Source of the DNA: a phage | Direction: 5' to 3' (one strand) | Assembly: GCA_017760785.1 (NCBI GenBank) | Contig: GCA_017760785.1_4320.1 | Length of the DNA stretch: 46,166 nucleotides | Shown: piece after piece, positions 1-46,166 of the stretch | Numbering within the stretch: the stretch's first letter is position 1 | How the letters are laid out: the number at the start of each line of letters is the position of its first letter | Program-made: the position numbers and the translations under genes | The notes under the pieces: generated by a model | The model's input: only the letters and a program-made list of their open reading frames with translations | Told to the model about the DNA's origin: nothing | Databases searched by the model: none

Positions 1-38
1 AAAAAAAAGGATGTACCGATTATGGCACATCCAATTCT

Positions 39-512
39 TTACTCTTTAGCTTTTAGTGCTGCTTCGTTAGCGGCCTTAATCTTGCGCCATGATCGACACT
101 CTGGCTTGGTTGCCAATTCTGCCTCCGTGACAACGCGAAGCATATGACGCTTCTTACACCGTAGTGTAAGAGGCTTTCCGTTACCGTCGAATTGCAGGTC
201 TGGTCGGCAGAATGTGGCGCGAAAACCTTCTCCAGTTCGTTTGTAGTAGTTGTGCGATAGCTGGGCTCCACGTGCGGAAATCATACCACGATTAAACCAC
301 TCCTCTACAGCCTGGGGCGTCACCTTTAGCTGTTTTGCGATATTCGCCTTTGTGCCGAAGAAGTCAAGGAGCATCTCAAGCCGTGCGCGCAACCCAGCTC
401 TTACCTCATCTTTTAAAACGTAGTAGCCTGAGGGTCGTTTTCGTTTCTTTTTGTCTTCAGTCCGGACTGTTCCGTTATTTCCGTTAAGAGTACGCTTATC
501 AACTGCATTCAT
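39..512 (-). CDS. hypothetical Lys/Arg-rich protein, possibly nucleic-acid binding
   Basis: 157-aa ORF; ATG at 512 preceded by GAGGT; divergent from helicase gene. Confidence 0.5.
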   Translation of the reverse strand: MNAVDKRTLNGNNGTVRTEDKKKRKRPSGYYVLKDEVRAGLRARLEMLLDFFGTKANIAKQLKVTPQAVEEWFNRGMISARGAQLSHNYYKRTGEGFRATFCRPDLQFDGNGKPLTLRCKKRHMLRVVTEAELATKPECRSWRKIKAANEAALKAKE

Positions 513-613
513 TTCATTACCTCAATAGCATTTTTTGTTAAAAGTCATTCCGATTTGATGGTAGTATTGTACTCAATTAAACGCTACAAGACAATTTTTA
601 TAGGAATTTAGAT

Positions 614-2608
614 ATGTTGCCTATCGAGAAGCTGGTTGCAAACTTCGATAAAGAAAGAATCAAACAGATTCAGAAAGATTATCAGTTTGGTGAGATAACT
701 CCTTACGAATTCCAGTGCGTAACATTTGATGCAATCGGAAAGGCTATTGGGAAGTATGAGTCTCCATTTATCGCTGACCTTTCCGTATCGGCTGGTAAGA
801 CAATCATTCTTGCTATGATAGGAAAGCGCATGGAGCAGCTTGGTCTTCCTTATATGGTTTTATCTCGCCAGTCAGAGATAATCAGCCAGAACTCAGAAGA
901 GCTTCGAAACTTCGGCATCCGTAATAGCGTCTATTGCGCTGGCCTTAACGTTAAATCAGTTTACTATCCAACCATAGTGGCTAGCGAAGGTACGGCAGCC
1001 AACGGCTTATTTAAGGGGCTTGGTGACTATGTTCCGGCGGTTATCGCTATCGATGAATGTCACATGGTGGATCACATGGATATCGTGGAAGCCGAAGAGA
1101 ATGAAGAAACATTTGAGCAAATGAGCACAAAGAAAGGTGAGATGGTATTTAAGGATGGCATAAATACCGGATTGCTTGGCACTGGTCGTGCGCAGTATAC
1201 GCTAATCATTACTGAAATGAAACGCCGTTGTCGTGAGAAGTACGGTCGCGAGCTTAGGATTTTTGGACTAACTGGAAGCCCGTATCGTAACAACGATCAC
1301 ATAGTGGTTAGCAATCCAAATGTTCGTGGATTCTGGCGCAAAACTGTAATACAAGTACCAACCAATTACCTGGTTGATTTGGGATTCGTGGTACCAACTG
1401 TTTACGGTGAAGTTGGCGATTTGGGTTACGACCTTAGCGAATTTGCGCCAGACGGTAGTGATGGTGTTAAAGACTTCAGCAAGAAAGAAATGGATGCGAT
1501 GCAGGAAAAAATTCATCAAAACCAGTCCATGACTCAAAAGATTATACAGTTCGCAGCCAAGTTTATGGAAACTCGTAACGCAGCACTAGTAACTTGCTCA
1601 GGCAAGCGGCATTGCGAGGAAGCAGCCGCGTCGCTTCCTGAGGGTGTAACCTGGGCTATAGTAACTGACTCTACTGGTGAGAAAAAGCGTCGTGAGATTC
1701 TTTCTGACGCAGCTGAAGGTAAGTATAAATTCATCTTTCAGATTGGTTGCCTCACAACCGGCGTGAACGTTCCGCCATGGGACACGTCAATAATTCTTCG
1801 CAAGGTTGGTAGCATCACGTTACTGATTCAGCTTTTGGGGCGAGGTATGCGAATTCTTAAGAAGAAGCATAAGGAAATGGGAATGGTTAAGGATGATCAC
1901 GTGGTGCTGGACTTCGCTGGTACTCTTGATGACATTGCGGAATTGTACTTTGACCCAATCATAGAGGAAGTGCAGGACCAGAAATTTAAGTCTTCACGCA
2001 AAGGCGGCGATAAGCCAAGAATATGTCAGGCCTGTAGTTACGAGAACTCTCCTTTTGCTCGTCGTTGCAATAACGTAATTGACGGGAAGCGTTGTGAGCA
2101 TTTTTTTACATTTCGCTTATGTGAAGATATAGAGGACCCGCAGACAAAAGTTACTATTAAGAAGGGTTGTGGTGAAAAGAATGATATCGCCGCTAAAAAC
2201 TGCCGATGCTGCGGAGAGATGCTTATTGACCCCAACGCTAATCTGACTGGAAAGATGTATCGCCGTGGTGATTACCTTCGCGTTTATGACTTCCAGATTG
2301 GATTGAGTAAGAATCAAACCGGAATTGTTGTTAAGTACAATATCATGGCTCATAACGGAGAGCGGTTTAATGCTTGGGAGTTCTTTAACCCCGAGTCTGA
2401 CCATCGAGTTTGTGGCGTGCTGTGGAAAAACTTTTGCCTTGCTCATATTGAGAATCGCACAGAGGCAGCACGGATTGGTAGGCTGAAAAATGCCAGGATG
2501 ATTATGACTAACGTAGATAAGTTCCGTGCTCCTGTTCAGGTTACTCATCGCAGGAATGGCAAAGGAAAGGACGTGATCGCGTTTAAGAATTTTGGAGAAT
2601 TATTATGA
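614..2608 (+). CDS. SF2 DNA helicase with C-terminal Cys-rich zinc-ribbon region
   Basis: Walker A SAGKT, DECH box, several CxxC pairs near C-terminus; 664 aa. Confidence 0.8.
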   Translation: MLPIEKLVANFDKERIKQIQKDYQFGEITPYEFQCVTFDAIGKAIGKYESPFIADLSVSAGKTIILAMIGKRMEQLGLPYMVLSRQSEIISQNSEELRNFGIRNSVYCAGLNVKSVYYPTIVASEGTAANGLFKGLGDYVPAVIAIDECHMVDHMDIVEAEENEETFEQMSTKKGEMVFKDGINTGLLGTGRAQYTLIITEMKRRCREKYGRELRIFGLTGSPYRNNDHIVVSNPNVRGFWRKTVIQVPTNYLVDLGFVVPTVYGEVGDLGYDLSEFAPDGSDGVKDFSKKEMDAMQEKIHQNQSMTQKIIQFAAKFMETRNAALVTCSGKRHCEEAAASLPEGVTWAIVTDSTGEKKRREILSDAAEGKYKFIFQIGCLTTGVNVPPWDTSIILRKVGSITLLIQLLGRGMRILKKKHKEMGMVKDDHVVLDFAGTLDDIAELYFDPIIEEVQDQKFKSSRKGGDKPRICQACSYENSPFARRCNNVIDGKRCEHFFTFRLCEDIEDPQTKVTIKKGCGEKNDIAAKNCRCCGEMLIDPNANLTGKMYRRGDYLRVYDFQIGLSKNQTGIVVKYNIMAHNGERFNAWEFFNPESDHRVCGVLWKNFCLAHIENRTEAARIGRLKNARMIMTNVDKFRAPVQVTHRRNGKGKDVIAFKNFGELL

Positions 2609-3024
2609 AAATTACAGATAAAGAAGATTACATTGAGTTTTACCCTGGGCCAGTAAAGTCTTGCCCGAAAGAGGATGAAGAACAAATCTTTTGCTCTGAT
2701 TGGGTTAAGTATAACTACCCAGATATGGTATTTTTCCACTGCGTGAATGAGGGAAAGAAAACCATTGGTCAAGCAAGAAAAGACCAGGCTAAGGGTCTTC
2801 TCAAGGGCGTATCAGACTGCGTATTTATGATTCCAGAGAAATACCGTGGCAACTACTCATTTGGAGCCATAGAGCTAAAGAGGGCTGGGAAAACACAGGC
2901 CATCCCAGTTAGTGATGAACAGAAGTCCTTCCTCAAAAGCGTAAGAGAATCAGGTGGCTTCGCCGCAGTGGCCTACGGGCGGGAGGGTTTTTTATCTGCG
3001 TTTAAAGAAATGATTTCAAAATAG
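2605..3024 (+). CDS. VRR-NUC-like PD-(D/E)xK nuclease
   Basis: ATGA overlap with helicase stop; D...ELK motif; 139 aa. Confidence 0.55.
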   Translation: MKITDKEDYIEFYPGPVKSCPKEDEEQIFCSDWVKYNYPDMVFFHCVNEGKKTIGQARKDQAKGLLKGVSDCVFMIPEKYRGNYSFGAIELKRAGKTQAIPVSDEQKSFLKSVRESGGFAAVAYGREGFLSAFKEMISK

Positions 3025-3064
3025 CACTAATTGCTAAAGACGTTTCGGTGAGTTGGTGTATTAT
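3022..3064 (+). promoter_or_regulatory. motif-type promoter (TAGCACTAATTGCTA, 22 bp, TATTAT)
   Basis: palindrome plus spaced -10; CATCGAAACGA leader follows. Confidence 0.55.
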
Positions 3065-3102
3065 CTATTCATCGAAACGAAACGCACAAAGAGAGAAAGA
3101 AA

Positions 3103-3297
3103 ATGGCTACTATCTTTACTGGTAAAATCTACGAATCACGCAAAACTGGTTATGAATATGAATTAGCAATCACCGCTGAGGGTTATGTTCTTGACGATGG
3201 TGAAGGTTATGCATTCGAAGTTAGCCCAACATACAAAGACGACCTGGAAACTGTTAAAAACGCATATGGTGAAAAATTTGATGAGGTATCGGAATAA
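3103..3297 (+). CDS. hypothetical small protein
   Basis: ORF preceded by TAGCAC motif promoter and purine-rich SD. Confidence 0.5.
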   Translation: MATIFTGKIYESRKTGYEYELAITAEGYVLDDGEGYAFEVSPTYKDDLETVKNAYGEKFDEVSE

Positions 3298-3521
3298 TGG
3301 CAATTTTTACATTTGAAAATCAATGGGAAGTTTTCCAGACGATGGTTGTTGAGGAGCTCAGCAAAGCTAAGTATAACAAGGGGGATGCGTGGTATTTGGC
3401 TGCATCACTTGATATGAGTTTCGAGGAAGACTACCTGAACACCGATATTGAAACATGGCGTGACCGTATGGTTGCTGATATCGAAGAAATGAAGAAAGAT
3501 TGCCCGGAGGATTTCTTATGA
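3297..3521 (+). CDS. hypothetical small protein
   Basis: ORF; start overlaps previous stop. Confidence 0.45.
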   Translation: MAIFTFENQWEVFQTMVVEELSKAKYNKGDAWYLAASLDMSFEEDYLNTDIETWRDRMVADIEEMKKDCPEDFL

Positions 3522-3706
3522 TTGGCATCTGCGTAGAAACAAATGGCCACTTTACACTGCTTGAGGATTACGAAATTAATTTCGATTCATACTCAATAAC
3601 ATTGCTAAGCGACTTCGGGTGTTATTGGTTCATTTATGATCAAGGTGATGGTTACTACGGTTGCGTAGATGCAAACGGAAAAGAAGTTAGTTTTTTGGTT
3701 GAATAG
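3518..3706 (+). CDS. hypothetical small protein
   Basis: ATGA overlap with previous stop; ends in TAG of next motif. Confidence 0.4.
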   Translation: MIGICVETNGHFTLLEDYEINFDSYSITLLSDFGCYWFIYDQGDGYYGCVDANGKEVSFLVE

Positions 3707-3748
3707 CACCCTTATTTGTCATTGGTGCAGCATGTAAATTTATATAAT
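3704..3748 (+). promoter_or_regulatory. variant motif promoter (TAGCAC half-site, TATAAT)
   Basis: half motif plus -10 before 3763 ORF. Confidence 0.4.
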
Positions 3749-3762
3749 TAGGAGTATACAAC

Positions 3763-3891
3763 ATGAATAAGGCAAAAATTATCGCTGATATGCTTAAGAT
3801 TGCCGACCGTCTGAATAAAATCGTTGCGGAGATGGAGATCAGAAAGCAAGACATGATCACCAAATCCAAACGACAAACCTCCACTCTTTGA
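3763..3891 (+). CDS. hypothetical 42-aa protein
   Basis: hand-translated ORF below track cutoff; own motif promoter and AGGAG SD. Confidence 0.4.
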   Translation: MNKAKIIADMLKIADRLNKIVAEMEIRKQDMITKSKRQTSTL

Positions 3892-3896
3892 ATAGA

Positions 3897-3939
3897 TAGC
3901 ACTTTTTGTTAAAACTAAAATCCACGGATGGATTATATT
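3897..3939 (+). promoter_or_regulatory. motif-type promoter (TAGCACTTTTTGTTAA, TATATT)
   Basis: motif plus -10 at standard spacing. Confidence 0.5.
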
Positions 3940-3971
3940 AAACACATCAGCAACGAAGAGGATTTTGAATA

Positions 3972-4097
3972 ATGAAAATTGTAGACAAAGAGATTTTCGA
4001 GATTGCGAAGATTTATGCAAAACAAGCAGTTAGGGATAATGACAATTATTGCTGGATGTTCGCTAAAGAATACCTGAAAATGGCTTACGGATTATGA
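3972..4097 (+). CDS. hypothetical 41-aa protein
   Basis: hand-translated ORF below track cutoff; motif promoter at 3897. Confidence 0.4.
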   Translation: MKIVDKEIFEIAKIYAKQAVRDNDNYCWMFAKEYLKMAYGL

Positions 4098-4342
4098 TAG
4101 TTGAAACCGGACGCGCCGCTGTATGGGCGCATTGTGGAGAGGCTGGCTTGCAAGATGACATTAAGCATATATCCAGCTTCTTTTACATAAAAGACATTAG
4201 TGTCGTGTTCAATGGCAAATTCTCTTACATGAATGAGCGCCCAAGAAAATACGTAAGAGTTAAGCCAGGTGTTAGAATTGATGTTAACGAGTTCCTTAAA
4301 TCTGAGGGATTCAAGTTTAAGATAACGAAGCCCAAGGGTTGA
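4094..4342 (+). CDS. hypothetical small protein
   Basis: ORF; start overlaps previous stop. Confidence 0.4.
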   Translation: MIVETGRAAVWAHCGEAGLQDDIKHISSFFYIKDISVVFNGKFSYMNERPRKYVRVKPGVRIDVNEFLKSEGFKFKITKPKG

Positions 4343-4344
4343 TC

Positions 4345-4491
4345 ATGAAGCCGCACGAATATTCAGCGTTAGTTAATGGGTTGCTTGAGGTTGCTATAAA
4401 ATTCAAGGATACGCAGCAGTTAAGAGAGCAGCTATCACGAGAATTTTCAAGGCATGGTATTAGACCGAACCATAAGATGAAAAAGGATTGA
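4345..4491 (+). CDS. hypothetical 48-aa protein
   Basis: hand-translated ORF between track ORFs. Confidence 0.35.
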   Translation: MKPHEYSALVNGLLEVAIKFKDTQQLREQLSREFSRHGIRPNHKMKKD

Positions 4492-4493
4492 GT

Positions 4494-4745
4494 ATGTTGG
4501 GTTTAGATTTTCAGCCAGAGCATTACGATTTAGTGCATGGGCAAAGTGGTGCGAAGTTTAGAGCGATACCTATTACTGATTGGTTCCCTCCGGACTATGT
4601 GGACGTGAACGCAAAAACTAAAGAATGTAAGTTGGTCCAGATTTATTATTCTCCAGCGTGTGGAAACCTTTGCATGACTGACCTTGAACAGAAGCTAACA
4701 ATTAGTGCTGATTTGATTGACTACTGGTTAAAAGAAGTTGAATGA
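4494..4745 (+). CDS. hypothetical small protein
   Basis: ORF; first ATG at 4494 (track start 4488 is TTG). Confidence 0.45.
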   Translation: MLGLDFQPEHYDLVHGQSGAKFRAIPITDWFPPDYVDVNAKTKECKLVQIYYSPACGNLCMTDLEQKLTISADLIDYWLKEVE

Positions 4746-4828
4746 GAGCCCTAACACTAGTAGCATTAGTCCCACTGTTTAGCTTTACTATCTTACACTT
4801 TATCGTAATGAATTAAGGAACTTATATA

Positions 4829-5959
4829 ATGGCAACTGCAAAGATTAGCAACGGACAACTACGCGAAGAACTGGCAAATGGCATGACCAACAAGGCAATC
4901 GCAGAGAAGTACGGAATGAACATTCGCAACGTTGAATTGCGTCGCAGTAAATTGGCTAAGAGTGGAGAGTTGCACGGGAACCCAGGTATCAAGAAGTTAG
5001 TTCCTGACGGTTATTTGGTCAAAGGTACGTCAACCATGATTGATGCTGATGGAAACGAGAAGATTCGCTGGGTTAAGACCTCAATTGATAATGAGCGACT
5101 TGAGGTTTTAATGGAGCAAGCTCGAGAAGCATTCTGTTCTGAGTTGCCAAAAGCAGATGTAGTCACCCACTCAGGTAATGAAGTTAACTCAGAACTAATG
5201 ACTCTTTATCCGATTTTCGATATTCATATCGGTATGATGGCACATCGTCATGAGTCTGGTGAGAATTATGACACGAACACCGCAGAGGAATTAATGGCAT
5301 CATATTTTGACCATTCAATTTCTGTATCTCCAGCCTCAGGGAAAGCCGTGATTTTAGTTGGTGGCGACTTCCTTCACTCTGATGGACTGGAAGCGGTAAC
5401 TCCATCAAGTGGTCACTGCCTTGATCAAGATAGTCGATATGCTAAGTTAGTTTATGTGGCAATTCGCTCAATTCGCGGCGCTGTAGAGAAGATGCTTAAG
5501 AAGCACAGGGAGGTCGAGATTCAAATCATAGAGGGGAACCATGACCAAAGTGGCATGATTTGGCTTCGCGCAGCAATGGCTGCATTTTATGAAAACGAGA
5601 GTCGCGTGCTTGTTGATACCAGTCCGGCAATCATGCATAAAACACGATTTGGCTCAACATTGCTTGGTTACACTCATGGCCACACCATGAAGAAAGCCGA
5701 TGGTCGACTTGCAGCAATGGCAACTGACTACCGAAAAGACTTTGGTGAATGTGAATTTGTTTACTGCCACTCCGGCCATTTCCATCATGCCACTGTTACA
5801 GAGTGCACTCTCGGGATTGATGAGGTTCATCCAGCCCTGGCTAGTAAGGACGCATATGCGGCGCGTGGAGGGTGGCGTTCATATCGACAAGCGGCTGCAA
5901 TTGTTTACCACAAGAACTTTGGCGAGGTTGGTCGACACATTTATCGACCTGGCATGTAA
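4829..5959 (+). CDS. calcineurin-like metallophosphoesterase with N-terminal HTH-like region
   Basis: motifs DIHIG, GGDFLHSDG, GNHD, GHxH; 376 aa. Confidence 0.65.
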   Translation: MATAKISNGQLREELANGMTNKAIAEKYGMNIRNVELRRSKLAKSGELHGNPGIKKLVPDGYLVKGTSTMIDADGNEKIRWVKTSIDNERLEVLMEQAREAFCSELPKADVVTHSGNEVNSELMTLYPIFDIHIGMMAHRHESGENYDTNTAEELMASYFDHSISVSPASGKAVILVGGDFLHSDGLEAVTPSSGHCLDQDSRYAKLVYVAIRSIRGAVEKMLKKHREVEIQIIEGNHDQSGMIWLRAAMAAFYENESRVLVDTSPAIMHKTRFGSTLLGYTHGHTMKKADGRLAAMATDYRKDFGECEFVYCHSGHFHHATVTECTLGIDEVHPALASKDAYAARGGWRSYRQAAAIVYHKNFGEVGRHIYRPGM

Positions 5960-5960
5960 A

Positions 5961-5976
5961 TAGCACCTTTTGTTAA
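5961..5976 (+). promoter_or_regulatory. motif copy TAGCACCTTTTGTTAA, -10 unclear
   Basis: motif after stop of 4829-5959; hairpin downstream. Confidence 0.35.
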
Positions 5977-6032
5977 TAAAGCCTCAAAGGATTGAGGCAA
6001 AATAAATAAACATTAACGAGATGAGATTTTAA

Positions 6033-6506
6033 ATGATTTACGTATTTGATATCGATGGAACAATAGCTAATAATGAGCATAGAAGTCACCTTCTACCATC
6101 TAGTAACCTTCACCTGACTTCAAGTTGGAGCAATTACAACAGGGCCTGCTGGGGTGATTCCCCAATAATTCCAATGATAAACATGATGAATACGTTAGCC
6201 GACTTATCGCCAGTTTACATCATTACCTCAAGAAGTGACGAAGTTGAATGGATGACGCTTGAGTGGCTTCAGGATAATGATATTGAGTATGATTCTATAT
6301 ACATGAGAAGTCGACATGACAACAGAAAAGATTACAAAATGAAAGAGGAATGGCTTAATGAAATCAGTGGTGGCGATAAAAGCAATGTGGTTATTTTTGA
6401 AGATAACCCACAAGTAATTAAGCACCTAAGAAGTTGCGGATACACCGTTATGGCTGTATGTGAATATGAAAAACTACCTAAAGATTGCGAATCTCACGGA
6501 GAATGA
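6033..6506 (+). CDS. HAD-family phosphatase
   Basis: N-terminal FDIDGT motif; 157 aa. Confidence 0.6.
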   Translation: MIYVFDIDGTIANNEHRSHLLPSSNLHLTSSWSNYNRACWGDSPIIPMINMMNTLADLSPVYIITSRSDEVEWMTLEWLQDNDIEYDSIYMRSRHDNRKDYKMKEEWLNEISGGDKSNVVIFEDNPQVIKHLRSCGYTVMAVCEYEKLPKDCESHGE

Positions 6507-7063
6507 AAATGACTAAATTATTTATACTTAATGGCCCAGCTGGAGTTGGTAAGGACACTATAGCGGATATCATGGTTGAGACCGGTGTAGCCAAAGAAAA
6601 GGTATCATTCAAGTCACCAATGTTTAACGTTGCAAAAGGAATGCTATCAAGCGATGAATTTGATGGATTCATCAAGAATTACGACAATAGAGACTATAAG
6701 GAATCACCTCATGGATTTCTTGTCGGTATGACAGTTCGTGAATTTATGATTTGGATTAGCGAGTCTGTAATGAAGCCAGTCTTTGGTGATGATGTTTTCG
6801 GTAAAAGGCTAGCCCAGTCACTTGGTGATGGTTGCTACATTTGCGCTGACGGTGGATTTGCTAGCGAGATTAAGCCACTGATCGACTCTGGTGTTGAGGT
6901 CACGTTAATCAGATTGCATAGGTCAGAGTACACATTTGATGGCGATAGTCGCTCATACATTCACGGTGTGTGCGCAAGAGAAATTGATGTTCGTGTTATT
7001 AGTGGTGATATTGATGGAACATCAGCATTGGTAAGGCACGTAATAAATAGCACTAATTGCTAA
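6503..7063 (+). CDS. P-loop nucleotide/polynucleotide kinase-like protein
   Basis: Walker A GPAGVGKDT; ATGA overlap with phosphatase stop. Confidence 0.55.
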   Translation: MKMTKLFILNGPAGVGKDTIADIMVETGVAKEKVSFKSPMFNVAKGMLSSDEFDGFIKNYDNRDYKESPHGFLVGMTVREFMIWISESVMKPVFGDDVFGKRLAQSLGDGCYICADGGFASEIKPLIDSGVEVTLIRLHRSEYTFDGDSRSYIHGVCAREIDVRVISGDIDGTSALVRHVINSTNC

Positions 7064-7090
7064 GAATTATAAATATCAATGCGGCACAAT
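7048..7090 (+). promoter_or_regulatory. motif-type promoter (TAGCACTAATTGCTAA, weak -10 CACAAT)
   Basis: motif then CATCGAAAAC leader before 7122. Confidence 0.45.
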
Positions 7091-7121
7091 TACCACATCG
7101 AAAACAACAGAGGGTTCAAAA

Positions 7122-7295
7122 ATGACTAAATTATACTGCGTTAAAAACAACTACAAGACGCTGCCATTTACCGTTAACCATCCTTACAATGCGGAGTACC
7201 AGGGTGATGGATATTACAAGATTTACGGCGACGATATGACGCACATCTTAGCGCCAATTGATGGTTCTTTGGTTGAATTTATTATCGCAGACTAG
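7122..7295 (+). CDS. hypothetical 57-aa protein
   Basis: hand-translated ORF; motif promoter upstream, terminator downstream. Confidence 0.45.
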   Translation: MTKLYCVKNNYKTLPFTVNHPYNAEYQGDGYYKIYGDDMTHILAPIDGSLVEFIIAD

Positions 7296-7318
7296 CGCAT
7301 CTAAAACATAGCTTTACA

Positions 7319-7347
7319 AGCGGGGGGCCTTTTGGCCCCCCTTTTTA
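7319..7347 (+). terminator. rho-independent terminator
   Basis: GGGGGGCC/GGCCCCCC stem, TTTT loop, T-run. Confidence 0.7.
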
Positions 7348-7413
7348 TGCTTCTTTTCCGAGCAGTGCTAATGTATCATTCTTTTACTAACTTAAACATT
7401 GACAAATACATAA

Positions 7414-7641
7414 ATGGAGGATCACATGAGGGAAGTAATCAATGCTGCTACGGCGTCAACTGGAGGGGCAGCGGTAACTGGTGCGGCAACTGGTCAGATG
7501 ACCATAGCGATAATCAGCCTTATCGCTTTAATCATTTTTGGTGCCTGGGGCGCTTACTGGAAGTTCAAAGATAGCCAGGCGATTCGAAGAGCGCTTGAAT
7601 CGGGAGACTTGAAAACAGCAATCAATATAAGGAGCAAATAA
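7414..7641 (+). CDS. holin, pinholin-like, possible dual start
   Basis: two Met three codons apart (7414, 7426); weak Gly/Ala-rich TMD1 plus hydrophobic TMD2; directly precedes endolysin. Confidence 0.6.
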   Translation: MEDHMREVINAATASTGGAAVTGAATGQMTIAIISLIALIIFGAWGAYWKFKDSQAIRRALESGDLKTAINIRSK

Positions 7642-8127
7642 ATGAAGCAGAAGCTGCTAATTAGCGCGGCTACGGCTGCGGCAATATACATCGCAGCTCC
7701 GCTTATTGAGCTCGTTGAGGGTGTGGAGAACAAGCCTTACATGGACATTGCCGGAATCCCTACAGTTTGTTCCGGTATTACCGGTCCAGATGTGGTCTGG
7801 GGTAAAACGTACAGCAACAGGGAATGCCGGAACCTGCTGGAGAAGCACATCAAGATTCATGCTAAGTATGTTCAGGATGCTGTAACCTACCCAATTGCAC
7901 CGCAGACAAGGGCGGCGTTAATCAGCTTTAGCTACAATGTTGGTGGTTCAGCGATGAGGAAATCAACTGCCGTTAAGTTAATTAACCAGGGTAAGATTGA
8001 GCGGGGTTGCAAGGCTCTCGGTATGTGGACAAAGGCTACAGTTAATGGCAGGAAGGTTGTCGTTAAGGGTTTAGTAAATCGCAGGAATGAGGAGATTAAG
8101 TTATGTTTAAGCGGATTGCAGCGTTAG
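7642..8127 (+). CDS. SAR endolysin, T4-lysozyme family
   Basis: N-terminal Ala/Gly-rich signal-anchor; catalytic E-x8-D-x5-T spacing. Confidence 0.75.
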   Translation: MKQKLLISAATAAAIYIAAPLIELVEGVENKPYMDIAGIPTVCSGITGPDVVWGKTYSNRECRNLLEKHIKIHAKYVQDAVTYPIAPQTRAALISFSYNVGGSAMRKSTAVKLINQGKIERGCKALGMWTKATVNGRKVVVKGLVNRRNEEIKLCLSGLQR

Positions 8128-8492
8128 TAATGTGCGTAGCTTTGTCTGGATGCTCAGCAACATCCGCACTGACCGGATTAATTGGCAGTAAGCCAGAGGT
8201 TAGCGCCCAGGCTGGCGCCGAGAACAATAAGGTTGGTGTTGGGTTAACGAACAAGTTTGACTCCAGCAACTCCAGTGAAGCCACGGTTAAAGATTCTAAG
8301 GTTGGGTCACTGGATAGCTCGAGCGGAAAAAAGACTGCTGACAACTCGATTAAGGCCTCAAGAATCACTGCCGAAAAGATTGAAATTACCAATAACGAAT
8401 CATCCGCGCTTCCGTGGGTTGGAACGGGAGCTATGGGGTTGCTGGTTTTAATTCTCATGGCATTAATCTTAAGACGTAAAAAAGCCTCCTAA
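8103..8492 (+). CDS. unimolecular spanin-like lipoprotein
   Basis: N-terminal lipobox LSGC plus C-terminal TMD and basic tail; overlaps endolysin end. Confidence 0.6.
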   Translation: MFKRIAALVMCVALSGCSATSALTGLIGSKPEVSAQAGAENNKVGVGLTNKFDSSNSSEATVKDSKVGSLDSSSGKKTADNSIKASRITAEKIEITNNESSALPWVGTGAMGLLVLILMALILRRKKAS

Positions 8493-8510
8493 TGGAGGCT
8501 ATATTTTTAG
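8480..8510. terminator. bidirectional terminator between spanin and minus-strand block
   Basis: AGCCTCC-TAAT-GGAGGCT with A-run before and T-run after. Confidence 0.65.
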
Positions 8511-8842
8511 CTAAATAACTCGTCGTCAGTCATTCCTCCTATATTCATCATCTCTTTTATGTACTTGCTTTGATACCCGTTAAGTGACTCAAAGCTAAAC
8601 TCAAATGGCCTCTTCAAGCTCCCCTTGCTAACAAACTCGCCGCACTTACCATCAATATATCCTGCAGTAAGCATCTTCGCGCAAAACTCCTTTGATGCAG
8701 CGCTGCAAAACTCTCTATGCGATAACCCTGCAGCTTTGCTGAATCTCTGAGAATCCTTGTGTTGGTAGATGAATCGCGCCAAATGCTGGCGCCTAAAGTA
8801 ACTAAAACTTTCACAGAACTTAAATATATCGAGCAGGAACAT
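8507..8842 (-). CDS. hypothetical protein
   Basis: 111-aa ORF downstream of ATPase gene on same strand. Confidence 0.45.
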   Translation of the reverse strand: MFLLDIFKFCESFSYFRRQHLARFIYQHKDSQRFSKAAGLSHREFCSAASKEFCAKMLTAGYIDGKCGEFVSKGSLKRPFEFSFESLNGYQSKYIKEMMNIGGMTDDELFS

Positions 8843-8845
8843 TCG

Positions 8846-10429
8846 TCACCCCAGCAATCGTGGATTAATGTAAACCTTATCACCAATCAGGCACGTATAG
8901 TTTTTCTCATCAAGCATTGGCAGTAAGTGATCTTTAATCTTCGTCATTACTCCAGCTTGGGCCTCGAATGGCTTAACTTTACGAGCAGCTTCATATAATG
9001 AACGAATGCCAACTACTCCCTTCCCATTTTTTCCTTGCTTGATCAGAATATCAATCAGCTTATTCATCTCGGCATTGTCTCCAGCGTGACCGGCGGCGTT
9101 AGCGGATGACAAATAAGTCTTACTCAGTTCCTGGAACATAATTACAGCTTCTTGCATGGTGTCGAGCTCAATCTCTCTGGATTTCTGTGGGCTCCCACCG
9201 TTATGGTTGAACCAGTTACGAACAGTATGAAGTACCGCCGCAATCCTGATGGCCTGCTTATCGAACTTACCCAGAGCGCCGCGCAACATTGTGTGTGAAT
9301 ACTTACCTCCGTCAGCAAGGTGCGGTTCCATTTCCTGGCGTGCTCTGTTGAGGTATTTCATTGCTGAGCTGCTGACTGTCAACTTTACTTCTTGCTCATT
9401 CATTATCTCATGAACTAATCGGAAGTAATCAGCCTTCAGCCCTCCGTCGATAGGCTCGTAAGTTGAATCTCCATTCTCGTCAACGAATACACGCTCGCCC
9501 AGGAATGACTTTTCACGTACAAGCAGGAAACGTTCCGATACACCGATACCTCGCGCACCAGCATTCATGATCGCATTGATTGTCTCATCCTGCGCAATTA
9601 CAGATATACAGCCCATGGCAACGAAACTCATGTTGTTTTCAGCGTTGGCGCGCGCGATAGATACGTTACCCGCATCCCATGCCTTGAGCACGAGCTCGCT
9701 GTTGGTCTTCTTCGAGCCGTCACCGTAAGTCATTCCCAATAGTGAGTTGACGCTCGTTGCCTCATCCGAGATAACCGCAAAGTTGCCCTGGCGGTTGTTT
9801 ATTCGCGCAAGACCTTCAGGTGTGGTATCTGACACTGGAAATACGATATCGCAAAGTTTCTCTAGCTTTTCCTCAAGTTCCTCTTTCTCCTCGAATAGGG
9901 AGGCCATCTCTGACGGAGATTTTTCCTGCTTCATCTCTTTGGATAATGCAGATAGCTTAGCCATAATCTTTTTTCGCTCACGCTTTCGCACTTCATTCAG
10001 CCGCTCAGTCTCGGCAATCATTGGAGCAATGGAGAGTGAGTTAATTGCTGATTTACCAGTCGATGGTGGCTGACTGGTCACGACGTACAAAGAGGTTGGC
10101 TGCTGGGTCCCGTGATACTCAACAGTAAAGCGGCCCAGCATTGCAGCGGAAACACACCCCAGGAAGTGCATGTATGCGGATGACTCAGGAAACTGAACTG
10201 AACGAGCAATGTTGGCTGACAGTTTTCCAACAACATCAATATCATTGCCGAGTGAGATTACAGGATATTTGTCATTTGCAGCATCAATCTCTACTGGCGC
10301 TTTCCAGAATGATTGAGACTGACGATAGCCATTAGCATTAATAGCGACGCGCAAAGGTGGGAGGTTGTCTGCGGAAGCGATTGCCATAACCTGTTCAATA
10401 GATAGTTTATCTTCGTTGAAATCGAACAT
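8846..10429 (-). CDS. P-loop NTPase, DUF3987-like (assignment uncertain)
   Basis: Walker A-like PPSTGKS; GGAGA SD before ATG 10429; own motif promoter; 527 aa. Confidence 0.6.
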   Translation of the reverse strand: MFDFNEDKLSIEQVMAIASADNLPPLRVAINANGYRQSQSFWKAPVEIDAANDKYPVISLGNDIDVVGKLSANIARSVQFPESSAYMHFLGCVSAAMLGRFTVEYHGTQQPTSLYVVTSQPPSTGKSAINSLSIAPMIAETERLNEVRKRERKKIMAKLSALSKEMKQEKSPSEMASLFEEKEELEEKLEKLCDIVFPVSDTTPEGLARINNRQGNFAVISDEATSVNSLLGMTYGDGSKKTNSELVLKAWDAGNVSIARANAENNMSFVAMGCISVIAQDETINAIMNAGARGIGVSERFLLVREKSFLGERVFVDENGDSTYEPIDGGLKADYFRLVHEIMNEQEVKLTVSSSAMKYLNRARQEMEPHLADGGKYSHTMLRGALGKFDKQAIRIAAVLHTVRNWFNHNGGSPQKSREIELDTMQEAVIMFQELSKTYLSSANAAGHAGDNAEMNKLIDILIKQGKNGKGVVGIRSLYEAARKVKPFEAQAGVMTKIKDHLLPMLDEKNYTCLIGDKVYINPRLLG

Positions 10430-10459
10430 TACTTCTCTCCGTATTGTTTCTGAGCGGCC

Positions 10460-10502
10460 ATTATATCAACGACCGCTTATAATACATTATCAATTTGTGC
10501 TA
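10460..10502 (-). promoter_or_regulatory. motif-type promoter (TAGCACAAATTGATAA, 21 bp, TATAAT)
   Basis: minus strand; drives 8846-10429 ATPase gene. Confidence 0.5.
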
Positions 10503-10503
10503 T

Positions 10504-10857
10504 TTACAGGTATTGCGCTTCGAAATGGTACGTATGGCAAAGAGTGTAGAAACCAACATCATCGCTACGGTATAGCTGCCAGGCATTTCCATCCTCATCG
10601 TAAATGTAGCCGGCAGACTGACCAAGCCCCGCATGAAGATTTACTTGGTAACGCTTATTCTCTTTAAAGTCTTTTTTAACTCCTGACTTGTGGTTAACTT
10701 TAGTGCAATAAAGCGTCTTGGTCTTGATATATTTACCACGCTCTTCCAGGCTAACCCATTTGCCATCTTTCTTGATTTGCTCTACACCATCTTTAACGCG
10801 AGCTTTGCATAGTACGTTTTCGTTGCTAATGAAGTTTTTAGTCAGTGTAGTAGTCAT
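10504..10857 (-). CDS. hypothetical protein
   Basis: ORF; first ATG at 10857 (track start is GTG). Confidence 0.45.
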   Translation of the reverse strand: MTTTLTKNFISNENVLCKARVKDGVEQIKKDGKWVSLEERGKYIKTKTLYCTKVNHKSGVKKDFKENKRYQVNLHAGLGQSAGYIYDEDGNAWQLYRSDDVGFYTLCHTYHFEAQYL

Positions 10858-11018
10858 TTTGTTACTCTCTTCGTTGTCCACATGAATTTGTTTGGTACTG
10901 ATTTGCGCACGATGCACACCACAATCTTATCAACCTTCTGAACTAAACCGTAAATCTTTCCGTCTAGCGACGCCCTGAAAACCGTCCACTCCATTTCGTT
11001 GTGAAAGTTATCGAACAT
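10854..11018 (-). CDS. hypothetical 54-aa protein
   Basis: hand-translated ORF directly after motif promoter; stop overlaps next start. Confidence 0.3.
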   Translation of the reverse strand: MFDNFHNEMEWTVFRASLDGKIYGLVQKVDKIVVCIVRKSVPNKFMWTTKRVTK

Positions 11019-11050
11019 GCTTGCTTACTCTCTTTCGTTTCGATGAGGTA

Positions 11051-11093
11051 ACTATACAACAAAAGCACCGAAGGGCTTTAGCAATTAGTGCTA
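11051..11093 (-). promoter_or_regulatory. motif-type promoter (TAGCACTAATTGCTAA, 21 bp, TATAGT)
   Basis: minus strand; CATCGAAACGA leader follows. Confidence 0.55.
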
Positions 11094-11471
11094 TACGCCA
11101 TAATCTATCTTAACCAGTTTCCCTTTGTAGTATCCAAAGTTCTTTGGAAAAGCGTCGTACTCAAAGAAATCACGGTCAAGCGTTCTATATTCATCATTAT
11201 CAACGTCATCATATAGCTTTTGCAGGTCGGATTTAAAAAGCTCCTCATTATCAACTGGCTCAGCCTTATGCATCACAACCATTAGGCCGAACCTGTTTGA
11301 GTATGCTATTGGGCACAGGTTCTTGTTATCAACCCCCTTCCATTGGCCCTCAGTCATGTTGCTGAGCATCCCCTGCACAAAGGCCTTCCAGGAATTAAAT
11401 CTCGGGAACTTAATCGCATACTTTTTTGTGATTAGTACAAGCCTGGTCCCACCACTTCTATTTAGTTTCAT
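11091..11471 (-). CDS. hypothetical protein
   Basis: 126-aa ORF with AAGGA SD; stop lies in TAGCAC motif. Confidence 0.5.
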   Translation of the reverse strand: MKLNRSGGTRLVLITKKYAIKFPRFNSWKAFVQGMLSNMTEGQWKGVDNKNLCPIAYSNRFGLMVVMHKAEPVDNEELFKSDLQKLYDDVDNDEYRTLDRDFFEYDAFPKNFGYYKGKLVKIDYGV

Positions 11472-11616
11472 TCCTTGCCTTCTCTATCGCCTTCAGCATA
11501 ATCTCGTGAGACTCAAGCAAGTCTTCGCGGAACCAGTCACCGCATGGCCAGCCTTTTCCGCTGTAGGCGCTTACTACCTCAAGGTCGAAGTAATTTATCT
11601 CAGATGGTAGTAGCAT
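11458..11616 (-). CDS. hypothetical 52-aa protein
   Basis: hand-translated ORF filling a gap between minus-strand genes. Confidence 0.3.
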   Translation of the reverse strand: MLLPSEINYFDLEVVSAYSGKGWPCGDWFREDLLESHEIMLKAIEKARNETK

Positions 11617-11619
11617 CTT

Positions 11620-11811
11620 TTACGCCTCCATAATGTATTCAAACTCGGATGTAAACAATGGAAGATCCCTTCCGGCAGGAGTCTTGATACTAACCTCGCC
11701 CGACTCATACTGGTGAATAACTTCGTAAACTCCCCCGATCTCCACCCCGTAGAATTCTCTCTCGTATTTACCGTGTTTTGTTTGAAAGTTGATTAATTTA
11801 ATCTTCATCAT
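11620..11811 (-). CDS. small protein, paralogue of 12227-12421
   Basis: shares YG-x3-GGVYEV-x3-YE core with 12227-12421 product. Confidence 0.45.
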   Translation of the reverse strand: MMKIKLINFQTKHGKYEREFYGVEIGGVYEVIHQYESGEVSIKTPAGRDLPLFTSEFEYIMEA

Positions 11812-12047
11812 TTCACCTCATCAAAAGTTGCTATTCCAGGAATAAACATACCAACCTTCCAGCCAGTAATGGCAATCCAACCAGAATCGTGCTTGTGCGG
11901 TCGCTCAGCGCCATTAATCAACCATTCGTTAGGGATTACCTTCCCCTTAATGATTAGCGGCTCAGCGTCGTATACAGAGCCTTTAACGAATGGTGTTAAG
12001 GCTTTCTTGTCAGTGCTGGTAATGCAGTTAGTGCAGCGAATTTTCAT
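11808..12047 (-). CDS. hypothetical small protein
   Basis: ORF; overlap with neighbouring gene. Confidence 0.45.
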   Translation of the reverse strand: MKIRCTNCITSTDKKALTPFVKGSVYDAEPLIIKGKVIPNEWLINGAERPHKHDSGWIAITGWKVGMFIPGIATFDEVK

Positions 12048-12057
12048 ATCTCAATCC

Positions 12058-12237
12058 TCAAATAAATGGTAGGCACTCTTCGCACCCAAGCCCATCACAG
12101 CACAGGAATTCATTCCCTGACTGGAATTTCTTAGCCAGGTCAATATCCAATTTTCCGCGCAACACAAGGTCAGTGTAATCTTCATTAAGCCCAATCAGTG
12201 TGCACTCGCGACGTAATTCATCTTTATCAATCTTCAT
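12058..12237 (-). CDS. hypothetical Cys-rich small protein
   Basis: C-terminal CCDGLGCEEC; start at internal ATG with GAGG SD. Confidence 0.4.
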   Translation of the reverse strand: MKIDKDELRRECTLIGLNEDYTDLVLRGKLDIDLAKKFQSGNEFLCCDGLGCEECLPFI

Positions 12238-12421
12238 AGATTTCAACCTCTCTATTGTAGAGCATAACATTACGGCCATACTTGTTAACCACTACAATTG
12301 CCTCAAGTTCAGCATAAGTAGTTACCACTTCATACACGCCGCCTTGATTGATGCCATAGTACTCATACACTTCATCATAAATATCACCACAGAAATCAAG
12401 CTCAATAACCTTTACTTTCAT
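12227..12421 (-). CDS. small protein, paralogue of 11620-11811
   Basis: first gene after minus-strand motif promoter at 12449-12492. Confidence 0.5.
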   Translation of the reverse strand: MKVKVIELDFCGDIYDEVYEYYGINQGGVYEVVTTYAELEAIVVVNKYGRNVMLYNREVEIYED

Positions 12422-12448
12422 ATCTATGTCCTCGTTGCTGATGAGCTA

Positions 12449-12492
12449 ACTATAGCGTCACCACATTAACATGTCTTTAGCAAAAAGTGCCA
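12449..12492 (-). promoter_or_regulatory. variant motif promoter (TGGCACTTTTTGCTAA, TATAGT)
   Basis: minus strand; drives 12227-12421. Confidence 0.5.
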
Positions 12493-12720
12493 TTCGTTAG
12501 ATTTATGGATTGTTGCAGATATTGAAATGATTAACATGATTATTGCACATATAGTAATATTGCTTCCGATGCAATGATTTTTTTGATTGTTGCGAAAAGT
12601 GAAATAAAGTGGTGAGTGAGTGAATGAAAGATGGATGGACTACCATACAAGTTGATTTTGATTCTGTCCGAGCCGCTTTGCGTATACGCGTTATGAAAGT
12701 TATGCCGTGTAGATAAACCT

Positions 12721-13020
12721 TTCCGCGGAAATTCATCCACGCCGTACCACGCCAGGTTACGCCATAGTTACACTATAATATCTATATATAACAACCTCTT
12801 AGTATTATTATTATTATTATAAATATTACTATGTATATCATGTAACCAATATGCCGGAGGGGGTCGATAGTTTTTTCTATGAAAATGACAATTTCTATAT
12901 ATATAAGGATAGGTGTATACCCTCCGCGTTTTCCGCGGAAATTCATCTACAGGCAAATTACACGAGCTATAGCTGGGCTGGCACGCCAAAAAACGTAACC
13001 AGCGCCAATATAAACACAAG
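12721..13020. repeat. AT-rich divergent control element, copy 1
   Basis: 17-bp direct repeat TTCCGCGGAAATTCATC at 12721 and 12931; (TAT)6 at 12803-12820; ~70 percent identical to 39790-40110. Confidence 0.7.
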
Positions 13021-13096
13021 ATAACACTTGATAACGTGTAGACGTGTGTTATTATGGGTTCACCTTAACGAATGGGAACCAATCAGGAGTAATAAA

Positions 13097-13615
13097 ATGT
13101 CAGAACATAAAGAAGCAGTAAGTCTCGGTGAAGTGGTTCGCTACATGGCTAAGCAAGCACTCAAATCCCCTACAAAATCTTACACCGTCCCGCTGCGTAT
13201 GATTGCTCGACAGGTGTACGGGCTTAGCAAGGAGGAATTTAGCAAGATTTATGAAGAAGATCTTAAGCCTGGCGGTAAGTACAACCTCAATAAGCTAAAG
13301 GCTTCATACGTTTCAAACACAGTAAGCCGAATGCCTGAAATTAAAGCGGCCAATGTTCGCTCAAAGTTTTCTATACATGATGTGGAGATTAATTTTGATG
13401 ATGTTCGTTGTGCGGTAATCTCACTTGTCCCAGGGGCTATAAATGGTGGGTCACGAAGCAAGGCTAAAGAAGAAAAGGAAGCAGCAACCATTGAGAAGTT
13501 CAAGAAACGACTACTGGCAGTCACTCCGAGTGTTATCCACCTGAGCGGGGAAAAGCTCGATGGCGCACTTTTAGCACTGTCCGCTTACCAGGAACTTATC
13601 AAGGAGGCAAAATAA
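13097..13615 (+). CDS. hypothetical protein
   Basis: ATG at 13097 with AGGAGT SD (track start 13028 is TTG). Confidence 0.5.
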   Translation: MSEHKEAVSLGEVVRYMAKQALKSPTKSYTVPLRMIARQVYGLSKEEFSKIYEEDLKPGGKYNLNKLKASYVSNTVSRMPEIKAANVRSKFSIHDVEINFDDVRCAVISLVPGAINGGSRSKAKEEKEAATIEKFKKRLLAVTPSVIHLSGEKLDGALLALSAYQELIKEAK

Positions 13616-13947
13616 TGGGGATGTTTGATTTCAATGATGGGAAGCTAAATGATAATGATATTGCAAGCATTGCGCAGCGAGATGGTTACACAATTCTTCG
13701 CGTAGCAATCAGCAACAACGGCTATCGGCAATCTCAGAAGTTCTGGGGCCAACCTAACGCTTCATCAATCTACGATGGTGACGTGCTATGTATTGTTGTC
13801 AACCGAATAAGAAAAATGGCAGCCGGAGCAAAAGGAGTGATTGAACTCCGTTCTTTGTATAACGATATTCGAAAGATTAAAAGGTTTAATGGTGGAAACG
13901 CTAGATTAATAGCACGACTTAGAGAGGAGATTATCCCGCAACTTTAG
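13615..13947 (+). CDS. internally deleted paralogue of the 8846-10429 ATPase, ended by in-frame TAG at 13945
   Basis: N-terminal ~45 aa and C-terminal ~60 aa align to the 527-aa protein; AAGGAGG SD. Confidence 0.5.
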   Translation: MGMFDFNDGKLNDNDIASIAQRDGYTILRVAISNNGYRQSQKFWGQPNASSIYDGDVLCIVVNRIRKMAAGAKGVIELRSLYNDIRKIKRFNGGNARLIARLREEIIPQL

Positions 13948-14145
13948 AAGATGAAACTCGCTTGCCTCGTTAGGGATAATGTTTATGTCAACCCGGCAAT
14001 CCTGGAGGAAGATTGGGAACCTAACTTCAAAGCCTACGAAGGTGAGCATCCTAGTAGACTACCATACCACTTAATGTACAGTGAGGACTAGGTGGGGATG
14101 GCGATTGAGCTCTACCGGAAAGCTAAATCAATCCTTAGCGGTGAA

Positions 14146-14188
14146 TAGCATGAATTGGTAAATCTTCCGCGAGTCCATTTGCTATAGT
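14146..14188 (+). promoter_or_regulatory. variant motif promoter (TAGCATGAATTGGTAA, 21 bp, TATAGT)
   Basis: same geometry before 14216 ORF. Confidence 0.45.
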
Positions 14189-14215
14189 GGACTCATTGAA
14201 GCGAAACAACAAATC

Positions 14216-14497
14216 ATGATGTTATATATGGAAACTACAGTAGAGTGCATCAAAGATTATCACGGCGAAGAGGCTGAGGTGAAGGTTATTAAGATTGAAT
14301 TTAGCGATAGTGATCTGCATCTCGTAAACATTGATTTTAACCCTGATGACGAATCCTATCCGTCAACATACATGCTGTACACTCCAGATCAGGCGCGCCA
14401 GTTAGCGGTGTATCTGATGGAAGCTGCCAACCGAGCTGATAAGGGGATTCATCCTGACGGGTATAACCAACAAATAAACCACAAGAATGGAAGTTAA
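14216..14497 (+). CDS. hypothetical protein
   Basis: ORF downstream of variant motif promoter. Confidence 0.4.
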   Translation: MMLYMETTVECIKDYHGEEAEVKVIKIEFSDSDLHLVNIDFNPDDESYPSTYMLYTPDQARQLAVYLMEAANRADKGIHPDGYNQQINHKNGS

Positions 14498-14619
14498 GTG
14501 ATCATATACGAACATAAATTAAGCAGCAGGGGTATTGATATGCTCCTGCACTATGTAGACGAAAAATACGCAAAGCTCATGCTTAAGACGCATGGCGGCA
14601 CAATAACGAGGATTAATAT

Positions 14620-14880
14620 ATGAGCAAGTACGATCGTGAGATTATTGGCATTGATGGCACGGTAACAACAATAGATGTTTATCGTGTCCTTGATGCTTTT
14701 TGCGTATCTGACCCAGCAACGCAACACGCGATAAAGAAGATGCTTTGCATGGGCTTGCGTGGTCACAAGGATTACCTTACAGATCTTAATGACTCGATTG
14801 ATTCACTACATAAGGCTAAAGAGCTTTACGGGCAGAAGATGATTCATGAATCAGATAAATCAGTTCTGAGTGGCAAATAG
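14620..14880 (+). CDS. hypothetical protein
   Basis: 86-aa ORF; stop TAG is first triplet of next motif. Confidence 0.45.
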   Translation: MSKYDREIIGIDGTVTTIDVYRVLDAFCVSDPATQHAIKKMLCMGLRGHKDYLTDLNDSIDSLHKAKELYGQKMIHESDKSVLSGK

Positions 14881-14920
14881 CACGAATTGCTAAACGCGAT
14901 CAGGAGGGTTTTGTTATAGT
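14878..14920 (+). promoter_or_regulatory. motif-type promoter (TAGCACGAATTGCTAA, 21 bp, TGtTATAGT)
   Basis: archetype copy; TG-extended -10. Confidence 0.6.
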
Positions 14921-14950
14921 TAGTTCACACCAAACGAGAGGGGATTAAAA

Positions 14951-15181
14951 ATGTCAAGGTTTGAAATTGTTCAGGCCGGTGATAGGAGCAGAAATAAAGC
15001 AGCGATAATGATTGAGCGCAGGCTATTTGGAATAGTCAAAGTTGTGTGGTTGAAGATCTACAGTAATCATCCAGATTTTGACAAGTGGAACAATACGTCA
15101 AGAAGAGATTGTTACGGATATGCAACCATGACAATGAGACATATTGAAGCAGCTTACCTAAGTTTGCTATCAGAGGTTTGA
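14951..15181 (+). CDS. hypothetical protein
   Basis: ORF after motif promoter at 14878. Confidence 0.45.
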   Translation: MSRFEIVQAGDRSRNKAAIMIERRLFGIVKVVWLKIYSNHPDFDKWNNTSRRDCYGYATMTMRHIEAAYLSLLSEV

Positions 15182-15214
15182 TTGTGCACTACAACGTTAA
15201 TAAAGGAGAATAAG

Positions 15215-15445
15215 ATGATTACAATTAACCTGTCAGAAAAGCAAGCCGCAGAACTTAAAGAGGCAATGTCTATAAAAAACATTAGATACGGCCAGTTCGA
15301 GCGACCAGAAGTTATGATAGAGGTAATTAAACAGATCAACAACCAGCAGTTCGACGTTAGTGACTTCGAGAGCTCTCGACAATACGAGGTTCTTAGCGTT
15401 AATGCTGCATACCTCGAAAACTGGGATAGGGCGACTGAGAAATGA
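15215..15445 (+). CDS. hypothetical protein
   Basis: ATG 15215 with AAGGAG SD. Confidence 0.45.
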   Translation: MITINLSEKQAAELKEAMSIKNIRYGQFERPEVMIEVIKQINNQQFDVSDFESSRQYEVLSVNAAYLENWDRATEK

Positions 15446-15615
15446 ATCTTGACAAAGAGGTATTAAGAGGTAATTTCATAGCTCACGGAATTGATGATAA
15501 AGAGTTCCTGGATTGGTTCCTTGATAAAAAAGTTGATGAGCTTGGTTTGTACTGGTTCTCAACTGGTGCGACAATGTACGAGGCATGGATGGCAGCAATG
15601 GAGACTAAGAAATGA
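15442..15615 (+). CDS. hypothetical 57-aa protein
   Basis: hand-translated; ATGA overlap with previous stop. Confidence 0.35.
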   Translation: MNLDKEVLRGNFIAHGIDDKEFLDWFLDKKVDELGLYWFSTGATMYEAWMAAMETKK

Positions 15616-15754
15616 TTTACATTCACACATACTACACAGGCAAGTTCAACAGCGTTAGCATGTTCGGCTACATGAGAAGAAGAGCGATGCGATTAAGCAA
15701 TATGAGGTTCTTGGAGGTGTAGTTATTGAGGCAATGAAAACACAAAACATTAAA

Positions 15755-15797
15755 TAGCGCGAATTGCTAAAACAGAATCGGGGTAATTTGGTATAGT
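15755..15797 (+). promoter_or_regulatory. motif-type promoter (TAGCGCGAATTGCTAA, TGgTATAGT)
   Basis: CCATCGAAACGAA leader follows. Confidence 0.6.
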
Positions 15798-15827
15798 TAC
15801 CCCATCGAAACGAACGAGGAATCAGAA

Positions 15828-16040
15828 ATGAAAATTGAAATTATCGACGTGGACTACAGACCAGAGGTAGACGTACTGACTCTTGGTGAGTGTGGATTTG
15901 AAGTTGGCGACGTAGTTGAAGTGTCCGGTCACTACGTTGATGGCAACCTTTTAATCCAGGCTATCCGTGGTAATGAGTTCGTGAGTGTAGGAAATGAAGT
16001 AAGCGCAAGCGAGCATGAATATAAGGTGGTTGAGGAATGA
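15828..16040 (+). CDS. hypothetical protein
   Basis: ORF after motif promoter at 15755. Confidence 0.45.
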   Translation: MKIEIIDVDYRPEVDVLTLGECGFEVGDVVEVSGHYVDGNLLIQAIRGNEFVSVGNEVSASEHEYKVVEE

Positions 16041-16216
16041 GATTTAGACAAAGCGAGCCTAAGCTACAGGCCAATCACTTCGACGGCTACGCAACATTCA
16101 TCATTGCCCAGGCCTGCGGAATGCGTGATGAGCCACAGGTTCACACCGTCCACTTAACCGAAGAGCAGGCCAGGGAGCTGGCTTACGAAATTCTAGAGCA
16201 ATTGAACCGAATTTAA
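16037..16216 (+). CDS. hypothetical 59-aa protein
   Basis: hand-translated; ATGA overlap with previous stop. Confidence 0.35.
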   Translation: MRFRQSEPKLQANHFDGYATFIIAQACGMRDEPQVHTVHLTEEQARELAYEILEQLNRI

Positions 16217-16267
16217 CGCGCATAAAACGCATTTTGACGAACGATAATTTAAGTAAGGTGATTCATC

Positions 16268-16393
16268 ATGGAAGCACAAGAAAGCCCTGTAGAGTGGTGC
16301 AAGAGAATGCAGGACGAAGCCAAAACTGGCGAAGAGGCCATGTCTTACTACGAGCTAGCGCAAATGTGGATGGAACGGGAGAGGAAACAATGA
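16268..16393 (+). CDS. hypothetical 41-aa protein
   Basis: hand-translated; AAGGTG SD. Confidence 0.35.
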   Translation: MEAQESPVEWCKRMQDEAKTGEEAMSYYELAQMWMERERKQ

Positions 16394-16533
16394 GCTTCAC
16401 TGAATACGTGATCGCATGTGAACGACTGGTCTTTGATATGAAGGCTTTTCACTGGTTCATCATTAAGGATTTAATCAAGCCGTACAAGCAAGGCGTGACA
16501 CCTGAGGCTTTTGTTAAGTCATTCTATAAATAG
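16390..16533 (+). CDS. hypothetical 47-aa protein
   Basis: ATGA overlap with previous ORF; ends in TAG of motif at 16531. Confidence 0.35.
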   Translation: MSFTEYVIACERLVFDMKAFHWFIIKDLIKPYKQGVTPEAFVKSFYK

Positions 16534-16573
16534 CACTAATTGCTAAACGTAGTTGCCACGGATGGCATATAAT
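16531..16573 (+). promoter_or_regulatory. motif-type promoter (TAGCACTAATTGCTAA, TATAAT)
   Basis: standard spacing before 16604 ORF. Confidence 0.55.
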
Positions 16574-16603
16574 TACCCTATCAACACAGCGAGAGATTGA
16601 TAA

Positions 16604-16798
16604 ATGAAAAACTATTTTATATTCGTTAATTACTACCTATCAAACAACTCTTCACCTATTGAATGCGACAGTATACTGCTGACTGATTACAGAGACTGCG
16701 TAGGCGCCTGGGAAACCGCGACATTTTGTTTTGGTCGACATAAAGAGAAGTGTGGATATGCGTCTTTCGTAATAACTGAATTCAAGGAGATTAAATAA
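16604..16798 (+). CDS. hypothetical protein
   Basis: ORF after motif promoter at 16531. Confidence 0.45.
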   Translation: MKNYFIFVNYYLSNNSSPIECDSILLTDYRDCVGAWETATFCFGRHKEKCGYASFVITEFKEIK

Positions 16799-17037
16799 TG
16801 TTCGGACTAGAAGATTCATACTTCAACGCAGTAAAGCACCAGGCTGACAAGCTTAACGATGAGTACGGAAAGCTTAGTTCCAAGCAGCGAAAAGACAATC
16901 ATGTTGTTGCTGCTCTAATCACGAAAGTCTGGGGTCCCGTATCAATGCTCATTAGTCGTGACAAATTCACTTGGATTGCAGGGTACAGGCGAGGCCTGGT
17001 TGGTCATGACGAGAATGGGAATAGCCTTTATGAGTGA
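16798..17037 (+). CDS. hypothetical protein
   Basis: 79-aa ORF; start overlaps previous stop. Confidence 0.45.
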   Translation: MFGLEDSYFNAVKHQADKLNDEYGKLSSKQRKDNHVVAALITKVWGPVSMLISRDKFTWIAGYRRGLVGHDENGNSLYE

Positions 17038-17330
17038 GTTAACAATCTGGTTTATCGCAGGGCTGATTGCTTGTGCTTACTTCCTAATCGTTTAGATGGG
17101 GATTGCTAAAAAGAGCTTGCATCACTGACTGGAATTATCTAATATTAACCACGTAGACAAACGAGGCCACTAAGTGGCAACGGCGCACGGAGCGCACTAC
17201 ACGGTAAGTCCGTAGCTCATTAAGTAGCGTATGCGGCACACCCTTACGGGACTTGCAAGACCTAGCGCAAATAGGCAGATTAATCGGCTGTATCAGGCAG
17301 CCCCGGAGCCGTAACCGGGACTAATTCAAA

Positions 17331-17408
17331 GCTCCGCTAGCTCAATGGGATAGCAGCAACGACCTTCTAAGTCGTAGGTTGCTGGTTCGAATCCAGTGCG
17401 GAGCGCCA
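17331..17408 (+). tRNA. tRNA-Arg (anticodon TCT)
   Basis: acceptor stem GCTCCGC/GCGGAGC, anticodon stem ACGAC/GTCGT with loop CTTCTAA, T-loop TTCGAAT, 3' GCCA; D-arm atypical. Confidence 0.7.
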
Positions 17409-17508
17409 AAAAACGCCAGATTAGCTATCTGGAAGTCTTCGAGTGCAAGCCGCTGGTTATCCTTGTGGTAATTATGCTTGCAGCGGAGCGCAAATAAAGG
17501 AGTTCATT

Positions 17509-17691
17509 ATGTGGGATGTGAAGTTGTCCATTCGCTTAATGGGCAGAAGTTGCAAAAGTTGCACTCAAGATTACATCGCGTCAGTTGCCGCAATCAGCGC
17601 TGAGGATGCGGTAGCGAAAGTAAAGAGTATGTCTGGCGCTGACCCTGATACTCACAAATTCCTGGTAGCTTACGTTCGTGAGCTAAAGTAA
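17509..17691 (+). CDS. hypothetical small protein
   Basis: ATG 17509 with AAGGAG SD; terminator follows. Confidence 0.4.
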   Translation: MWDVKLSIRLMGRSCKSCTQDYIASVAAISAEDAVAKVKSMSGADPDTHKFLVAYVRELK

Positions 17692-17734
17692 AAAGGGTTA
17701 TACCCTCGTTAAGTTTCGTTTCTCTCGTTGTTTT

Positions 17735-17758
17735 AGCCCTCGCTTGAGGGCTTTTTTT
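17735..17758 (+). terminator. rho-independent terminator before terminase genes
   Basis: AGCCCTC-GCTT-GAGGGCT then TTTTTTT. Confidence 0.7.
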
Positions 17759-17769
17759 CGTCTGCAATA

Positions 17770-17778
17770 TGGTATAAT
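17770..17778 (+). promoter_or_regulatory. TG-extended -10 (TGgTATAAT) without upstream palindrome
   Basis: directly after terminator; before terminase small gene. Confidence 0.4.
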
Positions 17779-17801
17779 CTGACCTCAACAAAGGAGGATT
17801 T

Positions 17802-18308
17802 ATGAGCAAAGCAGCATTAAAGATGGGTGAGGGAAATTTCAAGGCGCTCTACAACAAGAAGTATGGCGATATTGCAATGGTGGCAATCAACCGCAAGTAC
17901 ACGCCGGAAGAAGTGTTTGACTTCGCAGTTAGATACTTCTCCTGGGCAGAGAGTGCAGCAATCAAAGCATCCGAGACAGCGTCATTCCAGGGCGTAGTAA
18001 CTGAACACCTCATACACAAGCCGCGCGTGTTCACATTAACCGGGCTGGCGCTCTTCATGGGTGTTAACATCAATAGATTTGCTCGCTGGCGTAATGAGGC
18101 TGGATACTCTGATGTCATGGAGTTCATTGATAACGTAATCTATGAGCAAAAATATCAGCTTGCCGTTACAGGTATGATAAACTCAACCATCGTTGGTAAA
18201 GAGCTTGGTATTGATAAGCCGCAGGAGATTACCATCAGCAATAACTCTACAGCTAACGACGTTGAAAGCATGAAGGAAGCGCTTGAGTCCGTGATTAGCA
18301 AGCTATAA
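17802..18308 (+). CDS. terminase small subunit (positional)
   Basis: 168-aa ORF directly upstream of large terminase; after terminator and TG-extended -10. Confidence 0.5.
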   Translation: MSKAALKMGEGNFKALYNKKYGDIAMVAINRKYTPEEVFDFAVRYFSWAESAAIKASETASFQGVVTEHLIHKPRVFTLTGLALFMGVNINRFARWRNEAGYSDVMEFIDNVIYEQKYQLAVTGMINSTIVGKELGIDKPQEITISNNSTANDVESMKEALESVISKL

Positions 18309-18326
18309 CAATAAGAGGGTATAACA

Positions 18327-19901
18327 ATGAGTGACGTTTTGGTTTGGGAGGAACTGTCCCAATTAGAGAAGAAAGCCATCAAACTTCTGTCTACGCATAA
18401 CTTCGAGACATTCCTTCGGGTATGGTTCAGCTTGACTCAGGGTCAGAAGTACATAATGAACTGGCATCATAGATACCTATGCCGAATAGTTGACGAAATT
18501 ATAAGCGGGGAGAGAAAGGATACAATCATTAACGTATCGCCAGGCGCCGGTAAAACCGAGATCACATCCATCCACTTTCCAGTTTATAGCTATCTAAAGC
18601 TACCAAAGGTTCGCAACCTTAGCCTGTCATTCTCTGATAGTCTGGTTAAGCGAAACTCTAAGAGAGTGCGTGATCTAATTAAGTGTCAGGAATTTCAGGA
18701 ACTATTCCCAAGCAAGTTTGGTACGTGTAAGGATGATGAGATTCAGGTTCTTGATGATTTAGGTAAGGTCAGGTTTGAATCGATATCAAAAGCTGTTGGA
18801 GGCCAGATTACGGGCTCACGCGGTGGATACATTACCGACACTTACAGTGGCTGCCTGATGCTAGATGACGTAGATAAAGTTGATGATATGCTTAGCAAGG
18901 TTCGCCGAGAGTCGGTACACATGCTACTGAAGAACACCATTCGCTCCCGTAGAGCCAGCTCAGTAAAGGGAAAGGCCACGCCAATCATTTCTATACAGCA
19001 GCGATTGCATGTTAACGATAGCTCCTGGTTCATGGCTGAATCTGGTGGCATGGGGATAGACTTCGATGTGGTGAAGATTCCGGCGATAGTAACCGAGGAT
19101 TACATGGATACGCTTCCTGACTGGTTAAAACCACACTTCGAGGCTGACGTTCTATCTAGCGAGTACATCGAGCGAGATGGGGTTAAATACTACAGTTACT
19201 ACCCGCAGAAGGAATCAATTCACGATTTAATGGCCATGCAGGATGCCGACCCTTATACGTTCGCAAGCCAGTACATGCAAAGCCCTATAGCTCTCGGCGG
19301 CAACATGGTGGATACGGATTGGTTTATCCGTTACGGTGGGGATTTTCGAGCGCCATTGAAGTATGATTACCGATTCATCACCGCTGATACTGCACTTACC
19401 ACGAAGTCATACAGTGACTTTAGCGTATTCCAGTTGTGGGGCGCAAAAGACAGAAAGCTATACCTTCTTGATATGGTTAGGGGTAAGTATGAAGCACCCG
19501 AGCTTGAGGAGACGCTATTGGATTTTGAAGCAAAAGCAAGAGCCACAAGTCGAGAGGAGGGTATTCTTCGGAAGGTAATCATCGAGAAGAAAGCGTCTGG
19601 TATCGGTCTGATTCAATCTGCGAGCAGGGTTATGCGCACGCCTATTGAGCCATTCATACCAGATACAGACAAGGTTACGCGAGTGCTATCGGCGATGCCT
19701 CAGATTAAGGCTGGCAATGTCATGATTCCAGAATCAGCGCCGTGGATGAGCGCATTCATCTCTGAGTTTTCAGCATTTACAGCAGACATGAGTCACCGCC
19801 ACGACGATATAGTGGATACGACAACTATGGCAATCAACTGCGAACTAAACCTTGCAGACGACCCTAAATCAAGGATGTTACGCCTCGCAGGAATTAAATA
19901 A
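18327..19901 (+). CDS. terminase large subunit
   Basis: 524 aa; ATPase then nuclease-like acidic motifs; position before portal. Confidence 0.8.
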   Translation: MSDVLVWEELSQLEKKAIKLLSTHNFETFLRVWFSLTQGQKYIMNWHHRYLCRIVDEIISGERKDTIINVSPGAGKTEITSIHFPVYSYLKLPKVRNLSLSFSDSLVKRNSKRVRDLIKCQEFQELFPSKFGTCKDDEIQVLDDLGKVRFESISKAVGGQITGSRGGYITDTYSGCLMLDDVDKVDDMLSKVRRESVHMLLKNTIRSRRASSVKGKATPIISIQQRLHVNDSSWFMAESGGMGIDFDVVKIPAIVTEDYMDTLPDWLKPHFEADVLSSEYIERDGVKYYSYYPQKESIHDLMAMQDADPYTFASQYMQSPIALGGNMVDTDWFIRYGGDFRAPLKYDYRFITADTALTTKSYSDFSVFQLWGAKDRKLYLLDMVRGKYEAPELEETLLDFEAKARATSREEGILRKVIIEKKASGIGLIQSASRVMRTPIEPFIPDTDKVTRVLSAMPQIKAGNVMIPESAPWMSAFISEFSAFTADMSHRHDDIVDTTTMAINCELNLADDPKSRMLRLAGIK

Positions 19902-19913
19902 GCGTGATAAACT

Positions 19914-19937
19914 AGCCCCTACATGGGGCTTTTTATT
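19914..19937 (+). terminator. hairpin with U-tract between terminase large and portal genes
   Basis: AGCCCC-TACAT-GGGGCT then TTTTTATT. Confidence 0.55.
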
Positions 19938-19947
19938 GGAGAAAAAC

Positions 19948-21201
19948 ATGGTCAAGAAAGACAGCTACGCCAATATCTTTCTAGGCGGCAGTGATGGTAG
20001 TGAGATTTACGGGAGCTTGCAGAGCCAAGCCCCTACAATTCTGGCTTCGCTTTATGCGGATAATGCGCTGGTGCGTCGAATCATTGATACAATCCCAGAA
20101 ACGGCATTGGCGGCAGGTTTTCACATTGACGGAATTGATGACGAGCCAGAATTCTGGTCTCGCTGGGACTACCTCGAACTAACAAAGCACATCAATGAAG
20201 CCTGGTCGTGGGCTAGATTGTTCGGGGGTTCTGCAATTGTTGCTATCGTTAAGGACAATAGGGCATTAACAAGTCCAGTCAGGGAAGGTGCTGAACTTGA
20301 AACTGTACGCGTTTACGACCGTACACAAGTAAAAGTCCAAACTCGCGAGGAGAATCCACGCAACGCACGTTTTGGCAAGCCTCTGACCTATCGCATCACC
20401 ACTAATGAGAACGATATGTTCTACGATGTGCATTATAGCCGCATTCACATCATCGACGGGGAGCGAGTTCCTAACGCAATGCGTCGGCAGAATGAAGGCT
20501 GGGGCCGCAGCGTTCTATCAAGTGACATTCTTGACTCAATCAAGGATTACACCAACTGCGAGCGGCTGGCGACTCAGTTACTCAAGCGTAAGCAACAGGC
20601 AGTATGGAAGGCTAAAGGGTTGGCTGAGCTGTGTGATGACAGCGAAGGATTTGGCGCTGCTCGATTACGACTCGCTCAGGTTGATAACAATAGCGGCGTT
20701 GGTCAGGCTATTGGGATTGACGCGGAATCGGAAGAATACAGTGTTCTTAACTCTGATATTGGCGGGATTGATGCGTTCCTGGATAAGAAGTTCGATAGAA
20801 TCGTTGCACTGAGCGGTATCCATGAAATTATCCTGAAGAACAAGAACGTTGGCGGCGTATCTTCAAGCCAGAATACAGCGCTCGAGACATTCCATAAGCT
20901 AGTCGATAGGAAGCGTAACGCTGAACTACTGCCGATTCTCGGGTTTCTGATTCCGTTCATTTCAGACGAGCAAGAATGGTCAGTTGAGTTTAATCCATTA
21001 GCCCAGGAGTCGAGCAAGGATAAAGCTGAGATCCTTGAGAAGAACGTAAACAGCATTGCGACACTAATTGCATCTGGCGCTATGGATACTAACGAGGCGC
21101 GTGATACACTACGAACTATCGCACCAGAGATTAAGATTGGGGATGGTGGTATTGAGGCCGCACAACAAGAACCAGCAGAGGAGGTTGTAATTAATGAGTA
21201 A
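19948..21201 (+). CDS. portal protein
   Basis: size and position; ATG 19948 after hairpin (track start lies in TerL tail). Confidence 0.75.
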   Translation: MVKKDSYANIFLGGSDGSEIYGSLQSQAPTILASLYADNALVRRIIDTIPETALAAGFHIDGIDDEPEFWSRWDYLELTKHINEAWSWARLFGGSAIVAIVKDNRALTSPVREGAELETVRVYDRTQVKVQTREENPRNARFGKPLTYRITTNENDMFYDVHYSRIHIIDGERVPNAMRRQNEGWGRSVLSSDILDSIKDYTNCERLATQLLKRKQQAVWKAKGLAELCDDSEGFGAARLRLAQVDNNSGVGQAIGIDAESEEYSVLNSDIGGIDAFLDKKFDRIVALSGIHEIILKNKNVGGVSSSQNTALETFHKLVDRKRNAELLPILGFLIPFISDEQEWSVEFNPLAQESSKDKAEILEKNVNSIATLIASGAMDTNEARDTLRTIAPEIKIGDGGIEAAQQEPAEEVVINE

Positions 21202-22282
21202 AATCCGCTATGACAGCGCAAAGGTGAAAGCTAGATTTGATGAAAACGGCTTTCTGGTTGATACCCCTATTGTTGCACGCGTCGGGGTGCAAAACTACTA
21301 CCTTCCAGATGGCACAGAACGAAGAGAATTTAGACCAGCCTCAGAGGTCTTTAAGCCTGATTCTCTGGCTAGTTATCAGGGCAAGCCAATTACATTAGGT
21401 CATGTGTTTGTTAACTCAGATAATGCCAAAGAAGTCGTTGTAGGTGCAGTATCTGGCTCGGCTATGCGTGAAGATTCAAATGTGATTGTTCCACTAACTG
21501 TTTACGACAAGGAATCAATTGAGAAGGCCAAAAATGGCATTGCTGGTGAGTTGTCAGTAGGCTACACCACTATTGATGTTGAGTCTAAGGGCTGGGGTAG
21601 TAACGAAACTGGTGAGTATAAGCTGGATGGTGAGTATCAATCACAGGATGAAATTCCCTCTGACTGGGTTAGATTCGATGCGTTGCAAACTGAAATTAAA
21701 GTAAACCATGTCGCGCTGGTATACAAAGGAAGGGCTCAAGTAGCAAAGTTAAATTTTGACGCTCAACAGGAAAACCCGTATACTACTGACGTTGATATCA
21801 ATAAAGAGGATAAACAGGAAATGATTAAGATTAAACTCGACGGCGCACAGGAATTCGAAGTCGCTCCGGAAATCGCTTCACACATCGAAGCACTGAACGC
21901 AAAGGCCGACACCGCAATCGCTGAGCGCGACTCACTGAAAGCTAAAGTAGATGCAATGCCTGCTGAAATCGAGGCTGCTGTGGCTAAAGCGAAAGCTGAT
22001 GCTGATGCCCTGGCTGCTCTGGTAGCTGTCGCTGCTGAAGCTGGTGTCAAGGCTGACGGTCTGGATGCTAAAGGTATTAAAGTTGCCTACGTTAAAGAAA
22101 TCTCCGGCCTTGATGTTAGTGAGAAATCTGACGCGTACATCGACGCGGCGTTCGACATTGCCAAAGAATCTGATAAAATGGCTGAAGTACGTAAAGCAAC
22201 TACCGCTTCCGACAAATCTGACAGCGCCGATGAGCCCAAGAAATTAGACCCGCGTGCTCGTTTAGCTAAAATTAAGAAATAA
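21194..22282 (+). CDS. prohead scaffold/protease-like protein
   Basis: position; C-terminal Ala/Lys-rich coiled-coil region. Confidence 0.6.
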   Translation: MSKIRYDSAKVKARFDENGFLVDTPIVARVGVQNYYLPDGTERREFRPASEVFKPDSLASYQGKPITLGHVFVNSDNAKEVVVGAVSGSAMREDSNVIVPLTVYDKESIEKAKNGIAGELSVGYTTIDVESKGWGSNETGEYKLDGEYQSQDEIPSDWVRFDALQTEIKVNHVALVYKGRAQVAKLNFDAQQENPYTTDVDINKEDKQEMIKIKLDGAQEFEVAPEIASHIEALNAKADTAIAERDSLKAKVDAMPAEIEAAVAKAKADADALAALVAVAAEAGVKADGLDAKGIKVAYVKEISGLDVSEKSDAYIDAAFDIAKESDKMAEVRKATTASDKSDSADEPKKLDPRARLAKIKK

Positions 22283-22294
22283 GGAGTTATAAAC

Positions 22295-22804
22295 ATGGCA
22301 ATTCGTTCCGTAGCACTGGCTGGTATGGTTTCTGATACTTCTCTGTATAACATCGACGGCGCTTGCGTGGTTGGCGGCAGCGATGCAATTCCGGTTGGTA
22401 CTGTTGTTGGCGTAACAGCCGCTCAGCCTGTAGATGGTCACAAGGTTGTTGGCCTTCCTGCCATAACTGGCACGGCAGTTAAACCTTATGGTGTTGTAGT
22501 TAAGTCTCATTACGAGACCCCAGATGGCACCGCTCGCGTAAATGAAGCAGTTAACGTAATGACTCATGGTCGCATCTGGGTGCGCACAACTCTATCAGAT
22601 GCGCCAGTTTTTGGTAGCAAGGTTTTCGTAAACGCAAGCGGCGTCGTTGTCGGAAAAGCGGCAGGCACTACTTGGGATACTGGTTTTACATTTGCTGGTG
22701 GTTACATCGCAAACACTGGCACAGACCCACAAAACCTGAGCGTTGATGGCGCACTGGTTGAAGTCCAGCTTATTCAATCCGCAGACTCAACTGTTGCAGC
22801 TTAA
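22295..22804 (+). CDS. putative capsid-associated (decoration-like) protein
   Basis: 169-aa Gly/Val-rich ORF between scaffold and major capsid genes; terminator follows. Confidence 0.4.
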   Translation: MAIRSVALAGMVSDTSLYNIDGACVVGGSDAIPVGTVVGVTAAQPVDGHKVVGLPAITGTAVKPYGVVVKSHYETPDGTARVNEAVNVMTHGRIWVRTTLSDAPVFGSKVFVNASGVVVGKAAGTTWDTGFTFAGGYIANTGTDPQNLSVDGALVEVQLIQSADSTVAA

Positions 22805-22820
22805 TAATTAAGACATATAA

Positions 22821-22844
22821 AGCCTCCTTCGGGAGGTTTTTTAT
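22821..22844 (+). terminator. rho-independent terminator
   Basis: CCTCC-TTCG-GGAGG then TTTTTT. Confidence 0.7.
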
Positions 22845-22882
22845 TGCCCGCCATCCCACCATTGCGCGGGCCAAAAACTCGT

Positions 22883-22888
22883 GTATAA
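22883..22888 (+). promoter_or_regulatory. -10 hexamer TATAAT before major capsid gene
   Basis: between terminator 22821-22844 and capsid ATG. Confidence 0.35.
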
Positions 22889-22927
22889 TGAACCCGTATA
22901 CACCTAACTGAAAAGGAACAATAAAGA

Positions 22928-23872
22928 ATGGCCATTAAATTTGATGCAGAACAAGCAAAAATCACTGCTCACCTCGAGCAAATGGGCGTAGAGAAAGCAG
23001 ATGCCGCTGGTATCTGGACCGTTAAGCAACTTACAGCTACTCTTAATCGTGCTTACGAAAAAGAATATGCAGACAACTCTGTTGTTAATATCTTCCCTGT
23101 AACCAATGAAATCCCTGGCCACGCGAAGTATTTCGAATATCCAGAGTTTGATGGCGTTGGCATTGCGCAGATTATCGCTGATTACTCTGACGACTTGCCG
23201 CTGGTTGATGCTTTTATGACAGAAAAACAAGGTAAAGTGTTCCGTTTCGGTAACGCATTCCTGATCTCTACTGATGAAATCAAAGCAGGCGCAGCAACTG
23301 GCCAGTCACTGTCAACTCGCAAACAGGAACTTGCTTTCGAAGCGCACGACAACCTGTTGGACAAGCTGGTTTGGTCTGGCTCCGCTCCGCACGGTATTGT
23401 AAGCGTATTCGACCAGCCGAACATCAACAACGTTGTTGCAACTCCAAACTGGAGTTTGCCGCAGAACGCAATTAATGACGTCACTGCGATGATCGATGCA
23501 GTTGAGACTTCAACTCAGGGCTTCCATCATGTGACTGACATTCTGCTTCCGGCTTCTGCTCGTCGAGTGATGCAGCAACTGGTTCCGCAGACAAACCTGA
23601 GTTACGGTGAACTGTTCACTCGTAACAACCCAGGTCTGACTATTCGTTTCTTGCAGTTCCTGGACAACTACGACGGCGCAGGTGGCAAGGCCGCTCTGGC
23701 GTTCGAGAAAAATCCACTGAACGCAAGTATCGAGATTCCAGAAGCTACTAACGTTCTTCCGGGCCAAGTGAAGGATTTACATATCAAATACCCCGTAACT
23801 TCCAAATCGACAGGCTTGGTAATTTACAGACCTTTAACATTTGCAGTTATCAAAGGCATCACATTCCAGTAA
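22928..23872 (+). CDS. major capsid protein
   Basis: 314 aa; own -10 and flanking terminators; position. Confidence 0.75.
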   Translation: MAIKFDAEQAKITAHLEQMGVEKADAAGIWTVKQLTATLNRAYEKEYADNSVVNIFPVTNEIPGHAKYFEYPEFDGVGIAQIIADYSDDLPLVDAFMTEKQGKVFRFGNAFLISTDEIKAGAATGQSLSTRKQELAFEAHDNLLDKLVWSGSAPHGIVSVFDQPNINNVVATPNWSLPQNAINDVTAMIDAVETSTQGFHHVTDILLPASARRVMQQLVPQTNLSYGELFTRNNPGLTIRFLQFLDNYDGAGGKAALAFEKNPLNASIEIPEATNVLPGQVKDLHIKYPVTSKSTGLVIYRPLTFAVIKGITFQ

Positions 23873-23878
23873 TAAACC

Positions 23879-23900
23879 GCCCTCTTAGGAGGGCTTTTTT
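23879..23900 (+). terminator. rho-independent terminator after major capsid gene
   Basis: GCCCTC-TTAG-GAGGGC then TTTTTT. Confidence 0.75.
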
Positions 23901-23964
23901 ACGTCTGTACCAAATGGATTTGTTGAGTTATAATCACTCAATCAGATAAACAAAGGAGACAAAA

Positions 23965-24210
23965 ATGATTCGCTTAGAACACACTGGCGCTTGCCTTATC
24001 GTTTACAAAGGTGAGAAATATTTACCTGGTGACACTTTCGAGGTTGATGTAATTTGCGACGGCCTTAAGCGCTTAATCGCAGAAGGTAAGCTCGCTATTG
24101 AGGGTGACTTCAAAGCAACCAAGCAAATCGCGCAAGAAGTTGTTAGTAAGAAAAAGCGCAAAGAACCGAAAACCATCTCCGAAGCTGAGACTGGTAACGA
24201 GTACAAATAA
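23965..24210 (+). CDS. hypothetical protein, insulated transcription unit
   Basis: 81-aa ORF bracketed by terminators with own -10. Confidence 0.4.
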   Translation: MIRLEHTGACLIVYKGEKYLPGDTFEVDVICDGLKRLIAEGKLAIEGDFKATKQIAQEVVSKKKRKEPKTISEAETGNEYK

Positions 24211-24213
24211 CAA

Positions 24214-24238
24214 ATAGGGCGCTTCGGCGTCCTTTATT
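24214..24238 (+). terminator. probable terminator
   Basis: AGGGCGC-TTCG-GCGTCCT (one G-U) then TTTATT. Confidence 0.5.
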
Positions 24239-24251
24239 GTATGGAGCTAAT

Positions 24252-24359
24252 ATGTTGTTATTTTTAGCAGTTATGTCACTACTACTATTCATCCCGCTAT
24301 CATTGGTTGGTCTGATTCTTCTCATTGGATTCATTAAAGGCGGGGATTACTGGAGGTAA
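24252..24359 (+). CDS. 35-aa single-TM hydrophobic peptide
   Basis: hand-translated MLLFLAVMSLLLFIPLSLVGLILLIGFIKGGDYWR; GGAG SD. Confidence 0.3.
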   Translation: MLLFLAVMSLLLFIPLSLVGLILLIGFIKGGDYWR

Positions 24360-24360
24360 T

Positions 24361-24762
24361 ATGAATGATGCAATTTTGGCGTTTATGCGCTCGCTTGTTC
24401 CTGCTCTCAAAGTAGTGGATGACGAATCAATTAATGTATGGATTGATTTGGCACGTCTATACGTATGCGAAAGCAAGTTTGGCGCAGACAAAGATAAGGC
24501 TGTTGGCCTTTATGCACTACACCTGATGCTTGCTGATGGCGCATTTAAGGGAGAGAGTGAAGGGCTTGAAACATACAGTCGTAGAATGGCGAGTTATGCA
24601 CTGAGCGGTGAGTTCTCTATCACCTATGATAACCAATCAGCAATCCAGGGTGATTTGCCATCTTCCTCCTGGGGCCGTATGTATAAGGCACTTCTCCGCA
24701 AGAAAGGTGGCGGCTTCGGTTTAATTACTTCCGCCGGTGGCGGTGGGTGTGGTTGCCGATGA
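24361..24762 (+). CDS. head-tail connector/head completion protein (positional)
   Basis: ATG 24361 with GGAGGT SD; position. Confidence 0.5.
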   Translation: MNDAILAFMRSLVPALKVVDDESINVWIDLARLYVCESKFGADKDKAVGLYALHLMLADGAFKGESEGLETYSRRMASYALSGEFSITYDNQSAIQGDLPSSSWGRMYKALLRKKGGGFGLITSAGGGGCGCR

Positions 24763-25130
24763 ACTACAACGAAATAGAATCAATCACTCGCGCTGGCATT
24801 AATTTCTTTAGTGATGCCAATGGCGTTTACGAGATGAGCACTGGCGCTGGATATGTTGAAATCGTTAACGGCGTTGAGGTTGAAGTGCCAGCACAAACAT
24901 TCCAGCTAAAAGGCTTGGTGCGAGAAATAAAGACGCGAGATATCGATGGCGAGTTTATCCAGTTTGGCGATAAGCGTGGAATCTTCACGGCACAGGTAGA
25001 AATCAAGCAGGGTTATCAGATTAAAGTTGATGGCGAGACCTTCGTTGTTGTTGACCCGCAACCTGTTAAACCAACTGGTACAGTTGTTGGATATAGACCA
25101 ATTCTTCGTAGGGTGGCTACTTATGGCTAG
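24747..25130 (+). CDS. head-tail joining protein (positional)
   Basis: 127-aa ORF overlapping neighbours. Confidence 0.5.
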   Translation: MWLPMNYNEIESITRAGINFFSDANGVYEMSTGAGYVEIVNGVEVEVPAQTFQLKGLVREIKTRDIDGEFIQFGDKRGIFTAQVEIKQGYQIKVDGETFVVVDPQPVKPTGTVVGYRPILRRVATYG

Positions 25131-25560
25131 AAATATTGGAAGTGTTGCTACTTTTGAGAAATCCATTGCTGACTGGATTGATAGAGCGGATAAGGGCTTT
25201 GAAATTGTAGTGGCAAATACGGTAACTAAAGCAGCCAACGCAATTGTTGACCTTTCTCCTGTCGACACTGGTAGGTTCAAAGCTAACTGGCAAATCACCG
25301 CAAATTCACCAGCCCAACAATCACTGAACGAATACGATCAGACTGGTGGGCAGACGAAAACATATCTCGCCAGGCAGGCCAGGGCAGTTGCTAATTCAAA
25401 GGCCACTAGTGTTATTTATATCACTAACAGACTTGATTACGCAGCAGACCTTGAGTACGGGGCTTCAAATCAGGCTCCAGCTGGCGTTTTAGGCGTTGTT
25501 CAGGCAAGGTTGGGTAGGTATTTCCAGGAAGCGGTAGAGGGGGCTCGTCGTGCAATATGA
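25123..25560 (+). CDS. neck/tail completion protein (positional)
   Basis: ATG 25123 overlapping previous stop. Confidence 0.5.
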   Translation: MARNIGSVATFEKSIADWIDRADKGFEIVVANTVTKAANAIVDLSPVDTGRFKANWQITANSPAQQSLNEYDQTGGQTKTYLARQARAVANSKATSVIYITNRLDYAADLEYGASNQAPAGVLGVVQARLGRYFQEAVEGARRAI

Positions 25561-25951
25561 ATTATCATTAGCAGCAAGGAAATTCGTCAACGATTTGTTG
25601 GTGAATGAATTCCCGGTAAGATATCCAGTTGCGTGGGAGAACGCTAAGTTTACTCCTCCGGTCGATGGAACAATCTGGCTTAAGTACGACTATACTGAGG
25701 TTGATACTGTAACCTACGGATTAAGCAGGAAGTGCAAATACTACGTAGGCATGGTGCAGATCTCTGTTTTCTTCAGCCCTGGAACTGGAATTGACAGACC
25801 CAGACAAATCGCTAATAAATTGGCAGAATCTATCGTTGATGGTACAATGCTTGACAGCGGGACCATTTATGAGTCTGGAGTTGTTAACCCCGTTATCAAA
25901 TCCAAGTCTGGGTGGTTTATCCCGGTTCGTTTTTATATTCGTCTAGACTAA
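25550..25951 (+). CDS. tail terminator-like protein (positional)
   Basis: 133-aa ORF immediately before major tail gene. Confidence 0.5.
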   Translation: MQYELSLAARKFVNDLLVNEFPVRYPVAWENAKFTPPVDGTIWLKYDYTEVDTVTYGLSRKCKYYVGMVQISVFFSPGTGIDRPRQIANKLAESIVDGTMLDSGTIYESGVVNPVIKSKSGWFIPVRFYIRLD

Positions 25952-25966
25952 CAAAAGGAAAAATAC

Positions 25967-26617
25967 ATGGCTCACTTATCAAACGGCACCCAGGTGTTCG
26001 TAGAAGGCTCTCGCGGAGACGCAATTGACGTAACTGCAATTTCCAACGCAGCTAACCCAGTTTTAACTGTATCCGACGCGTCTGATTTGGCTGTAGGTGA
26101 TTACCTGCTCTTCACCTCCTCATCCTCTACGTTCCTGGTTGACAAGCAGGTCAGAATTACTGCGCTTACTGGTACGGCGGCTACTGTTGAGGGTATCGAC
26201 ACCTCCAACGCCACTAAGTTCCCATCTAGTTTAACTGGTGAGGTCGTTAAGATCACGTCCTGGTTCGAGATTCCATGTGTTCAGGACGTATCTACGGACG
26301 GCGGCGAGCAGCAATTCGTTAGCCTCCAGTGTCTTTCAGATGACCGCGAGCAGCAGATTCCAACTTATAAATCTGCCGTAACAAATACATTCACCTTTGC
26401 TCACGAGTACACTAACCCGGTCTATCCTGTTCTGCGTAACTACGATGAATCTGGCCGGGTTGTTGCGATTCGTCTGTTCGTACCTCGCGCTCAGGAAATG
26501 CGTTTACAGTCCGGCACTATCTCTTTCAACGACACCCCTACCATTGGTGTTAACGAAATCGAAACAGTATCCATCGCGGTATCTATTCGCGGCCGACTGT
26601 CCTCTGTGGCAGCTTAA
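25967..26617 (+). CDS. major tail protein
   Basis: 216 aa; position before chaperone genes; terminator follows. Confidence 0.6.
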   Translation: MAHLSNGTQVFVEGSRGDAIDVTAISNAANPVLTVSDASDLAVGDYLLFTSSSSTFLVDKQVRITALTGTAATVEGIDTSNATKFPSSLTGEVVKITSWFEIPCVQDVSTDGGEQQFVSLQCLSDDREQQIPTYKSAVTNTFTFAHEYTNPVYPVLRNYDESGRVVAIRLFVPRAQEMRLQSGTISFNDTPTIGVNEIETVSIAVSIRGRLSSVAA

Positions 26618-26629
26618 GTTTAAAGCACA

Positions 26630-26652
26630 AACCCTCTTCGGAGGGTTTTTTA
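26630..26652 (+). terminator. rho-independent terminator after major tail gene
   Basis: CCCTC-TTCG-GAGGG then TTTTTTATT. Confidence 0.75.
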
Positions 26653-26657
26653 TTGCG

Positions 26658-26700
26658 TAGCACTTTTTGATAAATCACTTATTCAACTTTGATGTATAGT
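26658..26700 (+). promoter_or_regulatory. motif-type promoter (TAGCACTTTTTGATAA, TATAGT)
   Basis: drives moron 26734-26982; CATCGAAACGAAA leader. Confidence 0.55.
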
Positions 26701-26733
26701 TAACTCATCGAAACGAAATGAGAGATTAAAGAA

Positions 26734-26982
26734 ATGAATAACGCTAAAAAAATCATCAAGCTCGCTGCGGTTCTGGTTGCTTTTTATGCGGTAGTTCAGA
26801 TTGTCAACCCAACTTGCGAGGCTGATGCAAACAGCAAGGCAAACAAATATAATTTTGAATTTGCTAAGGCTGAGCGAGCATGTCAGGATCTTGTAGGTGG
26901 TAAAGTTGACCAAATCATGAAATATGGCAAAGAGGTTTGTAAGGACTCGGCTGCTAAGATTGCAAAAGAAAACACTAAGTAA
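26734..26982 (+). CDS. small secreted protein (moron)
   Basis: N-terminal signal peptide; own motif promoter 26658-26700; between terminator and chaperone gene. Confidence 0.5.
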   Translation: MNNAKKIIKLAAVLVAFYAVVQIVNPTCEADANSKANKYNFEFAKAERACQDLVGGKVDQIMKYGKEVCKDSAAKIAKENTK

Positions 26983-27020
26983 TAGAATACATACTCACAA
27001 ACAATAAGAGGATTAACAAA

Positions 27021-27335
27021 ATGGCAAAGTTCAAACTTTCACTGGCGGCGATTCCTGATTTTAAGCTGCCTGTAAAATTCAAGCTGGCTAACGACCAGGA
27101 TGTAGAGGTTATCTTTACAGTCAAGCATAAGAAAACATCTGAGCTGCAGGAACTGCTTAGCAAGGAAGACTTGAGCACCAAAGAGCTTATTATGGCAATT
27201 GCTTCTGATTGGGATCTGGAAGAGGAGTACAACGAAGATAACGTTAATGAGTTCTCAGACCTTTTCCCAGCCTCAACCGTTGCACTGACTACCGCTTATA
27301 TGCAGGCTTTGGCGGGCCAGCGAGTAAAAAACTAA
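27021..27335 (+). CDS. tail assembly chaperone, lambda G-like
   Basis: 104-aa acidic ORF before tape measure; slippery site at 3' end. Confidence 0.65.
   Translation: MAKFKLSLAAIPDFKLPVKFKLANDQDVEVIFTVKHKKTSELQELLSKEDLSTKELIMAIASDWDLEEEYNEDNVNEFSDLFPASTVALTTAYMQALAGQRVKN
27326..27332 (+). promoter_or_regulatory. -1 programmed frameshift slippery heptamer A_AAA_AAC
   Basis: last codons of G ORF; -1 frame stays open to 27655. Confidence 0.6.
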
Positions 27336-27343
27336 AAAAGGCG

Positions 27344-27655
27344 GTGTATCTACAGTACCAGTCAGATCCAACAGATGCCGAACTGGAAGCTATTGGGATG
27401 CGCCGCTCTGATTACGAAGATGAAGAGCCTGAAGTTTTACACTTCGACGACAACATGATGAAGGCGTGGGACATTTATTGTTCAATGGCTACACAGTGGA
27501 GATTCGGAGCCAATGGAGCTACAGGCCTAGATTACAACGTGCTAAACTTCCTCTTTAGAGTGTATAATGTTTCTGAAGAAGAATTGGTGCTCAGCGATTT
27601 ACGCATCCTTGAAGCTAAGGCTCTCGAGATGATGGATAACCTGAGAAAAAAATAA
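27344..27655 (+). CDS. T-frame extension of G-T fusion chaperone (-1 frameshift from 27326-27332)
   Basis: -1 frame open from slippery heptamer A_AAA_AAC through 27655. Confidence 0.55.
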   Translation: MYLQYQSDPTDAELEAIGMRRSDYEDEEPEVLHFDDNMMKAWDIYCSMATQWRFGANGATGLDYNVLNFLFRVYNVSEEELVLSDLRILEAKALEMMDNLRKK

Positions 27656-27678
27656 CCCGCTTCGGCGGGTTTTCTATT
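27655..27678 (+). terminator. hairpin with U-tract before tape measure gene
   Basis: CCCGC-TTCG-GCGGG then TTTTCTATT. Confidence 0.55.
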
Positions 27679-27690
27679 ATGGAGGCTTAG

Positions 27691-30669
27691 ATGGCAACAA
27701 ATGAATTAGCCGGAATCACACTAGCCGTAGATGTATCGCAAGTAGACAGGGGTACACAATCCCTACAGAAGTTCAGGCAGGCAAACCAACAGGCTGCTTC
27801 TGGTATTAGTGAGTTCGTTAATGCCGAGCAGGTTGCTAAAAACCAGGCTAGAGATACAGCGCGCGCACTTGCTGAGCAAAAGGCATCTTTGGCTAAATTG
27901 CAAACTGCCATTGATCCAACTGCGGCAAAGTTCCGTAAACTCCAGGAGGCAGCGGTAGGTCTTGATAAGGCTTTCGCGGCTGGCGTAGTTCCTGATGAGG
28001 AGTTTTTCCGGTTAGGTGAGGCACTTGAAACGCAGAACGCAAAACTTGCTCGCTCACGTGCGGCGCTAACTGAAGAAGGAAGAGCGGCGGCACAGTCTGC
28101 TAAGGATAAGGCAAAAGCAAAGGCTGAAGCGGATAGATTCATTGCATCACTTGAGCGACAGGCTCAGGCTGCAACATTGACGCGTGAGGAGTACTTAAAG
28201 TTACAAGCGGCTCAGCTTGGCGTTAGTTCCCAGGCTGCACCCATCATTGACAGAATCGCCGACGCATCACAGAAGGCAAACACCCAGTTAATTGCTCAGA
28301 GTAAGGCTTTTCAGAAATCAGGATTAAGCGCGGGGCAATACAAGAACGCGATTTCTCAGCTGCCAGCGCAGATTACTGATATAGGTACCTCTCTCGCTGG
28401 TGGCATTCCGATTTGGCTTATTGCAATTCAGCAAGGTGGGCAAATTAAGGATGCTTTTGGTGGTATTGGTAACACCTTTAGATTCGCGCTTGCAGCCTTA
28501 AACCCATTCAATGTAGCTGTTGGTGTTTTGGGTGGGGTACTTGTAGCTCTTGGTGTTGGTGCGGCTCAGGCTGAAAGTGAATTCAGAGCATTAAACTCCG
28601 CAATTGCGTTCTCCAACAACTCTACAATCGCATCAATCTCGCAGGTTAGAGAGTTGGTTAGCTCTGTTTCTGATGCAACAGGTGCCACTAGGGGACTTGT
28701 GACTAGTATCGCAACAATCCTTATTGAGCAGGGGAATCTTACGCTAACGCAGATTGACAAGATTACCAAATCAACCGCCAGATGGGCGCAGCTTACCGGA
28801 AAGGATGCAAAGGAGATTACTGGTTACTATAACCAGATTGCAAGCGACCCAATCCAGGGTTTAGTTGATTTGGATAAGCGCTTTAACTTCCTCACGCAGG
28901 GGCAGTTGACGACAATCGAAAACCTGAGAAAGACAAAGGGAGATGTTGAGGCCGTTACCGCCGCAATTGACATTTTCAGCAAGTCGCAGGAAGCCAACCT
29001 TAACGACATAGCAGCGCAGTTAACTCCACTTGAGTTGGCATGGAATGATTTTAGGAAGTACATCTCTGATATCTGGGATGCAATTAGCCGCAGAACGGTA
29101 GGCGCTTTAAACTTGTTTGTTGATGTAATCGCCGGAACAATTGAGCAAATCAAGGTCTTCATTAACCAGGGCGACGTGCTGATTGGTGAATTTGTAGTTA
29201 GCGCAACCCGGGCATTGCAGAACATTCCTGGTCTTGATGGCGTTGGTGATGATGTTATCAAGGGTCAGCAAAAGATTATCGATGCGGCTAAGAAACAAAA
29301 CCTTGAGCTAGAAAAGTCTATCAGGGAGCGAGATTCAAGAATCAGGGAAGGAGAGCTTGGTTACATTACTCGCAGAGAAAATCAGAATACCAATGAGCAG
29401 TCAGGGACTGATGAGGAGTTCTCAAAAAGGAAGAAGGCACTTCAGGATGAGCTTGATGCGATCAAGAAGAACAGGAAAGAAGAAAATGGTAGAGTTAAGG
29501 AGCAAAGAGACCTTACAATTGGTTACGAATCTGGCGTGTTGGCGCTCCAGGCTCAGCTCAAGGTTATTCAGGAAAACAGGGATATCGGCGCAGTAATAAG
29601 CAATGAGCGCAAGCAGTACCTTCAGGAAGAGGCTAAATTCAGGATCCTTGAGCAAAGGCAAATTGATGGCTCAATTACCAAAGAGCAAGCAAGACTTCTC
29701 ATTGAAAAGGATAAAGTTCTTGAGTTAGCTAGACAGAAAGCTGAGCTAGGTGATCAGATTGTTTTGCAGGAGCGCGCCAATAAGCTGGCTGAAGATAACC
29801 GCAAGAAGATTCTTCAGATTAACAACGAAGCAAGTAACATAGATTTGGGTGCTGGCCTGTCTTCTCGGGAACAGCAAAGAGCTAAAGAGATTCAGGCTCT
29901 TCAGTCCAATCAGATTAATGCTGGTGGTTCTGTTGGTGATGTTGATTTTAAGCAGTTGCTGGAGGCAAGGAAGGAGTACTACAAGCAGGAGGATAATCTT
30001 AGGTCTGATTGGCAATCCGGTGTAACATCCACTCTCGCTGACTTGACTGAGAAGTACACTGACTACAACCAGATTGCTAAGGATTTAACTGTTGCAGCAT
30101 TCGACGGGATTACAGACCAGATCACGAATCTTGTGACCACTGGTGAGACTAATTTCAGAGATTTCACAGCAAGCATCCTCAAAATGATTGCGAAGATTGC
30201 AACTCAGTTACTTTTGGTTAAGGCTATAGAATCAACATTAACTAGTTTTGGTGGTGGAGGAGGTAACGCATTTGGCTCTTTTGCGTCTGCTATAGGTTTT
30301 GCTGGCGGTGGCTACACTGGTGATGGCGGCAAGTATCAGCCAGCAGGAACGGTTCATCGTGGAGAGTTTGTATTCACAAAGGAAGCAACAAGCCGAATTG
30401 GTGTTAAGAACCTATACGCACTAATGAAGGGTTATGCAAACGGCGGCGCTGTTGGTGGTCCATCTGGTTATGCAAATGGCGGCTTTGTTTCTGGTGGTAC
30501 AGATGTTAATGTTAGCGGCATCACCGTTAACGTTAATGGTGGCGTTGGTAGCGACCCAGAACAAGCCAAGGCACTGCAAAGCGGAGTCAAGGCAATCGTA
30601 GCGGAAGAGATTGCGCAGTCTTTCCAGCAGGGTGGAAGGGCTTATGCTTACTTGAGAGGTTTTAACTAA
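27691..30669 (+). CDS. tail tape measure protein
   Basis: 992 aa, coiled-coil rich, Gly-rich C-terminus. Confidence 0.85.
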   Translation: MATNELAGITLAVDVSQVDRGTQSLQKFRQANQQAASGISEFVNAEQVAKNQARDTARALAEQKASLAKLQTAIDPTAAKFRKLQEAAVGLDKAFAAGVVPDEEFFRLGEALETQNAKLARSRAALTEEGRAAAQSAKDKAKAKAEADRFIASLERQAQAATLTREEYLKLQAAQLGVSSQAAPIIDRIADASQKANTQLIAQSKAFQKSGLSAGQYKNAISQLPAQITDIGTSLAGGIPIWLIAIQQGGQIKDAFGGIGNTFRFALAALNPFNVAVGVLGGVLVALGVGAAQAESEFRALNSAIAFSNNSTIASISQVRELVSSVSDATGATRGLVTSIATILIEQGNLTLTQIDKITKSTARWAQLTGKDAKEITGYYNQIASDPIQGLVDLDKRFNFLTQGQLTTIENLRKTKGDVEAVTAAIDIFSKSQEANLNDIAAQLTPLELAWNDFRKYISDIWDAISRRTVGALNLFVDVIAGTIEQIKVFINQGDVLIGEFVVSATRALQNIPGLDGVGDDVIKGQQKIIDAAKKQNLELEKSIRERDSRIREGELGYITRRENQNTNEQSGTDEEFSKRKKALQDELDAIKKNRKEENGRVKEQRDLTIGYESGVLALQAQLKVIQENRDIGAVISNERKQYLQEEAKFRILEQRQIDGSITKEQARLLIEKDKVLELARQKAELGDQIVLQERANKLAEDNRKKILQINNEASNIDLGAGLSSREQQRAKEIQALQSNQINAGGSVGDVDFKQLLEARKEYYKQEDNLRSDWQSGVTSTLADLTEKYTDYNQIAKDLTVAAFDGITDQITNLVTTGETNFRDFTASILKMIAKIATQLLLVKAIESTLTSFGGGGGNAFGSFASAIGFAGGGYTGDGGKYQPAGTVHRGEFVFTKEATSRIGVKNLYALMKGYANGGAVGGPSGYANGGFVSGGTDVNVSGITVNVNGGVGSDPEQAKALQSGVKAIVAEEIAQSFQQGGRAYAYLRGFN

Positions 30670-30712
30670 TAGCACAAAATGGTAAAGCCAAAAGGATTTG
30701 GCTTGCTATAAT
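30670..30712 (+). promoter_or_regulatory. motif-like promoter (TAGCACAAAATGGTAA, TATAAT)
   Basis: immediately after tape-measure stop; drives HNH gene. Confidence 0.45.
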
Positions 30713-30740
30713 CAACTCATTAAAATCATGAGGTGATAAA

Positions 30741-31229
30741 ATGAACTGGAATGATATTTTTGATTATAGAGATGGCGTTCTTTATTGGAAGATAAAGCCA
30801 GGAAAGAACATGCTGCTTGGATCGAGGGCCGGAACAATTAGAAAGAATGGTTATCTTTCTGTTGGTTTTGACAGAAGTGAATTTTACATTCACAGGATAG
30901 TTTGGGAGATGCATAATGGCTCAATACCAGATCTAATGCAGATAGATCATATAGACCAGATAAGGACAAACAATAAGATTGAAAACTTGAGACTTGTAAC
31001 TAGCGCAGAAAATAACAGAAATCAAACAATGCAGTATAATAACACTAGCGGATACACTGGAGTTACATGGAGGAAGGATAGATGCAAATGGTCTGCAAGA
31101 ATCGAGTTTGAAGGCAAGGTTAGATATCTTGGTAACTTTTCAAAATTCGATGAAGCAGTGGCAGCAAGAAAATTAGCAGAGGATATGTTTGGATTTCACG
31201 AAAATCATGGCAAGAGGAAAATAAAATGA
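30741..31229 (+). CDS. HNH homing endonuclease with AP2-like domain
   Basis: N-terminal YWKIK, HID motif, C-terminal GYTGV...W AP2-like; own promoter. Confidence 0.75.
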   Translation: MNWNDIFDYRDGVLYWKIKPGKNMLLGSRAGTIRKNGYLSVGFDRSEFYIHRIVWEMHNGSIPDLMQIDHIDQIRTNNKIENLRLVTSAENNRNQTMQYNNTSGYTGVTWRKDRCKWSARIEFEGKVRYLGNFSKFDEAVAARKLAEDMFGFHENHGKRKIK

Positions 31230-31573
31230 TTGAAAGTTTTAATTGGTGCACACAGGTTCAAAATGGCGGAGGATCATTTACTAACTCTAGTAACGTAAGA
31301 ATTGTTTCATTCGGTAATAGTTATCGGCAAATTGGAGTCGGGGGGTATAACACAAACGTTAGAACATACTCAATGACCTACACAAACAAGGATTGGCGGG
31401 AGGTGATGGAGTTTTGTTTTAACCACATCATTACCCCATTCTTCTGGACTACGCCGCAAGGTGATACATCGATGTTTGTAATCCAGCAGGATAGCATTAG
31501 CGTAACTCCGCTCAGCAATGAAGTTCAGACTGTAAACATGCAATTCGTGGAAGTATTTAGCTCAATGCGTTAA
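31226..31573 (+). CDS. minor tail protein, lambda gpM-like
   Basis: 115 aa; position after tape measure. Confidence 0.65.
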   Translation: MIESFNWCTQVQNGGGSFTNSSNVRIVSFGNSYRQIGVGGYNTNVRTYSMTYTNKDWREVMEFCFNHIITPFFWTTPQGDTSMFVIQQDSISVTPLSNEVQTVNMQFVEVFSSMR

Positions 31574-31577
31574 ACTA

Positions 31578-31600
31578 AGCCCCTGTGAGGGGCTTTTTTA
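31578..31600 (+). terminator. rho-independent terminator after gpM-like gene
   Basis: AGCCCC-TGTGA-GGGGCT then TTTTTTATT. Confidence 0.7.
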
Positions 31601-31612
31601 TTGGAGAAATAT

Positions 31613-32368
31613 ATGTTAAGTCCAAAGTTTGAAAATCAGTTGCAAAGCCTTTTCCCAGGCGAGATTGTGACTCTAATTCAGGTTGACGGAACGTCGTTTG
31701 GTTCTCGCGTTTACAATTTCCACAATGAGAACATTTCATACACACCTGAAGAAATCATGCTAGCACAAATGAATGGCGAGCCACTACCAGAGAAAACCAT
31801 CACCTTCCGTGGTGAAGAGTACGGCCCAAGACCGTTCGGAATCTCTGGCATAAATATGACTTCTGACGGCAAAGCCAACAAAGTGACGCTAACAGTATCA
31901 AACGTAGACCAGCGAATTAGCGCATTGATTCGAACATACAACGGACTTGTTAAAGCTAAGGTTACCATCTGGATTACTACGCGAGATAACATCAATGAAG
32001 ACGGAAGCATTGCTGATGGGGATTATCGCAGATTCGTTTACTTCATTGAGCGGCCGAAGCAGGTTGATTATAAAACAGCGTCATTTGAGCTAAGCTCACC
32101 TATGGATATGGACGGCATTTATATTCCAGCGAGACTTGTTCAGTCTGTTTGCTATTTCGCCTCCAGGGGCTGGTATCGCAGCGGCAATGGCTGCACCTAT
32201 GCTGGAAATCGATACTTCGATAAAGATGATAACCAGGTAGATGACCCTTCATTAGACTTCTGTGCCGGAACGGTCAACAGTTGCAAGATTAGGTTTGGTG
32301 AGAATAATCAGTTAGATTTTGGCGGCTGTGCGGCAGCTAGCCTTCAGGCTAAAGCAAATCAATCATAG
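31613..32368 (+). CDS. minor tail protein, lambda gpL-like
   Basis: C-terminal Cys cluster; ATG 31613 with GGAGA SD. Confidence 0.7.
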   Translation: MLSPKFENQLQSLFPGEIVTLIQVDGTSFGSRVYNFHNENISYTPEEIMLAQMNGEPLPEKTITFRGEEYGPRPFGISGINMTSDGKANKVTLTVSNVDQRISALIRTYNGLVKAKVTIWITTRDNINEDGSIADGDYRRFVYFIERPKQVDYKTASFELSSPMDMDGIYIPARLVQSVCYFASRGWYRSGNGCTYAGNRYFDKDDNQVDDPSLDFCAGTVNSCKIRFGENNQLDFGGCAAASLQAKANQS

Positions 32369-32413
32369 CACTTTTTGTTAAGAGGACGGACCAGATTTGG
32401 GCTATTCTATAAT
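32366..32413 (+). promoter_or_regulatory. motif-like promoter (TAGCACTTTTTGTTAA, TATAAT, spacer +5)
   Basis: drives second HNH gene. Confidence 0.4.
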
Positions 32414-32436
32414 CTCTTAAATTTGGGGGTTAAAAT

Positions 32437-32919
32437 ATGAATTGTCATGATTACTTTAGGTATGAAGATGGTAAAATCTACTGGAAGATAAAACCAAAAA
32501 GAAAGCCTTTCCTTTTTGGTTGCGAAGCTGGTAGCGGTAATCCTGGTGAGTATAAGACCGTTAAGATTGATGGATACAGATACAGGTGTCACAGGGTAAT
32601 ATATGAGATGTTTAATGGCAGTATTAAAGATGGCATGGTTATTGATCACATAAATGGCCTGAAAGATGACAATCGAATTGAAAATCTAAGATGTGTAACT
32701 GTCTCAATTAACGCAAAGAATCAAAAAGTTAATGCTAAAAACAATTCTGGAATTAATGGTGTAAGACTTTACAAGAGGACTGGTAAGTGGATTGCTTACA
32801 GCAAGTCTTTCGGTAAGTGCGTTCATCTTGGATATTTTTATTCTATTGAATCCGCAATTGACGCGAGGGACTTATATAATTCAACAAATGGTTTCACAGA
32901 GAGGCATGGGAAATGTTAA
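32437..32919 (+). CDS. HNH homing endonuclease with AP2-like domain
   Basis: paralogue of 30741-31229; own promoter. Confidence 0.75.
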   Translation: MNCHDYFRYEDGKIYWKIKPKRKPFLFGCEAGSGNPGEYKTVKIDGYRYRCHRVIYEMFNGSIKDGMVIDHINGLKDDNRIENLRCVTVSINAKNQKVNAKNNSGINGVRLYKRTGKWIAYSKSFGKCVHLGYFYSIESAIDARDLYNSTNGFTERHGKC

Positions 32920-33671
32920 CACCAAAAGTTAAACTGGAAATCTTACAGCACGCAAAAGAGGTTTACCCGCATGAGTGTTGTGGGGTTGTCACGCAGAAAG
33001 GTCGCGCGCAGAAATACCACAGAATCAAGAACGCCAGCAAAGACCCAGAGAATGAATTCATCCTTGATTCAAATGAGTATTCTGATATTGCATTTGGATT
33101 ATCCGATAACGAGTCTATTGTTTACGTAGTTCACTCCCACACTGGTGATGGAGCGACAACAAGACCTAGCCCTGCGGATATCTGTAGTTGCAACGAGTGC
33201 GAGATTCCTTACGTTATCGTAAGCATACCAGAAGGAGACATGAGAATCCTTGAACCTTCAACCATGCCGCTGATTGGTCGACCGTGGGGTCTTGGTAGCT
33301 TTGATTGCTGGGAGTTAGTGATGAGTTTTCACAAGAAATACGGTGTCAAACTGAATGACTACCGCGTTAATTACCCTTGGTGGGAGAAACGGTACAATGA
33401 AAATATATATGATGACAATTGGATTAAGGAAGGTTTTCAGCTAGTAAAAACTTCGGATATTCCCATTGGATCAATGATTATGATGCAGGTGCAAAGTGAG
33501 GTGACAAACCACGCCGGAATCTACATTGGCAATAACAGATTCATCCACCATCTCTATGGTAAAATGAGTTCTATTGATATCTACTCCGATTACTGGCGTG
33601 AGCGCACAGTGCGAATCGTTCGCCATAAGGATTTACCAGAGGATGTAATTTATGACCCAGAAACTGATTGA
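32913..33671 (+). CDS. tail assembly protein, lambda gpK-like (MPN plus NlpC/P60)
   Basis: HxH...D metalloprotease-like motif then Cys/His NlpC-like region. Confidence 0.7.
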   Translation: MLTPKVKLEILQHAKEVYPHECCGVVTQKGRAQKYHRIKNASKDPENEFILDSNEYSDIAFGLSDNESIVYVVHSHTGDGATTRPSPADICSCNECEIPYVIVSIPEGDMRILEPSTMPLIGRPWGLGSFDCWELVMSFHKKYGVKLNDYRVNYPWWEKRYNENIYDDNWIKEGFQLVKTSDIPIGSMIMMQVQSEVTNHAGIYIGNNRFIHHLYGKMSSIDIYSDYWRERTVRIVRHKDLPEDVIYDPETD

Positions 33672-34224
33672 TATTAAGTTAGGCCTGTCTCTAGGTAGAA
33701 AGTTTGGCAAGATTTACCAAATGGCAGTAAGTAGCGTGCCCGAGGCAATGCGAGCGCTTTGCTCTCAGGTTCCAGCCTTCAAGGAGTTCATGAACAGTCA
33801 TGTTGGTCAAAACACAAGGTACGCAGTATTTGTCGATGGCAAGAATGTTAACGAACATAGAATTGCTGATTTTAGTGCCGTTCAGGAGATACGTATCCTC
33901 CCGATTCCACAAGGACGCAAGTCTGGCGGTTTGTTTCAGACGATTCTAGGTGCCGCGCTTATCACGGTTGGTATCTTCACTGGCCAGATTTATCTTGTTG
34001 GTGCTGGTGTTTCTCTGGCTGCTGGTGGTATTGCTCAGTTACTTTCACCGCAAGCAACTGGATTAAAGACCCAGAACAACCAAACAAGCAACCGCGCATC
34101 ATATGCATTCGGCTCCGCAGTAAACACGGTTGCCGCTGGATATCCAGTCTGCCTTCCATATGGTTACAGGACGGTTGGCGGCTCGGTATTTTCTGCCGGC
34201 TCGTATAGTGAAGACATTGCTTAA
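33652..34224 (+). CDS. tail assembly protein, lambda gpI-like
   Basis: 190 aa; Gly-rich hydrophobic C-terminal half; position. Confidence 0.6.
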   Translation: MTQKLIDIKLGLSLGRKFGKIYQMAVSSVPEAMRALCSQVPAFKEFMNSHVGQNTRYAVFVDGKNVNEHRIADFSAVQEIRILPIPQGRKSGGLFQTILGAALITVGIFTGQIYLVGAGVSLAAGGIAQLLSPQATGLKTQNNQTSNRASYAFGSAVNTVAAGYPVCLPYGYRTVGGSVFSAGSYSEDIA

Positions 34225-34231
34225 ATATCAT

Positions 34232-34255
34232 ACCCGCCTAGTGCGGGTTTTTTAT
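34232..34255 (+). terminator. rho-independent terminator after gpI-like gene
   Basis: CCCGC-CTAGT-GCGGG then TTTTTTATTT. Confidence 0.7.
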
Positions 34256-34265
34256 TTAGTGTAGA

Positions 34266-37200
34266 ATGGCACAGATGATCAAAACAAACATGGGGCTTTG
34301 TGATATGGCTGAAGAGATTAAGATTTATGGTGCCAAGGGTGGTAGCCAGAAGCAGCGTCAACCAGTGGAGCAGGAAGATAACCTAATTTCACTTAACAAG
34401 GTTAAGGTGTTGCTAGCTGTTGCTGATGGAGAGGTGGATCCAAACTTCTCAATGAAGGATTTATACCTTGCTGACGTTCCAGTGCAAAATCAGAATGGTA
34501 CCTACAACTACGAAGGTGTTCGCGCTGAGTTCCGTGCTGGTACGCAGTATCAGGACTACATCGCTGGCCTTGATGGTGCAAACTCAGAAATACAGGCTTC
34601 CAGAGAAATCACTAACGATACCCCGTATATCATCGCGGTTAATAATACTCAGCTATCAGCAATTCGTGTAAAGCTATATTGGCCTCGACTAGTTAAGCAA
34701 GAAAGCAATGGCGACCTGAACGGAACGACTTGCGAGTACGCAATTGACCTGTCTGTTAATGGCGGGGCATATCAGGAATACACTAGCGGAGTTGCTAACG
34801 GGAAGACAACTACAGGTTACGACCGCAGCATTCGCGTGAACCTTCCGGCAGAGTTCGATAGCGCCCTGGTTCGCATCCGTAAGATTACAGCAGATTCAAC
34901 AAGTAGCACCCTTGTTAACGGTATGCAGATTACAACCTATCAGGAAGTAATCGACGCTAAATTCCGCTACCCGCTTACGGCTCTTGTTTATGTTGAATTT
35001 GGCTCTGACCTTTTCCCTAACGGAATCCCGACAATCTCAATTAAAAAGAGATGGAAGTTGATTCAGGTACCGACAAACTACAATACGGAGACAAGAACTT
35101 ACAGCGGCACATGGAATGGCCTGTTCAAAATGGCGTGGTCAAACAACCCGGCATGGGTTCTTTATGACTTGGTTACAAACCGCCGTTACGGACTTGACCA
35201 GCGGGAACTAGGTGTAGAGATTGATAAATGGGGGCTGTACGAAGCTGCGCAATTCTGTGACCAGATGGTTCCTGATGGTAAGGGTGGAATGGAGCCGCGT
35301 TATCTTTGTGATATGGTAGTGCAAAACAAGGTTGAGGCTTACACGCTAATTCGTGATATCTGCTCAATATTCCGTGGCTTGACTTTCTATGATGGCGAAA
35401 AGATTGGTATCGTTGTTGATAAGCCACGCAATCCATCATACATCTTCACGAATGATAACATTGTAAACGGATTGTTCAGCCGCACCTTTGCCAGTGATAA
35501 GAGCCTTTACACCACAGCAAACGTTCAGTTTGATGATGTTGAGAACAACTATCAGCAGGATGTTGAGCCAGTTTTTGAACTCGAGGCTACTCGTCGATTT
35601 GGATTCAATCCTGTCGACCTCACGGCAATTGGATGTACGCGAAGAAGCGAAGCAAATAGACGCGGCAGATGGCTCCTGAAAACAAACCTGAGAAGCGAAA
35701 CTATTAGCTTCACTACCGGGTTAGAGGGCATGATTCCGATGATTGGCGAGGTTATTGCGGTCAATGATGCCGCATGGTCTAGCAACTATCAGCTAAACCT
35801 TTCCGGTCGTATTGAATCAGTTCAGGGATTGCAGGTTTTTACCCCATTTAAAGTTGACGCAGTGCCTGGTGACAGGATTCTTCTGAACAAGCCTGACGGA
35901 ATCCCAGAGGCGAGAACTATTGCAAGCGTTTCGGAAGATGGTAGAACTATCAACCTGAATACTGCATTTAGTTTTGTAGCTCAGCCTGATACTGTGTTCG
36001 CAATTGATAAGGATAATCTCGCGCTTCAACAGTATGTTGTGACAGGGATTCAAAAGGCAGATTCTGATGGTTCTGATTCATTTCAGTATACGATTACAGC
36101 GGTAGAGTATGACCCGAACAAGTATGACGAGATTGACTATGGCGTTAACATTGTTGATCGCCCGACTTCAATCGTTGAGCCTGACAGATTATCGCCACCA
36201 GAAAACCTAACCGTATCAAGCTATAGCAAGGTTGTTCAGGGCTTGTCAGTTGAGACGATGGTAATTGGTTGGGACAAGGCACCATACGCTAAAACCTACA
36301 ATGTTCAGTGGAGGAAAGAGAATGGTAACTGGATTAACGTACCCAGAACGGCAAGTACAGAGGTTGATATCGAAGGTATTTACGCAGGAATATATGACGT
36401 TAGGGTTCGCAGCGTATCAGATACTGAAAACGTGTCTGCCTGGTCTGGTGTTGTAACCAAAAGCCTAACCGGAAAAATTGGTAAGCCACCAAAGCTAAAG
36501 GTTATAACGGCAAGTGATGACGAAGTTTTCGGTATTAGAGTTAAGTGGGGCTTTGCTGATGGATCTGGTGATACTTCTTACACTGAGCTTCAGCAAGTAA
36601 CTGACAATGGTGACGGTACATACAACCCAGATAATGCTAGCCTATTAACTTTGGTCCCATACCCTCAGTATGAATACTGGCACGCGCCGATTCAACCAGG
36701 AAATGTTATCTGGTATCGCGCAAGGATTATAGATAGGATTGGTAATACATCTGATTGGACGGATTTCGTCAGAGGAATGAGTACTGATGATGCTCAGAAG
36801 ATCGCCGAATATATCAAGGTTGATATCGAGCAGTCTGAGGGCTTTAAATACCTAGAGCAGAATGCGATTAAGAAGAACCAGGAAATTCAGAATCAGGCAG
36901 AGTCAATTCTTGAGAACGCATTGGCAAATGATGGTGATGTTCGCAGGATGACAAAGGAGAATGGGAAGCGTAAGGCTGAATATGTTCAGGCAGTTAATCT
37001 TATAGCCGATGAAACTCAGGCGCGCGTAGAGGCTCTTACTCAGCTTAAAGCGCAGATTGATAATGAGATTGTTGGTCAGATTACAACAATTGAAACAGCG
37101 CTAGCTACAGAGACCGAGGCCAGAGCAACCGCAGATACGGCTTTGAGCGCAAGGCTTGGTCAGAACGAGGCAGCGCTAAACCAGAAGCTAGACGCATTCT

Positions 37201-37691
37201 CCAATGCAACATCCACTGGCGTGCAGTACGGAATTAGTCTTGGACTGAAATACAACGGCCGGACTTACTCTTCAGGTATGAGCATGGAGCTTGTTGGCAC
37301 TGGTGGCAATGTTCGCAGTCAGTTCATCTTTGACGCAAATAGATTCGCTATCAGTAACGGTATTGGTTCTGGTTCCGGTCAGTGGCAACTCCCCTTCGTT
37401 GTCGAGAACGGAGACGTAATCATCCAGAGCGCCGTGATCAAGGATGGATCAATCAGTAACGCGAAGATTGGTAACTTTATTCAGTCAAACAACTACGTTG
37501 CAGGAAGTACAGGCTGGAGGATTGATAAATCAGGAAGTGCAGAGCTAAGCAACGCCACTGTAAGGGGTAATCTTTACGCTAACAATGGTAACTTCGCTTT
37601 CAATGGAACCAATAACACGGTTCAGATTAACGGGAATGGAATCACGGTAAACCTACCAAATGGTGGTCGTGTTGTTGTAGGTACGTTCTAA
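34266..37691 (+). CDS. tail tip/host specificity protein, lambda gpJ-like
   Basis: 1141 aa; position after K and I. Confidence 0.85.
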   Translation: MAQMIKTNMGLCDMAEEIKIYGAKGGSQKQRQPVEQEDNLISLNKVKVLLAVADGEVDPNFSMKDLYLADVPVQNQNGTYNYEGVRAEFRAGTQYQDYIAGLDGANSEIQASREITNDTPYIIAVNNTQLSAIRVKLYWPRLVKQESNGDLNGTTCEYAIDLSVNGGAYQEYTSGVANGKTTTGYDRSIRVNLPAEFDSALVRIRKITADSTSSTLVNGMQITTYQEVIDAKFRYPLTALVYVEFGSDLFPNGIPTISIKKRWKLIQVPTNYNTETRTYSGTWNGLFKMAWSNNPAWVLYDLVTNRRYGLDQRELGVEIDKWGLYEAAQFCDQMVPDGKGGMEPRYLCDMVVQNKVEAYTLIRDICSIFRGLTFYDGEKIGIVVDKPRNPSYIFTNDNIVNGLFSRTFASDKSLYTTANVQFDDVENNYQQDVEPVFELEATRRFGFNPVDLTAIGCTRRSEANRRGRWLLKTNLRSETISFTTGLEGMIPMIGEVIAVNDAAWSSNYQLNLSGRIESVQGLQVFTPFKVDAVPGDRILLNKPDGIPEARTIASVSEDGRTINLNTAFSFVAQPDTVFAIDKDNLALQQYVVTGIQKADSDGSDSFQYTITAVEYDPNKYDEIDYGVNIVDRPTSIVEPDRLSPPENLTVSSYSKVVQGLSVETMVIGWDKAPYAKTYNVQWRKENGNWINVPRTASTEVDIEGIYAGIYDVRVRSVSDTENVSAWSGVVTKSLTGKIGKPPKLKVITASDDEVFGIRVKWGFADGSGDTSYTELQQVTDNGDGTYNPDNASLLTLVPYPQYEYWHAPIQPGNVIWYRARIIDRIGNTSDWTDFVRGMSTDDAQKIAEYIKVDIEQSEGFKYLEQNAIKKNQEIQNQAESILENALANDGDVRRMTKENGKRKAEYVQAVNLIADETQARVEALTQLKAQIDNEIVGQITTIETALATETEARATADTALSARLGQNEAALNQKLDAFSNATSTGVQYGISLGLKYNGRTYSSGMSMELVGTGGNVRSQFIFDANRFAISNGIGSGSGQWQLPFVVENGDVIIQSAVIKDGSISNAKIGNFIQSNNYVAGSTGWRIDKSGSAELSNATVRGNLYANNGNFAFNGTNNTVQINGNGITVNLPNGGRVVVGTF

Positions 37692-37722
37692 AATAAAAGC
37701 CCCGAAAGGGGCTTTATCTTTA
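37690..37722. terminator. bidirectional terminator between gpJ-like gene and minus-strand cassette
   Basis: GCCCC-GAAA-GGGGC flanked by A-run and T-run. Confidence 0.7.
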
Positions 37723-38679
37723 TTAGTACATGTTTGGTATGTATGGCAGCTGCATTGATATGTTTGTATTAAATGGAAATTGTGCGCCAGTCTGTGTTGA
37801 ATAGTTTCCAATTACACTACCAAGCTCCGACCTGACAGATCCATTAGACATTACGACACCTTTGTATCTAAGGTTGTTATATCCGCCAGTTACGCGAGTG
37901 TAAGCGCCAGTCCTAAGTATCGGGAAGTATCCATTACCTATCGACTGAAATGAGTTTGATATCTGAATGAATCCACCCAACACAAAAGGCCTTTTAACAG
38001 TAGAGAATACAACCTGGCCGGCCGGGTTTACTATTGTTATGCCTGGCCCGCCAACTGGTGCGGTGTTGTTGAATATAACCAAATCAACGACAACTGATGC
38101 CGAAACGTTATCTATGCCGCCGTATGTGTTATCCCTGCACAGAAGCCTGGTTCCATCAAACTCGAGCGTAACATTTGGATTACTCCATCTACCAAAAGGG
38201 ATTCCAGTTATTGGTAGTGTATAGCTGCCGTTTACAGTAACCCTTCCAACAAACTGTGCTGTCATCAGCCTTGAATTTGTCGTTATAGATACAAAGTCAG
38301 TTGAGTTAGCAACCAGTATACCTTGCCCAGTCGATGCTCCAGTTATCTCGAAGCAGTTGCCAGAGAAGTTTATCAGCCTTCCATTTGCGCCGTTAAAGTT
38401 GCTAATGTTTATTCTTCCCTGCGTATTTGATACCCTCTGGAATCCATTCATATAATAAACTTCCGGTATAACATCGAAATCGATAACTTCAACCGCCTTT
38501 ATTGGTAAAGCGAATGCTGTTGATCCATTAGTTTGGTTAAGCCCAAATGTCAACCCCCCAGATTCAGAAGCAAATTTTGTAGTTGGAATAGAACCGGTCA
38601 CATTAGGTGCTCTTAATCCAGCTGTTATATGCATTGCAGGTCTACCATCATTTAGATCGATTAAAATACCCTGAGGCAT
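37723..38679 (-). CDS. hypothetical Asn/Gly/Thr-rich protein, coupled to Cor-like gene
   Basis: 318 aa from ATG 38679 (TAATG overlap with upstream stop). Confidence 0.5.
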   Translation of the reverse strand: MPQGILIDLNDGRPAMHITAGLRAPNVTGSIPTTKFASESGGLTFGLNQTNGSTAFALPIKAVEVIDFDVIPEVYYMNGFQRVSNTQGRINISNFNGANGRLINFSGNCFEITGASTGQGILVANSTDFVSITTNSRLMTAQFVGRVTVNGSYTLPITGIPFGRWSNPNVTLEFDGTRLLCRDNTYGGIDNVSASVVVDLVIFNNTAPVGGPGITIVNPAGQVVFSTVKRPFVLGGFIQISNSFQSIGNGYFPILRTGAYTRVTGGYNNLRYKGVVMSNGSVRSELGSVIGNYSTQTGAQFPFNTNISMQLPYIPNMY

Positions 38680-38921
38680 TATTTCCACTCCTTAGAACCA
38701 TGGTCTTTAACTGAGCCACCGTAACCGCCACCAGTAGCCTTAATTCCATCGTAGCGCACGTCAACTTCTCCAGCCGGTACAACCACACCACTTTTCCATT
38801 TAGCCACGCACACGCCATTTGCTTGCGTTGCACACCAGCCATCCGTACGTGGACCAGAAGAGCAACCTACCATCATGATTGCTGCTGCGGCGATGATTGC
38901 TGATTTGATGAAGTTAGTCAT
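38679..38921 (-). CDS. small lipoprotein, Cor-like superinfection-exclusion candidate
   Basis: 80 aa from ATG 38921 (GAGGTA SD); signal peptide with MVGC lipobox-like site. Confidence 0.5.
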
Positions 38922-38960
38922 TTTATATACCTCATTAAGTTTTTTCGTTTCGATGGAGTA

Positions 38961-39003
38961 ATAGTACCGCATCCTTGCGGATTGTCTTTAGCAAACCGTG
39001 CTA
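38961..39003 (-). promoter_or_regulatory. motif-type promoter (TAGCACGGTTTGCTAA, 21 bp, TACTAT)
   Basis: minus strand; CCATCGAAACGAAAAA leader before Cor-like gene. Confidence 0.5.
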
Positions 39004-39677
39004 TTCGCAATAAATACAGCTCTTGCAAATCCACGAGGTGTAAGGCTGCGAATTACCTTTGTTTTCTTGCTCTTGCCTCCCAGCTTCTTGTATTGTTCAG
39101 AGAATCCATCGTCAACGACCACATTGATCGCCTCAGGCCAATTAAAGCCATTACCTGACCAGATGCATGTCTTCTTAGGATATGCGTCGCGAGGCTTTAT
39201 TAGGTCGCTAAAAAACGGGTGTAAATCATCTTCAGGCAAGTATCCACCAAACTCGTAAGGGTGGAGTGTATTGTCAGGTTTTCGCCAAAGAGATGAAAGC
39301 ACGCTAATTGGGTTCTCAATCATATAAGGTACGCCGTACTTCTCAGCCAGGTTAAAAGCAACCTTGCAAGTCTCTGCCGCCTCAATTTGAAAATTAGGAT
39401 TGGCCAGGCGCTTGCGATCAAAGTGTCTTGACCCACTCACGGCTAAATCAGTGCATGGGGGGAATGCCATGATAAAATCAGGCTTCACATCAAAATAAAA
39501 ATTGGCATCTATCCATGCGTTAACGTAGGTGATGTTCTCATGCTCAAATTTTGCATTTAAGTCACCATAGCTCCCGTGGTCAGACTCATCAAAGTTGAAG
39601 CAGTAGCAAGTATGTCCGGCTTCAGCCCAATCCTTTACAGCCAGACCAGAACCATCAAATAAAGACCAGATAACCAT
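38988..39677 (-). CDS. compact DNA C5-cytosine methyltransferase-like protein
   Basis: FDGSG, FPPCT, ENP motifs at C5-MTase-like spacing; ATG 39677 (alternative TTG 39710 lies inside the -10). Confidence 0.5.
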   Translation of the reverse strand: MVIWSLFDGSGLAVKDWAEAGHTCYCFNFDESDHGSYGDLNAKFEHENITYVNAWIDANFYFDVKPDFIMAFPPCTDLAVSGSRHFDRKRLANPNFQIEAAETCKVAFNLAEKYGVPYMIENPISVLSSLWRKPDNTLHPYEFGGYLPEDDLHPFFSDLIKPRDAYPKKTCIWSGNGFNWPEAINVVVDDGFSEQYKKLGGKSKKTKVIRSLTPRGFARAVFIANSTVC

Positions 39678-39711
39678 TTTTAAATCCTCTATCGTTGCTT
39701 GTGTGACCAAC

Positions 39712-39751
39712 TATACCAGGTTTTGCGGATTAGTTTTAGCTATTCGTGCCA
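39712..39751 (-). promoter_or_regulatory. variant motif promoter (TGGCACGAATAGCTAA, 20 bp, TGgTATAGT)
   Basis: minus strand; spacer shares AATCCGCAA with 38961-39003 promoter. Confidence 0.5.
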
Positions 39752-39789
39752 TTGCATACACGTAACCGTTGTAACTAGATGTATACAAT

Positions 39790-40110
39790 CTCATCCGCGG
39801 AAAATGATATACGCGATATTACGCCAATTTACGCATTGGTTACATTAAAATATCTATATATATCAACACTTTACTCTTATTATTATTATTATATATATTA
39901 CTGTGTATATCATGTAACTACTTCTATAGAGTGTTCCGGTTATAATTTTCTAATATGTACATTTATACAGTATCTAGCGACAAGCATACCAATGCACCAA
40001 CCCCCGCGAGAAATGGTATACACTATATACACACTGGTTACATTGAGCTATGCCTCGGATGGGATGCCAAAAAGCGTAACTAACGCCAATATCTACACAT
40101 AATTACAATG
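39790..40110. repeat. AT-rich divergent control element, copy 2
   Basis: shares ATATCTATATATA, (TAT)5 at 39878-39892, TATTACTGTGTATATCATGTAAC and GCCAAAAAGCGTAAC...CGCCAATAT blocks with copy 1. Confidence 0.7.
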
Positions 40111-40135
40111 ATTCACACGTAAGTCTGAATCAACG

Positions 40136-40179
40136 ATTGGATAAACCAATTGGACTGTCTATGGTGCTGAATATATAGT
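40136..40179 (+). promoter_or_regulatory. alternative palindrome ATTGGATAAACCAAT upstream of TATAGT
   Basis: perfect 5-N5-5 inverted repeat at same distance from -10 as TAGCA palindromes. Confidence 0.45.
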
Positions 40180-40218
40180 TAACCCATCGAAAGCAAACAA
40201 CCACAGAGAGATACAGAA

Positions 40219-40413
40219 ATGACCTACTACATTATCAAAGAGAAAAACAACGCACTGTTCTGCGACTGCTACTTTGGTGGCCCAGCCGGATACACCACAG
40301 ATAAGAACGAGGCTGACAGATTCGAGACAAAAGAAAGAGCCAGAGATTTTCTGACTGGTTACCTCACTGAGGAAGATTTAAAGTCGGTTAAAGTAGTTAA
40401 GGTTAAGGGGTGA
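40219..40413 (+). CDS. hypothetical protein
   Basis: 64-aa ORF after ATTGG palindrome promoter. Confidence 0.45.
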   Translation: MTYYIIKEKNNALFCDCYFGGPAGYTTDKNEADRFETKERARDFLTGYLTEEDLKSVKVVKVKG

Positions 40414-40416
40414 AAC

Positions 40417-40578
40417 ATGAAGATAAAGGTGTTTATAACTGAAGAAGAGATGCAGCAGCTAGGCGCTAATACGGACGTTGATGTTGCTAAAATCATAACG
40501 TATGATCTTAAAAACAGTGATTGCTATGATGAGTTTCCATATCCTGACTTTCGAGTTATTGTTAACATAGAGGATTGA
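40417..40578 (+). CDS. hypothetical 53-aa protein
   Basis: hand-translated ORF between track ORFs. Confidence 0.35.
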   Translation: MKIKVFITEEEMQQLGANTDVDVAKIITYDLKNSDCYDEFPYPDFRVIVNIED

Positions 40579-40581
40579 TAT

Positions 40582-41547
40582 ATGTCTTTTAAAGTCTACA
40601 CGCGAGAAGAGTTAAGCAACGAGGATTACCACTCAGAGCAAGACCACATCTCCGGTAGCTCGCTTGTTGAGATTATCCAGGGCTCACCAGCTAAGTGGAA
40701 ATTTAAACAGCGCAATAGCGATAGCAAGGCTCTTAAGTTTGGCACGCTGAGTCACATGTATATCCTCGAAGGTGACATGTTTGATAAAGAGTATCTTAGA
40801 GCAACAGACCTTGATGCGATTGAGGGCTTAATTACAAGCCAGGCTGGATTATCGGCAGCGCTTAAAAAAGTTGGTGTAGCCGGCACATCCGGGAAGGGCT
40901 ATAGCGAGCTAGTAGAGATGATGTATCGCTCTGGTGAGGATTGGGATGTTAAATGGCTAATTGAGCAGCAGGAAAGCGCTCAGGCTCTTGTAGAGGGTAA
41001 GGAGCTGGTTAGCGCAGCAGACTATGACAAGGTTGTAGCTATGCGTGAAGTTCTTTGCAATATCCCGGCATATAATGCAATCGTGAACAGTGAGACGGCT
41101 CAGAAAGAGTTATCGATCTTCGGTGAGATTCTAGGTGTTGGGGTTAAGATCCGAATCGACCATGTTGATGTTATTGATGGCGTTGTCAGGATCACAGATT
41201 ACAAAACGACCGCAGATGCAAGCCCTGAAGGATTTGGTAAGTCAGCATTCAATCACGGATATCTTGCAAAAATGGCACTTCAGCGCGATCTGTTTGTGAA
41301 GGCATTCAACGAGAAACGAAAGGTTGTTGTAGGATTACTGGCGCAGGAGAAGGTAGAGCCATATTTACCAATGCTGTACACCTTGACGGACGAACAGCTA
41401 CGAATTGGCCGCTTGCAGTATCTTGAGGCGCTTGCCACATACAAGAAGTGTAAGGAGCTAGATATCTGGCCTGGATATTCGAACGGCATTGCAGAGCAAG
41501 AGCTATTAGTTCCTGAGTGGGCGATTAAACAATATAGAGAGATATAA
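40582..41547 (+). CDS. PD-(D/E)xK recombination exonuclease
   Basis: RIDHVDVIDG...ITDYKT motif; adjacent to erf and ssb. Confidence 0.6.
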   Translation: MSFKVYTREELSNEDYHSEQDHISGSSLVEIIQGSPAKWKFKQRNSDSKALKFGTLSHMYILEGDMFDKEYLRATDLDAIEGLITSQAGLSAALKKVGVAGTSGKGYSELVEMMYRSGEDWDVKWLIEQQESAQALVEGKELVSAADYDKVVAMREVLCNIPAYNAIVNSETAQKELSIFGEILGVGVKIRIDHVDVIDGVVRITDYKTTADASPEGFGKSAFNHGYLAKMALQRDLFVKAFNEKRKVVVGLLAQEKVEPYLPMLYTLTDEQLRIGRLQYLEALATYKKCKELDIWPGYSNGIAEQELLVPEWAIKQYREI

Positions 41548-41548
41548 A

Positions 41549-42013
41549 ATGAACAAAGATTGCTGGCAGACTCCTTTAGAGTTATTCAAACAACTAGATG
41601 ATAAATACAACTTCGAGGTTGACGTATGCGCCAGCCAAGAAAACGCGCTTTGTGAATGTTTTTGGGCTGTAGATGATGACTGCCTGCAACAGGATTGGGG
41701 AGAAGGCAAAGGTTTTGTCTGGTGTAATCCACCATATAGCAATCCATTGCCATTTGTCGAAAAGTGCCAACAATACGGCTATGCAGTCATGCTGTTGAAT
41801 CAGGACACATCAACAAAATGGGCCAAGATAGTATTTGAAAAAGCGTCAAATGTTATACTTTTATCAGACAGGGTTAGGTTTATAAATCCAGTAACACTGG
41901 AGGTTGGTAAGTCAAATCCTAAATGCCAGATGATTGTGGTTTTCGACAAGAGTAGTAATTCTGGTGTTGATATAAGATGGTGCCCAATAAAAGAAATTCA
42001 TAAGCACATCTAA
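41549..42013 (+). CDS. dam: DNA N6-adenine methyltransferase (Dam-like)
   Basis: NPPY motif and N-terminal WQTP; 154 aa. Confidence 0.8.
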   Translation: MNKDCWQTPLELFKQLDDKYNFEVDVCASQENALCECFWAVDDDCLQQDWGEGKGFVWCNPPYSNPLPFVEKCQQYGYAVMLLNQDTSTKWAKIVFEKASNVILLSDRVRFINPVTLEVGKSNPKCQMIVVFDKSSNSGVDIRWCPIKEIHKHI

Positions 42014-42014
42014 A

Positions 42015-42057
42015 TAGCACGAATCGCTAAAGACAAAATTAAAAGGTGGGGTATGAT
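42015..42057 (+). promoter_or_regulatory. motif-type promoter (TAGCACGAATCGCTAA, TATGAT)
   Basis: after dam stop; precedes erf region. Confidence 0.5.
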
Positions 42058-42088
42058 AACCATATCAACAACAAACGAGGTTAAAGTT

Positions 42089-42163
42089 ATGAATCTTCAC
42101 CCACTTACATATATCCACATTATCGCCTGGATCGTTTTATTCATTTACTTATTCAATCGATAA
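42089..42163 (+). CDS. 24-aa hydrophobic peptide (speculative)
   Basis: hand-translated MNLHPLTYIHIIAWIVLFIYLFNR; GAGGTT SD. Confidence 0.25.
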   Translation: MNLHPLTYIHIIAWIVLFIYLFNR

Positions 42164-42174
42164 GGATTTTAAAA

Positions 42175-42825
42175 ATGCAAATTTCAGAATCGTGCAAGTC
42201 AATTTTAAGCGCACTACACACTGCTAAATCGCTATTTGCGAAGGCTGAAAAGTCTAAGCAGAACTCTCACTTAAAGAATAATTACGCAACCTTAGAAGAC
42301 GTATTGGCCGCTGTTGAGCCTGGCTTGGACGAGTGTGGCTTGGTTATGTTCCAGAGCGTGCTTGATGATGAACAAACGAATCGTTTGAAGGTTGAGACAA
42401 AGCTATTTCACGCAGAATCTGGAGAGTGGGTTAGCTTCTTAATGATTGTCCCAATTAGTAAGAATGACGCGCAAGGTTACGGCTCAGCTTTAACATACGC
42501 TCGACGCTACGGAATCACGGCGGCATTGGGACTTAGCCAGGCAGATGATGATGGCAATCTCGCCGCTAAGGGTGTTAAGGATTTCAAGCGAGAGTTGGAG
42601 AAATGCAATACTCTTGATGAACTTCGTAACGTTTGGAAGGATGCCAAGCAATCACTCGACGCGGCAGGATGGAAGGTTTTTGAACCTCACATTATCGAGC
42701 GAAAGGCAGAGATTGAGGCAAATGCAGCAATTGGCTTCAACCCAGCAACACCAAAGAGAGTCACAGAAAAAAGTAGTCATAAAGAAAAGATTGAAGTAGA
42801 ATCACAACAAATTGACACATTCTAA
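42175..42825 (+). CDS. erf: Erf-family single-strand annealing protein
   Basis: GSALTYARRYG motif; neighbours exonuclease and SSB. Confidence 0.75.
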   Translation: MQISESCKSILSALHTAKSLFAKAEKSKQNSHLKNNYATLEDVLAAVEPGLDECGLVMFQSVLDDEQTNRLKVETKLFHAESGEWVSFLMIVPISKNDAQGYGSALTYARRYGITAALGLSQADDDGNLAAKGVKDFKRELEKCNTLDELRNVWKDAKQSLDAAGWKVFEPHIIERKAEIEANAAIGFNPATPKRVTEKSSHKEKIEVESQQIDTF

Positions 42826-42866
42826 ATTTAACGGGGCTTCGGCCCCAGCAATAGAGAGATAAAAAC

Positions 42867-43292
42867 ATGCACGTAATTACTGGTCAGATTCGCCGCGCTC
42901 CATTCACTAAAGAAGGTCAGAATGCTAATGGTGCCTGGAAAATGTTTGCGGTTGATTTGAGTGAGCGATACAAAGATAAAGATGGTCAGACTCAGTATAG
43001 TAACTATCGCGCCGTCTTCTTCGCTAAAGAGTCAATGCTAGATTGGTACAATGAAGCATTTCAAGAGGGTAAAGTTGTTAGCGTTATCGCGGAGACTCTT
43101 TCTGTTGATGTTAGGGATAAGGATGGCAAGACTTACGTTACTATCAATATGAACAATCCTCGACTTGAATTTAGTCATCGAGGTTACTCGGCACCACAAC
43201 AGCAGCAGCAAGGACAGCAACAGCAACCTCAACCTCAACAGCAGAGACATCCACAACCACAGCAGCAGTTTGATTCGGATATTCCATTCTGA
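42867..43292 (+). CDS. ssb: single-stranded DNA-binding protein
   Basis: Q/P-rich linker and C-terminal DSDIPF tail. Confidence 0.8.
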   Translation: MHVITGQIRRAPFTKEGQNANGAWKMFAVDLSERYKDKDGQTQYSNYRAVFFAKESMLDWYNEAFQEGKVVSVIAETLSVDVRDKDGKTYVTINMNNPRLEFSHRGYSAPQQQQQGQQQQPQPQQQRHPQPQQQFDSDIPF

Positions 43293-43304
43293 TTGGTGAA
43301 CAAA

Positions 43305-43332
43305 TAAGGAGCCTTGTGGCTCCTTTTTTTAT
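43305..43332. terminator. bidirectional terminator between ssb and tail fibre gene
   Basis: AGGAGCC-TTGT-GGCTCCT flanked by A-rich and T-run. Confidence 0.7.
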
Positions 43333-44663
43333 TTGTTATCAATCAAACTATTAATCAATAATTTAAGTTCACCAACCTCAACCTCAAGATTTTCAATTCT
43401 TTTCTTTGCTTCTTCGCTTTCACTTATTGTCACCTTTAGTGCACAAATGGCATCTAAAAGAAGCGCGTTCTGATCAAGAACCAGCCTCTCTCTGAACTCA
43501 GAACTACCAATTTTAACTCCATCATCATCTAAGATATCATTGCCTAATGGCTCAAATGTGTGCTTCACATACTGAGGGTCTATTTTTTCTATCTGTTGAG
43601 CTATAACGCCACGCCTCTCTCTTTTCTTTTCATCATCCTTAAACTTGAATGTAACAAGTTCCATTTTTTTAATGTTATAGACAGATTGCAATCCATCATA
43701 ATTAGATATATCAGTTTTGTAGTTAATGTCAGAAGTTCCTTGCAGCGCCAAGGTTCCTCCTGATGTTGGGAAGTTTATGATATATTGCCCATTATTGTTA
43801 TCAAGATTTCTCGTTGCAAGGTAAAACCCACCAGTTGGTGATATCTCAAAAACCCTTCTAGAACCAACGACATTTGACCCCGATGATGTTAGTGTAATGT
43901 TTGTGTATTCATTACTTATACAGAAAACATTATTACATGAAACTCTACCAGTAGTTGAGACCCCTCTGAATTCAACGTTATCAGTTGTAGACAACTGTAA
44001 GTTAGACCTTGCGGCTGCTTTATCCGGTATGTCCTGGAGATTCTTATCTTTAGCCAGAAAGAGGTCTGGATTAATGCTGTCAGCGTAACCTTTTGCGTTC
44101 GTTTCTGATGTTTTAGCTGCGTTCTGAGATGCAAGTGCCGCCGATGCTGAGTTAGCAGCGGCAGTCTGTGAAGCAGATGCGGCATTCTTACTTGCAAGAG
44201 CTGCCGCCGCAGAACCAGCTGCCGCCGTAGCAGAATCAGCTGCCGCATTTTTGCTTGCGTCTGCCGCCGCAGCGTCAGCCGTGACTTTTTCAGTCGTTAA
44301 TTTAAATTGCTCCCAATCAAATGTTTTGAAAAAATCAATTGCTTCCGCAACCTCAGTTTCTTTTCCCTGGTAGTATCGCAGTGTTTCAGCCACATCCTGG
44401 GCCAGCCCGTCAACCGTGATTGAATCGTGAAGAAGAATGACGTACTGAGATCCGGCGGGAACTACAGCGCCGTTTGTTGTCATTACCCGCAACTCCGTAT
44501 CACTAACTATTTCAGAGATCGTACCAATGGCCCCAACGACCGTAGGAAACATGATTGTTGCGCCAGCGCGGATCAGAGACAGCCTGTTTTGCCACTTAGT
44601 TCCTACGCCAATAGCAACGCCGTTTGAAGACAGTGATGCCGTCCCAGTTCTGTAAATTGCCAT
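43329..44663 (-). CDS. tail fibre protein, possible C-terminal chaperone domain
   Basis: ATG 44663 (track start 44711 lies inside palindrome); Ala-rich repeat region; C-terminal coiled coil. Confidence 0.65.
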   Translation of the reverse strand: MAIYRTGTASLSSNGVAIGVGTKWQNRLSLIRAGATIMFPTVVGAIGTISEIVSDTELRVMTTNGAVVPAGSQYVILLHDSITVDGLAQDVAETLRYYQGKETEVAEAIDFFKTFDWEQFKLTTEKVTADAAAADASKNAAADSATAAAGSAAAALASKNAASASQTAAANSASAALASQNAAKTSETNAKGYADSINPDLFLAKDKNLQDIPDKAAARSNLQLSTTDNVEFRGVSTTGRVSCNNVFCISNEYTNITLTSSGSNVVGSRRVFEISPTGGFYLATRNLDNNNGQYIINFPTSGGTLALQGTSDINYKTDISNYDGLQSVYNIKKMELVTFKFKDDEKKRERRGVIAQQIEKIDPQYVKHTFEPLGNDILDDDGVKIGSSEFRERLVLDQNALLLDAICALKVTISESEEAKKRIENLEVEVGELKLLINSLIDNK

Positions 44664-44688
44664 AATGTAAACCCCATATTTTGATTTA

Positions 44689-44704
44689 TAGCACGAATTG
44701 CTAA
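44689..44704 (-). promoter_or_regulatory. palindrome copy TAGCACGAATTGCTAA, 25 nt from tail-fibre ATG
   Basis: no room for standard -10 plus leader; may indicate leaderless start or other role. Confidence 0.35.
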
Positions 44705-44730
44705 AATTCATTCTACCATCTTCCAGGCAA

Positions 44731-44752
44731 TAAAAAACCTCCCTAGGGAGGT
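44731..44752 (-). terminator. minus-strand terminator after primase gene
   Basis: CCTCCC/GGGAGG palindrome with A-run on plus strand. Confidence 0.55.
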
Positions 44753-45675
44753 TAGTTTAGCAAGTCTTTGGCTTTGTACACTTTCTTGCGTATTCCTGTT
44801 TTAAATGACTTCCCGTCATTAGGTATCACCACATCAACATTGCGATCATCAGCGGCAATAAGTATATCAGTATCACAATAACGGCAAGCAACCCTAAACT
44901 TCCTAGACTTGTCTCTGTGCATAACCATTTCCATATTGTAACAGGAGAAAGCCACAAACACCTCGCGACCGCCAGTAGCCAGATGAATACGTACGCCATC
45001 AATAAAATTATCAACAACATAAGTGTAACCATCAACCTGCCTAGAGCCAATGACAGCAACAGAATCACGAGTGTAATCACCAGCAAGGAACTTAACATTT
45101 GAATCTCCATCAATAAACATTAAGTTGCAGAAATCATCACCAAGCCCATCCTCGTAAACCATCGAGCACGGTACGGCATGAATCATTGAGCCATCCTTAG
45201 CTATGCCAACATCGAATCCATCATCAAGATAAATACCCTCGTATGTTGTGAGTGGGCTTGATTCAACTCTCTCGGTACGCTGCATGACCTCAAGCACTTT
45301 TTCATGATCTACCTGGGCGCCCATTTTGTAACGCTGAGTTCTTGATGCCTGCTTGTTTGCCTTAACTATAACCTCAATTGGTGTTAAGTTCAGCCAGTCA
45401 CCAAGCAAATTTACTGAATCGGCGAAGGACAATCCAGTGCACTTCATGACCCATCCTATACCGGAGTCACTTCCGCATTTCGAACAAACTGCCGCGCCAT
45501 TTCCTTTTTCACTGCCTATTTCGTCGGTAAACCTGAATCTGTCAGTGCCAAAGCAGTATGGGCATGGTCCGTGCTTCTTACTTAGGTGTCTATCATTCCA
45601 ACCAAGTTCCTTTGCATAAAATGATTTCCACAATCCGGCCATCTTAGGTATAACTTCATTCTTATCGTAATTCAT
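44752..45675 (-). CDS. DNA primase-like protein with zinc-binding motif
   Basis: CPYC...CSKC zinc-ribbon-like motif followed by acidic core; 307 aa. Confidence 0.55.
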   Translation of the reverse strand: MNYDKNEVIPKMAGLWKSFYAKELGWNDRHLSKKHGPCPYCFGTDRFRFTDEIGSEKGNGAAVCSKCGSDSGIGWVMKCTGLSFADSVNLLGDWLNLTPIEVIVKANKQASRTQRYKMGAQVDHEKVLEVMQRTERVESSPLTTYEGIYLDDGFDVGIAKDGSMIHAVPCSMVYEDGLGDDFCNLMFIDGDSNVKFLAGDYTRDSVAVIGSRQVDGYTYVVDNFIDGVRIHLATGGREVFVAFSCYNMEMVMHRDKSRKFRVACRYCDTDILIAADDRNVDVVIPNDGKSFKTGIRKKVYKAKDLLN

Positions 45676-46151
45676 TTGCTTAACCCGTGATTTTCGTGAA
45701 AGTTGTATTTTCTCTCTGCTTCAATTCTTACTTTATACGCCTGCTCTGGAGTATCGAAGTTCCCAAGGTGTAGCTGCTTACCGTCAACCTTGATGTGAGC
45801 CTTAAATTTTCCGTGATTTAGCTTTGTCACTCCACAATAACCAGTTGTTGATAAAACGCTAAGCTTGCAATTTCTTGAGTTACCTTGATTTGTTGTTACT
45901 CTTAGGTTTTCTATTCTGTTATCTAATTTGTTATGGTTTATATGATCAATGTAGTCGCCATTTTGAAGTTCTCCATTAAACATCTCCCACACAACTCTAT
46001 GTACATAAGTCCTAAAGCCATTAACAGACACTTTGTAATAGCCAGATGTAGATAGTGAGTTGCACTCATCGCCAACCTTAACACGTCTTGCAGTGCTAAT
46101 CTTCCAATGCAATTTGCCATCTACATAGTAAAAATAATCATGCCAGTTCAT
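45672..46151 (-). CDS. HNH homing endonuclease with AP2-like domain
   Basis: third paralogue (YWKI, HINH, GYCGV motifs); overlaps primase start. Confidence 0.7.
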   Translation of the reverse strand: MNWHDYFYYVDGKLHWKISTARRVKVGDECNSLSTSGYYKVSVNGFRTYVHRVVWEMFNGELQNGDYIDHINHNKLDNRIENLRVTTNQGNSRNCKLSVLSTTGYCGVTKLNHGKFKAHIKVDGKQLHLGNFDTPEQAYKVRIEAERKYNFHENHGLSK

Positions 46152-46166
46152 TTTCTTCTCTCCAAT

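Follow-up and report, generated by a model that had tools for sequence, protein, structure and literature searches.

The HNH(N) endonucleases I-HmuI (PDB 1U3E) and I-BasI are intron-encoded homing enzymes of the nicking type from the Bacillus phages SPO1 and Bastille, respectively. The gene for I-HmuI is located inside a group I intron, and the C-terminus of the protein reportedly is a helix-turn-helix domain, as described by Shen et al. in 2004. I-HmuI is a nickase (PMC3017599). A free-standing HNH(N)-AP2 class (Magnani et al. 2004) has been described from the Xanthomonas phages Xp10, OP1, and Xop411, from T1, Rtp, and T5, and from ICP1 under the name IPA-HNH; its members are about 160 aa in length, are intergenic, and occur in several copies per genome (PMC2248197, PMC10448857), and multi-copy HNN-AP2 genes are documented in T1, Rtp, and T5 (PMC2248197). 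Experiment has demonstrated the activity of T4 MobE, the product of a free-standing HNH gene between nrdA and nrdB, which nicks the downstream nrdB within its 5' region; mobE itself is promoterless, depends on upstream transcription, and co-converts flanking DNA (PMC2790892). Proteins of the Mob class have a zinc-finger C-terminus (PMC10448857). Islands of homing endonuclease genes near essential genes have also been described, mainly from ICP1 and further lineages that carry T5orf172 and IPA-HNH genes (Barth, Dunham and Seed 2023; PMC10448857).

In this report, we describe three genes of the HNH(N)-AP2 class in a window of 46,166 nt, the whole stretch of DNA that was analyzed, which is the genome of an Rtp-like Drexlerviridae phage (an Rtp/T1-like coliphage). 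An earlier note on this DNA had proposed three paralogous, AT-rich genes for proteins of about 160 aa, inserted between the tape measure gene and gene M, between genes L and K, and upstream of the primase gene. All three open reading frames were found at these places: HNH1 (162 aa; 30741–31229, plus strand), HNH2 (160 aa; 32437–32919, plus strand), and HNH3 (159 aa; 45672–46151, minus strand). The GC contents were determined to be 0.366, 0.356, and 0.373, respectively, relative to 0.439 for the genome, and these values fall within the lowest 1–5% of 480-nt windows. The proteins are 41–44% identical to one another in pairs, and no fourth HNH-AP2 paralogue was found in the window by tblastn. A recent duplication within the genome was ruled out, since each protein is 94–99% identical to same-site orthologues elsewhere; the three are family-level paralogues from separate site-linked lineages. 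Our reading, to which we assign a probability of roughly 0.8, is that the phage HNH(N)-AP2 class of free-standing homing endonucleases is represented here by three genes that have spread by homing and repair during co-infection. Elements of this kind are well established in these phages; two of the sites carry new alleles, and the genes leave existing knowledge of phage homing endonucleases unchanged. What the genome offers is a worked example, in which each of three sites in one small genome has all the comparative marks of homing, namely an empty allele, site fidelity, and a coalescence 10–50-fold younger than that of the flanks.

The three proteins share the domain order of the free-standing class: the N-terminal region resembles I-HmuI, the nuclease core is of the HNH(N) type, and the C-terminal domain has the AP2 fold. 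The HNH motif named in the earlier note was borne out by the Pfam family HNH_3 (PF13392), a subgroup of the HNH/His-Me finger nucleases, for which the scores of HNH1, HNH2, and HNH3 were 74.3, 69.9, and 65.3 bits (E-values of 5.8e-21, 1.4e-19, and 3.8e-18), all above the curated cut-off of 24.8 bits. PHROG_99 ("HNH endonuclease") also matches all three, with E-values from 1e-51 to 1e-65 (1.8e-65 for HNH1), and no NCBIfam family matches any of them. The predicted catalytic residues D69, H70, N82, and N91 align with D74, H75, N87, and N96 of I-HmuI; they are invariant in the three paralogues and nearly invariant among 70 homologues. In the AF2 structure model of HNH1 (pLDDT 86.9), strands 66–70 and 83–87 and helix 88–93 form a beta-beta-alpha-metal fold, and the best structural matches of the model are I-HmuI followed by AP2 domains. 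A profile built from the 70 family sequences matches I-HmuI 1U3E over positions 1–98 with an E-value of 1.5e-8; both the DNA-contact region and the nuclease core are homologous to those of I-HmuI and I-BasI. The N-terminal YWKIK box that the earlier note had ascribed to all three proteins is found in HNH1 and HNH2, whereas HNH3 reads HWKIS; W16, K17, and I18 are invariant throughout.

The AP2-like character of the C-terminus could be upheld in part. The Pfam matches to AP2 (PF00847) fell below the gathering threshold of 33.3 bits, at 14.3 and 17.9 bits (E = 0.004 for HNH2), and HNH3 gave no match. However, the same 70-sequence profile matches the AP2 domain of WRI1 over positions 99–150 with an E-value of 1.3e-4, a single-sequence search matched the ApiAP2 domain 3IGM with an E-value of 0.008, and a precomputed match to PF00847 is present in many homologues of the family. 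The model contains the elements of the fold (strands 108–111, 116–123, and 126–133 and helix 136–150), and Foldseek returned the AP2/ERF structures 7ET5, 7WQ5, 3IGM, and 1GCC, the last with a TM-score of 0.67 and an rmsd of 1.2 Å over 50 columns. At the level of profiles and of the modeled structure, the C-terminal domain is detectably homologous to the AP2/ERF fold. This C-terminus and the free-standing position of the genes set HNH1–3 apart from the intron-borne I-HmuI, and the AP2 fold sets them apart from the Mob class.

At the first site, HNH1 lies between the tape measure gene (27691–30669, plus strand; Pfam TMP_2 and Tape_meas_lam_C) and gene M. Its leader (30670–30740, plus strand) starts immediately after the stop codon of the tape measure gene and reads TAGCAC-AAA-ATGGTA-N22-TATAAT; the –10 box is directly preceded by TGC, and the 5' UTR of 28 nt carries the Shine-Dalgarno sequence GAGG. 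Empty-site relatives do not have this leader, which shares 97% identity with that of gp48 of ACG-M12. The stop codon of HNH1 overlaps the start codon of M (ATGA). The best match to HNH1 in the GenBank phage collection is at most 57% identical, and an orthologue of 94% identity was found at the same site in four metagenome contigs. For the same genome pair, dS was determined to be 0.050 for HNH1 versus 0.68 for the tape measure gene. The first ~140 nt of M (31226–31365, plus strand) are 96–98% identical to the contigs that carry HNH1, after which the identity falls to 82–89%; the corresponding dS values are 0.105 for this tract and 1.22 for the rest of M. The tract is only 66–74% identical to empty-site relatives, and it is a candidate co-conversion or immunity tract. 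The last ~70 nt of the tape measure gene also go with the haplotype that carries the endonuclease gene.

The second site is between the gene for tail protein L (31601–32368, plus strand; Phage_tail_L, E = 2e-44) and that for tail protein K (32913–33671, plus strand; Prok-JAB and NLPC_P60). The leader of HNH2 (32366–32436, plus strand; TAGCAC-TTT-TTGTTA...TATAAT) begins with the TAG stop codon of L, and the end of HNH2 overlaps the start of K (ATGTTAA). The leader is missing from the empty site of PCEc3 and is 84% identical to that of rtp40, the occupant of the same L–K site in Rtp, whereas the two proteins are only 46% identical. Orthologues of HNH2 with identities of 96, 79, and 64% are all located at the L–K site, and the best match in the GenBank phage collection is at most 53% identical. 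The dS value was 0.022 for HNH2 relative to 0.67–0.80 for K and I, and no clear downstream tract was seen in the identity profile of this site.

At the third site, HNH3 is flanked upstream by the gene for an HTH transcriptional regulator, a homologue of rtp52 (39–512, minus strand), and downstream by the DNA primase gene (44752–45675, minus strand), whose start codon overlaps the stop codon of HNH3 (ATGA). The Shine-Dalgarno sequence and leader of HNH3 (46152–46166, minus strand) were placed by a wrap-around alignment; since the window is circularly permuted, the leader continues at positions 1–38. Positions 1–38 (minus strand) hold a predicted intrinsic terminator downstream of the regulator gene and immediately upstream of HNH3, with the sequence GGATGTGCC-ATAATC-GGTACATCC followed by T8 (dG of –22.5 kcal/mol; z of –6.4). 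In Rtp, which has the empty site, this terminator is found ahead of the primase gene, and the annotation of CEB_EC3a names the same element as a terminator. No promoter motif was found between the terminator and HNH3, in which respect HNH3 is like MobE, and with a strong terminator directly upstream the level of expression of HNH3 is uncertain.

In 10 GenBank records (7 phages), this site holds an orthologue of HNH3 with an identity of 98–99%. The six HNH3-carrying phages that were examined in detail represent three named genera and unclassified Braunvirinae, whereas CY1, which belongs to the same genus as the carrier IME542, is without the gene. The dS values for HNH3 are 0–0.011. The island of high identity extends ~315 nt into the primase gene (codons 1–105; 45361–45675, minus strand) and covers the Zn_Ribbon_Prim domain (residues 33–73), so the primase of the window is a chimera. 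Codons 1–105 are 97–100% identical to those of the six HNH3-carrying phages and 47–55% identical to those of the empty-site phages Rtp and IME253, with dS values of 0.03–0.05 compared with 0.55–1.47 for the flanking sequence; beyond codon 105 the affinity is the opposite and the primase is Rtp-like. An assembly artifact as the source of the mosaic primase was ruled out, since the same chimera is found independently in the GenBank record of phiA2-1 and the HNH3 island is common to six isolates. One homing gene appears to have carried a whole functional domain, the Zn-ribbon, into a foreign primase backbone.

The earlier note had proposed a comparison of the insertion sites with relatives, and empty alleles were found at all three, contrary to the outcome named there as a refutation, in which relatives would have the same genes at every site and no empty alleles. 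PCEc3 has empty alleles at both tail sites and Rtp at site 1; at site 3, Rtp, IME253, and CY1 are without an insertion, and T1 is empty at all three. Among the best 40 records, arithmetic on the spans fits both tail sites being empty in 23, one being filled in 10, and both being filled in 7. The empty-site junctions are ready substrates for the definition of new HNH-AP2 specificities. For the same genome pairs, dS to the closest orthologue is 0.00–0.05 for HNH1–3 versus 0.55–1.5 for the flanking genes, and each HNH gene is by this measure an island of recent ancestry. The near-identical islands run on into the essential gene that follows and take in its 5' end (M and primase), which fits the footprint expected of homing with co-conversion and recalls the co-conversion of flanking DNA by MobE. 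The edges of the islands were considered as locators of the cut site and rejected; they coincide with the resumption of homology between allele types and so do not pinpoint it. For HNH1 and HNH2, the closest orthologues lie at the corresponding site in every case, whereas no such fidelity to a site was found in the Xanthomonas study. As in the described islands of homing endonuclease genes, high-identity blocks in diverged genomes are centered on a nuclease gene and adjoin essential genes at loci that accept different endonuclease genes; here the loci are those of tail and primase genes in Braunvirinae. The HNH island regions are to be masked in phylogenies of the Drexlerviridae.

Each gene occupies the spacer between two essential genes, and the overlap of its stop codon with the start of the next gene would preserve downstream expression. 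We propose that, during co-infection with a relative that is without the gene, the predicted enzyme would nick or cut both strands of the DNA of the relative near the empty site, with the start of the following gene as the most likely target, and recombinational repair would copy the endonuclease gene together with an adjoining stretch from the carrier genome. For these putative enzymes, MobE is the closest functional precedent. The 5' ends of the downstream genes linked to HNH1 and HNH3 differ strongly from the empty-site alleles (66–74% and 47–55% identity, respectively), which is an indirect sign that the enzymes may act on the empty allele while the carrier allele is resistant. Nuclease activity at such targets may confer a competitive advantage, including the exclusion of related phages in mixed infections that the earlier note had suggested, and in phage cocktails genes of this kind could bias the inheritance of markers between related therapeutic phages.

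The islands could also come from ordinary recombination at hot spots. The genes would then be passive "moron" cassettes, HNH genes that have lost the ability to home or never had it, with ordinary homologous recombination at intergenic hot spots shuffling them between phages and with drift or hitch-hiking maintaining them. Both tail sites do carry cargo unrelated to nucleases in some relatives (gp45 of ACG-M12 and a Rha-like gene of IME253), and a junction element shared at the start of the cassettes could supply the homology, with the leader and the first 20 codons conserved between occupants that are otherwise 50% identical. The dN/dS on recent branches is 0.5–1, and because this ratio comes from only 2–10 substitutions, relaxed constraint there is possible. 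Over the long range, however, protein identity has been maintained (dN of 0.13 where dS is saturated), and none of the three genes is truncated or has lost a catalytic residue. General recombination is not expected to single out HNH genes, the contrast in dS is replicated at three sites, and the closest orthologues are always from the same site. We regard this explanation as unlikely.

The remaining alternatives assign the proteins a function for the phage itself. Reportedly, the original T1 genome paper suggested host DNA degradation or another housekeeping role for the endonucleases of T1, and T1-like phages do degrade host DNA and typically have several HNH genes per genome (six matching places in DTL). 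For HNH1–3 such a role is highly improbable; the genes are dispensable because close relatives are without each of them, the proteins combine an AP2 domain, which reads sequence, with a DNA-contact region like that of I-HmuI, and site-linked lineages with a signature of recent transfer are unexpected for a housekeeping enzyme. A role in packaging, in which the proteins would assist the terminase as does HK97 gp74, has a negligible probability. None of the three genes adjoins the terminase genes (18327–19901 region), being located instead in the tail and replication modules; since they match HNH_3, which is of the I-HmuI type, the proteins do not have the CxxC zinc sites of gp74-like proteins, and the genes are polymorphic and absent from close relatives. 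The headful packaging of T1-type phages also counts against this role, which some phage HNH proteins do have according to passages in PMC10448857 and PMC3592412. AP2 domains derived from homing endonuclease genes have been co-opted as regulators (PMC10448857), and HNH1–3 could likewise be domesticated DNA-binding proteins that repress through AP2, with a nuclease activity that is secondary or lost; the conserved catalytic residues, the variation among close relatives, and the signature of mobility make this barely credible.

For the plus-strand copies, the earlier note had claimed individual promoters. A junction element of 71 nt, conserved throughout the family, stands at the head of HNH1 and HNH2, so the claim is plausible and was borne out in part. 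A generic sigma-70 scan around sites 1 and 2 gave no enrichment (8 matches versus 7.1 expected in shuffles); it missed the TATAAT boxes owing to the 22-nt distance from the –35-like box. The repeated element TAGCAC-N3-TTGnTA-N22-TATAAT occurs in 21 copies versus 0.96 expected, and the distance of 71 nt from the start of the motif to the start codon matches the geometry at many other genes. In its full form, the element consists of TAGCAC-N3-TTGnTA, a 22-nt spacer that often contains a small hairpin, a TATAAT-like box, a conserved 5' UTR, and the ATG. It heads HNH1, HNH2, ST15 of T1, rtp20, rtp40, and gp45 of ACG-M12, a non-nuclease cassette, as well as about a dozen other genes per T1-like genome.

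No description of the junction motif was found in the literature searched. By analogy with the PeSL (promoter-early stem-loop) cassettes of T4-type phages, the ~71-nt element may, as a speculative and rather doubtful proposal, be a portable regulatory cassette that goes beyond the standard promoter of these phages, combining autonomous expression with a short homology for plugging or swapping reading frames at gene junctions, such that the bodies of homing endonuclease genes would be exchanged behind a fixed leader. A scan of viral contigs for TAGCACNNNTTGCTAAA gave, among the matches listed, mostly single matches that were indistinguishable from chance; of all those listed, only the contigs of ~45–53 kb with multiple matches and Rtp looked meaningful.

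The three ORFs that the earlier note had described are present at exactly the positions it assigned to them, with HNH1 at 30741-31229 and HNH2 at 32437-32919 on the plus strand and HNH3 at 45672-46151 on the minus strand, encoding proteins of 162, 160, and 159 amino acids, respectively. The pairwise identities of these proteins were found to be 41-44%, with 48 invariant columns in the three-way alignment, and they are paralogues as had been proposed; a tblastn search across the window returned no fourth copy. The GC contents of HNH1, HNH2, and HNH3 are 0.366, 0.356, and 0.373, respectively, relative to 0.439 for the window, which confirms that all three are AT-rich and places them in the lowest 1-5% among windows of 480 nt. 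Apart from the HNH genes, AT-rich stretches are found at 39600-40200 and 41800-42200 (GC 0.34-0.35), the first of which contains no convincing ORF.

The window is classified with the Rtp-like Drexlerviridae, subfamily Braunvirinae, and the flanking genes at all three sites are those named previously. At site 1, HNH1 is located between the tape measure gene and M (Phage_min_tail), and at site 2, HNH2 is located between L (Phage_tail_L) and K (Prok-JAB and NLPC_P60). At site 3, HNH3 lies directly upstream of the gene for a primase with a Zn-ribbon domain and, read across the window ends, is preceded by an HTH regulator (39-512, minus strand). At each of the three sites, the HNH stop codon overlaps the start codon of the next gene: ATGA at 31226 (plus strand) for HNH1/M, ATGTTAA at 32913 (plus strand) for HNH2/K, and ATGA at 45675 (minus strand) for HNH3/primase. 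The window is a circular permutation of the 46,196-nt Logan contig ERR054697_128, and its first position falls in the run of Ts of the terminator that precedes HNH3; the sequence upstream of HNH3 is therefore readable only by joining the two ends of the window.

The predicted HNH motif was verified in all three proteins, which match Pfam HNH_3 far above threshold and PHROG_99 (HNH endonuclease). A family profile built from an alignment of 70 sequences matched I-HmuI (1U3E) over positions 1-98 (E 1.5e-8), a stretch that takes in the N-terminal YWK region, and the AP2 domain of WRI1 over positions 99-150 (E 1.3e-4). The AlphaFold model of HNH1 (pLDDT 86.9) consists of two N-terminal hairpins, a beta-beta-alpha core, and a three-stranded sheet with a helix; a Foldseek search with this model ranked I-HmuI first, followed by AP2/ERF domains. 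The proposed AP2-like C-terminus is therefore recovered by profile and structure, but not by the Pfam AP2 model, for which HNH1 and HNH2 score below threshold and HNH3 has no match. Residues D69, H70, N82, and N91, the counterparts of D74, H75, N87, and N96 of I-HmuI, are retained in all three paralogues and are near-invariant across the family. Together with the profile and structure matches, these residues define the architecture: the N-terminus is I-HmuI-like, the core is of the HNH(N) type, and an AP2 domain follows. Proteins of this class are already known from phages, T1 and Rtp among them (PMC2248197; PMC10448857).

Comparison of the insertion sites with endonuclease-free relatives revealed empty alleles at all three. 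PCEc3 lacks an insert at both tail sites, Rtp lacks the insert at site 1, and site 3 is empty in Rtp, IME253, and CY1; all three sites are empty in T1, whose HNH genes are located elsewhere. Arithmetic on the match spans of the 40 best-matching records indicated that both tail sites are empty in 23, one is filled in 10, and both are filled in 7. Other cargo was also found at site 2. In ACG-M12 (L003, 2739-3092) the occupant is the non-nuclease gene gp45, a 'virion structural protein', and in IME253 it is an inverted Rha-like regulator gene. An additional HNH gene lies between I and J in IME253 (cargo at 2581-3078 and from 4544 onward in L004). Junctions between tail genes are general hot spots for insertion.

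The inserted genes lie within islands of high identity, a sign of recent mobility. Site 3 is occupied by 98-99% identical orthologues of HNH3 in 10 GenBank records, representing seven phages, of which six, from three named genera and unclassified Braunvirinae, were compared in detail. From about 45362 to the wrap-around terminator, the window is 97-100% identical to these six phages, whereas identity drops to 56-74% over the rest of the primase gene in five of them and is 80-90% in the regulator. The empty-site phages Rtp and IME253 have the opposite pattern, matching the window at 81-97% identity in the primase body but at only 47-55% in the first ~300 nt. These opposite patterns indicate that the primase of the window is a chimera, codons 1-105 of which, including the Zn-ribbon, arrived with HNH3. 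The same chimera is found in phiA2-1, which rules out an assembly artefact. A second sharp mosaic boundary is located in the regulator-helicase intergenic region (534-633), where identity is 97-99% with Rtp, IME253, DTL, CEB_EC3a, RobRod40, and AugustePiccard and only 46-54% with phiA2-1, IME542, and CY1.

Four metagenome contigs carry orthologues of HNH1 (94% identical) at site 1, and the HNH1 island (30665-31365) comprises the cassette and ~140 nt of M. Relatives of HNH2 with identities of 96, 79, and 64% are all at the L/K site, and the HNH2 island stops at the start of K. The dS values were determined to be 0.050 for HNH1 (0.68 in the flanking tape measure gene), 0.105 for the first 141 nt of M (1.22 in the rest), 0.022 for HNH2 (0.67-0.80 in K and I), 0-0.011 for HNH3 (0.79-1.14 in the regulator), and 0.03-0.05 for primase codons 1-105 (0.55-1.47 in the rest).

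A recent duplication as the origin of HNH1-3 was considered and rejected. The site-1 occupants of different phages are 50-56% identical among themselves, and the occupants of site 2 fall into at least two lineages, since rtp40 shares only 45-48% identity with that of HNH2. HNH1 and gp48 of ACG-M12 are 97% identical in the leader and 88% in codons 1-20, but only 55% at the DNA level beyond codon 20; gene bodies appear to have been swapped behind a common leader. HNH1 and HNH2 are at most 57 and 53% identical, respectively, to phage sequences in GenBank and are new alleles.

Intronless homing is the best-supported reading of the three genes, and the homing endonuclease interpretation of the earlier note is supported. 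The enzyme would nick or cut an allele lacking the homing endonuclease gene close to the junction, and repair would copy the cassette with the adjoining stretch. For HNH1 and HNH3 the break would probably fall near the start of the gene that follows, as it does in nrdB for T4 MobE. The island edges do not locate the cut, because they lie at the points where the allele types become homologous again. The endonuclease-linked 5' ends of M and the primase gene differ strongly from the empty-site alleles, a divergence compatible with target immunity. For HNH1-3, cleavage activity, its strand specificity, its targets, and any exclusion of other phages are inferences. The phenomenon is already well known, and the GenBank orthologues are annotated as putative homing endonucleases.

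The earlier note had also assigned each plus-strand copy its own promoter. A generic sigma-70 scan was uninformative. The leaders of HNH1 and HNH2 were found to be copies of a repeated junction element, TAGCAC-N3-TTGnTA-N22-TATAAT, which makes individual promoters plausible, although the 22-nt spacing is non-canonical. The TATAAT boxes are located at 30707-30712 for HNH1 and 32408-32413 for HNH2. The window contains 21 copies with at most one mismatch, relative to 0.96 expected, and none of 100 shuffles had as many. For 12 of the 21 copies, the start of the next ORF lies 70-76 nt beyond that of the motif; HNH1 and HNH2 each begin at 71 nt. The same geometry is found in Rtp (20 copies) and T1 (21 copies), and the element also heads T1 ST15, rtp20, and rtp40. 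It is missing from the empty sites compared, which argues that it travels with the cassette. HNH3 has no copy and is immediately preceded by a strong intrinsic terminator (dG -22.5 kcal/mol, z -6.4), in which it resembles the promoterless T4 mobE (PMC2790892).

Copies of the element start at 3022, 3897, 5961, 7048, 14146, 14878, 15755, 16531, 26658, 30670, 32366, and 42015 on the plus strand and at 39003, 12492, 11093, and 10502 on the minus strand. With its fixed geometry, the element can be written TAGCAC-N3-TTGnTA-N22-TA(T/A)A(A/G)T, and is often followed by TAnCnCATCGAAACGA and, 70-76 nt after the beginning of the motif, by an ATG. The preceding gene frequently terminates within the element itself, either on its initial TAG or on the TAA in TTGCTAA. 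The 22-nt spacer often contains a small hairpin, and in Rtp and T1 these hairpins coincide with annotated 'terminators'. No description of the element was found in the searchable literature; as a side observation, this family-wide element is the sole feature here not found described.

Translational control has been reported for other phage homing endonuclease genes. The 5' UTR of HNH1 (30711-30737) has a possible hairpin, CUCAU...AUGAG, that overlaps the Shine-Dalgarno sequence GAGG and could exert such control; the whole HNH1 leader folds at z -3.9, and the fold of the HNH2 leader is not significant (z -1.25). An AT-rich palindrome of 13 pairs within HNH2 (32492-32521, codons ~19-28) was flagged by a scan as terminator-like on the minus strand, and an internal regulatory terminator is present in T4 mobE (PMC2790892). 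Only three copies of the junction motif fall within the structural module, two of them ahead of HNH1 and HNH2. The third copy (26658) precedes a small ORF (26734-26982, 82 aa) that is flanked by the major tail gene on one side and the tail chaperone genes on the other; this ORF has a signal-peptide or lipoprotein-like N-terminus and looks like another moron-type insert.

Follow-up and report, generated by a model that had tools for sequence, protein, structure and literature searches.

The closest described counterparts of the locus analyzed here are the rtp44-rtp45 locus of phage Rtp and the LptD-type receptor-binding protein (RBP) loci of the BASEL phages Bas01, Bas02 and Bas18 (PMC8594841, PMC12685063). 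Mutations in lptD confer resistance to phages that carry the LptD-type RBP module (PMC8594841), and the RBP has been seen in LptDE by cryo-EM (PMC12685063). The lipoprotein Rtp45 attaches to LptDE from the periplasm and keeps the RBP from binding, the solved partner of its family being LptDE and not FhuA; a Cys30-Cys38 disulfide has also been described for the Rtp45-type lipoprotein (PMC12685063). The same logic, in which an RBP for an outer-membrane protein is combined with a small periplasm-side lipoprotein that blocks the same receptor, is found in the Cor systems of T1, phi80 and N15 and in the pb5-Llp system of T5, but the receptor of these systems is FhuA rather than LptD. The blocking mechanisms differ as well, with steric displacement of LptD loop 4 for Rtp45 and long-range allostery for Llp and FhuA (PMC12685063).

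Two further systems are relevant to this locus. The Dcm protein of phage K42 raises the 5mC content of DNA as measured by LC-MS, whereas a catalytic-residue mutant does not, and the enzyme is inactivated by joint mutation of C82, E128, K175 and K176 (bioRxiv 10.1101/2023.08.16.553469). A 21-nt direct repeat, aaATAGCACnnnTTGnTAAAA, was already reported for TLS, T1 and Rtp, and in TLS it is located 76 nt before the ATG (PMC11447400).

Organization of the locus

The window, i.e. the whole 46,166-nt stretch of phage DNA analyzed in this work (GCA_017760785.1), is nearest overall to the genome of DTL (MG050172), with ~87% identity. Its RBP and lipoprotein genes follow gpJ in the same order and orientation as in the rtp44-rtp45 and BASEL loci. 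The window and the rtp44-rtp45 locus both have a terminator after J and a stop/start overlap from the lipoprotein gene to the RBP gene, and they have both protein families, DUF6453 and PF24052, in common. The closest individual module is ORF51/ORF52 of DTL, whose RBP and lipoprotein are 93% and 90% identical to those of the window; unlike the window, DTL contains neither a Dcm-like nor a Dam gene. The DTL paper reports no receptor or methylation results. We conclude that the cassette very probably serves an Rtp-like coliphage (Drexlerviridae, Braunvirinae) in host recognition and exclusion, and that a methyltransferase cassette has been inserted at the head of this module. The finding is genuine but unremarkable, because the three genes are of already understood kinds (a predicted LptD-binding tail-tip protein, a predicted LptD-blocking lipoprotein and a short C5 methyltransferase), and it leaves current understanding unchanged.

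The initial annotation had placed the three genes between a terminator after gpJ and an AT-rich element. The ORF list and a hairpin scan confirmed that they are bracketed by the terminator at 37696-37715 and an AT-rich spacer. The features of the locus, together with the second methyltransferase gene of the window, are:

34266..37691, plus strand: J-like central tail-tip protein, 1141-aa ORF; its equivalents in JeanPiccard, Rtp and DTL carry the annotation J-like tail tip or tail protein
37696..37715, both strands: two-way intrinsic terminator separating the convergent J and RBP genes, a hairpin with T-runs
37723..38679, minus strand: receptor-binding protein (Rtp44 / RBP-Oeko family, Pfam DUF6453), 318 aa, predicted LptD binder (PF20051, 9rpt_C)
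38679..38921, minus strand: predicted superinfection-exclusion lipoprotein (Rtp45 family), 80 aa, translationally coupled to the RBP gene (PF24052, 9rps_D)
38961..39005, minus strand: candidate promoter with the repeat at 38984-39005 (22-nt pattern, no mismatch), a spacer with AATCCGCAA and the -10-like TACTAT at 38961-38966
38988..39677, minus strand: short phage Dcm-like DNA cytosine-C5 methyltransferase, 229 aa, accessory cassette (motifs, PHROG 757, fold)
39710..39753, minus strand: candidate promoter upstream of the methylase gene, with the repeat at 39732-39753, a spacer with AATCCGCAA and the extended -10-like TGgTATAGT at 39710-39718
41549..42013, plus strand: small phage Dam (N6-adenine), accessory orphan methyltransferase (PF05869, NPPY)

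The terminator consists of an 8-bp stem with 5 GC pairs, AAAGCCCC-GAAA-GGGGCTTT, with T-runs on either strand, and its folding energies are -17.7 and -18.3 kcal/mol (z -4.8 and -4.3). The ATG of the methylase gene follows GAGGA, the ATG of the lipoprotein gene follows GAGG, and GGAG is found upstream of the RBP gene. The called starts of the three ORFs are favored over longer TTG, GTG or ATG options by the N-termini of homologues (MTNF..., MPQGI/MAQGI..., MVIWSLFDGSG). The TAATG overlap pointed out in the initial annotation is present, the ATG of the RBP gene and the TAA stop of the lipoprotein gene having one base in common; this overlap would couple RBP synthesis to lipoprotein synthesis. 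None of the three proteins was assigned to a family by a search of NCBIfam.

Receptor-binding protein

The 318-aa protein belongs to the Pfam family PF20051 (DUF6453), with 459 bits (E 9e-138, cut-off 25) and residues 4-295 aligned to positions 1-291 of the 291-position profile. It also matches, over residues 2-318, the RBP of Oekolampad in its complex with LptDE (PDB 9rpt_C, E 8.6e-68). The LptD-specific RBP family is delimited by >30% identity at >99% coverage (bioRxiv 10.64898/2026.04.02.716166), and these thresholds are exceeded by the 318-aa protein, which is 48% identical to Rtp44 and 46% to Bas02 at full coverage. Its gene occupies the location expected of the family, directly downstream of gpJ and beside the gene for the cognate exclusion lipoprotein. 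Within the family, the protein falls into the DTL-type branch, at only about 48% identity to the genetically tested Rtp44/Bas01 type.

The protein is rich in Gly (12.3%), Asn (9.7%) and Thr (9.1%), as had been noticed from its translation. Its proposed role as an accessory of the lipoprotein did not hold; the PF20051 and 9RPT matches and the published work on their relatives (PMC8594841; PMC12685063) identify it as an RBP of the virion tail tip, and we infer from its sequence that it binds LptD. In the proposed mechanism, the RBP would be shown at the end of the J tail tip, the distal end of which is thought to be the RBP-carrying structure. It would bind the extracellular face of LptD, the essential LPS translocon, and by homology would enter the LptD lumen, an insertion that would commit the phage to infection. 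The locus predicts the terminal receptor (LptD) from sequence, which is useful for phage choice or engineering and for phage-resistant production strains.

Exclusion lipoprotein

The 80-aa protein is a member of PF24052 (130 bits, E 3e-38, cut-off 27) and matches the structure of Rtp45 bound to LptDE (PDB 9rps_D, E 2e-38). Its signal peptide ends with MVG directly before Cys20, and the lipobox Cys20 as well as the Cys30/Cys38 pair are invariant in four orthologues. The lipoprotein gene of DTL is annotated too short (198 bp).

The initial annotation had called this protein a Cor-like exclusion lipoprotein. Its description as a small lipoprotein, its predicted exclusion role and its position equivalent to that of T1 cor stand, whereas the assignment to the Cor family does not, given its membership in PF24052 and its 86% identity to Rtp45, the structure of which was solved on LptDE. 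It is hardly credible that the protein is a Cor-type FhuA blocker as in T1, phi80 and N15, with the 318-aa protein serving as an accessory of the exclusion system. The resemblance to T1 cor (L006:29623-29850) extends to size, lipobox, leftward orientation and place after the tail genes, and T1 Cor gives a sub-threshold match to PF24052 (17.7 bits, cut-off 27), but the BLASTP alignment of T1 Cor to the lipoprotein has 14/40 identities and covers residues 6-45 only, i.e. the signal peptide and lipobox. Moreover, the Cor cassette is accompanied by two further genes downstream of J and goes together with FhuA usage (PMC13164509), and the window is devoid of those genes: T1 has ST32 and ST31 between J and cor, where the window has instead the DUF6453 RBP, whose entire length is homologous to an LptD-binding RBP of solved structure. 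The Cor and pb5-Llp proteins are in general unrelated or barely related to the proteins of the window. As a caution for annotation, a lipoprotein encoded after the tail genes is not automatically a Cor protein directed at FhuA.

We favor the assignment of the 80-aa protein as an Rtp45-type superinfection-exclusion lipoprotein, with its exclusion role predicted by homology. After export and lipidation at Cys20, the protein would be targeted to the outer membrane on its inner face, where it would bind LptDE from the periplasm and push extracellular loop 4 of LptD outwards. RBP docking would be blocked because of this outward movement of the loop. Such a lipoprotein would shield infected cells from superinfection and spare the progeny from loss on cell debris.

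Short cytosine methyltransferase

The gene at the head of the locus was initially described as encoding a C5-cytosine methyltransferase-type protein of unusually small size, a description supported by its motifs, its match to PHROG 757 (E 1e-82) and its fold. All three motifs are found: FDGSG at residues 7-11, FPPCT at 72-76 and ENP at 121-123. Residues F7, G9, S10, G11, P73, P74, C75, E121, N122 and P123 are invariant in 55 homologues, and in a set of 75 diverse representatives C75 is invariant, with E121 and N122 conserved in at least 90%. The protein has matches in 1571 phage records and in 1208 representative clusters. It aligns end to end with the Dcm protein of KarlJaspers (236 aa), at 60% identity over 233 columns, and K42 is a 95.4%-identical strain of KarlJaspers; C75, E121, K168 and K169 of the 229-aa protein align to C82, E128, K175 and K176 of K42 Dcm. 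The K42/KarlJaspers enzyme, the trigger of retron Ec86 (bioRxiv 10.1101/2023.08.16.553469), is a member of the same short family, but its genomic place is different: the dcm gene of KarlJaspers lies in an early-region gene cluster, whereas the methylase gene of the window is at the head of the RBP locus. Korf 2019 contains nothing on a cytosine methylase.

The relationship to characterized C5 methyltransferases is remote in sequence. The protein scores 14.1 bits with PF00145, below the gathering score of 22 and over residues 3-90 only, while this family is matched at E<=0.1 by 28 of the 55 homologues (best 1.3e-6). A phmmer search with the 229-aa protein against PDB gave nothing up to E 10, and profiles of the 55 and 75 homologues retrieved from PDB only DNMT2 (E 0.27) and chance matches. 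Comparison with E. coli K-12 Dcm by hhalign gave probabilities of 1.1% and 0.2%, with the alignment limited to the motif IV-VI stretch. Since sequence searches gave no significant C5-methyltransferase link, the protein was placed by fold comparison. This comparison revealed the C5-methyltransferase catalytic-domain fold, with DNMT3 as the best structural match. A separate target-recognition (small) domain between motifs VIII and IX was not found, the distance from ENP to RSLTPRG being ~88 residues. In contrast to canonical C5 methyltransferases of 291-472 aa (M.HhaI, M.HaeIII, the DNMT3A/3B catalytic domain, E. coli Dcm), the protein lacks such a domain and has PCT rather than PCQ.

A degenerate or repurposed fold, whether inactive, acting on RNA like Dnmt2, or carrying out a non-methyl reaction like the C5-carboxymethyltransferases, appears very unlikely. 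This explanation would accommodate a length 60-100 residues below that of solved C5-methyltransferase catalytic domains (291-348 aa), the PCT in place of PCQ, the absence of recognizable motifs VIII and X, the Pfam score under the cut-off, and DNMT2 as the sole PDB profile match from the C5-methyltransferase family. It is opposed by three observations: i) thousands of homologues retain the SAM-binding motif, the catalytic Cys and the ENx Glu; ii) K42 Dcm, the strain-level equivalent of the 60%-identical KarlJaspers Dcm, forms 5mC in DNA; and iii) DNMT3, the best structural match, is itself active on DNA although it has PCN and only a small recognition region. With conserved catalytic residues and a family member at this level of identity making 5mC (bioRxiv 10.1101/2023.08.16.553469), the repurposing put forward in the initial annotation is unnecessary. 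We prefer to read the protein as a presumably active DNA cytosine-C5 methyltransferase that depends on SAM and has only a very small region for target recognition.

The second methyltransferase of the window, encoded at 41549-42013, matches the Pfam Dam family PF05869 (E 7e-39) and contains NPPY. Its gene is also present in JeanPiccard and is absent from Rtp as well as from DTL. The initial proposal that the phage carries two orphan methyltransferases, one of the C5-cytosine type and one Dam, agrees with these predicted functions.

Target site of the methyltransferase

The 229-aa enzyme would modify phage DNA and also host DNA, and its site is probably CCWGG or one overlapping it. In the case of K42, altering CCTGG in the stem-loop of Ec86 msDNA abolishes the defence, and a Dcm gene is present in 34/35 Ec86-sensitive phages, which suggests a target common across the family (bioRxiv 10.1101/2023.08.16.553469). 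The CCWGG assignment for K42 comes from one mutated msDNA site in a dcm+ host, not from a methylome (bioRxiv 10.1101/2023.08.16.553469).

With this evidence for CCWGG, we regard it as somewhat unlikely that the enzyme is active on a different target, with its own or a relaxed specificity, and is Dcm-like in name only. Several observations would nonetheless fit such an enzyme. E. coli Dcm has no significant sequence relation to the 229-aa methylase, and the recognition regions of the two proteins are of entirely different size. The K42 experiments found little 5mC in msDNA when the phage enzyme was missing, even though the host was dcm+ MG1655 (bioRxiv 10.1101/2023.08.16.553469), which is unexpected if the phage and host enzymes had the same target and access. 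Frequencies of CCWGG and other sites were compared between three methylase-carrying genomes and three that lack the gene; they do not discriminate between the possibilities, because CCWGG is avoided in neither group.

Cytosine methylation would blunt restriction at the cost of sensing by retron Ec86. In the BASEL work, methyltransferase genes were not linked to restriction resistance in any simple way (PMC8594841). The methylase assignment predicts that the phage would be sensed by this retron. Retron Ec86 is native to BL21(DE3).

Direct repeats and accessory cassettes

Both candidate promoters contain a copy of the Drexlerviridae direct repeat, matching its consensus, its orientation with transcription and its distance of ~76 nt before the start codon. 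The distance from repeat to ATG is 84 nt for the copy at 39005-38984 and 76 nt for the copy at 39753-39732. The window has 11 copies of the repeat against 0.04 expected, compared with 12 in T1 and 7 in KarlJaspers. What the present analysis adds is the combination of the repeat with a -10-like hexamer at a fixed distance and a conserved leader, which we interpret as a putative promoter. A scan with the sigma-70 consensus called neither of the two repeat-associated sites, and its 8 promoter-like sites compare with 7.3 in shuffled sequence.

The initial annotation had viewed the promoters of the methylase and lipoprotein genes as duplicates of each other. The two upstream regions do have sequence in common, but this is not a private duplication, as they represent two of the 11 copies of a family-wide repeat. 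The 9-mer AATCCGCAA, located at 38975-38983 and 39723-39731 on the minus strand and at one further site in the window, forms part of a 31-nt direct repeat whose copies at the two upstream sites are 77% identical, and it is the only feature specific to that pair. A hairpin, CCGCAAGGATGCGG (38967-38980), was considered as a possible terminator or operator separating the methylase gene from the lipoprotein gene and was rejected, since the transcribed strand lacks a T-run, the folding z is only -1.0 and the hairpin is not conserved in JeanPiccard.

Comparison of the slot at the head of the RBP locus between phages revealed a mosaic architecture, in which repeat copies bracket accessory cassettes. 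At this slot, Rtp, DTL and ETEP102 carry a single repeat copy and lack the methylase gene, the window and JeanPiccard have the methylase gene between two repeat copies, and CEB_EC3a has a different gene between two repeat copies at the same slot. The element at 38961-39005 shares sequence with the final codons and stop of the methylase gene, and in alignments it corresponds to the single copy that precedes rtp45 in Rtp and to that in DTL. The methylase gene would have arrived as a promoter-plus-gene unit recombined between two direct-repeat promoter copies.

Two wider generalizations, both of which we consider fairly unlikely, are that the ~230-aa Dcm-like proteins form a distinct minimal class of C5 methyltransferases devoid of the canonical recognition domain and, separately, that the 21-22-nt direct repeats of T1-like phages double as recombination sites, by which promoter-plus-gene units with dcm, dam or an Ant/KilA-like gene would be shuttled in and out of fixed slots such as the head of the RBP locus. 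The Dcm-like proteins might act as a DNMT3-like dimer, perhaps with a specificity unlike that of host Dcm. The repeat-bounded cassettes offer a concrete and testable picture of accessory-gene movement among T1-like phages. Another copy of the direct repeat begins on the last base of the Dam stop codon, at position 42013.

Organization of the leftward cassette

By sequence comparison, the window comes closest to the Rtp-like phages of the Drexlerviridae (subfamily Braunvirinae); a 25-kb query found its best matches in DTL, CEB_EC3a and JeanPiccard (~87% identity across 75-79%), and no record identical to it was found in the phage collection searched. The three leftward ORFs of the initial annotation were recovered at the coordinates proposed for them, each with a plausible ribosome-binding site and with a start that fits the orthologue N-termini, which the longer alternatives do not.

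Leftward cassette and adjoining terminator
37723-38679, -, 318-aa protein, putative receptor-binding protein (RBP)
38679-38921, -, 80-aa protein, putative Rtp45-type exclusion lipoprotein
38988-39677, -, 229-aa protein, predicted short C5-methyltransferase
37696-37715, both strands, bidirectional terminator between the convergent J (tail-tip protein) and 318-aa genes: 8-bp stem (5 GC pairs), T-runs on each strand

The reported TAATG overlap is also present, one base being common to the TAA stop of the lipoprotein gene and the ATG of the 318-aa protein, and the terminator stem has folding z-scores of -4.8 and -4.3. The original observation on this cassette is thus confirmed, the interpretations of two of its three genes require correction, and each of its components is of a kind described before, structures having been solved for two of them. 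Four records labelled as Campylobacter or Pseudomonas phages, MG065688 (A110b), MG065690, MG065682 and PP134917, have the sequences of Rtp-like or rV5-like coliphages and are probably mislabelled, or contaminants from isolation; 'Campylobacter phage A110b' has 85.6% identity to the lipoprotein-methylase region.

Receptor-binding protein and exclusion lipoprotein

Homology identifies the 318-aa protein as a probable RBP, which by the same argument would bind LptD. A full-length match to Pfam DUF6453 scores 459 bits, and residues 2-318 match chain C of PDB 9RPT/9RPW/9RQI (E 8.6e-68), the Oekolampad RBP seen by cryo-EM inside the lumen of open-state LptDE (PMC12685063). Its identity is 93% to DTL ORF51, 48% to Rtp44, the RBP of Rtp, and 46% to a protein of Bas02. 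In the BASEL study, spontaneous lptD deletions block every phage with this type of RBP locus, and LptD was predicted to be the receptor of Rtp (PMC8594841). A 2026 preprint defines the LptD-specific RBP family by >30% identity and >99% coverage (bioRxiv 10.64898/2026.04.02.716166), bounds within which the 318-aa protein falls. For GpJ (34266-37691 in the window), a preprint of 2026 describes C-terminal domains that can themselves impose a second receptor requirement, as with NupG in Bas01. Public annotation of these proteins is misleading, the RBP of Rtp being labelled 'membrane protein' and PHROG 1265 placing the Rtp-type RBP under 'moron/auxiliary'.

The 80-aa protein had been likened to Cor, the outer-membrane exclusion protein of T1-like and lambdoid phages. 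The analogy in role and location holds, and the family and receptor do not: its sequence assigns it to the Rtp45-type exclusion lipoproteins. It scores 130 bits against PF24052 and matches Rtp45 itself (PDB 9RPS chain D) with E 2e-38. Its identity is 86% with Rtp45 and 90% with the counterpart in DTL, and all the orthologues aligned retain Cys20 of the lipobox as well as the Cys30/Cys38 pair. T1 Cor is encoded at the equivalent genomic position, but it is sub-threshold on PF24052 and its alignment with the 80-aa protein is limited to a 40-residue stretch at the signal peptide and lipobox (14/40 identical), and Cor identity was rejected. The Cor cassette is linked to FhuA use and to two further genes (PMC13164509), both of which are absent from this locus in the window. 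In the solved complex, Rtp45 is bound to LptDE from the periplasm, with LptE and LptM on either side of it, and its hairpin extends up the LptD lumen and shifts extracellular loop 4 as much as 20 Å, so that RBP binding is excluded (PMC12685063). The DTL lipoprotein gene (ORF 52; L003 4180-4422) is annotated as 198 bp, and an upstream start would give a full 80-aa orthologue including the signal peptide.

A short C5-methyltransferase

The 229-aa protein is assigned as a short phage C5-methyltransferase, the predicted fold being decisive. The FDGSG, FPPCT and ENP motifs on which the suggestion was first based are present and conserved among its homologues, which number 3947 at E<=1e-3 in a large protein collection; 1208 representative clusters also match, as do 1571 records of phages whose hosts include Escherichia, Klebsiella and Salmonella. 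It matches PHROG 757 "DNA methyltransferase" with E 1e-82 and shares 91-92% identity with BASEL genes that carry the annotation Dcm-like C5 cytosine methyltransferase. Its score against PF00145 is 14.1 bits, below the cut-off of 22 (28 of 55 homologues match this profile at E<=0.1), and nothing significant was found by sequence search of solved structures or by comparison with E. coli Dcm. AlphaFold gave a model of high confidence (pLDDT 89.8, pTM 0.88), and the methyltransferase fold that structure prediction was proposed to look for was found, the top Foldseek matches being the DNMT3A/3B catalytic domains (E 4e-6, probability 1.0). These are 60-100 residues longer than the 229-aa protein, which has no separate recognition domain. 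PCT is a variant of the PCQ motif; in DNMT3 the sequence is PCN and then DLS, similar to PCTDLA of the 229-aa protein.

The closest functional precedent comes from K42, a strain of KarlJaspers, in which escape from the retron Ec86 was mapped to a 711-bp dcm gene; expression of K42 Dcm increased 5mC in msDNA by LC-MS, a C82A/E128A/K175A/K176A mutant did not raise it, and mutation of CCTGG in Ec86 msDNA abolished defence (bioRxiv 10.1101/2023.08.16.553469). KarlJaspers Dcm (L005:40087-40797) is 60% identical to the 229-aa protein end to end, and its C82, E128, K175 and K176 align with C75, E121, K168 and K169. Given this precedent and the aligned catalytic residues, methyltransferase activity is likely, and CCWGG is a reasonable but unproven target.

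Repeat elements and possible exchange of cassette genes

The methylase and lipoprotein genes had been described as having duplicated motif promoters of their own. The shared motif is real: the 9-mer AATCCGCAA lies upstream of both genes within a 31-nt direct repeat (77% identity). The pair is not private, since the sequence common to both upstream regions is part of a 22-nt element, AATAGCAC(G/T)AATTGCTAAAGAC, with 11 copies in the window (0.04 expected), 12 in T1 and 7 in KarlJaspers. Nor are the putative promoters new, because the element matches the 21-nt direct repeat described ~76 nt upstream of start codons in TLS, and also in T1 and Rtp (PMC11447400).

Element copies (5' ends) and a comparison insert
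3020, 7046, 14876, 15753, 16529, 42013, 44687, +, 22-nt element
11095, 12494, 39005, 39753, -, 22-nt element
CEB_EC3a (L008) 2960-3790, 215-aa DNA-binding / anti-repressor-like gene, bounded by two direct-repeat copies

Downstream of every copy except that at 44687 come a spacer of 14-19 nt, a -10-like hexamer (often with an extended TGn), the leader TTACC(C)CATCGAAACGA, which is conserved, and finally a ribosome-binding site and ATG. Two features set the methylase/lipoprotein pair apart, the 9-mer, identical in both, that directly follows the element and the surrounding architecture. Rtp, DTL and ETEP102 lack the methylase and have a single copy directly 5' of the lipoprotein gene; two copies flank the methylase gene in the window and in JeanPiccard. 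The downstream copy starts exactly at the last conserved methylase codon, so that the C-terminal NSTVC and the stop codon are encoded by repeat DNA. The same slot in CEB_EC3a holds the unrelated DNA-binding protein gene, with its stop codon within the second copy; a similar insert is apparently present in CY1 and vB_Ec-G8, judged by annotation. The KarlJaspers dcm stop codon also lies within a repeat copy.

The Dam assignment at 41549-42013 proved solid (PF05869, E 7e-39). This accessory gene, whose stop codon adjoins a direct-repeat copy, is inserted between those for exonuclease VIII and an Erf-type recombinase (comparison region Rtp L011 28662-30351); the window and JeanPiccard carry it, and neither methyltransferase occurs in Rtp or DTL. 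In the simplest reading, recombination between repeat copies would swap promoter-plus-gene units. The RBP and lipoprotein are 93% and 90% identical to those of DTL and the methylase 91-92% to those of Bas01/Bas02, whose RBPs are only 46% identical to that of the window; the present cassette is recombinant, assembled from known parts.

Site frequencies and the AT-rich region

GATC is strongly depleted in the window (74 observed, 214 expected, z -10). The depletion is equal in Braunvirinae with Dam (window, JeanPiccard) and without it (DTL, Rtp), and GATC avoidance is therefore a lineage trait that the phage Dam does not explain; KarlJaspers is undepleted and T1 only mildly depleted. GGWCC and GGNCC are rare in all six Drexlerviridae genomes, the window and five others (z about -3 to -6), RCCGGY is nearly missing from T1, with a single site against 42 expected, and from KarlJaspers, with none against 32, and CCWGG is over-represented in KarlJaspers (125 vs 71, z +6.8). 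The AT-rich divergent intergenic region 39754-40218, with (ATA)n runs and repeated GCGTAA(C) units, is near-identical across Rtp, DTL and JeanPiccard; a Tyr/Ile-rich 107-aa ORF within it (39779-40102) looks spurious.

What the first reader, a model, noticed from the sequence alone, without database searches (positions are those of the whole stretch)
40136..40179. A second perfect palindrome ATTGG-N5-CCAAT at the same promoter position
Upstream of the 40219 gene the TAGCA palindrome is absent, but ATTGGATAAACCAAT (40136-40150) is a perfect inverted repeat with the same 5-N5-5 geometry and the same distance (38 vs 37 bp start-to-start) to a TATAGT hexamer. The leader motif CCATCGAAAGC follows. 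Same architecture with a different half-site suggests a second regulator of the same family, or a specificity switch at this one promoter.
Basis: seen in the sequence. Interest (0 to 1): 0.45.

Follow-up and report, generated by a model that had tools for sequence, protein, structure and literature searches.

The report
Host-type PdhR/LldR operator in phage promoter
The small palindrome is real and conserved in front of the recombination genes of an Rtp-like (T1-family) coliphage, but it looks less like a site for a second phage regulator than like the binding site of the host's pyruvate/lactate-sensing repressors PdhR/LldR, which would tie this phage operon to host metabolism; this is untested.

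Summary
The window is a complete Rtp-like Drexlerviridae genome. ATTGG-ATAAA-CCAAT (40136-40150), TATAGT (40174-79) and CCATCGAAAGC are exactly as described. A perfect 5-N5-5 palindrome is not rare in itself: 57 in the window against about 51 expected. What matters is conservation. In 16 relatives the half-sites are invariant apart from two single changes, while spacer positions 1-2 vary. The block TCAACG-ATTGG-nnAAA-CCAAT-TGGAC survives even where the adjacent promoter spacer was replaced. It is unique in each genome, diverged beyond recognition in one sub-lineage, and absent from T1 and TLS.

Unlike the roughly 20 TAGCA promoters, which have no -35, this promoter has TGGACT-17-TATAGT. No phage gene tracks the site. 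The genome has one recognisable HTH regulator, with no paralog.

The 17-mer GATTGGATAAACCAATT matches the E. coli PdhR box AATTGGTnnnACCAATT at 12/14. Relatives score 12-13/14, and most are 13/14 identical to the lldP O1 operator AATTGGCCCTACCAATT.

Best reading (about 0.4): a host FadR-subfamily GntR (PdhR/LldR-type) operator abutting the -35 of the recE-erf-ssb operon promoter. Binding, sign of regulation and the transcription start are all untested.

The parts
40135..40151 (.). 17-bp PdhR/LldR-type box GATTGGATAAACCAATT (candidate operator).
   Evidence: 12/14 match to the published PdhR box AATTGGTnnnACCAATT (PMC7660256; scan). Relatives score 12-13/14. Most relatives (GATTGGCAAAACCAATT) are 13/14 identical to E. 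coli lldP O1, AATTGGCCCTACCAATT.
40136..40140 (.). Left half-site ATTGG (the weaker half; pos1 G and pos7 A/C/T deviate from the consensus).
   Evidence: Invariant in 15 of 16 group-A sequences; phiA2-1 has ATTTG.
40141..40145 (.). Spacer ATAAA. The first two positions are free and the last three (AAA) are invariant. The last A is the A of the ACC core.
   Evidence: Variants ATAAA, CGAAA, CAAAA, TGAAA, AGAAA.
40146..40150 (.). Right half-site CCAAT. Together with its flanks (AACCAATT) it forms a perfect consensus half.
   Evidence: Invariant in 15 of 16; metagenome locus L024 has TCAAT.
40130..40155 (+). Conserved block TCAACG-ATTGG-nnAAA-CCAAT-TGGAC.
   Evidence: Of its 26 columns, 22 are invariant among 16 sequences, against 48% invariant columns over 40000-40225. 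The block is retained in DTL and TR2, although the sequence between -35 and -10 is completely different there.
40151..40156 (+). -35-like hexamer TGGACT (alternatively TTGGAC, 40150-55, with an 18-bp spacer). It abuts or overlaps the box by 1-2 bp.
   Evidence: Promoter scan gives TGGACT-17-TATAGT, 9/12. xTGACT/TGGACT is kept at the same place in every lineage examined: group B has ATGACT and T1 has TTGACT.
40174..40179 (+). -10 hexamer TATAGT.
   Evidence: Conserved in most relatives.
40186..40186 (+). Inferred transcription start (A, 7 nt after the -10). It places the box at about -51 to -35, with its centre at about -43.
   Evidence: Inference from the hexamer position only. No TSS data were found.
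40184..40194 (+). Leader motif CCATCGAAAGC, shared in the form CATCGAAA with several TAGCA promoters and with the T1 recE leader.
40219..43292 (+). Downstream operon: 64-aa and 53-aa ORFs, RecE-like exonuclease VIII (40582-41547), Dam-like methyltransferase (41549-42013), Erf-like annealing protein (42175-42825) and SSB (42867-43292). An internal TAGCA promoter lies at 42015.
   Evidence: Rtp annotation.

Best explanation
The palindrome is the core of a 17-bp operator of the PdhR/LldR type. This is the box recognised by host FadR-subfamily GntR repressors that sense pyruvate or L-lactate. It sits immediately upstream of, and touches, the -35 hexamer of an ordinary sigma-70 promoter (TGGACT-17-TATAGT) that drives the phage's recombination/replication operon (recE-like exonuclease, Dam, Erf, SSB).

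Inferred mechanism: a host PdhR or LldR dimer bound at about -51 to -35 interferes with sigma region 4 / alpha-CTD docking. Alternatively it acts as a class-II-type activator. Either way, promoter output would follow the host's pyruvate/lactate pool, because the effector releases the protein from DNA.

Shown: the sequence, its conservation, the promoter hexamers, the match to verified E. coli operators, and the absence of a phage GntR homolog. Inferred: that PdhR or LldR binds here, the direction of regulation, and the TSS.
For: 1. Identity of half-sites and of spacing. The published PdhR box is AATTGGTnnnACCAATT (PMC7660256). I verified the E. coli K-12 boxes in sequence: pdhR AATTGGTAAGACCAATT, and lldP O1 AATTGGCCCTACCAATT and O2 AATTGGCAGTGCCACTT.
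   - The window scores 12/14, Rtp 12/14 and Veterinaerplatzvirus 12210I 13/14 (GATTGGTGAAACCAATT).
   - Known PdhR targets score 11-14/14: ndh 11, grcA 12, cyoA 13.
   - Most relatives carry GGC at position 7 on the left with ACC on the right, the same asymmetry as lldP O1.
2. It scores 13/14 with a perfect GGTnnnACC core.
3. The conservation pattern is typical of a dimer operator: half-sites fixed and centre free. It is kept across recombination breakpoints (DTL, TR2).
4. The site is single-copy in every genome, and no phage gene co-varies with it. There is no PdhR homolog in the phage. Pfam finds no second DNA-binding protein in the 40 proteins scanned.
5. The first gene downstream is not an HTH, wHTH or RHH protein in a moderate-confidence model (pLDDT 72.6), and it has no significant fold match.
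6. The related AATTGGTAtTACCAATT operator is used by Pseudomonas LldR, so the motif is characteristic of this regulator group.
Against: 1. There is no binding or expression data.
2. A match of 12/14 or better to the PdhR consensus turns up somewhere in 26% of random 46-kb sequences. The match was found after the fact by recalling known motifs, so the statistical support rests on its coincidence with a conserved promoter block.
3. The core said to be needed for tight PdhR binding, GGTnnnACC, is imperfect in the window (GGAtaaACC) and in most relatives (GGC).
4. There is no independent recurrence. The recE promoters of T1 and TLS have no such box, and group B phages (AugustePiccard, JeanPiccard, FP, two metagenome contigs) do well without it.
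5. The left half-site may be a relic of an ancestral -35 region. T1 TCGATTGACTAAAC resembles window ACGATTGGATAAAC.
6. PdhR operators best known to repress lie downstream of the start (pdhR), not at -43.
Confidence: 0.4

Rival explanations
1. It is an operator for an unrecognised phage-encoded dimeric DNA-binding protein. This is the first reader's idea in general form: an early protein that activates or shuts off this one promoter from a class-II-like position.
For: The geometry (15-bp dyad centred at about -43) is the same as that of the TAGCA sites. Most small phage ORFs have no assignable function. Conservation is operator-like.
Against: No gene's presence or divergence tracks the site across 8 whole genomes. 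The site is unique in each genome, so the regulator would have a single target. The only recognisable HTH protein has no paralog and is 93-98% identical in phages that lack the site. The adjacent 64-aa gene does not model as a DNA-binding fold and is also kept in phages without the site.
Confidence: 0.2
2. There is no dedicated regulator. The block is promoter-intrinsic: a tandem or duplicated -35 region (CGATTGGATAAAC / CAATTGGACTGTC), overlapping promoters, and an A-tract acting as a proximal UP-like element. On this reading the inverted repeat is a by-product.
For: - There is a 13-bp imperfect direct repeat (8/13). The left copy resembles the T1 recE -35 region TCGATTGACTAAAC.
- In most relatives TTGGCA (5/6 to TTGACA) lies 17 bp before TACGGT/TATGGT, which is a possible upstream promoter.
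- The invariant AAA at -43 to -41 lies where a proximal UP subsite would be (established knowledge of UP elements).
- In group B both 'ATTGG' copies changed in parallel, to ATAGG and ATATG, while complementarity was lost.
Against: The putative upstream -10 is destroyed in DTL and TR2, yet the block is intact. TCAACGATTGG is not A/T-rich like a UP element. Spacer sequence between a -35 and a -10 is normally not constrained, yet AAACCAA is invariant.
Confidence: 0.2
3. It is a chance palindrome that looks conserved only because these phages are closely related.
For: Perfect 5-N5-5 repeats occur at 1.2 per kb, as expected by chance. Relatives are 80-88% identical here. Of the non-coding columns, 48% are invariant anyway.
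Against: Of the 14 consensus positions, 11 are invariant and 2 more differ in a single sequence (binomial p about 0.02 at 48% background, computed). The block persists next to fully replaced sequence in DTL and TR2. ES changes the site in a way that raises the PdhR-box score.
Confidence: 0.12
4. It acts as an RNA hairpin in a read-through transcript from upstream.
For: CGAUUGG/CCAAUUG can form a 7-bp stem, -7.7 kcal/mol, z = -2.4.
Against: There is no U-tract, so it is not a terminator (one search finds none). There are no compensatory changes; the two single substitutions are one-sided. Rfam finds nothing. The stem lies upstream of the predicted start of the only nearby promoter on this strand that has conserved hexamers.
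Confidence: 0.03

Closest known systems
E. coli PdhR box (AATTGGTnnnACCAATT; pdhR, cyoA, ndh, grcA operators)
   Same: Same half-sites (ATTGG/CCAAT), same 5-bp separation and same flanking T at position 17. Scores are 12-13/14, within the range of proven targets.
   Different: Position 1 is G. Position 7 is A/C (T only in Veterinaerplatzvirus and ES), so the GGTnnnACC core is imperfect. The site lies in a virulent phage genome, upstream of the -35 rather than downstream of the start as at pdhR. Binding is untested.
E. coli LldR operators O1/O2 of lldPRD (AATTGGCCCTACCAATT / AATTGGCAGTGCCACTT) and Pseudomonas LldR operator AATTGGTAtTACCAATT
   Same: The majority phage variant GATTGGCAAAACCAATT is identical to O1 at 13 of 14 specified positions, including the GGC...ACC asymmetry.
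   Different: There is a single site per genome. LldR at lldP uses two operators; its dual repressor/activator role is from my own recollection of Aguilera et al. 2008 and was not checked here. The window itself has GGA.
E. coli UxuR/ExuR operator AAATTGGTATACCAATTT
   Same: Identical ATTGG/CCAAT half-sites and the same regulator subfamily (PMC8092373).
   Different: The spacing is N4, not N5. The phage site is one base pair longer, so it is not filed here.
TAGCA-N5-TGCTA promoters of Drexlerviridae (this genome, T1, TLS)
   Same: A 15-bp dyad starts 37-38 bp before a TAtAgT -10, with a similar CATCGAAA leader.
   Different: The half-site differs. TAGCA promoters lack a -35 and number about 20 per genome across three subfamilies. 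The ATTGG site is single-copy, restricted to Braunvirinae, and attached to a promoter that has a -35.
Host transcription-factor sites in lytic phage promoters (NtcA and PhoB boxes in cyanophages; own knowledge, not checked here)
   Same: The concept is the same: a virulent phage places a host metabolite-sensing regulator's site in front of its own genes.
   Different: The host, the regulator family and the signal (pyruvate/lactate) differ. I found no report for T1-like phages.

Membership tests
PdhR/LldR-type (FadR-subfamily GntR) operator | 17-bp dyad AATTGGTnnnACCAATT (14 specified positions) | tested here: met
   Window 12/14, Rtp 12/14, 12210I 13/14, ES 13/14, ACG-M12 11/14, group B about 8-9/14. 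Proven targets score 11-14/14.
PdhR/LldR-type (FadR-subfamily GntR) operator | Intact core GGTnnnACC, reported as needed for tight PdhR binding | tested here: not met
   The window has GGAtaaACC and most relatives have GGCnnnACC. The core is intact only in Veterinaerplatzvirus and ES. GGC is, however, the form found in both lldP operators.
PdhR/LldR-type (FadR-subfamily GntR) operator | Located in a promoter region so that occupancy can affect RNA polymerase | tested here: met
   The box at 40135-40151 touches the -35 hexamer at 40151-56 of TGGACT-17-TATAGT. The TSS itself is inferred.
PdhR/LldR-type (FadR-subfamily GntR) operator | Bound by PdhR or LldR and released by pyruvate or L-lactate | not testable with these tools
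   Needs EMSA, footprinting or ChIP. No published data were found.
Drexlerviridae TAGCA-type promoter | TAGCA(C)-N5-TGCTA dyad | tested here: not met
   Not present upstream of 40219 on the + strand.
Drexlerviridae TAGCA-type promoter | Dyad starts 37 bp before the -10, and there is no -35 hexamer at 16-18 bp | tested here: not met
   The distance is 38 bp (similar), but a 4/6 -35 is present at 17 bp. TAGCA promoters score 2-3/6, with one at 4/6.
Class II activator site (CRP, FNR, lambda cI-PRM type) | Dyad centred near -41.5 to -43, overlapping or abutting the -35 | tested here: inconclusive
   The centre is at 40143, which is about -43 if the TSS is 40186. The TSS is not mapped, and a usable -35 argues against strict activator dependence.
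Intrinsic terminator / structured RNA | GC-rich stem followed by a U-run, or an Rfam family match | tested here: not met
   No terminator-like site, no Rfam hit, and only a weak AU-rich stem.

The most novel reading that the evidence does not exclude
A strictly virulent T1-family coliphage has captured the operator of the host's pyruvate/lactate sensors (PdhR/LldR). It uses the operator to gate its recombination-dependent replication operon on the host's central-carbon state. In a bolder variant, hundreds of replicating phage genomes act as a decoy that titrates PdhR and so derepresses host pyruvate dehydrogenase and respiration for the phage's benefit.
Probability: 0.3. Interest if true: 0.65.

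Novelty: new member of a known kind. Interest (0 to 1): 0.42.

Why it matters
Transcriptional control in T1-like phages is almost uncharted. They have no RNA polymerase of their own, and published genome papers list only generic sigma-70 predictions.

If the site is a working PdhR/LldR operator, it would be a concrete, easily testable case of a virulent coliphage reading host metabolic state through a host metabolite sensor. That bears on phage behaviour in the gut and in industrial fermentations, where Rtp-like phages are pests.

The site also separates this promoter from the family-wide TAGCA promoter class, which is the larger unsolved question in this genome.

If the site turns out to be only a conserved promoter-intrinsic block, the finding is ordinary.

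Tried and rejected
- IHF site: AATCAACGATTGG misses the WATCAANNNNTTR consensus by spacing (read from the sequence).
- Sigma-54 promoter: TGGCA-N-TTGG has the wrong spacing, has GG instead of GC, and is absent from the window itself.
- UxuR/ExuR operator: same half-sites but N4 spacing.
- Autoregulation by the first gene: the 64-aa product models as a beta-hairpin plus one helix, with no significant PDB fold or sequence match. The 53-aa product has no match.
- Phylogenetic profiling of all window ORFs against 4 genomes with the site, 1 with a degenerate site and 3 without: no gene co-varies.
- More diversity from IMG/VR by protein or by a pattern anchored outside the left half-site: only the known isolates came back.
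- The metagenome scan gave 6 contigs: 2 with the site, 3 of the group-B type, and 1 with an inserted gene.
- T1 and TLS were checked for an independent PdhR box at the recE promoter: none.
- The Rtp genome paper is not held in the library. No T1-like transcriptome or TSS paper was found, and no paper links PdhR to phage promoters.
- Rfam on the intergenic region: nothing.

Full report
**What the window is.** The 46,166-bp window is a complete, permuted genome of an Rtp-like member of the T1 family (Drexlerviridae, Braunvirinae). It is about 85-88% identical at the nucleotide level to JeanPiccard, Rtp, Veterinaerplatzvirus and others. The finding lies in a 508-bp non-coding region. On one side is a leftward Dcm-like methyltransferase gene. 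On the other is a rightward operon: a 64-aa ORF at 40219, a 53-aa ORF, a RecE-like exonuclease VIII, a Dam-like methyltransferase, an Erf-like annealing protein and SSB.

**Checking the observation.** Every coordinate is right:
- ATTGG 40136-40, ATAAA 40141-45, CCAAT 40146-50.
- TATAGT 40174-79, which is 38 bp start-to-start from the palindrome.
- CCATCGAAAGC 40184-94 and ATG 40219.

It is the only perfect ATTGG-N5-CCAAT in the window. The comparison set is real. TAGCA-N5-TGCTA with at most 1 mismatch occurs 21 times against 1.7 expected, and about 13 copies start 37 bp before a TAnnnT hexamer.

A perfect 5-N5-5 inverted repeat is not remarkable on its own. There are 57 in the window against 50.6 +/- 7.4 in Markov-1 random sequence, and two fall in this one intergenic region.

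**Conservation.** I aligned the promoter from 18, then 16, distinct relatives. The sources were GenBank isolates, one IMG/VR contig and later two metagenome contigs.
- In the main lineage ("group A": Rtp, SU57, T145P1, 12210I, IME253, IME542, BEK2, DTL, JulesPiccard, CEB_EC3a, A110b, TR2 and others) the two half-sites are invariant apart from two single substitutions. phiA2-1 has ATTTG and locus L024 has TCAAT.
- Spacer positions 1-2 vary (AT, CG, CA, TG, AG), while the last three bases are always AAA.
- The conserved island is larger than the palindrome: TCAACG-ATTGG-nnAAA-CCAAT-TGGAC, 40130-40155. Of its 26 columns, 22 are invariant, against 48% invariant columns over 40000-40225.
- In DTL and TR2 the sequence between the -35 and the -10 has been completely replaced, yet the island is untouched.
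- ES has ATCGG...CCAAT and ACG-M12 is more degenerate.
- A sub-lineage ("group B": AugustePiccard, JeanPiccard, FP, and metagenome contigs L067 and L071) has a diverged homologous stretch (GATAGGCAcAAACGATATGACT) with no dyad.
- T1 (Tunavirinae) and TLS (Tempevirinae) have no such site at their recE promoters.
- In every genome that has the site, it occurs once.

**The promoter differs from the TAGCA promoters.** At 16-18 bp upstream of their -10, TAGCA promoters show only 2-3/6 matches to TTGACA, with one at 4/6. TTGCTA within the dyad lies 22 bp from the -10. They therefore look activator-dependent. The 40219 promoter has TGGACT at exactly 17 bp. An xTGACT-type hexamer is kept at that place even in group B (ATGACT) and in T1 (TTGACT-16-TATAAT). 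So this is a normal sigma-70 promoter carrying an extra conserved element at about -51 to -35. That position assumes a start at A40186, which is inferred and not mapped.

**Is there a second phage regulator?**
- Pfam and PHROGs scans of 40 window proteins (about 35 small or unassigned ORFs plus several with other assigned functions) find one HTH protein. It is the T1 gp23/Rtp52 homolog at 39-512 on the minus strand. It has no paralog.
- That protein is 52% identical to T1 gp23. The TAGCA dyad is shared by T1 (21 sites), TLS (20) and all Braunvirinae genomes examined (17-23). This makes it the natural candidate for the TAGCA sites, not for the lineage-specific ATTGG site.
- Profiling every window ORF against four genomes with the site, one with a degenerate site and three without it gave no gene whose presence or divergence follows the site.
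- The 64-aa first gene models as a beta-hairpin plus one helix at moderate confidence. It has no significant structural or sequence match, and it is retained in phages lacking the site.

**The match to a host operator.**
- ATTGG/CCAAT half-sites recalled the UxuR operator. A paper confirms that operator as AAATTGGTATACCAATTT, but its spacing is N4.
- The PdhR box has the right spacing: AATTGGTnnnACCAATT. Proven E. coli targets score 11-14 of 14 (PMC7660256).
- I verified the E. coli K-12 operators directly: pdhR AATTGGTAAGACCAATT, and lldP O1 AATTGGCCCTACCAATT and O2 AATTGGCAGTGCCACTT.
- The phage 17-mer at 40135-40151 is GATTGGATAAACCAATT, 12/14. Rtp also scores 12/14. Veterinaerplatzvirus (GATTGGTGAAACCAATT) scores 13/14.
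- The commonest variant, GATTGGCAAAACCAATT, equals lldP O1 at 13 of 14 specified positions, including its GGC/ACC asymmetry.
- ES loses the simple palindrome but gains A at position 1 and T at position 7. It reaches 13/14 with a perfect GGTnnnACC core. This is what selection on the box, rather than on the pentamer dyad, would predict.
- The invariant last A of the spacer is the A of the ACC core.
- The phage has no PdhR homolog.
- PdhR is released from DNA by pyruvate and acts as both repressor and activator.

**Limits of that reading.**
- A match of 12/14 or better occurs somewhere in 26% of random 46-kb sequences. I reached PdhR after the fact. The argument therefore rests on the coincidence between a conserved promoter island and a known box. 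It does not rest on genome-wide statistics.
- The GGT core is imperfect in the window and in most relatives.
- Group B, T1 and TLS lack the site.
- No binding or expression data exist.
- The left half may descend from an ancestral -35 region. T1 TCGATTGACTAAAC resembles window ACGATTGGATAAAC, and there is a 13-bp imperfect direct repeat CGATTGGATAAAC / CAATTGGACTGTC. This supports a promoter-intrinsic rival.
- An RNA-hairpin role is weak: -7.7 kcal/mol, no U-run, no compensatory changes and no Rfam hit.

**Verdict.** My estimates for what it is:

| Reading | Probability |
|---|---|
| Host PdhR/LldR-type operator abutting the -35 of the recombination-operon promoter | about 0.4 |
| Unrecognised phage-encoded binder | about 0.2 |
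| Promoter-intrinsic block with no dedicated regulator | about 0.2 |
| Chance palindrome carried along by relatedness | about 0.12 |
| RNA hairpin | about 0.03 |

A binding site is plausible, but kinship with the TAGCA system is not. In kind this is a host transcription-factor site in a phage promoter, which is known elsewhere. I found no report of it for T1-like phages or for PdhR/LldR.

Noticed in passing
Window-wide (e.g. 3022, 7048, 14878, 15755, 16531, 26658, 42015); L041 (T1); L193 (TLS): The oriented dyad aaaTAGCAC-nAAT-TGCTAaa starts 37 bp before a TAtAgT -10, with no -35. It defines a promoter class of about 20 sites per genome. The class is shared by Braunvirinae, T1 and TLS, which implies a conserved activator. 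The only recognisable HTH protein is the gp23/Rtp52 homolog at 39-512 on the minus strand. It is expressed from its own sigma-70-like promoter, TTGTCT-17-TACAAT, in the 513-613 intergenic region.
   Followed up: partly
Window 15780-15803, 14172-14193; L041 around 1470-1500, 2290-2315, 39995-40025: Many TAGCA promoters carry a GC-rich inverted repeat that brackets or immediately precedes the -10 hexamer. Examples are GGGGTAA-tttgg-TATAGT-TACCCC and AGTCCA-tttgc-TATAGTGGACT. Their function is unexplained.
   Followed up: no
Window 12722-13026 and 39794-40107: The two large divergent intergenic regions are paralogous (82% and 77% identity in two blocks, same orientation). They are rich in GTAAC/GTTACA repeats, a (TTA)n run and TCCGCGGAAA. 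The cor-recE intergenic regions of T1 and TLS hold similar TGTAAC(A) repeats. These could be origin or iteron-like elements. The 13-kb copy is followed directly by a strong TTGATA-16-TGtTATTAT promoter (13028-13055) and a gene that probably starts at ATG 13098.
   Followed up: partly
Window 40016-40030: A second perfect 5-N5-5 palindrome, GTATA-CACTA-TATAC, lies in the same intergenic region. It is conserved in relatives as GTATACACGATATAC and has a diverged counterpart at about 39807 in the repeated module.
   Followed up: no
Window 39710-39751 (minus strand): The Dcm-like gene has a degenerate TAGCA-type promoter on the minus strand. TGGCACGAATAGCTA (39751-39737) is followed by 21 nt and then TATAGT (39715-39710). 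The listed TTG start at 39710 overlaps the -10, so the real start is probably ATG 39677 (MVIWSLFDGSG...).
   Followed up: partly
Window 44689-44703: An orphan perfect TAGCACGAATTGCTA sits in + orientation with no -10 and no downstream + strand gene. It lies inside the 5' end of ORF 43329-44711 (minus strand), next to a bidirectional terminator-like hairpin.
   Followed up: no
L001 28260-28658 (rtp46); L006, L010, L017: Several database annotations extend the 64-aa gene upstream across the promoter and the palindrome. A 2-bp indel in the leader (window, A110b, ES, ACG-M12 and TR2 against most relatives) and the stop-bounded ORF in the window show that this stretch is non-coding.
   Followed up: yes
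L009, L011, L012, L018 (JeanPiccard, A110b, TR2, BEK6): An extra gene (a homing endonuclease or a 115-136-aa ORF) is inserted between this promoter/leader and the 64-aa gene. The promoter and leader are retained up to the ATG.
   Followed up: no
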